Source: Octopus vulgaris | Lineage: Eukaryota | NCBI GenBank assembly: GCA_951406725.2 | Contig: OX597842.1 | Span: 14,570,001-14,634,000 of the forward strand | Length of the DNA: 64,000 nt | Direction of reading: 5' to 3' | Shown here: piece after piece, positions 1 to 64,000 of the stretch | How the letters are laid out: every line of letters begins with the position of its first letter | Numbering within the stretch: the first letter of the stretch is position 1 | Notes under the pieces: generated by a model | What the model was told of the DNA's origin: nothing | What the model saw: only the letters and a program-made list of their open reading frames with translations | Databases searched by the model: none | Translations under genes and position numbers: made by a program

Positions 1-13185: not shown

Positions 13186-15908
13186 GATAAGAGTTGGGCG
13201 ATGGGAAGAGTTAGAGATGAGAGTTGGGTGATGTGAACAGTTGGTGTGAGGTCAGACGACGAAGAACTGTATACAGTGTGGATTTGTCAACGAAGACATC
13301 GATGTAATGATGCCATGTGAAAAGTCGGAATGAACTGGGCAACGAAGAACCACATTACGCAAATAATCCGGCCGGGTATGCCTACTTCCTTCACTTTAAT
13401 CAAATTGGCTTGCTGGGCTGCTCCCCGGTGCCGCATTTCGCAACATCATTTCTTAAATTTAAGATGTTTATTGTTACAGTTATATTGATATTACCTGATT
13501 TAGTAACAGAATGACAGTTAATTATTGCAGGTCTATATTACGTTTACAATTAAAAGTGATATTGTTAGACTAATTAAACTGCAGATAATTACAAGATCAG
13601 CTTAAATTGCCTGACTCTGAAATTTCGTAAATGAAACATGTAATATAGTCCGGTATCATGAAACTTGTTTTTATTAAAGACATCATCGGTAAACTTTAGG
13701 TTGATATCATAAACCCGATACCTTTTTAGAAATAAAAACACATTAGTTATAATTCTACAAAATTCTTTAAGCCTAAGATTTAGCTGATCTCTCTGTTACA
13801 GTTCAACTGAAATGTACCCTAGTTTGTACAGAGTGGGTTCGACTCTTCCTGAGTATCATTTCAGATTAAAGGATTTGTATTATATTGCATTAATCGTTCT
13901 TACTTCAAATTCCGCTGAAGTCGACTTTGCCTTTTATCCTTTCGGGTCGATAAATTAAGTAACAATTGCGTACTAGGGTCGATCTTATCGATTCTCCTTC
14001 CTCCAAAATTTCTGGTCTTTTGCCTAGAGTACAAAAAAGTTATATGGCATTAGATATTTCAAGTTTCCAGTTTAAATAAAATATTCCAATACTATATTCG
14101 ATCGATTCAAGCGAATTCACTTCTCTACATATTTGGGATTGTCTGAATTAAATAGAAATCCGTATATCTGCACATGGTGACTATACGATATATATTATTT
14201 AGAAATTTAAAATTTTCTTCATTTAATTTATAATTTAGTCAAAAATTGGCCGAACCTGCAGGCCGTCGAGTTGAATGACACCTTGTGGTATTTAATCTAG
14301 CATTCGGTATTCTGACTTAAAATCTAGCCAGGGACGTCCTTAACGTACGGAGTTTTGCGTACATAAAGAGGCCAGTGGACTAGACAAAGTGTAGGGATGT
14401 GGGACTGTGTCTCGTATGGAAATTTTCTAGCTCTTTGTATTTTAGGTTCAAATCCCACTTGTTTTTACTTTCTTCGTTTTGAAGAAGTAGAGGTCATTAA
14501 TTTCGCTGGTTGTGTGATATGGGTGAGAGTGAGGATGGTAATGCTCTGTTTAAATTGTTACAGATAAATTCCCGCCGGAAAGAAGACAGAAACATGGACA
14601 TTCCGTAATCCGATGTTCTGAGGATGAAGAAATAAACATAGCGGTTAATATTACTGAAGGAATGTTAATAAAAAGAGTGGTCTTACTTTGGTTACTTGAG
14701 CGTCAAAAAGTGGGAGTTGTTAGGATTGAAATATTTTCTGGTACTAAAATGAAAAAAAAAATGTCTTTTAAATTCCGTCCTAGATATACACGGGATTAAC
14801 TTTTTCCTATAGTGCTGTTTTTCTTCACAAGTGACTTCCTTCATGATCAAAAGAAAACAGAAGAGAATTCTTTAAGGCTGCCAGAATCCTTTGATTTGTA
14901 GATGTTTTTGAGTGAAAAGGTGTTGGACTTTATTCAAGAGGCAACTTTGAATATCTTGTCAGGCATTTTATGATATTCTATCATTTTCTGCCATCTGTTC
15001 CCATCTCTGTGACTTTAGCTTCAGCTAATAGATTAAATCTGAGCTGAGATATTTTGACTGTTAAAACTGCCATAGCACTGGATATGATTTGAGCGTGGAT
15101 CCAGTGACTTGTTGATGAGAGGGAAAAATTGTTTCGGGCTGCATTTGAGATGTTGATATGAGAGTCTATTTGTAGTACGTCAGTGTGTGTGAAAGATATG
15201 AAACAGTGATTAGCATGTCGCTGCACGATCATAATGTGATTGGTTCAGTTCTTGAACGAAGCTCGGTGTTTGGGACGTTGATCAGGAATGATCCAGTCTA
15301 TTAAGCTGTAAATGTGTACCAGTCAAGTATTGGATGCGACAGCTGGGTTAGGTTTAGGATTGGAGATATAAAAGCGTATCTATGTCAGCTCGGAAATACA
15401 TAGGCACCTGAAGCAATTAGTAAAAGCATTAGATATGTTGCCAAGACATACTCGCTCCACTCGCGCATTAAGGATGGCTATGAATATGTATGTGCGAATG
15501 TGTAAATCTTGAGTGAGAATCTACTATTCGGTAGGTTACGAGGCGGTTGACAATGGAACAGCCTGTAAATATAGGGATTACGTCAAATAAGGAAATACTT
15601 TGTTGGCGCAAACACTGCTGCCCTTTGGCTCAGCGTATCACCCATCTTCCACTCAGTCTACAATATGACAGCGCTGTAGTCTCAGTGAGAAAGTCATTCA
15701 TTGTCCAATGGTGTAAATGATACCAAGCTAGACAAAGGGACTTCTATGTAGTTTCCGAAGTGTATTACCGCTAACGCTTTTAGACTTAGTTAACATAGAT
15801 GTTATGAAGCTACCGAATAATGCAAATGACTTATAACTATGAATATTTCTTCATCCCGCATCGATTCTTGCGGAAATAAACAAAGGGCACAATCGGTTGT
15901 GGCCCACA
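13107..15908. repeat. Intronic block X, copy 1 (~2.8 kb; contains a SINE at ~13905-14035)
   Basis: High-identity copies at 19113, 23690, 27259, 30240 and 33276. Confidence 0.95.
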
Positions 15909-16034
15909 ATATGGCCCATCATTCAAAAGAATAATCAACAGCGCCAACCTTAAAACTCATCATTAGAAAAATGCAAGCACACAGAAATAATATCAACTTT
16001 GAATGCCTGAGCTCTAAATTATCATTAATATTTG

Positions 16035-16546
16035 AATCGGTAGCATCAGTTATATATAATTACAATTGTAATTAGTGACGACATATAAGGATATGGCTAT
16101 AATTATAGATATATAATAGCATGAAAGTGTAATAAAACTAGGTTTAACGAAATGGACCAGCAAAGACAAAACAACTCATGAATTCACTAATGAAAAGTGA
16201 TAACAACACAATTATCAAATCTTCCCACGAGATGATGATTAGCAGACCTAACATCAGTTCTCAATCAAAATAAATCTAGTAATGAAAGGGTTGTGGGTGT
16301 AGAACACCTTGTTATGTGGAGTGTAGTTGCAAAGGCGAAGATATATAAGGTACAGAGTACAATACGCCATATTCTGTAAGATAAAAACTATGAAGTCTTA
16401 GCTTGCCAGCCAACAACCTAGATATCGAGTGTGAGATCTTCACCACTTGTCTGCAACCAAGGGTAAAATGAGAACATTGTATACTTCAAGCACTACGTTA
16501 GTCATTGTAAACGTTTACTTGTTAGAAAAACAATTATTTTAAAGAT
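16035..16546. repeat. Segment duplicated at 32766..33277
   Basis: aatcggtagcatcagttatatataattac...ttaaagat is near-identical at both places. Confidence 0.93.
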
Positions 16547-16818
16547 ATTTTGAAAAATGTAGCGTATGTTCATAAAACATTTACCACAGAAAATATGAAT
16601 ATAAAAGTAGAGGGTATTTTAGTTTTTTTTTCTTATGTTCTGTGTATTTACAATTCTCAGTGAATTAACATTCACAGACAAACTGAGGATTTTCGGTATC
16701 TTGGCATCTTTTATAAAACAGTTTACCCAAAATATAAGGAAATGATGAGATAATATCTATTTTAGGTATTAATAATCCCAGGGAAGCTCGGCCTTAGCCG
16801 CTTGTGTGTACATACATT

Positions 16819-17713
16819 CGAGGGGCTGCCCAAAAGAAACAGTAATTTTGCAATATTATATTATTCAATAAGATTTACATATTTACACTTTTATTGTGTT
16901 CAAAGTATTCTCCATTTTAATCAATGCATCGTTCCAGTCGCCTTTTCAGCTACTGGAATCCGTGTTGGACCTATTCCGAAGTGATGCTTTTTAACGCCTC
17001 CATCGTTTTCTTTCCTCACTTCAACATCTTCAAATTCCGTAGCTCCAGCTTTCGTCACCAGTGATGACCTTCGAAAACACTTTCGGATTACCTCATAACC
17101 CTTCTTCTAGCTCACGACACGCATTCAGCCGTGACTATTTATGACATTACGTGAGCAAACGAGGCATATATTTTGCTGGAACGCTTTTCATTCACAATTC
17201 CTCGCAGAAAATTCATTGGCAGGAGCTCCAGGACAAAATCGACATTTCAACAATTTCATGAAATGCTCAGTGACGGTCCTGAAGGATCAGATCATTAATT
17301 TTCATGATGTTTGGGTGGTTGATTGATGGTTGTCATGAATGAGGTTGGTTTTCACGCGACAAGTGACCATTGCTAAATCGTGAAAACCATTCATAAACTT
17401 GTGCTTTGTCCATTGCATCATCCTTGTGATGGGATGCATGACAATTGTTTCATCTGCAGTTTTCAGCAGCAGTAAACAGAATTTCACAGAAGCACAATGT
17501 TCCTTCGTTCCAGCCATTGCAAAAAACATACGAACTGGGCAGAAATACGTCAAAACAAAGACGAACTACGCGGCAGTACAACACTACCGGATAACGCCGG
17601 TTGGCTGACTGATGCCTGACAGTCGCATCAAGTGGAGTTTAGCGATGGAAACCTGAACTACAACGGGTTTGTTTTACAGAGAACATTTACGGTTACTTCT
17701 GTGTATCCCCTCG
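16819..17713 (-). mobile_element. Internally deleted mariner element
   Basis: Imperfect TIRs cgaggggctgcccaaaagaaacagtaa / ttacggttacttctgtgtatcccctcg followed by TA; minus-strand EHCASVKFCLLLLKTADETIVM resembles a mariner transposase N-terminus. Confidence 0.75.
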
Positions 17714-18312
17714 TATATACATAGGCATTTACATACATATATGTACACACAGCCACACACATACACATATGTAACGTAATGAAATAGGGATTTGAAATCC
17801 GAGCAGATACTTTTTAGCACCCTGAGGAAATCTTGGGCTGATTAACAAATGAATGTAATATGAAGAAAATGCTTCAACAAATAAATTTTGAAGATGTAAT
17901 ATTCTTCGTTCTTCATGTTCAACTATTGAGTTAACACACACACGCTTACAGAAACACATACATACACACGTGCGTGCACAAACACACGCTTGCTTGCTTC
18001 ATGATCATCCCAGGGTAGTGGTCCCCGAAACATTCTTCGTTCCCATCATTATTACCGAGACTATTCGCCGCAACACTATTCTTTCTATCAGCTGTCAACA
18101 TTGTCAGGTTCATCATCAACTTTATTCATTACCATAGACAACCGCAGTTAGTTGCACCCACTTGAACATCATCATCATCATCATTATCAATTTCAACAGA
18201 ACCGTAATCAACTCTTCATGATTTCCATAGTTTAATTCCTTACTCGAAATATGTTTATACTTCCACATGTTTGTTCCATAAATTTTCATCTTGACTCAAT
18301 TTTATGTTCCAG

Positions 18313-18382
18313 GGAATTGACCAATAATAACTCAATGAAATCAAACCAGAAACCTTCCAATATTTGACCAATTTAAAAATCT
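18313..18382 (+). pseudogene. LRR exon A1, 70 nt: frameshifted pseudo-exon or assembly indels
   Basis: ttccag| and |gtaagt are intact. It aligns to A2-A4 as ELTNN-LNEIKPETFQYLTNLK-(L) but has two 1-nt deletions, both at A-runs. Confidence 0.8.
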
Positions 18383-19112
18383 GTAAGTTAAACCAATCTT
18401 CATTTATAGTATATCATTGCCGATATATTTCCATGTTTGTAATTTCGCTCACTCTCGTCATTTTCCTTTCACACGGTATTATATGTTCATCATCATCGAC
18501 AAGAGAAACTTCACCACCAACATCATCAGCATCAACACCATGTTCATCATCACTATAAACATACAAATCCCTATTTACCTGTGTCTATCATTCGGTATGG
18601 ATATTATGTCTGGTGTTTACGCCAAATAACATACTTCAATACCGATGGCATTTGTACATTTAGAACTACGTCATTTATAAAATTCATTTATAAAATTCTT
18701 CTTGGACTTATTCTTGTTCCTTTCTTCTTCTTTTCTTCTCCTACTTATTCTTCACCTCTTTCGCTTCTTCTTTAACCTCTACTTCCACTTCATCTTCATT
18801 ACCTCCTCCACCTCTTCCTTGCTATTCTCCTTCTTACTCCTCCTCTTTTTCTTCGTCTTCTTTTCGTCATTTTCGTTTCCTTCATTTCATCATATTAGTT
18901 ATTATCTCCTTCTACATATTCTTCGTCTCCGTTTTCTTCTTCTACTTCCTCTACGTATTGTTTTAATGTTGTTGATTTGATGTTGTTTTTGTCCTACCAT
19001 TCTTGTTTTTCTTTCTCTTCTTCTACATCTTATCGTCCTGCTCTTCCTCATTTTCCTTCTTCTTCTTCTTCTTCTTCTTCTTCTTCTTCTTCTTCTTTTT
19101 CTACTTCTTCTT

Positions 19113-21915
19113 CTGTTTTTTCATATGTTAATTGTCCCCAAATTATGCGTATTGTCCCTCTATGTTAGACCCTTGTGGGTAATTAAAAATCGGATAAGAG
19201 TTGGGCGATGGGAAGAGTTAGAGATGAGAGGTGGGTGATGTGAATAGTTGGTGTGAGGTCAGACGACGAAGAACTGCATACGGTGTGGATTTGTTAACGA
19301 AGACATCGGTGTAATGATGCCATGTGAGGAGTCGAAATGAACCTGGCAACGAAGAACCACATTACGCAAATAATCCGGCTGGGTATGCCTACTTCCTCCA
19401 CTTTAATCAATTTGGCTTGCTGGGCGCCCCCCCCCCCCGGGTGCCGCATTTCGCAACATCATTTCCTAAATTTAAGATGTTTATTGTTACAGTTATATTG
19501 ATATTAGCTGATTTAGTAACAGAATGACAGTTAATTATTCCATGTCTATATTACGTTTACAATTAAAAGTGATATTGTTAGACTAATTAAACTGCAGATA
19601 ATTACGAGATTCTCTTAAATTGCCTGACTATGAAATTACGTAAATGAAACATGTAAAATAGTCCGGTATTATGAAACTTATTTTTATTAAAGACGTCATC
19701 GGTAAAATTTAGGTTGATATCATAAACCCGATAACTTTTTAGATATAAAAACACATTAGTTATAATTCTACAAATTTCTTTAAGCTTAAGATTTAGCTGA
19801 TCTCTCTGTTACAGTTCAACTGAAAAGTACCCTAGATTGCACAGAGTGGGTTCGACTCTTCCTGAGTATTATTTCAGATTAAAGGATTTGTGTTATATTG
19901 CATTAATCGTTCTTACTTCAAATTCCGCCGAAGTCGACTTTGCCCTTCATCCTTTCGGGGTCTATAAATTAAGTAACAGTTGCATACTAGGGTCGATCTA
20001 ATCGACTCTCCTTACACCAAAATATCTGGTATTTTGCCTACAGTAGAAAAAGTTATATGGCATTAAATACTTGAAGTTTCCAGTTTAAATAAAATATTCC
20101 AATACTATATTCGATCGATTCAAGCGAATTCACTTGCTTCTCTACACATTTGGGATTGTCTGAATAAAATAGAAATCGGTATATATGCAGATGGTGAATA
20201 TACGATATATACTATTTAGAAATTTTAATTCATAATTTAGTCAAAAATTGACCGAACCTGCAGCTCATCGACTTGAATGACACCTTGTGGTATTTAATCT
20301 GGCATTCGGTATTCTAACTTTAAATCTAGCCGAGGACATCCTTATATTACGGCTTTTTGCGTACTTGAAGAGGCCAGTGGACTAGACAAAGTGTAGGGAT
20401 ATCGGACTGGGTCTCGTATGGACATTTTCTAGCTCTTTCCATTTTAAGTTCAAATCCCACTTGCTTTTACTTTCTGCGTTTTGAAGAAGGAGTTGAGCTC
20501 ATTAATGTCGCTGGTTGTGCGATATTGGTGGGGGTGATGATGGTAATGCTCCGTTTAAATTGTTACAGATAAATTCCCACCGGAAAGAAGACAAGAACAT
20601 GGAGGACATTCCAGAAGCCGATGTTCTGAGGATGAAGAACTAAACATAGCGGTTAATATTACTGAAGGAATGTTAATAAAAAGAGTGGTCTTACTTTGGT
20701 TACTTGAGCGTCAAAAAGTGGGAGTTGTTAGGATTGAAATATTTTCTGGTTCTAAAAAGAAAAAAAATTGTCTTTTAAATTCAGTCCTAGATATACACGG
20801 GATCTACTTTCTCCTATAGTGATGTTCTACTTCAAAAGTGACTTCCTTCAGGATCAAAAGAGATGAGAATCCATTATGGCTGCCAGAATCCTTAGATGTT
20901 TAGATGTTTTTGTGTGAAAGGATGTTGGACTTTATTCAAGAGACAACTTTGAATTTCTTGTCAGACATTTATGATATTCTATCATTTTCTGCAATCAGTT
21001 CCTATCTCTGTGATTTTAGCTTCAGCCAATAGATAAATCCGATGTTTTGACCGTAAAAACTACCATATCACTGGATCTGATTTGAGCGTGGATCCAGTGA
21101 ATTGTTGATGACAGGGGAAACTTGCTATGGGCTGCATTTGAGCTGTTGGTATCGGTTTCTACTTGTAGTACCTCAGTATGTGTGAAAGATGTGATACAGT
21201 GATTAGCATGTCGCTGCACGATCATAATGTGATTGGTTCATTTCTTTAAGTGAGCAAGGTGTTTGGGAAGTTCTTCAGGATTTATCCAGTCTACCCAGCT
21301 GTAAATGTGTACCAGTCAAGTGTTAGAAGCGACAGCTGGGTTAGGGTTAGGGTTGGAGATATAAAAGTCTATCTATGTCTGCTCGGAAATACATAGGCAC
21401 CTGAAGCAATTAGTAAAAGCTTTAGATATGTTGCCAAGACATACTCGCTCCACTCGCGATTTAAGGATGGCTATGAATGTGTGTGCGAATGTGTAAATCT
21501 TGAGTGAGTATCTTCTATTCGGTAGGTTACAAGGCGGTGGATAATGGAACAGCATGTAAATATAGGGATTACGTCAAATATGGGACTACTTTGTTGGCGC
21601 AAACACAGCTGCCCTTTGGCTCAGCGTATCACCCATCTTCCCCTCAATCTATGGTTACAGGCAAAGCCGTGGGAAACAATATGACAGTCTCAGTGAGAAA
21701 GTCATCCATTAGCCAATGATGACAAAGATACGAAGCTAGACAAAGGGACTTCTGTATAGTTTCCGAAATGTATTACCGCTAACGCTTTTAGACTTAGCTA
21801 ACATAGATGTTATGAAACTAACGAATAATGCAAATAATTATAACTATAATTATTTCTTCATCAGGCATCGATTCTGGCGGGGATAGTCAAAGGGCACAAT
21901 CGGTTGTGGCCCAAA
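19113..21915. repeat. Intronic block X, copy 2
   Basis: Colinear with 13107..15908. Confidence 0.95.
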
Positions 21916-22946
21916 CTATTATTGCTATTATTATTATTATTGTTATTATTATTTTCTCCTTGTTTTTGTTCTTCTTTTCTTCTTCTGCTTCCCCTTCTTC
22001 TTCTGGTTCTTCTTCTTTTTCTTCCTCTACTTGTTCTTCTTCTTCTTATTATTTTTTTTAGTTCTTCTTCTTCTTGTTCTTCTTCTTGTTCTTCTTCTTC
22101 CTCTTCTTGTTCTTCTTCTTCTTCTTCTTCTTCTTCTTTTTCTTCTTCTTCTTCTTCTTCTTCTTCTTCTTCTTCTAATTTTTCTTTTGCACTATCTTCA
22201 CACTCATATTTTTTCCACTCTTATTCATTTCTATTTTTTTATCTTCTACTTTGCATCTGTCATCGTCTTCTTCTTTTCATCATTTTCCTTTTCTTCGTTT
22301 CACCATTTTAGTTATCTTCTCCATCTGCATATTCTTTCTCTCCGTTTACTTCTTCTACTTCCTCTAATTATTGTTTTTAATGTTGTTGATTTTGTGCTAA
22401 TTGTCTTCTTTTTCTTTCTTTTCTTCCACTTTGTATCTTCCTGCTCTACTTTTTCTTCTTTTTCTTCTTCTTCGTCGTTCTTCATTTCTAATCGCTCTTT
22501 TTTATATTCCATTTCGTCTACTTTTTCGTCATCTTCATATTTTTCTTCTACTTTTTCTTATTCTCCTTCTTACCGATTTTCATTTACTTCTCATTCATTA
22601 TCAATTTCTTCGTTCCCATTATCATTACCGACATTATTATCAGCAACACTTTTCTTTCTCTCAGTTTTCAATATTATCAGGCTCATCATTACCTTTATCT
22701 TTAACATCATTAATTACCACACACTACCGCAATAAGTTAGCTTTATCACCAACTTTATTCATTACCATATCCTACCGCAGTTAGTTGCACCCACTTCAAC
22801 ATCATCATCATCGTTATTATCAATTTCAACGGAACCGTAATCAACTCTTCGTGATTTCCATAGTTTATTTCCTTACTCGAAATATGTTATGTACTGCCAC
22901 TTGCCTGTTCCATAAAGTTTGAAATTAACTCAATTCTATATTGCAG

Positions 22947-23018
22947 GAGTTTTGGCGGTAATAATTTTACTGAAATCCAACCAGAAACCTTCCAATATTT
23001 GACCAATTTAACTACTCT
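22947..23018 (+). CDS. LRR exon A2: SFGGNNFTEIQPETFQYLTNLTT(L)
   Basis: 72 nt, ttgcag| ... ct|gtaagt, phase 2-2, open frame, 24-aa typical-class LRR. Confidence 0.92.
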
Positions 23019-23689
23019 GTAAGTTAAATCAATCTTCATTGACAGTATATCATTGCCGATATATTTCCAAGCTTGTAATTTCGCTCATTCTCTTCACCAC
23101 CAACATCATCAGCATCAACACCATGTTCATCATCACTATAAACATGCAAATCCCTATTCACCTGTGTCTATCATTCGGTATGGATATTATGTCTGGTGTT
23201 TACGCTAAATAACATGCTTCAATACCGATGGCATTTGTACGTTTAGAACTACGTCATTTATAAAACTCATTTATAAAATTCTTCTTGGACATATTCTTCT
23301 TCCTTTCTTCTTCTTTTCTTCTCCTACTTATTTTTCACCTCTCTCTCTTCTTCTTTAACTTCTACATCCACTTCATCTTCATTACCTCCTCCTGCACTTC
23401 CTTTCTCTTCTTCTTCTTATTCCTCCTCTTTTTCTTCTTCTTCTTCTTCTTTTCGTCATTTTCGTTTCCTTCATTTCATCATATTAGTTATAATCTCCTT
23501 CTACATATTCTTCGTCTCCGTTTTCTTCTTCTACTTCCTCTACGTATTGTTTTAATGTTGTTGATTTGATGTTGTTTTTGTCCTACCATTCTTGTTTTTC
23601 TTTCTCTTCTTCTACATCTTATCGTTCTGCTCTTCCTCATTTTTCTTCTTCTTCTTCTTCTTCTTCTTTTTCTTCTTTTTCTTCTTCTT

Positions 23690-25081
23690 CTGTTCTTTCA
23701 TATGTTTATTGTCCCCAAATGTGCGTATTGTCCGTCTATGTTAGACCCTTGTAGGTAATTAAAAATCGGATAAGTGTTGGGCGATGGGGAGAGTTAGAGA
23801 TGAGAGTTGGGTGATGTGAACAGTTGGTGTGAGGTCAGACGACGAAGAATGGCATACAGTGTGGATTTGTCAACGAAGACATTGGTGTAATGATGCCATG
23901 TGAGGAGTCGAAATGAACCTGACAACGAAGAACCACATTACGCAAATAATCCGGCTGGGTATGCCTACTTCTTCCACTTTAATCAAATTTGCTTGCTGGG
24001 CTGCGCCCCGGATGCCGCATTTCGCAACATCATTTCCTAAATTTAAGATATTTATTGTTACAGTTATATTGATATTAGCTGATTTAGTAACAGAATGACA
24101 GTTAATTATTGCATGTCTATATTACGTTTACCATTAAAAGTGATATCGTTAGACTAATTAAACTGCAGATAATTACGAGATCCGCTTAAATTGCTTGACT
24201 CTGAAATTACGTAAATGAAACATGTAAAATAGTCCGGTATTATGAAACGTATTTTTATTAAAGACGTCATTGGTAAAATAAACCCGATACATTTTTAGAA
24301 ATAAAAAGACATTAGTTATAATTCTACAAAATACTTTAAGCTTAAGATTTAGCTGATCTGTCTGTTACAGTTCAACTGAAATGTACCCTAGATTGTACAG
24401 AGTGGGTTTGACTCTTCCTGAGTATTATTTCAGATTAAAGGATTTGTATTACATTGCATTAATCGTTCTGACTTCAAATTCCGCAGAAGTCGACTTTACC
24501 TTTCATCCTTTCGGATGTATTACCGCTAAAAGTCTATCTATGTCTGCTCGGAAATACATAGGCACCTGAAGCAATTAGTAAAAGCTTTAGATATGTTGCC
24601 AAGACATACTCGCTCGACTAGCGATTTAAGGATGGCTATGAATGTGTGTGCGAATGTGTAAATCTTGAGTGAGTATCTTCTATTCGGTAGGTTACCAGGC
24701 GGTGGATAATGGAACAGCCTGTAAATATAGGGATTACGTCAAACAAGGGACTACTTTGTTGTCGCAAACACAGCTGCCCTTTGGCTCAGCGTATCACCCA
24801 TCTTCCACTCAATCTATGGTTACAGGCAAAGCCGTGGGAAACAATATGACAGTATCAGTGAGAAAGTCATCCATTAGCCAATGGTGACAATGATACGAAG
24901 CTAGACAAAGGGACTTCTGTATAGTTTCCGAAATGTATTACCGCTAACGCTTTTAGACTTAGCTAACATAGATGTTATGAAACTAACGAATAATGCAAAT
25001 AATTATAACTATAATTATTTCTTCATCAGGTATCGATTTTGGCGGGGATAGTCAAAGGGCACAATCGGTTGTGGCCCAAAC
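23690..25081. repeat. Intronic block X, copy 3 (~1.4 kb internal deletion)
   Basis: Matches X up to ~24514 and resumes at taaaagtctatctatg. Confidence 0.92.
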
Positions 25082-26108
25082 TATTTTTACTATTATTATT
25101 ATTATTGTTATTATTATTTTCTCCTTGTTTTTGTCATTTTTTTCTTCTTCTGCTTCTTCTTCTTCTTCTTCTTCTGCTTCTTTTTCTTTTCTTCTTCTTC
25201 TTCTTCTTGTTTTTCTTCTTGTTTTTCTTGTTCTTTTTCTTCCTCTTCTTCTTCTTCTTCTTTTTCTTCTTCTTCTTTTTCTTCTTCTTCTTTTTCTCTT
25301 TGTCTTCTTCTTCTTCTTCTTCTTCTTCTTCTTCTTCTTCTAATTTTTCTTTTGCACTATCTTCACACTCATATTTTTTCCACTCTTATTCATTTTTATT
25401 TTTTTATCTTCTACTTTGCATCTGTCATCGTCTTCTTCTTTTCATCATTTTCCTTTTCTTCGTTTCATCATTTTAGTTATCTTCTCCATCTGCATATTCT
25501 TTCTCTCCGTTTACTTCTTCTACTTCCTCTAATTATTGTTTTTAATGTTGTTGATTTTGTGCTAATTGTCTTCTTTTTCTTTCTTTTCTTCCACTTTGTA
25601 TCTTCCTGCTCTACTTTTTCTTCTTTTTCTTCTTCTTCGTCGTTCTTCATTTCTAATCGCTCTTTTTTATATTCCATTTCGTCTGCTTTTTCGTCATCTT
25701 CATATTTTTCTTCTACTTTTTTTTATTCTCCTTCTTACCGATTTTCATTTACTTCTCTTTCATTATCAATTTCGTTCCCATCATCATTACCGACATTATT
25801 ATCCGCAACACTTTTCTTTCTCTCAGTTTTCAATATTTTCAGGCTCATAATTACCTTTATCATTAACTTTATTCATTACCAAACACTACCGCAATAAGTT
25901 AGCTTTATCATCAACTTTATTCATTACCATATCCTACCGCAGTGAGTTGCACCCACTTGAACATCATCATCATCGTTATTATCAATTTCAACAGAACCGT
26001 AATCAACTCTTCATGATTTCAATAGTATAATTCCTTGCTCAAAATATGTTATATACTTCCAAAAACCTGTTCCATAAAGTTTCATCCTAACTCAATTTTA
26101 TGTTCCAG

Positions 26109-26180
26109 GGGTTTGTGGCGTAATAATGTAACTGAAATCAAACCAGAAACCTTCCAATATTTGACCAATTTAAAGTATCT
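26109..26180 (+). CDS. LRR exon A3: GLWRNNVTEIKPETFQYLTNLKY(L)
   Basis: 72 nt, ttccag| ... ct|gtaaga, phase 2-2. Confidence 0.92.
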
Positions 26181-26465
26181 GTAAGATAAATCAATCTTCA
26201 TTTATAGTATATCATTGCCGATATATTTCCATGTTTGTAATTTCGCTCACTCTCGTCATTTTCCTTTCACCCGGTATTATATGTTCATCATCATCGACAA
26301 GAGAAACTTCGCCGCCATCATCATCATCATCATCATTATCAATTTCAACAGAACCGTAATCAACTCTTCATGATTTCCATAGTTTAATTCCTCACTCGTT
26401 TTTTTGTTTATACTTCCAAAAACATGTTCCATAAAGTTTCATCTTAAATCAATTTTACGTTCCAG

Positions 26466-26537
26466 GGAATTGTGGGGTAATAATCTCACTGAAATCAAAC
26501 CAGAAACCTTCCAATATTTGACCAATTTAAAAAGTCT
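26466..26537 (+). CDS. LRR exon A4: ELWGNNLTEIKPETFQYLTNLKS(L)
   Basis: 72 nt, ttccag| ... ct|gtaagt, phase 2-2. Confidence 0.92.
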
Positions 26538-27258
26538 GTAAGTTAAATCAATCTTCATTTATAGTATATCATTGCCGATATATTTCCATGTTTGTAATTT
26601 CGCTCACTCTCGTCATTTTCCTTTCACACGGTATTATATGTTCATCATCATCGACAAGAGAAACTTCACCACCAACATCATCAGCATCAACACCATGTTC
26701 ATCATCACTATGAACATACAAATCCCTATTCACCTGTGTCTATCATTCGGTATGGATATTATGTCTGGTGTTTACGCTAAATAACATGCTTCAATACCGA
26801 TGACATTTGTACATTTAGAACGACGTCATTTATAAAACTCATTTATAAAATTCTTCTTGGACTTATTCTTGTTCCTTTCTTCTTCTTTTCTTCTCCTACT
26901 TATTCTTCACCTCTTTCGCTTCTTCTTTAACCTCTACTTCCACTTCATCTTCATTACCTCCTCCACCTCTTCCTTGCTATTCTCCTTCTTACTCCTCCTC
27001 TTTTTCTTCGTCTTCTTTTCGTCATTTTCGTTTCCTTCATTTCATCATATTAGTTATTATCTCCTACATATACTTCGTCTCCGTTTTCTTCTTCTACTTC
27101 CTCTACTTATTGTTTTAATGTTGTTGATTTGATGTTGTTTTTGTCTTACCATTCTTGTTTTTCTTTCTCTTCTTCTACATCTTATCGTCCTGCTCTTCCT
27201 CATTTTCCTTCTTCTTCTTCTTCTTCTTCTTCTTCTTCTTCTTCTTCTTCTTCTTCTT

Positions 27259-29600
27259 CTGTTCTTTCATATGTTAATTGTCCCCAAATGTGCGTAATGT
27301 CCGTCTACGTTAGACCTTTGTGGGTAATTAAAAATCGGATAAGAGTTTGGCGATGGGAAGAGTTAGAGATGAGAGTTGGGTGATGTGAACATTTGGTGTG
27401 AGGTCAGACGAAGAAGAACTGCATACAGTGTGGATTTGGCAACGAAGACATCGGTGTAATGATGCCATGTGAGCAGTCGAAATGAACCTGGCTTGCTGGG
27501 CAGCCCCCCGGATTCCGCATTTCGCAACATCATTTCCTAAATTTAAGATGTTTATTGTTACAGTTATATTGATATTAGCTGATTTAGTAACAGAATGACA
27601 GTTAATTATTGCATGTCTATATTACGTTTACCATTAAAAGTGATATTGTTAGACTAATTAAACTGCAGATAATTACGAGATCCGCTTAAATTGCCTGACT
27701 CTGAAATTACGTAAATGAAACATGTAAAGTAGTCCGGTATTATGAAACTTATTTTTATTAAAGACGTCATCAGGAAAAATTTAGGTTGATATCATAAACC
27801 CGATAATTTTTAGATATAAAAACACGTTAGTTATAATTCTACAAAATACTTTAAGCTTAAGATTTAGCTGATCTGTCTGTTACAGTTCAACTGAAAAGTA
27901 CCCTAGATTGTACAGAGTGTTTTCGACTCTTCCTGAGTATTATTTCAGATTAAAGGATTTGTATTATATTGCATTAATCGTTCTGACTTCAAATTCCGCC
28001 GAAGTCGACTTTGCCTTTCATCCTTTCGGGATCGATAAATTAAGTAACAGTTGCGTACTAGGGTCGATCTTATTGACTCTCCTTCCTCCAAAATTTCGGG
28101 TCTTGTGCCTACAGTAAAAAAAACTTATATGGAATTAAATATTTCAAGTTTCCAGATTAAATAAAATATTAAAATACTATATTCGATTAATTCAAGCGAA
28201 TTCACTTGCTTCTCTACACATTTGGGATTGTCTGAATTAAATAGAACTCCATATATCTGCAGATGGTGAATATACGATATATATTATTTAGAAATTTTAA
28301 ATTTTCGTAGTTTAATTCATAATTTAATCAAAAATTGGCCGATTATGCAAGCCGTGGAGTTGAATGACACCTTGTGGTTTTTAATCTTGCATTCGGTATT
28401 CTGACTTAAAATCTAGCAGAGGACGTCCTTAACTTACGTCTTTCTGCGTACCTAAAGAGACCAGTGGTCTAGACAAAGTGTAGGGACGTGGGGCTGGGTC
28501 TCGAATGGAACTTTTCTAGCTCTTTGTATTTTAAGTTGAAATCACACTTGATTTTACTATCTGCGTTTTGAAGAGGTAGTAGAGCTCATTAATTTCGCTG
28601 GTTGTGTGATATGGGTGAGAGTGATGATGGTAATGCTCCGTTTAAATTATTACAGATAAATTTGCGCCGGAATGAAGACAAGAACATGGAGGACATTCCA
28701 GAAGCCGATGTTCTGATGATGAAGAACTAAACATAGCGGTTAATATTACTGAAGGAATGTTAATAAAAAGAGTGGTCTTACTTTAGTTACTTGAGCATCA
28801 AAAAGTGGGAGTTGTTGAGGGATGAAATATTTTCAGGTTCTAAAATGAAAAAAAAAATGTCTCTTAAATTCAGTCCTAGATATACATCACCTATAGTGAT
28901 GTTCTTCTTCAAAAGTGACTTCGTTGATGATCAAAAGAGATGAGAATCCATCATGGTTGCCAGAATCCTTAGATTTTTAGATGTTTTAGCGTGAAAAGAT
29001 GTTGGACATTATTCAAGAGACAACTTTGAATTTCTTGTCAGGCATTTTATGATATTCTATCATTTCCTGCAATCTGTTCCCATCTCCGTGACTTTAGCCT
29101 CAGCCAATAGATTAAATCTGAGCTGAGATGTTTTGACTGTTAAAACTGCCATAGCACTGGATATGATTTGAGCGTGGATCCAGTGACTTCTTGATGAGAG
29201 GGAAAAACTGTTTTGGGCTGCATTTGAGCTGTTGGTATCAGTTTCTACTTGTAGTACCTCAGTATGTGTGAAAGATGTGATACAGTGATGTGCATGTCAC
29301 TGCACGATCATAATGTGATTGGTTCAGTTCTTTAACTAAGCTCGGTGTTTGGGACGTTGATCAGGATTGATCCAGTCTACATAGTTGTCAAGTGTTGGAT
29401 GCGACAGCTGGGTTAGGGTTAGGGTTCGAGATATAAAAGTCTATCTATGTCTGCTCGGAAATACATAGGCACCTGAAGCAATTAGTAAAAGCTTTAGATA
29501 TGTTGCCAAGACATACTCGCTCGACTAGCGATTTAAGAATGGCTATGAATGTGTGTGTGAATGTGTAAATCTTGAGTGAGTATCTTCTATTCGGTAGGTT
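27259..29600. repeat. Intronic block X, copy 4 (3' truncated; the unit lost its exon)
   Basis: Joins directly to post-exon intron sequence at 29600. Confidence 0.92.
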
Positions 29601-30239
29601 GTAATTTCGCTCATTCTCTTCACCACCAACATCATCAGCACCAACACCATGTTCATCATCACTATAAACATGCAAATCCCTATTCACCTGTGTCTATCAT
29701 TCGGTATGGATATTATGTCTGGTGTTTACGCTAAATAACATGCTTCAATACCGATGGCATTTGTACATTTAGAACTACGTCATTTATAAAACTCATTTAT
29801 AAAATTCTTCTTGGACTTATTCTTCTTCCTTTCTTCTTCTTTTCTTCTCCTACTTATTTTTCACCTCTTTCTCTTCTTCTTTAACTTCTACATCCACTCC
29901 ATCTTCATTACCTCCTCCTGCACTTCCTTGCTCTTCTTCTTCTTATTCCTCCTCTTTTTCTTCTTCTTCTTCTTCTTTTCGTCATTTTCGTTTCCTTCAT
30001 TTTATCATATTAGTTATAATCTCCTTCTACATATTCTTCGTCTCCGTTTACTTCTTCTACTACCTCTACTTATTGTTTTAATGTTGTTGATTTTATGTTG
30101 TTTTTGTCCTACCATTCTTGTTTTTCTTTCTCTTCTTCTACATCTTATCGTCCTGCTCTTCCTCATTTTTCCTCTTCTTCTTCTTCTTCTTCTTCTTCTT
30201 CTACTTCTTCTTCTACTTCTTCTTCTTCTACTTCCTCTT

Positions 30240-33200
30240 CTGTTCTTTCATATGTTTATTGTCCCTCTATGTTAGACCCTTGTGGGTAATTAAAAATCGG
30301 ATAAGAGTTGGGCGATGTGAAGAGTTAGAGATGAGATTTGGGTGATGTGAACAGTTAGTGTGAGGTCAGACGAAGAAGAACTGCATACAGTCTGGATTTG
30401 TGAACGAAGACATCGGTGTAATGATGCCATGTGAGGAGTCGAAATGAACCTGACAACGAAGAACCACATTACGCAAATAATCCGGCCGGGTATGCCTACT
30501 TCCTCCACTTTAATCAAATTTGCTTGCTGGGCTGCGCCCCGGATGCCGCATTTCGCAACATCATTTCCTAAATTTAAGATGTTTATTGTTACAGTTATAT
30601 TGATATTAGCTGATTTAGTAACAGAATGACAGTTAATTATTGCATGTCTATATTACGTTTACCATTAAAAGTGATATTGTTAGACTAATTAAACTGCAGA
30701 TAATTACGAGATCCGCTTAAATTGCTTGACTCTGAAATTACGTAAATGAAACATGTAAAATAGTCCGGTATTATGAAACGTATTTTTATTAAAGACGTCA
30801 TTGGTAAAATTTAGGTTGATATCATAAACCCGATACCTTTTTAGATATAAAAACACATTAGTTATAATTCTACAAATTTCTTTAAGCTTAAGATTTAGCT
30901 GATCTCTCTGTTACAGTTCAACTGAAAAATTACCCTAGATTGTACAGAGTGTGTTCGACTCTTCCTGAGTATTATTTAAGATTAAAGGATTTGTATTATA
31001 TTGCATTAATCGTTCTGACTTCAAATTCCGCCGAAGTCGACTTTGCCTTTCATACTTTCGGGATCGATAAATTAAGTAACAGTTGCGTACTAGTGTCGAT
31101 CTTATTGACTCTCCTTCCTCCAAAATTTCGGGTCTTGTGTCTTCAGTAGAAAAAGTTATATGGAATTAAATATTTCAAGTTTCCAGTTTAAATAAAATAT
31201 TAAAATACTATATTCGATTAATTCAAGCGAATTCACTTGCTTCTCTACACATTTGGGATCGTCTGAATTAAATAGAACTCCGTATATCTGCAGATGGTGA
31301 ATATACGATATATATTATTTAGAAATTTTAAATTTTCGTAGTTTAATTCATAATTTAATCAAAAATTGGCCGATTATGCAAGCCGTGGAGTTGAATGACA
31401 CCTTGTGGTTTTTAATCTTGCATTCGGTATTCTGACTTAAAATCTAGCCGAGGACGTCCTTAACTTACGGCTTTCTGCGTACCTAAAGAGACCAGTGGAC
31501 TAGACAAAGTGTAGGGACGTGGGGCTGGGTCTCGAATAGAAAGTTTCTAGCTCTTTGTATTTTAAGTTGAAATCACACTTGATTTTACTATCTGCGTTTT
31601 GAAGAAGTAGTAGAGCTCATTAATTTCGCTGGTTGTGTGATATGGGTGAGAGTGATGATGGTAATGCTCCGTTTAAATTATTACAGATAAATTTGCGCCG
31701 GAATGAAGACAAGAACATGGAGGACATTCAGAAGCCGATGTTCTGATGATGAAGAACTAAACATAGCGGTTAATATTACTGAAGGAATGTTAATAAAAAG
31801 AGTGGTCTTACTTTAGTTACTTGAGCATCAAAACGTGGGGGTTGTTGAGGGATGAAATATTTTCAGGTTCTAAAATGAAAAAAAATATGTCTTTTAAATT
31901 CAGTCCTAGATATACACGGGATCTACTTTCTTCTAGAGCGATGTTCTTCTTCAAAAGTGACTTCCTTGATGATCAAAAGAAAAAAGAAGACAATTCTTTA
32001 TGGCTGCCAGAATCCTTAGATTTTTAGATGTTTTAGCGTGAAAAGATGTTGGACATTATTCAAGAGACAACTTTGAATTTCTTGTCAGGCATTTTATGAT
32101 ATTCTATAATTTCCTGCAATCTGTTCCCATCTCTGTGACTTTAGCCTCAGCCAATAGATTAAATCCGAGCTGAGATGTTTTGACTGTTAAAACTGCCATA
32201 GCACTGGATATGATTTGAGCGTGGATCCAGTGAGTTCCTGATGAGAGGGAAAAACTGTTTTGGGCTGCATTTGAGCTGTTGGTATCGGTTTCTACTTGTA
32301 GTACCTCAGTATGTGTGAAAGATGTGATTCAGTGATGAGCATGTCACTGCACGATCATAATATGATTGGTTCAGTTCTTTAACTAAGCTCGGTGTTTGGG
32401 ACGTTGATCAGGATTGATCCAGTCTACATAGGTGTCAAGTGTTGGATGCGACAGCTGGGTTAGGGTTAGGGTTCGAGATATAAAAGTCTATCTTTGTCTG
32501 CTCGGAAATACATAGGCACCTGAAGCAATTAGTAAAAGCTTTAGATATGTTGCCAAGACATACTCGCTCGACGCGCGAATAAAAGATGGCTATGAATGTG
32601 TGTGTGAATGTGTAAATCTTGAGTGAGAATCTACTATTCGGTAGGTTACCAGGCGGTGGACAATGGAACAGCCTGTAAATATAGGGATTAAGTGAAATAA
32701 GGAAATACTTCGTTGGCGCAAACACAGCTGCCCTTTGGCTCAGTGTATCACCCACCTTCCACTCCAATCGGTAGCATCAGTTATATATAATTACAATTGT
32801 AATTAGTGACGACATATAAGGATATGGCTTTAATTATAGATATATAATAGCATGAAAGTGTAATAAAACTAGGTTTAACGAAATGGACCAGCAAAGACAA
32901 AACAACTCATGAATTCACTAATGAAAAGTGATAACAACACAATTATCAAATCTTCCCACGAGATGATGATTAGCAGACCTAACATCAGTTCTCAATCAAA
33001 ATAAATCTAGTAATGAAAGGGTTGTGGGTGTAGAACACCTTGTTATGTGGAGTATAGTTGCAAAGGTGAAGATATATAAGGTACAGAGTACAATAAGCCA
33101 TATTCTGTAAGATAAAATCTATGAAGTCTTAGCTTGCCAGCCGACATCCTAAATATCAAGTGTGAGATCTTCACCACTTGTCTGCAACCAAGGGCAAAAT

Positions 33201-34796
33201 AAGAACATTGTATACTTCAAGCACTACGTTAGTCATTGTAAAAGTTTACTTGTTAGAAAAGCAATTACTTTAAAGATCCTTTCGTGGTCGATAAATTAAG
33301 TAACAGAATCGATTCTCCTTCCTCCAAAGTTTCGGGTCTTGTGTCTACAGTAGAAAATGTTATATGGCAATAAATATTTCAAGTTTTCAGTTTAAATAAA
33401 ATATTCCAATACTATATTCGATCGATTCAAGCGAATTCACTTGCTTCTTTACACATTTGGGATTGTCTGAACTAAATAGAGATCCGTATTTCTGCATATG
33501 GTGAATATACGATATATATTATTTGTTATTTTAAATTTTCATAATTTAATTCATAATTTATTCAAAAATTGGCCGAACCAGCAAGCCATCTGACTTAAAA
33601 TCTAGCCGAGGACGTCCTTAACTTACGGCTTTTTGCGTACCTAAAGAGGCCAGTGGACTAGACAAAGTGTAGGGATGTGGGGCTGGGTCTCGTATGGAAA
33701 TTTTCTAGCTCTTTTTACTTTTATACTTTCTGCGTTTTGAAGAAGGAGTAGAGATCATTAATTTCGCTGGTTGTGTGATATGGGTGAGAGTGATGACGGT
33801 AATGCTCCGTTTAAATTGTTACTGATAAATTCCTGGAATGAAGACAAGAACATGGAGGACATTCCAGAAGCCGATGTTCTGAGGGTGAAGAACTAAACAT
33901 AGCGGTTAATATTACTGAAGGAATGTTAATACAAAGAGTGGTCTTAGTTTGGTTACTTGAGCATCAAAAAGTGGGTGTTGTTGACGGGTGAAATATTTTC
34001 ATGTTCTAAAATGAAAAAAAATGTCTTTTAAATTCCGACCTAGATATACACGGGATCTACTTTCTGCTATAGTGATGTTCTTCTTCAAAAGTGACTTCCT
34101 TCATGATCAAAAGAAAACAGAAGAGAATTCTTCATGTCTGCCAGAATCCTTGGATTTGTAGATGTTTTTGTGTGAAAAGAAGTTGGACTTTATTCAAGAG
34201 ACAAACTTTGAATTTCTTGTCAGGCATTTTATGATATTCTAACATTTAATGCAATCTGTTCCCATCTCTGTGACTTTAGCCTCAGCCAATAGATTAAATC
34301 TGAGCTAAGATGTTTTGACTGTGAAAACTGCCATAGCACTGGAAATGGTTTGAGCGTGGATCCAGTGACTTGTTGATGAGAGGGGAAATTGTTTTGGGCT
34401 GCATTTCAGCTGTTGGTATCAGTTTCTACTTGTAGTACCTCAGTGTGTGTGAAAGATGTGATACAGTGATGAGCATGTCGCTGCACGATCATAATGTGAT
34501 TGGTTCAGTTCCTGAACTAAGCTCACTGTTTGGGACGTTGATCAGTAGGGTTAGGATTGGAGATATAAAAGTGTATCTATGTCTGCTCGGAAATACATTG
34601 GCACCTGAAGCAATTAGTAAAAGCATTAGATATGTTGCCAAGACATACTCGCTCGACTCGCGAATAAAGGATGGCTATGAATGTGTGTGTGAATGTGTAA
34701 ATCTTGAGTGAGAATCTACTATTCGGTAGGTTACGAGGCAGTTGACAATGGAACAGCCTTTAAATATAGGGATTACGTCAAATAAGGAAATACTCT
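30240..34796. repeat. Intronic block X copy 5 (30240..32764), duplicate of 16035..16546, and partial X copy 6 (33276..34796); no LRR exon
   Basis: Direct alignment by eye. Confidence 0.9.
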
Positions 34797-34862
34797 TCAC
34801 CTCCGTCTCTTTCATCTTCGACCTCTTCATTATGCTCTTCTTCTTCTTCTTCTTCTTCTTCT

Positions 34863-34909
<47 letters not shown>

Positions 34910-34919
34910 TTCATATTCT

Positions 34920-34969
<50 letters not shown>

Positions 34970-35752
34970 TTCTTCATCATCTTCTTCTTCTTCTTCTTCT
35001 TCTACTCCTATATATAAAAAATCCTCTTCCATGATCACTTCATAACAATTACTCTTTCCCTATCTTCTGCTGAATTATTTGTTCCTCTCAAATCTCTACT
35101 ATTTCAATCACCACCATTGCCACCGTAACAGTTATCGACGTCTTCCTCGCTGTCCGCATCACCGTCATTATTCTCGTACTCACTGTGAACATTCTCCCAG
35201 TCATAAACACCTTATATTTCATCATCTCCCTCAACATCATCGACATCATTTATTAACAGAAGCACCATGATAGAGATACTCGATCTTGAACACCATACAG
35301 ACACATTGCCACTACGTCATCATCATCAATATCATATTCAAATTCACTATTGAAATGCTAATCCGCAATCTCATTAACAACATCAATCAATATTAACATC
35401 AATCTCATCATCATCATCATCATCATCATCATCAGCATCATCATCCCTTCGTTATGGATAATAACAACATATATTTTCACCATTGACTTATATCCTATTC
35501 ATCACTATCAATATCACAACTACTACCATCTCTATCACCACAGTTTTCTTTCATCCTTTCCCACTCATCCTACTCCTATCTCCTCTCTCTTTCGTCGTCA
35601 TCATCATCAACATTATTGTCTCTAAAAACATCGTCATCAAACGTTTCATCAATTTGATATACTGTACATCTATTCCTTCATCTAATTGTTTACCCAAATC
35701 TCTGTCATTAATATACTAAAAAATTACTTCTTAACTCAATTTTCTGTTTCAG

Positions 35753-35824
35753 AAACTTTGGTGATAATGCCATCACGGAAATCAAACCTAACGTCTTCCG
35801 AAATTTGTCAAGTTTAGAAGCTCT
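35753..35824 (+). CDS. LRR exon B1: NFGDNAITEIKPNVFRNLSSLEA(L)
   Basis: 72 nt, ttaactcaattttctgtttcag| ... ct|gtaagt, phase 2-2. Confidence 0.92.
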
Positions 35825-36190
35825 GTAAGTTGAATTAGTTTTCTCCTTTAGTATTCCATTGACGATATATCTCTCAATGTGTAATATGTACCCATCGTTC
35901 ATTTAAGATCTCTCACACAAACTTACATACAGGTATATTCTTTTTTGTGAATTTGAGAGTGTGAGTATGGGTCGATTTCTGAAATTTTGGATATGTGCGG
36001 TCACGATGCATGCCGGAACCCATTTATTGCATGCATGTGTATAGCTCTGAGTTTGTTAACTATTTTTCCTTTTCTCTATCTGAACTGTTTTCTTGTTTGC
36101 GAAATACTGCGAATGTTGTAGAGGTCCATTCTTGAGATTTCAGTGTGTGACAATTCAAGGGAAACATGTAGTGCAAGTGTTATGTCAGTG

Positions 36191-36296
<106 letters not shown>

Positions 36297-36349
36297 GTGC
36301 CTGTGTGTGTTAGTGTATGTGTATATATATATATATATATATGTATATA

Positions 36350-36405
<56 letters not shown>

Positions 36406-36721
36406 TTTATATATATATATCTACATAATGGTGTTGGCCATTTGTGGTTGTGTGTCTACGTGTCTGTTTATCTATGGATATGTGTATGCAAGTGTATGAA
36501 AATTTACTAGTAATTCGGTCTCTATATCAAGGACGGTATTTATATTTCAATCATTATCATCATCATCATCATCATCATCATCTCTTCTTTATGGATAGTA
36601 ACAACCTTATATTTTCACCTCTACCTCATATAATATTCATCACTATAAATATCACAACTACCACCATCCCTATCACCATAGTTTTCTTTTCCCCCTTCCC
36701 ACTCATCGTCCTCCTATCGTC

Positions 36722-36789
36722 CTGGGTTCTAATGACATCAAGGAAATCAAAGCTGACACCTTCCGAAATTTGTCCAGGTTAAAATATCC
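36722..36789 (+). pseudogene. Dead LRR exon: LGSNDIKEIKADTFRNLSRLKY
   Basis: LRR frame intact, but the acceptor/polypyrimidine region is deleted and the donor is changed from ct|gtaagt to cc|ctaaat; downstream intron is homologous to that of B1/C. Confidence 0.85.
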
Positions 36790-38046
36790 CTAAATTGAAT
36801 CAGTTTTCTTCTTCAGTATTTCATTGACGATGTCTTTCTAAATCTGTTTTATGTGCACATATTGTATTTAGGCTCCGTCACCCGTCCTTCAAAAGAAGAT
36901 ATTTATTGATCGTGAATTTGAGAGTGTGCGTGTGGGTTCATTTCTGAAATATGGGATATATACAAAGCGCAAATTTACTCTGACCACACTACGGATATTA
37001 CATGTATATTTGTATGTGTGTGTGTGTGTGTGTGTGTGAGCAGTGGTGCGTCTGGTTGTGTGCTTGTGTGTTTGTTTGTGTATAGATGCGGGTATTCGAG
37101 TACATCAAAATATATGTGTAATTAGATCTGGGTATCATCTACATTATTGAAATCTCTATCGTCATAGAATATTAATACTTGTTTCAGTTTTTCTTGTCTT
37201 TACCTTTATTTTCTTCTCCTTCATCTTCTTTTTCGTCTTCTTCCCCTCCTACTCCTATACTTGAGCCTCCTCCTCCTTCTACTATTCTTCTTCTTGTTCT
37301 TCGTTTCGTGTGTGTAAAAATTCTCTTTCTTGAGTTCTTCATAAGAGTTTCTCAATCTCAATCATCCGCTGAGTTCTCTTTTCCTCAAAAATCTCTACAA
37401 TTTAATTCGCCTCAATTAGTGCCGTGATAATTATTGACGTCTCCCTCTCCATCCTCATCACCGTCATTATTCTCATCTTCGTTGTTACCTTTCTCAAACA
37501 TAAACATCGTCAACTTTATCGTCGCCCTCGTCATCATCGTTATCATTGATTACCAAAAAGCACCACGGTAGGAATACTCAACCTCCTGGTCATCCTGATC
37601 ATAGATAACAGACACATTACCATCATCGTCATCATCCTCAATATCAGATCCATATTCACCATTTAAATGCTAATCCCCTATCATTATCATAACAATCAGC
37701 ATTAACAACATCACTCTGATCATCATCACCTCAATATCTTCATCAACTTTACCGCCATAGATTTTTACATTCTGGTTCATTCTCATATTAATGACTGTCA
37801 AGACCAGATATTCTACAACTAAATCTATCAGCACAGGTTTCCGACCTCCTCCTCCTCCTCTCTTCCTTCTTCTCCCTCCTTCGACTTATTGTCATCATCA
37901 TCAACATCATTGTCGACAACGTCCTCTGCAACAATCTAATCGTCATCGTGATTAGATGTTCATCCTTTCCTTCCTGTAACTGTTTACCCAAAATTATGTC
38001 ATAAATGTCTCACAAAATTGCTTCTTAACTCAATTTTACTTTCCAG

Positions 38047-38118
38047 AATCTTGTATAATAATGATATCCAAGTAATAAAACCTGGCACCTTCCAATATTT
38101 ATCCAGTTTAAGATTACT
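38047..38118 (+). CDS. LRR exon C1: ILYNNDIQVIKPGTFQYLSSLRL(L)
   Basis: 72 nt, ttccag| ... ct|gtaagt, phase 2-2. Confidence 0.92.
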
Positions 38119-38836
38119 GTAAGTTGAATCAGTTTTCTTCTTTAGTATTTCATTGTCTAAATCTCGCTCAATCTGTAATGTGAACCCATCTTTCGTTTAA
38201 GCTTCCTCAAGCATCCTTCCAAACCAGAGTTTATTGTTTATGAATTGGAGTGAGTGTGGATCTATTTCTTAAATATTGGATATGCGAGTTCACGATACAA
38301 GATGGAACCCATTTATTGCATGCATGAGCATATGTCTTAGTATTTTTACAATTATACTCCATCCGAACTGTTTGTTGTTTGTGAATCACTGATAATGTTG
38401 TGGGGGGCCATTCTTGGTATTTCGGATATATCAGTGTGTGACAATTGAACGGAGACTTTTAGTGCAAGTTGTATCTGTGCATTTCTGTTATATCTTCTGT
38501 AATGGACTGGAATATCTATGTTTCGAATTTCATCAAAATTGCAGATGAGGGTTGTATTAATGACTGTCAAGACCATATTAATGACTGTCAAGACCACATA
38601 TTCTACAGCTAAATCTATCAGCACAGGTTTCCGACCTCCTCCTCCTCCTCTCTTCCTTCTTCTCTCTCCTTCGACTTATTTTCATCATCATCAACATCAT
38701 TGTCGACAACTTCATCTGCAACAATCAAATCGTCATCCTGATTTGATGTTCATCCATTCCTTCATGTAACTGTTTACCCAAAATTATGTCATAAATGTCT
38801 CATAAAATTGCTTCTTAACTCAATTTTATGTTCCAG

Positions 38837-38908
38837 AGACTTATCTTGGAATGGCATCACAGAAATCAAAGATGACACCTTCCAATATTTGTCCAGTTTA
38901 ACAGAACT
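38837..38908 (+). CDS. LRR exon C2: DLSWNGITEIKDDTFQYLSSLTE(L)
   Basis: 72 nt, ttccag| ... ct|gtaagt, phase 2-2. Confidence 0.93.
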
Positions 38909-40553
38909 GTAAGTTGAATCAGTTTTCTTCTTTAGTATTTCATTGTCTAAATCTCGCTCTATCTGTAATGTGAACCCATCTTTCATTTAAGCTTCCTCAA
39001 GCATCCTTTCAAACCAGAGTATATTGTTTATGAATTTAAGTGAGTGTGGACCTATTTCTTAAATATTGGATATGCGAGTTCACGATACGAGATGGAACTC
39101 ATTTATTGCATGCATGAGCATATGTCTTAGTATTTTTACAATTATACTCCATCCGAACTTTTTGTTGTTTGTGAATCACTGATAATGTTGTGGAGGGCCA
39201 TTCTTTAGATTTTGGATATATCAGTGTGTGACAATTGAAGGGAGACATTTAGTGCAAGTTGTATCTGTGTATCTCTGTTATATCTTCTGTAATGGACTGG
39301 AATATCTATGTTTCGAATTCAATCAAAATTGCAGATGAGGGTTATTTCCCTCTTTTCACACCCCACAAAAATTGTAATTGTGCCACATGTATCCCATACT
39401 ACTTCTTTGTATGCGCATATTCCAAAATTCCAGTCTTATTGAACTTGATAAAATGATTTTGCTCCTGAAAAATGAAGGTCATGCAGCTCTAAAATGTGTT
39501 AGTTGGGGGGGGGGGGGGCATCCTAATGTCAACCAGAGAAGTTGAATTGTTGAGAATCTTTTTAACTTGGGTCTTATATCTATTGTTTGAATTTCTTTGA
39601 AATAGGAAATATATATTCACTGGGTTTGTAAAAGAGAGCAAAGCTACAGGAAACCAAAAGACGAATGATCACAATAAGCAATCATTTACCCAACCCTATC
39701 GTTAGTACTCCCAATGTAGGCTTCCTCACCATTCCAGATGTGAGGCACTACCGTATGATGCATTACGAATCTATAGCAGTTGGAAGGGCGTGACCCAACT
39801 GAAATAAACATTAACAACTGTGTGAGGTGAGGGCTGAGGAGAAATGAAAGTTTCACCTCTGGAGTTTGAAAATGACCACTATACTGATACGTAACTGGAC
39901 AGAATAAATTTACAATCTATAAATGTGTTTTAATAAGCAGTCACACGTCTGGGAAGGTCTTGAAATCAATGTTACCATCTAGGGACTATGTGTGACCCAG
40001 TGATAATAAAAAGACTGAAAGGAGGTCTGCAATCAAATAACTTTACTCGACACTTTGCAACTGAATCAGTGGATGCAAAGATGCCTCTCATTTACTTGAC
40101 AATTTATGCACTACATTGCAAATATCACAACGTAAGTGTATGACAAAGCAAACTGTTACACTGTTGTACCATTGAATTACAAATAATGCTCATCTTGTAT
40201 GCTCGGGTAACCTTACAGCTTCGAAGAGCACAACTCTATTCGTTTTGGCTTAGATAAAATGACAAAATTATGGTGGTAAGTCCTCACGGCGGGGTCTTTG
40301 TAACTTGTAAGAGAATGAAATTATATAAATATTACTTCATTTTTGTCTAATATGTATGGTTAAAATTTCATCAACAGCAAAACTATGTGAATTGTCATGG
40401 AGGTTATGGCCCTATTGCATAGGATATAATTTACAGATTTCATAAAGATCAATTCAGTACCATTGACGTAGTTTGGGATGATTAAAGAAATGACTAAATG
40501 TTTGGAGTTAAGGCCCCCATATGTTATCTTATATATACATACATTCATACATA

Positions 40554-40599
<46 letters not shown>

Positions 40600-40602
40600 C
40601 AT

Positions 40603-40637
<35 letters not shown>

Positions 40638-40650
40638 CTTAGATATAGAA

Positions 40651-40702
<52 letters not shown>

Positions 40703-40848
40703 AGGTGAATGAATTATCCTAGTATTGATATTTCGATTAATCGATACCTGGGTAGCCAATTCACGTCAGAAAACACGGTTGTAGCTACACCATGTAGGAA
40801 GCCATAAAAAAGTTTTTGTCCGTCTTGAGGCTGATAGAGGTTCGTTGT

Positions 40849-40930
40849 CTTTCCTGATGAGAAGACGGCATAATGCACCTTTATTCCTTCAGGATTAAGA
40901 ATTTGCAGTCTTCGAAACATATGTTGAAGG
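40849..40930 (+). ncRNA. Type I hammerhead ribozyme motif with canonical core and palindromic stem III
   Basis: ctttc-CTGATGA-gaagacggca..tgcagtcttc-GAAA-catatg-T-T-gaagg; stems I and II pair; ACATATGT is palindromic. Confidence 0.75.
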
Positions 40931-40977
40931 TAAAGGAATTTTGTTAAAGTCTTCGTTCGACTCCATTCTTTCATTTA

Positions 40978-41021
<44 letters not shown>

Positions 41022-41024
<3 letters not shown>

Positions 41025-41503
41025 TATTATAAAAGGCAGATTCTATCTGCCTCCCTTTGGGAGTTATACAAATCTACAATATAGGATTTCTTCAATTACA
41101 ATTTACCTTGCATTTTTAACAGTACAATGCATCGCGTCATGCCAGGTCCAGTTTTTAAAATTTAAACTCCAATTAAGCAAAATTTACAGAAAACTCACAT
41201 TTTGGTGTGTGTGTCAAATGCTTTTCTTAGTCTGGTTTACAGCACACGCAAACGCACACACACAGTGGGCAACGAATAAAATGAAAGTAATTGACTTACT
41301 GTAGTGAGTGATTCTTTCACTCTGCCTCCCACTTCCTCTTTCAACACATAGACACGCAAATATATAAATAAAATTGTAAGCTAACGTGCGTGTGTGTGAG
41401 TGGGTGTGTGTGGGTGTGCGTGTGTGTGTGTGTGTGTGTGCGTGTGCGTGAGTGTGTGACAGGAAAGTTTTTTACGACGAATATAACACCTATATCCAAG
41501 TAG
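41022..41503 (+). mobile_element. Probable non-autonomous Helitron/Helentron-like element
   Basis: Starts tcttattataaaaggcagattctatctgcc (TC start, short hairpin) inside (TA)n; 3' end less clear. Confidence 0.45.
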
Positions 41504-41508
41504 CAGAA

Positions 41509-41990
41509 AGATAAGACAGTAAGGTGTGATTTGAGGAAGATTTGGCTGCTATTTCTACCATGTCTAGCTGCCATGTAGGGGTCTCCCTCATAGGCTCATA
41601 CATACATATATACATAGATAAGACAGTAAGGTGTGATTTGGGGGAAATTTGGCTGCTATTTCTACCAGGTCTAGCTGCCATGTAGGGGTCTCCCTCATAG
41701 GCTCATACATACATATATACATAGATAAGACAGTAAGGTGTGATTTGGGGGAAATTTGGCTGCTATTTCTACCAGGTCTAGCTGCCATGTAGGGGTCTCC
41801 CTCATAGGCTCATACATACATATATACATAGATAAGACAGTAAGGTGTGATTTGGGGGAAATTTGGCTGCTATTTCTACCACGTCTAGCTACCATGTAGA
41901 GGTCCCCCTCATTGGCTCATATATATATACATACATAAGACAGTAAGGTGTGATTTGAGGGAGATTTGGCTGCTGTTTCTACCAGGTCTG
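41509..41990. repeat. 107-bp tandem repeat, ~4.5 copies
   Basis: Unit agataagacagtaaggtgtgatttgggggaaatttggctgctatttctaccaggtctagctgccatgtaggggtctccctcataggctcatacatacatatatacat; inner copies are identical. Confidence 0.95.
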
Positions 41991-42352
41991 TTAGGCCTTC
42001 TCATGTAAACTCAAGCTTTCTCATGCCTTGAACATAAGACCAAAGCAGAGAATGTATTCTTTTATTCTTCTGCTTTTTCCAGCCATTGGTCTGTGGCCAT
42101 GCTGGGGCAATGCCTTGAAGAATTGTAGTTTAATGAATCAACTCCAGTTTTATTTTTGTAAGCATTGTACTTATTCTATCTGTTTCCTTTGTCAAACCAC
42201 TAGGTGACAGGGATGTAAACAAACCAACATTCGTTGTCAAGCAGTGGTGGAGGACAATCACAAGCACAGACACGCACACACACACATACATGCATACACA
42301 TATACACACATACATACATACATACATATATATATATGTGTGTATATATATA

Positions 42353-42611
42353 TTGCAGCCTGGAAGGTGTTTGTAAGCCATTTAAGAAACACACAAAAAC
42401 CGTTACATTCACTTCAACATTTAAATTTAATTTGCCAAAATATTTTCGTCGCTTTGAGACCGCGACCTGTTCACTGACAAAAATATCGTGCTAACAGGTC
42501 GCGGTCTCAAAGCGACGAAAATATTTTGACAAATTAAATTTAAATGTTGAAGTGAATCTAACGGTTTTTGTGTGTTTCTTAAATGGCTTATAAACACCTT
42601 CAACGCTGCAA
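42353..42611. repeat. Long inverted repeat: 119-bp arms, 21-bp spacer, Penelope-like inverted pLTR
   Basis: 42353-42471 is the reverse complement of 42493-42611 with about 5 mismatches. Confidence 0.92.
42431..42481 (-). ncRNA. Minimal type I hammerhead motif, G3:C8 variant
   Basis: Minus strand: tttgtca-GTGAACA-g-gtcgc-ggtctcaaa-gcgac-GAAA-atat-T-T-tggcaaa; 7-bp stem I with one G-U, 5-bp stem II, palindromic AATATT. Confidence 0.65.
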
Positions 42612-42779
42612 CTGTTTTCGTTCCAGCACACGATCTCAGATCAAGTCACTTGCTATGCAAGTACATCTCTGTAACTATATATATATATTTATATATATAT
42701 ATATATATATGTATATTGGTAAAAACAGTAAGATAACAAAAGAAAGAAAGAGACCTCAATATTATGTAAATAGAGGAAA

Positions 42780-43174
42780 TCTTTATATATAAAAGTGAGG
42801 TTGTGTGTCTGTCTCCTACGATTTAGATTCCTAACTACTCCCACATTTTGCGGTGCAGTTTAACCAAAACCGGGTATCTTATAGTCGTGATTCATATCGA
42901 GACCGTCTAGGTATTAGCGCGCGTCTACGATGAGTCTACGATTTAAAAAAAAATTTACCATCAATTTTTCCCATTTTTAATCCATTTTTGACATATATAA
43001 GGGAAGTAACTCTCTAAAATTTATTATTAAATCTCAGAACGTAAAAAGCTACAGTAACACCCCTCCCCCTTTGTGGTTAGCCATATTGAGATGGCTATTA
43101 TACTTTACATCTCTAAAAATGCTTATATAATTATTTCCCTTACAAACCCAAGCAACGCCGGGCGATACTGCTAG
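42780..43174 (+). mobile_element. Non-autonomous Helitron
   Basis: A|TC...cccaagcaacgccggg hairpin...CTAG|T, with no target-site duplication. Confidence 0.8.
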
Positions 43175-43474
43175 TATACATATATATATATAGACAGACA
43201 CACATATAAAGACAAATTGACAGATACAACTGAGTAGGGAAACAAAAATATGAGACACACCCAGGTGATTTTTTATATTGATAACCCTGGTACTTATTCT
43301 ATTGGTTTGTTCTTGTGAAACCAGTAAGTTATGGGGATGTAAATAAATGAACACCAGTTGTGAAGTAGTGATTAGGGCGAAACACAGAGACAAAGGCACG
43401 CACATACACTTACATATATACATACATATATCTACGAATGATTTGTTTCAGTTCCTGTTTAGGAAATCCATATA

Positions 43475-43515
<41 letters not shown>

Positions 43516-44084
43516 GAACAAAGATAAATTGATAGATACAACTGAGTGGGAAAACAAAAATATGAGACAGTGCCTAGTGCTTTGTTTGATTTTCATAAGC
43601 CTGGTACTTATTCTCTCAGTTTCTTCTTGTGAAACCAGTAAGTAATGGGGATGTAAATAAACGAACACCAGTTGTGGAGCAGTGATGAGGGAGAAACACA
43701 AAGACACACACATGCACTTACATATATATATATACATATATATACAATTGATTTCTTTCAGTTTCTGCTCACAAAATCCACTGACAAGGGTTTGGTTAGT
43801 CTGAGGCTATAGCAGAAGACGCATGCCAAGTAATCATACAGTGGGACTGGACTGAGGACCATGTGTTTTGGAACCAAGTTTGTTACCATACTGCCAAACC
43901 TGCACCTATGAATGTGTGTGTAGGTGTTTGTGTGTTTGTGTGTGTAGGTGTGTGTATGTATATGTGTATGGATGTATATATGTGTATATATATATGTGTA
44001 CATATTACATGTACATCTATATATATACATCTATACATACAATTATACGTATACATATATATCTATAGAAATACATCTATACAT

Positions 44085-44169
<85 letters not shown>

Positions 44170-44216
44170 TATACATCTATATGTATACATATATATATAT
44201 ATATATATATATGTAC

Positions 44217-44249
<33 letters not shown>

Positions 44250-44252
<3 letters not shown>

Positions 44253-44450
44253 TCTCTTTTACTCTTTTACTTGTTTCAGTTATTTGACTGCGGCCATGCT
44301 GGGGCACCGCCTTTAGTCGAGCAAATCGACCCCGGGACTTATTCATTGTAAGCCCAGTACTTATTCTATCGGTGTCTTTTGCCGAACCGCTAATTGACGG
44401 GGACGTAAACACACCAGCATCGGTTGTCAAGCAATGCTAGGGGTACAAAC
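44250..44450 (-). mobile_element. SINE (related decayed copies at ~42060-42270, 43270-43390 and 43590-43890)
   Basis: gactgcggccatgctggggcacc..tcgaccccgggacttattc..gtacttattctatcggt..gccgaaccgctaa..gtaaacacacca. Confidence 0.7.
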
Positions 44451-44844
44451 ACACACATATACATATATATACATATATACGACAGGCTTCTTGCAAAGTG
44501 GATGGCTACTGTTAATGGTTCATCCCTCTTATATAATAGTTTGATTTAATAGTTTCGGCATTAAAGTGAAAGCTTCTGACATTGCAATAGAGAGATGTTT
44601 TTGTTTCACTTTTAACACGTAATACTGAAATAGTGGAGAAGATATGATATTGCAGTGGCCTCACCCTGAGCATGAAGTAAAGATTGTTTGGCCCATGACA
44701 CTACATGGATCCTAAGTAAGGCATGTGTAAAATTCGAATGAAATCGGTTGTGTAGTTCTCACGTTTTAGGGATTCACATTGACAGACATATAGACAGACA
44801 AACGTACATTCTCAGTTTTATATATATAGATACCTGTGTAAATG

Positions 44845-44898
<54 letters not shown>

Positions 44899-44911
44899 AG
44901 TCTGTGAATAA

Positions 44912-44961
<50 letters not shown>

Positions 44962-44967
<6 letters not shown>

Positions 44968-46088
44968 AAAGAGGGTTTTTGCAACAAGTTGCTAGATAAC
45001 ATACCCAAAGTATTAGAAATAGCAGCCAGAGGACTGTTATTTCTTTTACTACAAAATTATGTCTCCACAGACAACAGTATTTGTAACTCATTATGTGGCA
45101 AAAAAAAAGAAGAAAATTGTGAAATCAAACAGTCCACGGTCAATTATGGATGTCCGTTTCTGGATTAGAATCAAAGATTCATTTCCTTTGTCAACGTAAT
45201 TTTCCGGTAAATAAATCTAGAGATGCTAGGAATTCTTACCCTCCATATTTCCGATCAGGCGACATCGAGGCATACAGAAGCTAATCAGCATATCCACATT
45301 TATATAGACAAGTGAATTCGTATTTCCCTCCAGAATATTTTCCCACGTGAGTCACAAAATAATACTGTCGAAAATAAATTCGTAGTTCAGACGTAGGGGA
45401 GTAAAATAATCAATACAGATAAGGGGTGAAATATAATTAATTTAATAAAACCAACAAATTTCACCAAGTAGTATTTCGGTATGGAAAAGGACCATATTCG
45501 GTAAAAGTTTATATAATTATAACAAAGATGGTCTTTGCAACAAGTTGCTAGACCACATACCGAAAGTATTAGAAATGGCAGCCAGAGGACTGTTATATCT
45601 ATTACTACAAATATATGTCTCCACAGACAACAGTATTTGTAACTCATTATGTGGCAAAAAAAGAAGAAAAAAATCAAACAGTCCACGGTCAACTATGGAC
45701 GTACGTTTCTGGATTATGATCAAAGATTCATTTCCCTTATCAACATAATATTCCGGTAAATATATCTAGAAATGCTAGGAAATCTTACCCCCCATATTTC
45801 TGACCAGGCGACAAACTTTTACCGAATATGGTCCTTTTCCATACCGAAATATTACTTGGTGAAATTTGTTGATTTTATTAAATTAACGATATTTCACCCT
45901 TTATCTGTATGAATGCCACTTATATTTGAACACTATACAAATATTCCTTTAAAAAAACTTTTCTTCTAATTTTTCTAAATTTAATTATTTAATCGTTACA
46001 GTTGAAAAGGTCTCAAAATGACCGAAACCGGTACTGAAATGTTCTTTATAAAATAATTTTAGCATTTTCAATTTTGACTTGTTTTTTC

Positions 46089-46090
<2 letters not shown>
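44962..46090. mobile_element. Rearranged repeat, probably Penelope-like: direct repeat 44962-45262 / 45520-45812 and inverted repeat 45413-45510 / 45813-45910, ending near a hammerhead motif
   Basis: Repeats are seen directly; the family is inferred from the direct/inverted architecture plus the hammerhead. Confidence 0.5.
45996..46039 (+). ncRNA. Minimal type I hammerhead motif, U3:A8 variant
   Basis: ttacag-TTGAAAA-ggtc-tcaaaat-gacc-GAAA-ccgg-T-A-ctgaaa; palindromic ACCGGT; short stem I. Confidence 0.6.
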
Positions 46091-46143
<53 letters not shown>

Positions 46144-49100
46144 TATCTACAAATAGGTGGTGCCTATGTGTGTGGTTAAATGTGTATGTGTCTGTTTGTC
46201 TATGTATATGTGTATGCAAGTGTATGGAAATGTACTTGTAAATCGGTCTCTATATCATGTACGGTGTTACCAATGATTAGCCTTTCCCTACCAATTTCTT
46301 TCCCATGTTCCTCTTCCCATGATCCTCTTCTCTTCTTATTCCTTCCTCTTTGTTTTCTTCTTCTCCTCATACTCATTTTCCTTATTTTTCCTCCTTCTGT
46401 TTTACTTTTAATTATACAAACTGTACTCCTACTTCATCTCCTCCTCCTTCTTCTTCATCTCCTCCTCCTCCTTCTTCTTCTTCTTCTTCTTCTTCTTCTT
46501 CTCTCTTCTTCTTCTTCTTCTTCTTCTTCTCCTCATGTATGTAAAAGTTCTCGTTCCTGAATCGTTCATAAAATTTTCTCTTTCTCTTCCGCTGAATTCT
46601 CTGAATTCATTATCTTTAAGTCGAATCTATTTCCTTCTTTAGTCATTTCATTGACGACATTTCTCTCAATCTGTAATATGTGCCCATCGCTCCTTTAAGC
46701 CCCCTCAACCGTCCTTCGAAAGAAGCCTTTTATCGTTTGTGTAATTGAGTATGTGATTGTGGGAGCATTTCTTATATATTGGATATGTGAGTTCACGATC
46801 CAAGATGGAACACATTTATTGCATGCATGTGTATATGCCTGATTACGTTTACAATCTTTCTCTGAACGAACTGTATTATTGTTTGTGAAATCATTGCTAA
46901 TATTCTGGGGGGCCGTTCCTGAGATTTCGGATTTAACAATTTGTGACAATTGTATGGAAACTTATAGTGCAATGTCTGTGTATCTCTATATGTATATATA
47001 TATATATATCTATCTATCTATAACTCTCTCTATATATATATGTGTGCGTATATGTGTGTGTGTTTATGTGTGCATGCGCGTATGTGTGTGCGTTTGTGTG
47101 TGTGTATGTGTGGGTGGGTTTTTATATATAGATATGGCTGTTGTCATTATGTGTGTTTGTGTATATATGTGTCTGTTTTTCTATGGATGTGTGTTTGCAG
47201 TGTATAAAAATGTACTGGTAATTCGGTCTCTACATCATGAACCGTATTTATTTTTCCATCACCAATGATTAACATCTTAGATTTCCTGTCTTTCTACTTC
47301 GTCTTTATCATCCCCCTGCTCCACTTCATCCTCCTCTTCGTTTCATCTTTTTTCTTTTTTTTCTTCTCCACCTTCCCCTTCTTCTTCCTTTCCTCCTTTT
47401 TTTTCCTTTTACTTATACATCTTCTTCTTGTCTTCTTCTTTTCCTAATTCTTGGTCGTCTCCTTAAACCCTTCTTTCCCCTTTTCCTTTTCTTTCTTTAC
47501 TTCATCTGTTTTACTCTCCTTTTCATCTTTTCCTATTCCGCTTTCATCTCCAACATCATCCACTTCTATTCTTCTTGCTCTTCTTCTTTCTTCTTCTTCA
47601 TCCTATTCTCCTCCTCTTCCTCCTTATTCTTCTTCTTACTTTTCCTCTTTTTCTTCTACTTCGTCTTCTTCTCCTTCAAACCTTCTTTCACATCTTCTTG
47701 TTCTTTCTCTACTTCATCTGTTTTATTCTCATTACCATCGTCTTCATCATCATCGCCTTTTCTTCTTGTTCTGCTTTTCCTGCTCCCTTCTATCTTCTTC
47801 TTCACCATCACCTTTTCCTCACCTTCCTCTTCACCCCCTCGTCTCCTTCTTCTCCTTCTTTCTTTATTTCTCGTGTGTGTAAAAATATCCTCTTTCTCCA
47901 TCATCAGCTGAAGTCTCTTATTCCCCCAAACTCTGTATTTAATTCACCTCCATTGCCACCGTGATAACTATGGACGTCTTCCTCTCTGTCCTCATCAGAC
48001 TCATTATTCTCATCTTCATTGTTACATTTCTCACTCATAAACATCGTCAAGTTCATCGTCGCCATCTTCATCATCGAGATCATTTATTACCAAATAGCAC
48101 CACGATAGAGATACAATATCTTGAAATCCATTCTGATCATGGACGACAAATACATTTCCATCATCGTCATCATCCTCAATATCATATTCACATTCACCAT
48201 TGAAATGCTAATCCTCAATCATTATCATAACAATCAGCATTAACAACATCACTCTCGTCATCATCATCATAATCTCTTCGTTATGGATAGTACCACCATT
48301 TATTTTCACCTTTGCCTTATTAACATATTCATTACTATCAATATCACAACTACTACCATCTCACTATTTACATTATTTACATTTTCTCTATCCTCCTCCG
48401 CCCCTTCTTCTTCTTCTTCTTCTTCTTCTTCTTCTTCTTCTTCTTCTTCTTCTGCTTCTTCTCCTTCTTCTTCTTTTTCTTCTTCTCCTTCTTCTCCTTT
48501 ATGTAAAAATTCTCTTTCATGGCTTCTTCATATCACTTTCTCTTTCTCTATCATCCGCTGAATTCTCTATTCCTCTAAAACCTCTTATATTTAAATCTTC
48601 TTTAATATTTCATTACCTTATCTTTCTAAATTTGTAATATGTGCCTATCCTTCATTTTAACCTCCCTTGTCTATACATCCAAAGTTCAGTTTTATGTTTT
48701 GTAAATGTGAGAGTGTGAGTGTGGGTCCCTTTCTAAAAATATGGGATATGTTAATGCACGATACAAGTCGAAACCCATTGAGTGCATGCGCGTGTATTTC
48801 TGTGTATGTTTACAATATTTCTCTATCCGAACTCTGTTATTGTTTGTGAATCACTGCGAATGTTGCGGGGAGAAATTCGTGAGATTTCTGATATAACAGT
48901 TTGAGACAATTGAAGAGAAAATGTGGTGCAAATAATTATGTCCGTGTGTGTGTGTGTGCGATGGTGTCTCTGTGCGTGTTTGTATCAGTTGGTGCATGGA
49001 TGCGTGTATGCGAGTGTAGCAAAATGTATCTGTAATTCGGTTTCTATATCATGTACGGTATTTATTCCTCCCTAAACACTGATTAACGTCTTTGACTTCT

Positions 49101-49632
49101 TTTTTCTTCTTATTCGTCATATTCTTCCTCTTATTCTTTCTTTCATTTCCTACCCTATGTCCTTCTGCGTATCTTAATTTATGTCTAACCACTTCCCCTT
49201 CATAATTCTTTTTTTCTCCTGCTTTGGTTGTGTGTGTATGTGTCTGTTTGTGTATTGCTTAACATTCTAGACTTCTATTTCTGCTTCTTCTTCTTCATCG
49301 TCCCCATCCTCCTTCTTCATCCTTCTTCTCGCTCCTCCTCATCTTATTCTTTTTTCTTCTTCTTTGCTTCTTCTCCTCCTCCTACTCCTACTTATACTTC
49401 TACTTATACTTGTTGTCGTTGTTGTTCTGCTCATTCTTCCTTGTCTTTTTACTCGTCTACATTTTTCCTTCTGATTCTTCATATCCTTCCTTTCTCTTAT
49501 TCTTCGATTTCATTTTCTTCACACTCTCCTCTGCATCTATCAATTTATCTCTCCCCGCTTCCCCTTCCTCATTGTTCTTTTTATCCGGCTTTTACTTTTC
49601 TTGCCTCTTCTACTCATTGCCGTTGTTGTAGC

Positions 49633-49681
<49 letters not shown>

Positions 49682-50250
49682 CTTGTTCTTCTTCATCTTC
49701 TTGTTCTCCTCCCCCTCCTCCCCCTCCTCCTCCTTCTTCTTCTTCTGCTGCTTCTGCTCCTGCTGCTTCTTCTTCTTCCCTTTCCTTTTGTTGTCATCGT
49801 CTTCTTTCGCCTCTTTTTCCTTTCGCAATTTATTTTGTTTTCCTTCTGCTCTTCTTTTTCTGTCTCTCCTTCTTCTTTGTCATCTTCTTCTTGTTGCTGC
49901 TTTTCTTCTTCATCTTTTACTTCTGCTACTCCTTCGTTTCGTCTAGTTCTTATTTTTCTACTCCTCCTCCTTCAACTCTTCATTCTCTCCTTTCTTTTTG
50001 TTCTTCCTCTACTACATCTCCTCTACTTTCCTTCTTTTTCCTCTTCTATTCCTTCTTTTTCTGTTATTTTCCGTCTTCTTCTGTTCTCTTCCTTCCTCCC
50101 CTCCTCTTCATATTCTTCCTTCTCGCCGTCCCTCTCATCATCATCTCCATTTAAATTTCTTAATTATATCTAATTTTTTCGCCATAATATTTAACATTTT
50201 GTCACTAATCTTTTCTATATGTTTGTTATGAACTCCGTTTTATGTTACAG

Positions 50251-50322
50251 GAATTTGAATGACAATAATATCACGTATATTCAACGCGGTACCTTCGAAA
50301 ACCTTCCGAATTTAGAAGAACT
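50251..50322 (+). CDS. LRR exon D1: NLNDNNITYIQRGTFENLPNLEE(L)
   Basis: 72 nt, gttacag| ... ct|gtgagt, phase 2-2. Confidence 0.92.
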
Positions 50323-50696
50323 GTGAGTTGTGTCGCTTTTGTTCGTACCATCTATTTCCCCATATATCTACATTGTTAATATCTTCTCCAACTTTGTTTT
50401 TTTCTCTCTCTCTTTCAAGAGTGTATCTATCTAACACCCGTTCACTCTCTCCATAGTTTTCTCTGAGTGTATGTGTGAATGCGTGTTTGTGAAAGTGTAG
50501 GTGTGTGGATGAATGAGCTTCTTTTTTACTTACTTCTTATGCATAGGTAATCATGTTCTTGTTTATAAACATCCGTTTACCTAATATTTAAATTCTCATT
50601 ATTCAACTATATTCCATCATTTTTTCTCGTTGTTTACTTTTTTATTCTAGTTTTCTAAGTTTATCTTTTAATCTTCATATGTTTTTGTGTATGGAT

Positions 50697-51450
50697 GTAC
50701 AGATACCGAGTATATCAGAAAAAAGTGTCCAAATTTTAGATACAAATTCGAAACGTTGTGTCTCAGTATTACTTAAAGGTAACAGAAGTATCAGCGGCTT
50801 TTCTTACACAAATGGGCCATATTTTGAGCAAGACGAAATGTGAGTTCCTCTCCAAGCTCTCATGAATAATCATGAATGAATTGGCGAAGATGAAATTCTA
50901 TGTTTTAACATAGCTCAGGATTGGGAGCTCATGAAATACTGGAATAAAGTCCAAACGGAAGGTTTTAAAGTGATATTTGAAAGATTGAGTAAGAATTCTG
51001 GCCAAACCCTTGGATTTTAGGCATCATGAGTTACTCCTTGTTTGACAAAGACTTTATCAACCCTTTTCCTGCCTTACCACAAAATTTCTTATGGAAGTTC
51101 TCATCAATGTCCTATTCACACGACCTAAGAATGGATGTTTCGAGGGCTTTCAGATAGGTGTGGGGCTACTCACAAACATTTTTATGATCAGTTCATGCCA
51201 GATGCTGACGTCTAAAGTGCTCAAACCAGGGGATGAATGAGGCCAAGTGTCCTTATCCTAAAACCTTTTCGCAAACTCATCCATGGGAAACACTTGTCTC
51301 ACTACACTTGTGTCACAAGGAACATCATCTTACCATCAGAGATCATGCATTTGAAAAGTATCACTTAGTCAGGTTTTTGCCCCTAAAATGACATTATTAC
51401 TTTCTCGTGAGCTGAAGCGAGAACTCAGCTGTCGCGTCAGTTTGTGCGCA
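50697..51450 (-). mobile_element. Tc1/mariner transposase C-terminal relic, repeated in each D unit (~52835, 54990, 57183)
   Basis: Minus strand gives W*DDVPCDT (QDGAPAHT-like) and TWPHSSPGLSTLDVSIW (WPPSSPDLNPLD..IW-like). Confidence 0.7.
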
Positions 51451-51785
51451 TATCGAGGGTGAATATCCTTCTTCTCGCTCCTCCTCATCTTATTATTTTC
51501 TTCTTCTTCTTCTTTGCTTCTTCTTCTCCTCCTACCTCTACTTATACTTCTACTTGTAGTTGTTGTCGTTGTTGTTGTTGTTCTTCTTCTTCCTTGTCTT
51601 TTTACTCGTCTACATTTTTCCTTCTGATTCTTCATATCCTTCCTTTCTCTTATTCTTCAATTTCATTTTCTTCACACTCTCCTCTGCATCTATCAATTTA
51701 TCTCTCCCCGCTTCCTCTTCCTCATTGTTCTTTTTATCCGGCTTTTACTTTTCTTGCCTCTTCTACTCATTGCCGTTGTTGTAGC

Positions 51786-51819
<34 letters not shown>

Positions 51820-52388
51820 CTTGTTCTTCTTCATCTTCTTGTTCTCCTCCCCCTCCTCCCCCTCCTCCTCCTTCTTCTTCTTCTGCTGCTTCTGCTCCTG
51901 CTGCTTCTTCTTCTTCCCTTTCCTTTTGTTGTCATCGTCTTCTTTCGCCTCTTTTTCCTTTCGCAATTTATTTTGTTTTCCTTCTGCTCTTCTTTTTCTG
52001 TCTCTCCTTCTTCTTTGTCATCTTCTTCTTGTTGCTGCTTTTCTTCTTCATCTTTTACTTCTGCTACTCCTTCGTTTCGTCTAGTTCTTATTTTTCTACT
52101 CCTCCTCCTTCAACTCTTCATTCTCTCCTTTCTTTTTGTTCTTCCTCTACTACATCTCCTCTACTTTCCTTCTTTTTCCTCTTCTATTCCTTCTTTTTCT
52201 GTTATTTTCCGTCTTCTTCTGTTCTCTTCCTTCCTCCCCTCCTCTTCATATTCTTCCTTCTCGCCGTCCTCTCATCATCATCTCCATTTAAATTTCTTAA
52301 TTATATCTAATTTTTTTCGCCATAATATTTAACATTTTGTCACTAATCTTTTCTATATGTTTGTTATGAACTCCGTTTTATGTTACAG

Positions 52389-52460
52389 GAATTTGAATGA
52401 CAATAATATCACGTATATTCAACGCGGTACCTTCGAAAACCTTCCGAATTTAGAAGAACT
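52389..52460 (+). CDS. LRR exon D2 (identical to D1)
   Basis: 72 nt with the same splice sites. Confidence 0.85.
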
Positions 52461-53922
52461 GTGAGTTGTGTCGCTTTTGTTCGTACCATCTATTTCCCCA
52501 TATATCTACATTGTTAATATCTTCTCCAACTTTGTTTTTTTCTCTCTCTCTTTCAAGAGTGTATCTATCTAACACCCGTTCACTCTCTCCATAGTTTTCT
52601 CTGAGTGTATGTGTGAATGCGTGTTTGTGAAAGTGTAGGTGTGTGGATGAATGAGCTTCTTTTTTACTTACTTCTTATGCATAGGTAATCATGTTCTTGT
52701 TTATAAACATCCGTTTACCTAATATTTAAATTCTCATTATTCAACTATATTCCATCATTTTTTCTCGTTGTTTACTTTTTTATTCTAGTTTTCTAAGTTT
52801 ATCTTTTAATCTTCATATGTTTTTGTGTATGGATGTACAGATACCGAGTATATCAGAAAAAAGTGTCCAAATTTTAGATACAAATTCGAAACGTTGTGTC
52901 TCAGTATTACTTAAAGGTAACAGAAGTATCAGCGGCTTTTCTTACACAAATGGGCCATATTTTGAGCAAGACGAAATGTGAGTTCCTCTCCAAGCTCTCA
53001 TGAATAATCATGAATGAATTGGCGAAGATGAAATTCTATGTTTTAACATAGCTCAGGATTGGGAGCTCATGAAATACTGGAATAAAGTCCAAACGGAAGG
53101 TTTTAAAGTGATATTTGAAAGATTGAGTAAGAATTCTGGCCAAACCCTTGGATTTTAGGCATCATGAGTTACTCCTTGTTTGACAAAGACTTTATCAACC
53201 CTTTTCCTGCCTTACCACAAAATTTCTATGGAAGTTCTCATCAATGTCCTATTCACACGACCTAAGAATGGATGTTTCGAGGGCTTTCAGATAGGTGTGG
53301 GGCTACTCACAAACATTTTTATGATCAGTTCATGCCAGATGCTGACGTCTAAAGTGCTCAAACCAGGGGATGAATGAGGCCAAGTGTCCTTATCCTAAAA
53401 CCTTTTCGCAAACTCATCCATGGGAAACACTTGTCTCACTACACTTGTGTCACAAGGAACATCATCTTACCATCAGAGATCATGCATTTGAAAAGTATCA
53501 CTTAGTCAGGTTTTTGCCCCTAAAATGACATTATTACTTTCTCGTGAGCTGAAGCGAGAACTCAGCTGTCGCGTCAGTTTGTGCGCATATCGAGGGTGAA
53601 TATCCTTCTTCTCGCTCCTCCTCATCTTATTATTTTCTTCTTCTTCTTCTTTGCTTCTTCTTCTCCTCCTACCTCTACTTATACTTCTACTTGTAGTTGT
53701 TGTCGTTGTTGTTGTTGTTCTTCTTCTTCCTTGTCTTTTTACTCGTCTACATTTTTCCTTCTGATTCTTCATATCCTTCCTTTCTCTTATTCTTCAATTT
53801 CATTTTCTTCACACTCTCCTCTGCATCTATCAATTTATCTCTCCCCGCTTCCTCTTCCTCATTGTTCTTTTTATCCGGCTTTTACTTTTCTTGCCTCTTC
53901 TACTCATTGCCGTTGTTGTAGC

Positions 53923-53971
<49 letters not shown>

Positions 53972-54544
53972 CTTGTTCTTCTTCATCTTCTTGTTCTCCT
54001 CCCCCTCCTCCCCCTCCTCCTCCTTCTTCTTCTTCTGCTGCTTCTGCTCCTGCTGCTTCTTCTTCTTCCCTTTCCTTTTGTTGTCATCGTCTTCTTTCGC
54101 CTCTTTTTTTCCTTTCGCAATTTATTTTGTTTTCCTTCTGCTCTTCTTTTTCTGTCTCTCCTCCTTCTTTGTCATCTTCTTCTTGTTGCTGCTTTTCTTC
54201 TTCATCTTTTACTTCTGCTACTCCTTCGTTTCGTCTAGTTCTTATTTTTCTACTCCTCCTCCTTCAACTCTTCATTCTCTCCTTTCTTTTTGTTCTTCCT
54301 CTACTACATCTCCTCTACTTTCCTTCTTTTTCCTCTTCTATTCCTTCTTTTTCTGTTATTTTCCGTCTTCTTCTGTTCTCTTCCTTCCTCCCCTCCTCTT
54401 CATATTCTTCCTTCTCGCCGTCCCTCTCATCATCATCTCCATTTAAATTTCTTAATTATATCTAATTTTTTTTCGCCATAATATTTAACATTTTGTCACT
54501 AATCTTTTCTATATGTTTGTTATGAACTCCGTTTTATGTTACAG

Positions 54545-54616
54545 GAATTTGAATGACAATAATATCACGTATATTCAACGCGGTACCTTCGAAAACCTTC
54601 CGAATTTAGAAGAACT
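54545..54616 (+). CDS. LRR exon D3 (identical to D1)
   Basis: 72 nt with the same splice sites. Confidence 0.85.
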
Positions 54617-56737
54617 GTGAGTTGTGTCGCTTTTGTTCGTACCATCTATTTCCCCATATATCTACATTGTTAATATCTTCTCCAACTTTGTTTTTTTCTC
54701 TCTCTCTTTCAAGAGTGTATCTATCTAACACCCGTTCACTCTCTCCATAGTTTTCTCTGAGTGTATGTGTGAATGCGTGTTTGTGAAAGTGTAGGTGTGT
54801 GGATGAATGAGCTTCTTTTTTACTTACTTCTTATGCATAGGTAATCATGTTCTTGTTTATAAACATCCGTTTACCTAATATTTAAATTCTCATTATTCAA
54901 CTATATTCCATCATTTTTTCTCGTTGTTTACTTTTTTATTCTAGTTTTCTAAGTTTATCTTTTAATCTTCATATGTTTTTGTGTATGGATGTACAGATAC
55001 CGAGTATATCAGAAAAAAGTGTCCAAATTTTAGATACAAATTCGAAACGTTGTGTCTCAGTATTACTTAAAGGTAACAGAAGTATCAGCGGCTTTTCTTA
55101 CACAAATGGGCCATATTTTGAGCAAGACGAAATGTGAGTTCCTCTCCAAGCTCTCATGAATAATCATGAATGAATTGGCGAAGATGAAATTATATGTTTT
55201 AACATAGCTCAGGATTGGGAGCTCATGAAACATTGGAATACATTTCAAATGAAAGGTTTTAAAGTTATATTTGAAACATTGAGTAAGAATTCTGGCCAAA
55301 CCCTTGGATTTTAGGCATCATGAGTTACTCCTTGTTTGCCAAAGACTTTATCAACCCTTTTCCTGCCTTACCACAAAATTTCTTATGGAAGTTCTCATCA
55401 ATGTCCTATTCACACGACCTAAGAATGGATGTTTCGAGGGCTTTCAGATAGGTGTGGGGCTACTCACAAACATTTTTATGATCAGTTCATGCCAGATGCT
55501 GACGTCTAAAGTGCTCAAACCAGGGGATGAATGAGGCCAAGTGTCCTTATCCTAAAACCTTTTCGCAAACTCATCCATGGGAAACACTTGTCTCACTACA
55601 CTTGTGTCACAAGGAACATCATCTTACCATCAGAGATCATGCATTTGAAAAGTATCACTTAGTCAGGTTTTTGCCCCTAAAATGACATTATTACTTTCTC
55701 GTGAGCTGAAGCGAGAACTCAGCTGTCGCGTCAGTTTGTGCGCATATCGAGGGTGAATATCCTTCTTCTCGCTCCTCCTCATCTTATTATTTTCTTCTTC
55801 TTCTTCTTTGCTTCTTCTTCTCCTCCTACCTCTACTTATACTTCTACTTGTAGTTGTTGTCGTTGTTGTTGTTGTTCTTCTTCTTCCTTGTCTTTTTACT
55901 CGTCTACATTTTTCCTTCTGATTCTTCATATCCTTCCTTTCTCTTATTCTTCAATTTCATTTTCTTCACACTCTCCTCTGCATCTATCAATTTATCTCTC
56001 CCCGCTTCCACTTCCTCGTTGTTCTTTTTATCCGGCTTTTACTTTTCTTGCCTCCTCTACTCATTGCCGTTGTTGTTGTTGTTGTTGTTGTTGTTGTTGC
56101 TGTTCTCCTTCTTATTCTTCTTCTTCTTCTTCTTCTTCTTCTTCTTCTTCTTCTTCTTCTTCTTCTTCTTCTTCTTCTTCTTCTTCTCTATATTTTTCCT
56201 TTTTGTTTTCATAAATTTTCTTCCTGTTCTCTTTTGTTGTCATCGTCTTCTTTCGCCTCTTTTTATTTATTTTGTTGTTTTCCTTCTGCTCTTCTTTTTC
56301 GTTCTCTCGTTCTTCTTTGTCATCTTCTTCTTCCTTTCTTCTTCTTCTTCTTCTTCTTCTTCTTCTTCTTCTCTCTTCTGCTACTCTCTCTTCTTCTTCT
56401 TCTTTTCTTCTTCTCTTCTTTCGTCTCGTCTAGTTCTTATTTTTCTACTCCTCCTCCTTCAACTCTTCATTCTCTCCTTTCTTTTTGTTCTTCCTCTACT
56501 ACATCTCCTCTACTTTCCTTCTTTTTCCTCTTCTATTCCTTCTTTTTCTGTTATTTTCCGTCTTCTTCTGTTCTCTTCCTTCCTCCCTCCTCTTCATATT
56601 CTTCCTTCTCGCCGTCCCTCTCATCATCATCTCCATTTAAATTTCTTAATTATATCTAATTTTTTTCGCCATAATATTTAACATTTTGTCACTAATCTTT
56701 TCTATATGTTTGTTATGAACTCCGTTTTATGTTACAG

Positions 56738-56809
56738 GAGATTGAATGACAATAATATCACGTATATTCAACGCGGTACCTTCGAAAACCTTGCGAATTT
56801 AGAAAAACT
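56738..56809 (+). CDS. LRR exon D4: RLNDNNITYIQRGTFENLANLEK(L)
   Basis: 72 nt, gttacag| ... ct|gtgagt; 4 nt differences from D1, all non-synonymous. Confidence 0.92.
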
Positions 56810-58789
56810 GTGAGTTGGGTCGCTTTTATTCTTACCATTTATTTCCCCATATATCTACATTGTTAATATCTTCTCCAACTTTGTTTTTTTCTATCTCTCT
56901 TCCTAGAGTGTATCTATCTAACACCCGTGCACTCTCTCCATAGTTTTCTCTGAGTGTATGTGTGAATGCGTGCTTGTGAAAGCGTAGGTGTGTGGATGAA
57001 TGAGCTTCTTTTTTACTTACTTCTTAAGCATAGGTAATCATGTACTTGTTTCTAAACATCCGTTTACCTAATATTCAAATTCTCATCATTCAACTATATT
57101 CCATCATTTTTTCCCTTTGTTTACTTCTTTATTCTAGTTTTCTAAGTTTATCTTTTAATCTTCATATGTTTTTGTGTATGGATGTACAGACACCGAGTAT
57201 ATCAGAAAAAAGTGTCCAGATTTTAGATACAACTTCGAAACGTTGTGTCTCAGTATTACTTAAAGGTAACAGAACTATCAGCGGCTTTTCTAACACAAAT
57301 GGACCCTATTTTGAGCAAGACGAAATGTGAGTTCCTCTCCCACCTCTCATGAATAATCATGAATGAATTGGCGAAGATGAAATTATATGTTTTAACATAG
57401 CTCAGGATTGGGAGCTCATGAAACATTGGAAGAAAGTTCAAATGGAAGGTTTTAAAGTTATATTTGAAAGATTGAGTAAGAATTCTGGCCAAACCTCTGG
57501 TTTTGAGGCATCATGAGTTACTCCTTGTTTCACAAAGACTTTATCAACCCTTTTCCTGCCTTACCACAAGATTTCTTATGGAAATTCTCATCAATGTCCT
57601 ATTTTAACGTCCGGGTAAGTGTGGGGCTACTCACAAACTTTTTTACGATCAGTTCATGCCAGATGCTGACGTCTAAAGGGCTCAAACCAGGTGATGAATG
57701 AGGCCAAGTGCCCTTATCCTAAAACCTTTTCGCAAACTCATCCATGGAAAACATTTGTCTCACTACACTTGTGTGACAAGGAACATCCTCTTACCATCAG
57801 ATATCATGCAGTTGAAAATTATCACTTAGACACTTTTGGCTTTCTCGTGAGCTGAAGCCAGAACTCAGCTGTCGCTTCAGTTTGTGCGCATATCTTGGGT
57901 GAATATCTTCTCATCTCTGTGAAATATCTCTCGAAAGTTGTGTTTCACTTTGTCGCAGATGAACTTCGCCCACTCCAATCTTCTAAACTTTTGTCCTGGA
58001 GTATCAAGACTCCTCACAATTTTCATATGCGATTTCATTTTCACATCTTCTGTCACCAGATGCCAATAATCTTATGGATTGATTTGGATCTCTTCAGCTC
58101 CAGATTGAAATGATCCTTCTTGAGGTTATGACCTCCTTATGTAGCTTTCCTCTCCACTATTCCATCATTCTCAAACGTACACACAATTGTCTTGATAATT
58201 ATTGAATGGGCATTGAAGATGGAATCTAGAGAATGAATTTCGATACCATTACTGAAGGACTGAATGGTTTTAACCCTCTCAACCTTGCTCAGTCGGGTGT
58301 GGCTGACACAAAACTATTTCATTCTGTTACCTTTCTAGCTAAATATCTCAAATGGTATTTCACTGATTCTTATAAAAACGTGTGTCAGTATGTCCAGCCA
58401 GCTTATGTGCAAAACATGTAACAAAAAGCAAAAAGTGTGTTAGTTTAAAATTTTTCAAGAGTGTTTGAGCATGGCAGTTTTGCTGTTACATATGTTATAT
58501 ATTTATGTCTAAGTATATGTGCGAGTGCGTGTGAATGTATCAAATCTTAACCTATTCTCCATCATCATCATTAGAAACTTCACTAGCACGAACGTCAACA
58601 TGAAAATCATCATCATTATCTTCAATAATTATCCTCATTAGAATCATTATCACAATCAGCACCAGCAACATTTTCTTCAACACTACCACATTCTTCCTGT
58701 CTTAAGACTCAAAACTATGTACGACGACGACGTTTGGCACCACCACCTCTCCTCCTCCTCCTCCCCTTCACCAACACCACCATCAGATT

Positions 58790-59420
58790 CTCTTGTGAAA
58801 AGAAGCTGCGAAAAAGCGACACCAAATCAGATGAAAATATAAAAACGAACTCTAGTGACTTCTACAGATTTCAAAAGTATTTACCTTAGTGCGCTACAGC
58901 CTATGGCCAGGAGGATAAGCGAAATACTCAATTAACAATTCGCAAATGCTTTCAATTCCTCATTAGAAAATATGCAAATAAGCAAGCTTGATAAGTTCCT
59001 ACAGAAAAGAAAGTAAACATCTGTTATTTCGATGTGAACTTAGTCACAGCTCTAATGGTTTTCTAGGAATGCTTTTAAAGATTTGCAAGAAAGCCCTTCC
59101 AGAACGACTGCAGATACTTTTCCAGAGCTTCCGTACATTTTGGCAAACATTCCAAAGTGTTAGAAGATAGGTTATATTGATGAAGAAGGAGGTAGAGAAA
59201 ACTCTAAATATTACAGGTATAATTCTCTGATCTCACATATTAGGCAAGTTATGAGACTCGTTGTCGGAAAGTAGTTGATTACATTTCGAGAACAAAACCT
59301 ATTCACTAACATACAGAATGGCTTCTGTCCAGGAAGGAGTTGTCTTACTCAGCAGCTACTGCAAAGTGACTGGGTACTGAAACAACAGGTGAACTTTTCA
59401 AATATGGATGATATCTGGAC
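58790..59420 (+). mobile_element. Decayed LINE reverse transcriptase fragment (CR1/Jockey-like)
   Basis: YRYNSLISHIRQVMRLVV..NLFTNIQNGFCPGRSCLTQQL resembles YRPISL..QHGFR.GRSCLTQL. Confidence 0.7.
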
Positions 59421-59799
59421 ATCAATATTCCAACATCAGCCATCTTTAACCAGTCTGCAATTAACATGTTAATGGTTTTAATTTGTTGTCAAATATTTCA
59501 ATGTGCGTAGATTTGTAATATTAACAGATTTTCTTGCAGTCAGAACCTTGTGGGGGTGACCAAATATATATTATATCATGATTGCCAGAGTAGAAGCTTC
59601 ATTATTACTTTAAGACTTTTGGAAGAACACCTGTTAATGAAACAATGTGGATATTAGTTAGTTCTAAATGATGCTTAGTTTTGTCATTAACCGAATGCCA
59701 CAAAGTTTTTGACCATTTTTGACCAATAGCAGTACTGTGTATTGTATAACTAGAATTTAATTTGAAAGTACTTTTTTAGTATGTTGGCATCCGGATTCA

Positions 59800-60880
59800 G
59801 TAAATGTATCATGTTTCAAAACAAGAGAAGAAATTTGTACAGTTTTGAAATATGAGTTCTCTCTTGGAAATACAACATCACTGACAGCTCGGAATATTAA
59901 TGGGGAATTTCATTCTAATGTTATTACACAGCAAACAGTATCAAATTGGTTTGCAAAATCTAGTTCTGGTAAATTTGATCTTACAAATGAGCAATGCGGT
60001 CGACCAGAAACAAAGTTGGATATTTTCGAACTGAAAGCAACCGTCGAGTCTGATCCATCTCAAAGTGCCTGTGAATTATTGTTGTTGTTTTGTGTTAGCA
60101 AACAATATTGACTCACCTAGTTCAAATCGGTAAAGTGAAAACGTTGGATAAGTGGCTTCGACATGTATTCAATAAAAATCAGAAATAACAACGTTTGGAA
60201 GCCTACATTATGCTAGTTTCTCATCGCAAAAAAGAATTATTTTTGAATCAGATTGTAACGTGATGAGAAATCGATCTAATGCCTCAACTGTAGAGGTTAA
60301 CCACAATGGCTGCACCAAGATGAGCCACCAAAACACAGTCCAAAACGGAAAAGAAGCTGATGGTGTGTGTTTGGTGGTCTGGTCCAGGTGTGATCCGTTA
60401 TGGTTTCATTACCCCTGGCTCATTAATCTCAGCCGAAGTACACTGCAGCCAGCTGGAACAAATGATGCAGAAAAGTACAAAAAACAACCTAGATTAGTCA
60501 ACAGATCAATCCTATTTTACTGCAAGACATCGCCGGATTACACATCGAAAACATAACTCTGGCGAAACTACAGGGTTTCGAGTTGGAAGCTCTCCTTCAT
60601 CTACCTACTCACCCGATATTGCCCCCACTGACTACCACATCTGTCAGAATTTCACTAACTTTTTGTTAGGAAAAAAATTAATTCCGATGATTCTGTAAAA
60701 CAAGCCTTCCAGGAATTTATTGTCTCTAGACTGCCAGGCTTTTACAGTTCCGGGCTGCACAGGCTACCGCTGAAATGGCAAAAGTGTATTGAAAATATGG
60801 GTGCATATATTGAAGAATAAAACTATTCCTTGTATTTAAAAAAACATTGGTTTTTTATAATTTTCATACTTGACGACCTA
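59800..60880 (+). mobile_element. Near full-length decayed mariner (Mos1-like) transposase
   Basis: YEFSLGN..TARNIN..TVSNWFAK..GKFDLTNEQCGRP, KLMVCVWWS, and YSPDIAPTDYHI (YSPDLAPSDYHL motif); many stops and frameshifts. Confidence 0.85.
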
Positions 60881-61041
60881 TTATGAAAGATATATATGTT
60901 TTACAAAACAGTTTAGAGACAAACATTAATTCCTACATATATTTTGAATATGTTTCTTAAAGTTGTGAATTGGTGTTAAGATAAGTGTTTTAATTATTCA
61001 TGATTAATTTTTGCAATTTCGTCATTATATTGCTCTTCGAA

Positions 61042-61479
61042 TCTCTCTCTATATAAACGGCAGTTTGTCTGTCTGTGTCTGTGTGTCTGTCAGGTTGTAC
61101 CCTCACCCTGACCACGGCTTTCAACCGATTCTGATGAAACTTGACACACACATAGCCCAATATCATAATTCAAAACTAACGCAGTGAACATTTTGAAAAG
61201 TTCCCCCAGTTCTGAAAAAAATCGATAAATTCGACATGGGGTCGAGAATCTAAGCTTTTTATATGCAACACATTTTCTGTCTAGGGGACACAACTCGACC
61301 TTTTTATCGCCCAAAGGGACAGCTAGGAACATCGTATACACAGAAGTATTCGAGTGAAGAGAAGACATTGCAACCTACACATGCGCCTTCGTTCCCAAGA
61401 GGGAAATTACTAGATTGGGATTAGTCGTTGCCTACTAGGGGCTCTTACATACCCGGGCAACGCCGGGCTATGCTGCTAG
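61042..61479 (+). mobile_element. Non-autonomous Helitron
   Basis: A|TC..., 3' cccgggcaacgccggg hairpin then CTAG|T. Confidence 0.8.
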
Positions 61480-61813
61480 TATATAATATTTGTACATTCG
61501 GTGAGAATGTGATGTAAAACCAACATCCTGCACAAAACAATGTCTCGATGTCTTGTTATTCTTATAGCTTATTTTCGTCCATCTTTTGTTAATCGGTTAT
61601 CACAGAAACCTTCTCTTCCCTCAGGATATCTAAGTGAGATTAATGGAAACTACTCTTGTCCAAACTATAGGCAGAAAACTCATAGAGAAATAAACATCTT
61701 TGCAGTAAACATGAGCTTTTATTTGCTTAGTTTAGACAGTATATTAACAGTAGAAAACAGACTTATTAATTGTACATATTCTAACTTATAGAATACTTAT
61801 TTCTTTTTTCCAG

Positions 61814-61885
61814 ATATTTGAGCAACAACCAAATACAAAACTATGAGGATGGCGCGTTCTTATTCCTTCCCAGTATTAATCAAAT
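61814..61885 (+). CDS. LRR exon E (single copy): YLSNNQIQNYEDGAFLFLPSINQ(I/M)
   Basis: 72 nt, strong acceptor ttcttttttccag| and donor at|gtatgt, phase 2-2; the gene continues beyond the window. Confidence 0.9.
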
Positions 61886-62145
61886 GTATGTACAACAATT
61901 CTTTCTTTATTGGAAAACCAAAAGTCTTTAAACACATAAAAACATTTCATCAGACTAAAATCATAAAAAATGATGTCATCAAATTCACAGTTGTTTAATT
62001 CAGTTGACAATAAATAGCAATGTTTTGGTTTTAATTTTAATGTGGCACCATGAATATTTCTGAGTATTGTGTTTTGTCATTGCAACGTCAGTGTTCAAAC
62101 AACATGAAGGTTGGTTTGATATAGTTTCATCCATGTTCGGAAATA

Positions 62146-63056
62146 CGAGGTGTATTCAAAAGGCGTCCAATATTTGGCTACAAAAGTATCCAACCTTTGT
62201 CCATTTCATAAATTTTATTTAATCTTCTTCAAAATACTCCTCTTGGGATTTCACTCATAAGTTTTGTCATTGTTTCTATCATTTCTGGAACACCTTCTTG
62301 AGAGTGTTATGCAGCTCTGCTGTCCTCTCTCCACTCGGATCGCTTCTCTTTCAGCGTCGTTTTTACTTTTGGAAAGAGTCAGAAGTCACATGGCGCCATG
62401 TGGGGAGATTTGGGAGCCTATCGAAAAAGGGGTCTGTTACTATTGATCATGAAAGCTTGGATTACGAAGTGCATTCAAAATGTATCTGAATTTATTTTTT
62501 CGTTGATATTCTCTGCATGCACAAATCCTCCGTTAAAATATAATACACTGATCCTCTGCTTATTTCAACTTCGTGAATAATTCCCTGGATTGTTACATTA
62601 CGATCTTCGATGACTAATTACCGAAGCTTCTCAATCAGCTCCTCGTTTCGCCTTCTTTATGGCCTGCCTCAGCGTGCTTCGCTCGCCTCTGAGGTTCGGC
62701 CATGTTTGAAGCAGTTGTACCACTCTTTGTTCTACCTTTTGCCCATGGCATCATTAATAAGAGCCTGCCGAATCTTCTCGTTGGTGTCAGGTTGAGTAAC
62801 ACTCAGCCTTCTTCGAAACTAAATGCAATATCTCTGCTCGATGTACTCGTAACACTCGGAGAGTGGTGCAGCCTACCGGCGTGGTACACGGTTGCGTCAT
62901 ACCGGCGTAGTATACCAAGGCGTCAGGCTGGCGCGGCATATTAGCGAGGAAAGTTTCACGCATATGCAGGAAGGATGGCGTCACATCCCAGCTAAAGTAT
63001 TTTGCCCACGCAGCATAAGTTTTGGCGAAAAAATCATACATTTTGGATGCATTTCG
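62146..63056 (-). mobile_element. Internally deleted mariner element
   Basis: TA-flanked imperfect TIRs tacgaggtgtattcaaaa / ttttggatgcatttcgta; ends of the transposase are recognisable on the minus strand. Confidence 0.6.
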
Positions 63057-63406
63057 TACAGAAAATAAATTGAAGCTGGTTCAGAAGTATACATATACAA
63101 ATATACACACACACACAAACATTAGACATTTAGGAGATTCGAAATCTGGAGAATAGCTGTGAAACGGTTAGAAGGTTGAGTGAAGATACCCTTTTAAGAC
63201 GAGGTAAAGGAGCACAGTAAGCAGACTCAAACTCTGCACAATTCAAATTCTACATGAGCAGTCAGTACTATTGAGCTAAATGATCACTGACACTAAACGG
63301 TGCCTTTCACAGAGTTAAATTATAACGTTTGGAATTTGGAAGCATTTTTCATAAACAAACATCAAAGTTTTGAGTGTGTTCGATTCTATATATATGTATA
63401 TATATG

Positions 63407-63513
<107 letters not shown>

Positions 63514-63522
63514 GTGTATACA

Positions 63523-63845
63523 TGGCCAGTGGTTAGAGCGTCGAGCTTACGATCATGAGGTTGTGAGCTCGAATCCCGGTCCGGGCTGCGTGTTGTGTTC
63601 TTGAGCAAAGCACTTTATTTTTCACGTTGCTCCAGTTCACTCAGCTGTAGAAATGAGTTGCGACGATACTGCCAAGCTGTATCGACCTTTGTCTTTCCCT
63701 AGGATAACACTGGTGGCGTGGAGAGGGGAGGCAGGTACGCATGGGCGACTGCTGGTCTTCCATAAACAACCTTGCCCGGACTTGTGTCTAGGAGGGTAAC
63801 TTTCTAGGTGCAATCCCATGGTCATTCATGACCGAAGGGGGTCTT
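63523..63845 (+). mobile_element. tRNA-derived SINE within (TA)n
   Basis: A-box tggccagtggttagagcg, B-box-like gagctcgaatccc, then gtgttcttgagcaaagcacttta core; no full cloverleaf. Confidence 0.75.
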
Positions 63846-63857
63846 TATATATATATG

Positions 63858-63892
<35 letters not shown>

Positions 63893-63927
63893 GTGTATAT
63901 ATGTATGTATATATGTATATATGTATG

Positions 63928-63992
<65 letters not shown>

Positions 63993-64000
63993 TGTGTGTG

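Follow-up and report, generated by a model that had tools for sequence, protein, structure and literature searches.

Four short exons of an octopus gene, A1 to A4, share an identical core, and they differ by multi-base substitutions at a handful of codons. What changes these codons, and to what end? The exons lie in a 64,000-nucleotide stretch of Octopus vulgaris DNA (contig OX597842.1, positions 14,570,001 to 14,634,000; "the window"), and the original prediction placed their variable residues on the ligand-binding face of a leucine-rich repeat (LRR).

A1 to A4 are one-repeat, phase-2 exons inside an adhesion-GPCR gene of ~112 kb, in which the domain order is signal peptide, LRRNT, 12 LRR exons, LRRCT, Ly6-like, SEA-like, HRM, GAIN/GPS, and 7TM (Table 1). 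Domain searches matched one exon of the gene to 7tm_2 (PF00002, E = 5e-10) and found a GPS (PF01825, E = 1e-15, motif HL/TSF), and they gave no match to 7tm_1; we therefore rejected a rhodopsin-type LRR receptor of the LGR/GRL101 kind. The GAIN match on a paralogue fell below the cut-off, as did the weak LRRNT match of the cap exon (E = 0.008). The TM exons are open and in phase, and exon phases agree from LRR to 7TM except where 1-nt gaps interrupt A1 and the second Ly6-like exon. We found no contig linking the gene's own LRR exons to its own 7TM; in full-length relatives, LRRs and 7TM are joined in a single protein. The family comprises about 50 loci, and no Ig domain was seen in it. The cap exon has 48 matches across the genome, and contigs from two sequencing runs, X4 and X7 (presumed to be RNA), match it from 10807 to 10959/60 without a single differing letter and diverge at the exon end. 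A repeat finder applied to the whole window returned mostly microsatellites.

Table 1. Exons of the A1-A4 gene (positions in the window unless a contig is named)
Feature	Position	Strand	Remarks
Signal peptide + LRRNT cap exon	10758..10959	+	ATG at 10778; phase 2 end; by sequence
LRR exon A1	18313..18382	+	70 nt; out of frame in the assembly; two 1-nt gaps
LRR exon A2	22947..23018	+	72 nt; AG/GT; open
LRR exon A3	26109..26180	+	72 nt; AG/GT; open
LRR exon A4	26466..26537	+	72 nt; variable codons 26467-69, 26473-78, 26530-35; invariant core 26500-26529
LRR exon B1	35753..35824	+	
Dead LRR exon remnant	36718..36789	+	without acceptor or donor; 1 of 5 similar paralogue remnants
LRR exon B2	38047..38118	+	
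LRR exon B3	38837..38908	+	
LRR exon C1	50251..50322	+	identical to C2 and C3
LRR exon C2	52389..52460	+	identical to C1 and C3
LRR exon C3	54545..54616	+	identical to C1 and C2
LRR exon C4	56738..56809	+	
Last LRR exon	61814..61885	+	
Gene remainder, outside the window	G000:C29:14643201 to about 14692700		LRRCT, Ly6-like x2, SEA-like x3, HRM x2, GAIN x4, GPS, 7TM x5, tail

A1 had been counted with the other three as a regular copy, but at 70 nt it is out of frame. As assembled, the gene contains three frameshifting 1-nt gaps, two in A1 and the third downstream in the second Ly6-like exon, near G000:C29:14650383, and this copy is thus either misassembled or broken. Private single-base indel events number three in A1 and four in one other A copy, and 10 of 15 copies have none. 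We lean toward an intact gene in which the three gaps are consensus errors; the copy may instead have been broken recently.

The window contains exactly four copies of the 30-nt core (starting at 18346, 22981, 26143, and 26500), whereas none of 100 shuffles contained four or more copies; genome-wide, 17 matches with at most one mismatch were listed, and the reversed control gave none. The identity of the core therefore holds. Its lack of synonymous change is real but not special, as conservation is no stronger there than in the downstream intron. Among 15 copies selected for their intron identity, pi was 0.020 in the downstream intron and 0.448 in the six variable codons, and within codons 9-21 only codons 11 and 19 varied. 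The alignment contains the differences first noticed at codons 1, 3-4, and 22-23, and between A1 and A4, codons 3-4 carry substitutions at 5 of 6 nt and the downstream intron at 3 of its first 200 nt. The upstream intron is far less alike (14 of 99 nt differ between A1 and A4), and the downstream intron of A2 differs from those of the other three A copies at 22-23 of 103 nt. Codons 22, 23, 1, 3, and 4 correspond to x2, x3, x5, x7, and x8 of LxxLxLxxNxL (hereafter x-sites). Codons 6, 8, and 11 vary too, and codon 7, which also varies, is the consensus L of NxL rather than an exposed x. A retroelement-like NNT codon bias was considered and dropped, because third-base T appears to fit ordinary codon use.

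For structure, the database relatives P0010 and P0031 stood in for the spliced protein of the A1-A4 gene. In the AlphaFold model of P0010 (LRR pLDDT mostly 84-96), strands fall on x3-L4-x5, the segment that the available text of PMC4598782 identifies as the concave-sheet strand; x2, x7, and x8 flank the strand, a statement of position and not of side-chain orientation. The best PDB matches of this model were lamprey variable lymphocyte receptors (VLRs), and its fold neighbours also included NGL, Slit, SALM, and AMIGO. A full-length relative best matched the Gpr126/ADGRG6 ectodomain, and HRM-GAIN structures were also matched. The strand placement in P0010 and the excess of amino-acid change described below support the proposition that the variable codons of the LRR exons lie on the concave, predicted binding side rather than in convex or buried positions; the buried consensus codons are constrained.

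We measured amino-acid change in 62 independent close pairs, chosen on intron identity and comprising 124 of the 164 intact family exons. At codons 22, 23, 1, 3, and 4, pN was 0.257 against an exon-wide pS of 0.058, a ratio of 4.46 (bootstrap 3.3-6.4); the ratio was 0.20 for buried consensus codons and 0.78 for convex codons. The x-site counts (Nd 187.5/729 versus Sd 10.5/201, Fisher p = 3e-12) are pairwise rather than from a likelihood model, and recombination makes the pairs less than fully independent. Introns differed at 313 of 12365 positions, and because picking pairs for close introns biases this baseline down (pS is about twice the intron divergence), only pN/pS is safe. Silent change was the same at x-sites and elsewhere (pS 0.052 and 0.052). 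The 55 pairs without any A-class exon, which are independent of the discovery set, gave a pN of 0.211 against a pS of 0.038; the site-level pattern thus extends far past four exons and repeats in non-A classes. According to the pair list, x-sites were unchanged in 15 of the 62 pairs. Between near-identical copies with introns 1.2% apart, pN was 0.18, and some pairs combined near-identical introns with very different exons (27 of 72 nt). A 7TM control, with few changes and one gene carrying a stop, gave a pN/pS of 0.95 among the five closest genes and is not clearly constrained. We conclude that across the family the rate of change at the five predicted binding-side positions is about four times that at silent sites, a likely sign of fast-evolving recognition receptors, possibly aimed at microbes.

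Copies that no longer encode protein provided a further comparison. The family contains 191 exon hits, of which 164 are intact, 25 are dead, and none is inverted. In one block duplication, 13 of 75 live x-sites had changed compared with 1 of 39 dead ones (p = 0.03, a small control), and the corresponding counts at other sites were 4 of 285 and 1 of 147. Five dead remnants showed a pi of 0.044 at x-sites and 0.037 elsewhere, compared with 0.62 and 0.24 in their live neighbours. Because dead copies do not diversify at x-sites, selection is favoured over a targeted mutator. All four gametes were present in 48 of 171 site pairs (Rm 6), neighbouring sites were more compatible than permuted ones (P = 0.006), and the 5' and 3' variable blocks were unlinked (Mantel r = -0.09). 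The variants therefore recur as mosaics, which indicates exchange between copies. A search for A-class variants imported from the other exon classes was mostly negative, as 9 of 11 A-class codon-3/4 hexamers lack a donor there. Repeat number ranges from 9 to >30 in genes that share 90-96% identity in the 7TM exon, and O. sinensis models differ from one another in entire 24-residue repeats; in one O. sinensis protein, two of four repeats are identical to exons of the O. vulgaris genome. A protein query of A4 with its in-frame upstream intron found no A-class orthologue in another species at E<=10 among four candidates, which is weak evidence. One O. bimaculoides family member ends in a Death domain. 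Contigs of run X7, from another sample, contain in-phase exon-exon joints of family members and two exon starts outside the 164-exon catalogue, which depart from their nearest copies at codons 1, 3, and 4 alone; independent sequences thus vary in like manner.

We consider it probable that the predicted binding-side codons gain amino-acid changes far faster than silent sites through germline selection for new specificities as the ligands, probably non-self (microbial), themselves change. Exon-plus-intron units would spread within and between genes by tandem duplication, unequal crossing-over, and short gene-conversion tracts, which would keep cores and introns alike, and selection would retain new variants at x2, x3, x5, x7, and x8. 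As each strand spans an exon boundary, with its first part encoded by one exon and its second by the next, exon gain, loss, or skipping would also make new strands. A ligand on the concave face might then signal through the GAIN/tethered-peptide 7TM module, and we lean slightly toward a microbe or parasite surface as that ligand. A bolder proposal is anticipatory GPCR-based recognition in cephalopods, in which hemocytes or barrier cells would each display a different LRR face, through cell-specific exon skipping or somatic conversion atop the germline repertoire, as a VLR counterpart with a G-protein switch; we think this a long shot. Against an immune role, a paper on octopus hemocyte single-cell preparation contains none of six terms for the family (PMC13230822).

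The same evolution could serve another purpose, namely a cell-identity, wiring, or contact-chemosensory code in the arm nerve cord, suckers, and skin that reads self or prey ligands, much as the clustered protocadherins do. A part in wiring is common for adhesion GPCRs. The fold neighbours NGL, Slit, SALM, and AMIGO stand alongside the VLRs, and the available text on octopus adhesion-GPCR group 3 places expression mainly in the axial nerve cord, suckers, and skin of one species and the gills of another (PMC6408891). A stable code seems to fit less well than an arms race with residues that have been replaced repeatedly and very recently at these sites (pN 0.18), the dead exons (25 of 191 hits), and the varying repeat number among genes with similar 7TM exons, and we regard this reading as unlikely, though a serious contender.

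Selection for new specificities also accounts for the data better than explanations in which mutation or error does the work. A dedicated mutator or templated conversion, germline or somatic and aimed at the strand codons in a VLR- or hypermutation-like manner, could produce the mild excess of multi-base codon changes (59 observed versus 51.5 expected, P = 0.009), the new variants in run X7, and the high synonymous variation beside selected codons in class A (pS 0.84 at codon 7; codon 6 also). Such a process is improbable, however, given that the interleaved consensus codons 2 and 5 of class A are nearly invariant even at silent positions, that pS is not raised at x-sites, and that dead exons do not diversify there. 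With a C/T share of differences of 0.10, lower than the 0.31 of introns, the x-sites show no deaminase pattern, and the missing donors for 9 of 11 hexamers argue against templated conversion. We give still less weight to a history without selection, in which conversion homogenised introns and cores and left the variable codons as neutral or relaxed differences of old date in copies that are decaying. Frameshifts are indeed common, as are dead exons, this gene has three gaps, and pairs with near-identical introns and divergent exons are what this history would leave, but neutral leftovers predict pN close to pS, which is contradicted by the 4.5-fold excess that every exon class shows at the five fixed positions and by the constraint on consensus codons. 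Consensus errors in a repeated region may explain the gaps, through the private indels of the two A copies. As the source of the substitutions they are refuted, because errors cannot target five codons over 62 pairs, O. sinensis repeats recur as O. vulgaris exons, and the independent run varies at the same sites; we assign this reading almost no credence.

As a rule, adhesion GPCRs are conserved. With an LRR arm that diversifies in the manner of plant resistance genes or VLRs, the roughly 50 loci of this family are concrete candidates for variable recognition receptors in cephalopods, a group in which little is known of the immune repertoire. The definition of five positions in each repeat makes ligand screens, residue swaps, and population tests directly possible.

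The closest published counterpart is group 3 itself, which shares with the present family a GPS and secretin-type 7TM, tandem clusters, and LRRs in some members (5 of 22 sequences), according to the available text (Ritschard et al., 2019; PMC6408891). The group 3 LRR proteins A0A0L8FLR8, A0A0L8GYR2, and A0A0L8HDZ7 fall in the 90% clusters of the top matches to P0010, and by homology we assign the A1-A4 gene to this expansion. One-repeat exons, variable repeat number, and mosaic exchange are not described in the available text of that study, and its site test gave no selected sites (PMC6408891); the reason may be that public models of family members, among those retrieved, are often LRR-only or GAIN-7TM-only fragments. 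Our literature search, which covered few subscription journals, turned up no description of the family's exon structure or of its variation at the level of sites. ADGRG6/GPR126 has the same SEA-HRM-GAIN-7TM stalk, and ADGRA2/3 carry N-terminal LRRs, like the octopus gene. These receptors are single-copy and conserved, whereas the octopus family has a Ly6-like domain after the LRRCT, no Ig seen, and about 50 loci.

Lamprey and hagfish VLRs also have 24-residue typical LRRs with caps and a variable concave face (available text of PMC3900441). VLRs are assembled somatically, from an incomplete germline gene and unspliced cassettes, and have a stalk with a GPI anchor or short TM and no 7TM, whereas the octopus gene has ordinary AG/GT spliced exons followed by GAIN-7TM and a diversity that can be read from the genome assembly. 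We rejected the gene as a VLR because the family shows exon-exon joints rather than unspliced cassettes and because a 7TM is present; the likeness is an analogy only, and the gene is an adhesion GPCR. Plant NLR and LRR-receptor resistance genes evolve by clustered birth-and-death and unequal exchange, with diversifying selection on xxLxLxx residues. They differ in repeat class and signalling domain, and the octopus repeats are separate exons. The evolution of plant resistance genes is also treated in the available text on the Ectocarpus ROCO genes (PMC3341825). Like the octopus family, these ROCO genes have a 72-nt exon per 24-residue repeat, intronic dead exons, exchange within and between genes, and concave-face sites under selection (Zambounis et al., 2012; PMC3341825). 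They encode intracellular GTPases (Roc-COR) with plant-type repeats and contain inverted intronic exons, whereas the octopus family has no inverted exon among its 191 hits and a GAIN-7TM receptor as its output.

Exons A1–A4, each encoding a single leucine-rich repeat (LRR), and their identical 30-nt core were found where the original prediction had placed them, and codons 3–4 of A1 and A4 mismatch at 5 of 6 nt, but their downstream introns at only 3 of 200 nt. The intron likeness is less marked upstream (14 of 99 nt mismatched) than had been implied, codon 7, which had been listed as variable, is a consensus position, and in 15 A copies the core is conserved about as well as the downstream intron, so that the strand codons stand out and the core does not. 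In these copies (15 kept of 30 fetched loci, chosen by intron identity alone), π was 0.448 in the six variable codons, 0.085 in the upstream intron, and 0.020 in the downstream intron.

We assembled a catalogue of 191 exon matches (164 intact 72-nt, 2 in-frame 69-nt, and 25 dead) over 1.07 Mb, comprising 14 array stretches, several fetched partly, and 2 short loci. From 830 pairs with alignable flanks we drew 62 that did not overlap and whose introns differed by no more than 10%, a choice that biases the intron baseline low. Codons 22, 23, 1, 3, and 4 (LRR positions x2, x3, x5, x7, and x8; hereafter x-sites) gave pN 0.257 versus pS 0.052 (p 3e-12) by pairwise counts, not a likelihood model, and the remaining codons gave pN 0.031 versus pS 0.052. 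Relative to exon-wide pS, pN was 4.46 at x-sites (bootstrap 3.3–6.4), 1.13 at codon 6, 0.78 at convex codons, and 0.20 at consensus codons. Leaving out every pair with an A exon gives 55 pairs that are independent of the exons in which the pattern was discovered; their pN was 0.211 versus pS 0.038. The first strand begins with the final two codons of exon 1, and among 13 genes these codons gave pN 0.29 with zero synonymous differences. The control 7TM exon had a pN/pS of 0.95, on few changes. It is well supported that diversifying selection acts on the predicted binding side of the LRR arm. Exons C1–C3 are identical, within four ~2.15-kb tandem units (window 49319–57603), and the same exon is present twice in a paralogue on this contig (C29:13893313 and 13895475); the amplification is therefore very recent, with no variation there yet.

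The splice junction lies inside the strand: L21-x22-x23-L24 and the x1-L2-x3-x4-N5 of the next exon together form LxxLxLxxN. The variable sites had been assigned to the concave face. For x3 and x5 this is supported by the predicted model of a database paralogue (P0010), in which the strands are x3-L4-x5 in every repeat; x2, x7, and x8 adjoin the strand on its flanks in the model, and their predicted placement follows from established LRR geometry, in which they face the same side as the strand. The top structural matches of the model were variable lymphocyte receptors (VLRs). Excerpts of the literature describe the x3-L4-x5 strand as the concave sheet of LRRs (PMC4598782) and place the variable residues of VLRs around that sheet (PMC3900441).

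A mutator aimed at the strand codons could, instead of selection, make the x-site diversity. Consensus codons 2 and 5, although set between variable codons, are almost invariant even at silent bases, which speaks against such a mutator. Diversity also follows exon state: in one block duplication, x-site base differences numbered 13/75 in live exons versus 1/39 in dead ones (p 0.03), and x-site π was 0.044 in five splice-less remnants and 0.62 in their live neighbours. There was no excess of C/T differences. In the mutator's favour, multi-base codon changes slightly exceeded expectation (59 observed versus 51.5, P 0.009) and silent variation in class A was high at codons 6–7, but we interpret both as exchange of short tracts and hitchhiking. 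Somatic diversification of the LRR exons is possible but unsupported.

Germline exchange among copies, by comparison, is likely. Among the 171 site pairs in the 15 A copies, 48 showed four gametes, requiring at least 6 recombination events, and incompatibility was least among neighbouring sites; the 5' and 3' variable blocks showed no linkage, and identical multi-base variants reappear in new combinations across different genes. Repeat number varies as well, from 9 to >30 LRR exon matches per gene among genes whose 7TM exons are 90–96% identical. On another contig (G000:C9:114156549 versus 114160915, L085), two exons mismatch at 27/72 nt and their 200 flanking intron nt at 3; the history of the exons is therefore uncoupled from that of the introns. 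A-unit intron copies without an exon match occur at window 13094–15906 and 27491–34794, and one near 29600 begins just past the exon's place, which suggests that it lost its exon.

Features of the gene and its surroundings
Feature	Location	Content	Remarks
Exon 1	window 10758–10959	signal peptide + LRRNT	ends phase 2
LRR exons, n=12	after exon 1, last at window 61814	A1–A4, B1–B3, C1–C4, and the last exon	all AG/GT, phase 2
LRR exon remnant, one	within the window's LRR array		without splice sites
LRRCT exon	G000:C29 (contig carrying the window), beyond window
Ly6/uPAR-like exons	G000:C29, beyond window		weak Pfam match, E 0.014
SEA-like domain exons	G000:C29, beyond window		named from relatives and predicted secondary structure; no match in Pfam search
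HRM, GAIN, GPS, secretin-type 7TM exons	G000:C29, beyond window
Open frames	window 3012–5129 (+), 6229–8076 (−), 12181–12822 (+), 59761–60556 (+)	presumably retrotransposon/mariner-type fragments
Triplet repeat array	window 1–2760	ATA/ATG mixed	long

Alignment of the A exons showed that A1 is 70 nt long, not 72, and has lost its reading frame through two single-base gaps, each adjoining a short base run. Beyond the window the reading frame stays open and the phases agree in every exon but the second Ly6-like one, which is 1 base short; the extra base is present in 6/6 paralogues with a located donor. Because the gene has three 1-nt gaps and no nonsense substitution, we lean toward consensus errors; a recently broken allele is a possible alternative. 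Private intronic indels occur in A1 and one other A copy. In a close paralogue (G000:C29:15326764–15327150, L133), an in-frame stop falls late in the 7TM exon. An inverted neighbour on the minus strand (G000:C29:14478436–14512166, L012–L017) has 8 LRR exon matches, 3 of them broken, and no exon-1 match was found for it in G000:C29 14440001–14570000.

The closest named proteins belong to Octopus vulgaris, O. sinensis, and O. bimaculoides. In a genome search exon 1 had 48 matches and the 7TM exon 61 (51 with E < 1e-20); as we read the two match tables, many pair up on one strand, 50–170 kb apart. LRRs and 7TM are joined within single proteins in full-length relatives, and the predicted model of one of these best matched the Gpr126 ectodomain (Z 25.9, rmsd 13.7, 407 aligned). 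One family member (P0017, P0165; O. bimaculoides relative) carries a terminal Death domain that follows its 7TM, which PMC6408891 mentions as well.

In sequencing runs X4 and X7, which we guess to be RNA, contigs match exon 1 exactly and depart at its end. X7 contigs contain in-phase exon-exon joints (three X7 rows among the 12 of 24 matches listed); one joint and one loose end fit three live exons that follow one another in a C9 paralogue, with a dead remnant bypassed. Joints with this gene's own A exons were absent among the matches listed. Two other X7 contigs carry exon starts outside the catalogue, whose only differences from their nearest copies are at codons 1, 3, and 4. One of these follows an exon-1 end known in 1 of 13 extracted genes and might therefore be allelic to that gene; a paralogue outside the fetched set is another possible source. 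O. sinensis gene models differ by entire repeats, consistent with exon skipping.

The one-repeat exon with variable codons is a real feature, and our best guess, held with slight preference, is that the predicted binding side has a non-self ligand. Ritschard et al. 2019 (PMC6408891) described this family as group 3, and three LRR members of that group cluster with our top protein matches; the sections of that paper covered here describe selection at branch level and none at site level. Terms for the octopus family were absent from the main text and one supplement of PMC13230822. In its fold and its variable face the octopus gene is like the VLRs, but it does not qualify as one; in working design, the LRR exon family is closest to the ROCO genes of Ectocarpus, as described in excerpts of PMC3341825.

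What the first reader, a model, noticed from the sequence alone, without database searches (positions are those of the whole stretch)
22947..61885. The intron splits each binding strand, so exon skipping or gain creates new hybrid surfaces
Seen: the splice falls in the middle Leu of LxxL|xLxxN, and both exon ends are the variable parts. Each beta-strand is therefore encoded by two exons (e.g. LTTL|GLWRN vs LTTL|ELWGN). Inference: cassette or mutually exclusive splicing, or unequal crossover, would change strand chemistry as well as repeat number, in a Dscam- or VLR-like combinatorial way. I saw no docking/selector or recombination-signal sequences, so no mechanism is established.
Basis: inference. 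Interest (0 to 1): 0.7.

Follow-up and report, generated by a model that had tools for sequence, protein, structure and literature searches.

The report
Octopus LRR adhesion-GPCR with fast-changing exons
This octopus gene encodes a leucine-rich-repeat adhesion GPCR from 72-base exons whose splice sites cut each predicted binding strand, a layout already known in other LRR genes; what is new is that related genes differ widely in exon number and change fastest at those strand residues, likely giving animals different inherited receptor sets rather than a Dscam- or VLR-like switch.

Summary
Observation confirmed: 11 intact 72-nt phase-2 LRR exons lie in 22947-61885, and the intron splits the Leu-4 codon of LxxL|xLxxN, mid-strand in predicted models. 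The gene is an Octopus LRR adhesion GPCR (signal peptide, LRRs, GAIN/GPS, 7tm_2; tail outside the window; one frameshift in this assembly), one of a large family. The split strand itself is known (LRRC37, NLRs). New here: fetched arrays hold 5-48 intact exons; exons duplicate with both flanks (183 of 184), so new neighbours make hybrid strands; strand-face codons show dN/dS 4.4 (3.2-6.5) in 89 close pairs against 0.15 in the core, not repeated in a second set of 15 pairs (0.8). RNA contigs from other samples show joins non-adjacent in this assembly and six exon starts absent from 403 exon matches; skipping and allele structure cannot be separated. RefSeq isoforms of relatives skip single exons. 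Dscam-type exclusive choice and VLR-type cassettes are not supported. Best reading: germline exon turnover plus positive selection, with some skipping, as in brown-algal ROCO genes but on a GPCR.

The parts
10760..10959 (+). Exon 1 (ATG at 10778): signal-peptide-like leader and LRR N-cap; ends in phase 2 in a Leu codon
   Evidence: weak Pfam LRRNT E 0.008, below cut-off; 76-81% identical to six Octopus LRR or ADGRG6-like proteins
18313..18382 (+). LRR pseudo-exon, 70 nt, splice sites intact, frameshifting if included
22947..23018 (+). LRR exon 1, 72 nt, phase 2-2
26109..26180 (+). LRR exon 2, same core as LRR exon 1, different ends
26466..26537 (+). LRR exon 3, in a 357-bp tandem duplication with LRR exon 2
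35753..35824 (+). LRR exon 4
   Evidence: spliced to 38047 in run X3
36718..36789 (+). Dead LRR exon copy without acceptor or donor; similar dead copies in paralogs B, G3, G10
38047..38118 (+). LRR exon 5
38837..38908 (+). LRR exon 6; followed directly by a last-LRR-like exon in run X3
49319..57603 (+). Four tandem units of about 2.15 kb, 90-96% alike, each with one LRR exon (50251, 52389, 54545 identical; 56738 differs)
61814..61885 (+). The gene goes on beyond the window, at G000:C29:14643201-14689883: LRR C-cap, Cys-rich exons, SEA-like and hormone-receptor-like stretches (labels by eye), GAIN, GPS, 7TM; one exon there is 1 nt short
   Evidence: 39 matches of 39 candidates scored in the genome; tail; Pfam 7tm_2 E 5e-10, above cut-off
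13094..34794 (+). Mosaic of recent duplications (mostly 85-97% alike) that carries the first LRR exons with their introns
   Evidence: self-alignment

Best explanation
The stretch is the LRR array of an octopus adhesion-GPCR gene whose 72-nt exons split each predicted beta-strand, and its binding face likely diversifies in the germline: exons with their flanks are duplicated and lost, which re-pairs strand halves, while positive selection likely drives changes at the strand-face residues on both sides of each intron. Occasional skipping of single exons probably adds shorter variants, as in human LRRC37 and NLRP3. The receptors would recognise fast-changing ligands (microbial or non-self more likely than fixed self ligands) and signal through GAIN and 7TM; ligand and signalling are untested. 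This copy carries a 1-nt deletion before GAIN in this assembly, so here it is a truncated allele or an assembly error.
For: Shown: architecture. 233 intact of 272 matches in 17 arrays, 5-34 per array, and 122 of 131 in 6 further regions, up to 48 in one array, while a non-LRR exon with flanks is 96-99% identical in the 10 closest paralogs. Both flanks agree for 183 of 184 exons; 99 type pairs among 215 junctions. dN/dS in 89 flank-chosen pairs: strand face 4.37 (3.22-6.50), positions 2-3 5.87, positions 5/7/8/10 3.70, core 0.15, other positions 0.97; 4.68 (2.60-11.72) in the 9 pairs with a window exon; synonymous differences are not raised at the strand face (0.042 against 0.038-0.040). Tree-based omega 2.72, 0.275, 0.81 on 198 exons. 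RNA: exact GT..AG joins 35824-38047 and 38118-38837 in X3; 6 of 7 LRR exon starts read from RNA contigs are absent from all 403 genomic matches; in X4 an exon like 26109 precedes one like 22947 with another start, an order that skipping cannot give.
Against: The selection signal did not repeat in 15 pairs from the second set of loci: 0.80 (0.27-1.83). dS rests on 47.7 changes; paralogous exons recombine; 54 of 164 changed strand-face codons differ at two or three bases, which short conversion tracts could also give. I had seen the per-position variability before fixing the site classes. RNA evidence is low-depth contigs (3.5-36) of other samples that may be chimeric or come from unfetched paralogs. 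Not all family loci were fetched. No tissue, ligand or protein data.
Confidence: 0.72

Rival explanations
1. Frequent or regulated cassette splicing is the main diversifier: one allele yields many LRR combinations in one animal.
For: All 66 forward joins are in frame. X3 goes from the 38837 exon straight to a last-LRR-like exon, with 0, 0 and 1 differences in the three exons before; X2 joins a 35753-like to a 38837-like exon; X5 joins exon 1 (67 nt, 0 differences) to a 26466-like exon. RefSeq sets XP_029657302.2/XP_036355967.1/XP_036355968.1 and XP_052833918.1-921.1 differ by one repeat each. The 70-nt pseudo-exon must be skipped for an open frame.
Against: No listed row shows two different joins from one donor of this locus in one run (tables were cut). 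The joined exons often differ from this assembly, so alleles explain them as well. RefSeq isoforms are models, presumably from pooled RNA (recalled), and drop one exon of many. 128 of the 233 intact exons share one strong donor.
Confidence: 0.15
2. A decaying tandem array: duplications and gene conversion in a repeat-rich region, with no selected recognition role; this copy is a pseudogene.
For: Frameshift unique to this copy among the 13 best matches; 48 of 403 matches are broken exons; three identical exons in a row; no selection signal in the second set.
Against: Core omega 0.15 and strand-face omega above 1 in the first set, within and between genes; 751 codons downstream of the break are open; spliced transcripts exist. 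Sharing of 15-mers between flank clusters is no higher at exon ends than in the core.
Confidence: 0.08
3. Dscam-like mutually exclusive splicing of near-identical exons, guided by docking and selector sequences.
For: Two clusters of near-identical exons exist; exon 1 joins a 26466-like exon in two runs of two studies.
Against: Five LRR exons in series in one contig; same-type exons are joined in series in X1 and X4; RefSeq models hold a dozen or more repeats in series. A crude complementarity test found 12-mer matches in 2 of 11 upstream flanks.
Confidence: 0.03
4. VLR-like somatic assembly or conversion of the LRR array in single cells.
For: Strand-face hypervariability resembles VLRs (as described in PMC3341825); RNA holds exon starts absent from this assembly.
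Against: The germline gene is complete and spliceable; 0 of 403 matches are inverted; no heptamer or nonamer motif (recalled consensus) within 300 nt of 11 of 11 exons; allelic variation explains the RNA.
Confidence: 0.02

Closest known systems
Octopus-specific adhesion GPCR expansion, group 3 of Ritschard et al. 2019 (PMC6408891)
   Same: Octopus-only adhesion GPCRs with GPS and 7TM, LRRs in 5 of 22 sequences, co-localised, branch-level positive selection; expressed in axial nerve cord, suckers, skin, gills.
   Different: The passages read do not describe LRR exon arrays or copy-number range, and their site test found no selected sites. Membership was not tested by phylogeny here.
Brown-algal ROCO LRR-GTPases (PMC3341825, PMC11378527)
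   Same: One 24-aa LRR per 72-nt phase-2 exon, dead exons in introns, exon shuffling, positive selection on the concave face, splice variants.
   Different: Cytosolic ROC-COR instead of GAIN-7TM; their exon consensus holds the whole LxxLxLxxN; inverted intronic exons are common there and absent here (0 of 403).
Human LRRC37 and NLR/NLRP3 LRR exons (PMC3530683, PMC6642158)
   Same: Splice junction inside the LxxLxLxxNxL motif or beta-sheet, frame-preserving exons, LRR exon skipping.
   Different: LRRC37 LRR exons are reported under purifying selection with six repeats; no GPCR module; nothing like 5-48 exons per paralog.
Vertebrate ADGRG6/ADGRG2 and ADGRA (GPR124/125)
   Same: GAIN-GPS-7TM of a relative matches ADGRG2 (E 2.5e-53) and ADGRG6 (E 1.3e-47) best in the PDB; ADGRA also pairs LRRs with GAIN-7TM (recalled).
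   Different: Single-copy genes with fixed ectodomains (recalled); here a variable LRR array followed by a Cys-rich stretch with no Pfam or Atlas match.
Dscam1 and agnathan VLRs (defining features recalled)
   Same: Modular, interchangeable units that alter a recognition surface.
   Different: No exclusive exon choice and no incomplete germline gene with cassettes were found.

Membership tests
Adhesion GPCR | Secretin-type 7TM | tested here: met
   Pfam 7tm_2 E 5e-10, 39.5 bits against cut-off 20.6, on the last 7TM exon; earlier helices by tblastn to P0088
Adhesion GPCR | GAIN domain with GPS motif before TM1 | tested here: met
   GPS exon 69% identical to the Pfam-GPS stretch of P0088; His-Leu-Thr motif in the model; this gene's own GPS exon was not scanned with Pfam
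Adhesion GPCR | One open frame from signal peptide to 7TM | tested here: not met
   1-nt deletion in the exon at G000:C29:14650201-14650383, stop after residue 482 in this assembly; allele or assembly error not resolved
Adhesion GPCR | Autoproteolysis and G-protein signalling | not testable with these tools
   needs experiment
Octopus group 3 adhesion GPCRs | Octopus-restricted clade | tested here: inconclusive
   the 40 best of 67 hits are 37 named Octopus and 3 unnamed; the other 27 have E of 1e-24 or weaker and none is named Octopus; no tree with the paper's sequences
Frame-preserving mid-strand LRR exons (LRRC37/NLR type) | Junction at one fixed place inside the strand motif | tested here: met
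   11 of 11 window exons; 355 intact exons in the family; models
ROCO-type exon-shuffling LRR receptors | 72-nt phase-2 exons, dead intronic copies, concave-face selection | tested here: met
   selection not repeated in the second set
ROCO-type exon-shuffling LRR receptors | ROC-COR domain; inverted intronic exons | tested here: not met
   GAIN-7TM tail; 0 of 403 off-strand
Dscam1-type | Exactly one exon of a cluster per mRNA | tested here: not met
   serial inclusion in RNA contigs and in RefSeq models
Dscam1-type | Docking site and selector pairing | tested here: inconclusive
   only 2 kb of intron 1 against 400 nt upstream of 11 exons; 12-mer matches in 2 of 11
VLR-type | Incomplete germline gene with flanking cassettes | tested here: not met
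   complete exon-intron gene, all modules inside it
VLR-type | Somatic assembly in single cells | not testable with these tools
   needs matched germline and somatic DNA

The most novel reading that the evidence does not exclude
Octopuses have a polymorphic LRR-GPCR recognition repertoire: dozens of clustered adhesion GPCRs whose binding faces differ between individuals through exon turnover and positive selection, are further recombined within the animal by exon skipping into hybrid strands, and couple non-self or microbial recognition in skin, suckers and gills directly to G-protein signalling.
Probability: 0.3. Interest if true: 0.85.

Novelty: new variant of a known kind. Interest (0 to 1): 0.6.

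Why it matters
Hypervariable LRR receptors under concave-face selection are known as immune recognisers in plants, jawless fish and, as candidates, brown algae (PMC3341825). The same signature on adhesion GPCRs in octopus points to a recognition role for a family so far read mainly as neural adhesion molecules (PMC6408891), and names the residues and exons to test. It also matters for annotation: public models of these genes are fragmentary and named after unrelated proteins (chaoptin, TLR5, SLITRK4). The mid-strand splice alone is not news.

Tried and rejected
Dscam and VLR readings: rejected as above. Crossover inside exon cores as the main mode: 1 of 184 exons had discordant flanks. Raised local mutation near splice sites as the cause of variable ends: synonymous sites and conserved positions 6, 9 and 1 are not raised. 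Short conversion of exon ends between exon types: cross-cluster sharing is flat along the exon; not excluded within types. Back-splicing for the two 'goes back' joints: the second exon has another 5' end, so it is not the same exon. No run was on record as RNA (no RNA holder listed); exon-to-exon GT..AG joins show that X3 is spliced. The DNA run X6 listed only intronic repeat joints and cannot stand for the RNA donors' genotypes. ESM Atlas gave no usable hit for the Cys-rich and SEA-like stretches. Foldseek gave only general LRR matches. The partitioned IQ-TREE run printed no omega and has more parameters than sites; the fixed-parameter comparison fixed kappa too and is not a clean test. Region H3 (C8, 50 kb) held no LRR exon. 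Earlier findings of the scan: none. Dropped rows: one degenerate G4 exon before the pair tests, and 2 of 91 pairs with flank divergence above 0.12.
Full report
What is there. The window is G000:C29:14570001-14634000 of a 2.8-Gb genome; exon 1 matches proteins named Octopus vulgaris and O. sinensis. A profile built from nine window exons finds 13 LRR modules on the + strand: 11 intact 72-nt exons between 22947 and 61885, a 70-nt pseudo-exon at 18313 and a dead copy at 36718. Exon 1 (10760-10959) encodes a leader and an LRR N-cap. Every intron falls after the second base of the position-4 codon of LxxLxLxxN. All 66 of 66 forward joins keep the frame and give Leu there. In 233 intact family exons the first base is A (144) or G (89) and the last two are CT (201), AT (23), TT (8) or GT (1), so any pairing gives Leu, Ile, Met or Val; the second set of 122 adds four exons that start with a pyrimidine. 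AlphaFold2 models of two relatives, folded without alignments, place the strands at positions 3-5 or longer, across the junction; their exon borders are inferred from 24-residue isoform deletions at the same place.

The gene. Beyond the window (G000:C29:14643201-14689883), 21 further exons give an LRR C-cap, a Cys-rich stretch, SEA-like and hormone-receptor-like stretches (my labels; Pfam HRM is weak on a relative), GAIN, GPS and 7TM (Pfam 7tm_2). The exon at C29:14650201-14650383 is 183 nt. The 12 next-best matches of a 221-nt query span 222 nt, so this copy has a 1-nt deletion and stops after residue 482; the 18 exons behind it form one open frame of 751 codons. It is a truncated allele or an assembly error. 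Exon 1 has 16 genomic matches at 83% or more and 24 weaker among 40 scored.

The family. Seventeen arrays hold 272 matches, 233 intact, 5-34 per array (some arrays were cut by the fetch limits); six more regions hold 131 matches, 122 intact, with 48 in one array and none in one region. None of 403 is inverted. A non-LRR exon with flanks is 96-99% identical in the 10 closest paralogs, so the arrays change much faster than the scaffold. For 183 of 184 testable exons the upstream and downstream flanks point to compatible kin, so the unit of duplication is an exon with its flanks and the breaks lie in introns. That is the case in which strand halves are re-paired: 54 exon types form 99 type pairs in 215 junctions, and 179 junction decapeptides are distinct. 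In the window the same is seen as four 2.15-kb units and a mosaic of duplications over 13-35 kb.

Selection. Exons were paired by flank similarity, each used once (91 pairs, 89 kept). dN/dS is 4.37 (bootstrap 3.22-6.50) at positions 2, 3, 5, 7, 8, 10; 0.15 at core positions; 0.97 elsewhere; 5.62 within genes and 4.06 between genes. It is 4.80 in the window's clade (45 pairs), 2.95 (1.37-9.81) outside it (40 pairs) and 4.68 in the 9 pairs with a window exon. A codon model on a fixed tree gives 2.72, 0.275 and 0.81 (rough, few sites). Against: 15 pairs from the second set give 0.80 (0.27-1.83), so the signal is not family-wide; dS rests on 47.7 changes; a third of changed strand-face codons differ at several bases; and I saw the variability table before fixing the classes, which otherwise follow the usual LRR consensus (own knowledge).

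RNA. The runs are contigs, guessed to be RNA, of unknown tissue; the tables were cut. In X3 one 441-nt contig (depth 3.5) reads an LRR exon like one of paralog G4, then 35753, 38047 and 38837 with 0, 0 and 1 differences and exact GT..AG joins, then a last-LRR-like exon (1 difference in the 30 letters shown), passing over the four 50251-type exons. X2 joins a 35753-like to a 38837-like exon; X4 joins a 35753-like exon (5 differences in 52) to a 50251-type exon. X2 and X5 join exon 1 to 26466-like exons with other first codons; X1 and X4 join same-type exons with new starts, X4 in an order reversed against this assembly. Six of seven exon starts read from these contigs are absent from the 403 matches; the four of the 26466 type are also absent from the 17 genome-wide hits of the shared core. 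This shows exon content that differs from this assembly. It cannot separate skipping from allele structure, unfetched paralogs or low-depth chimeras. RefSeq isoforms of O. sinensis (3 models) and O. bimaculoides (4 models) differ by single repeats at this boundary and so create new strand pairings; they are predictions.

Mechanism. Shown: modular exons, intronic breakpoints, wide copy-number range, excess amino-acid change at the strand face in the first set, spliced transcripts with serial inclusion. Inferred: unequal crossover as the cause, allelic polymorphism, some skipping, ligand binding at the concave face, a recognition role and signalling. Dscam-type exclusive choice is contradicted by serial inclusion; VLR-type cassettes by the complete germline gene. 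Somatic change could not be tested.

Known and new. [quoted passage not shown] NLRs: exon border at a fixed place in the beta-sheet (PMC6642158, passages and section 6). Brown-algal ROCO: 72-nt phase-2 exons, shuffling, concave selection, splice variants (PMC3341825, passages; PMC11378527, abstract and section 11). Octopus group 3 adhesion GPCRs: PMC6408891 (part 2 of 6, passages and section 18); its supplements, not read, may list orthologs of these genes. PMC9068888 has no passage on GPCRs or LRRs by my terms. Dscam, VLR and ADGRA features are recalled. Searches listed no paper on LRR exon turnover or site-level selection in octopus adhesion GPCRs; I saw listings only for papers not named above, and the library lacks most subscription journals.

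Verdict. The larger finding is a rapidly diversifying LRR adhesion-GPCR family: a new variant of a known kind, interest 0.6.

Noticed in passing
G000:C29:14650201-14650383 (L002:6201-6383): 1-nt deletion found only in this copy among the 13 best matches; it would leave a secreted LRR plus Cys-rich protein of 482 residues. The exon ends in a Cys-Cys-x-Gly-Asn-Leu-Cys-Asn motif that recalls three-finger (LU) domains; no database match.
   Followed up: partly
G000:C8:79128701-79268000: Paralog with 48 intact LRR exons of 50 matches, one of the longest arrays fetched.
   Followed up: partly
G000:C29:14074101-14224100 and 15066701-15183300: Paralogs G17 and G8 repeat blocks of two or three different exons (higher-order repeats), with the same broken exons copied along.
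   Followed up: partly
G000:C30 and C31, about 20 places: A second, more distant set of exon-1 and last-LRR-exon matches (68-86% identical); not fetched.
   Followed up: no
G000:C29:14450001-14570000: Neighbouring paralog B lies on the opposite strand with 5 intact of 8 LRR modules; no exon 1 was found in the 120 kb fetched, which holds a 100-base gap.
   Followed up: partly
window 3012-8076: Decayed retroelement-like frames on both strands (labels by eye) beside long ATA and TTA microsatellites.
   Followed up: no
window 13900-14010, 19920-20010, 24460-24515, 27979-28070: Copies of a short repeat with very high contig depth in the RNA-guessed runs, SINE-like.
   Followed up: no
window 41509-41989: 107-bp tandem repeat, 4.5 copies, 95% alike, in the long intron between LRR exons 38837 and 50251.
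   Followed up: no
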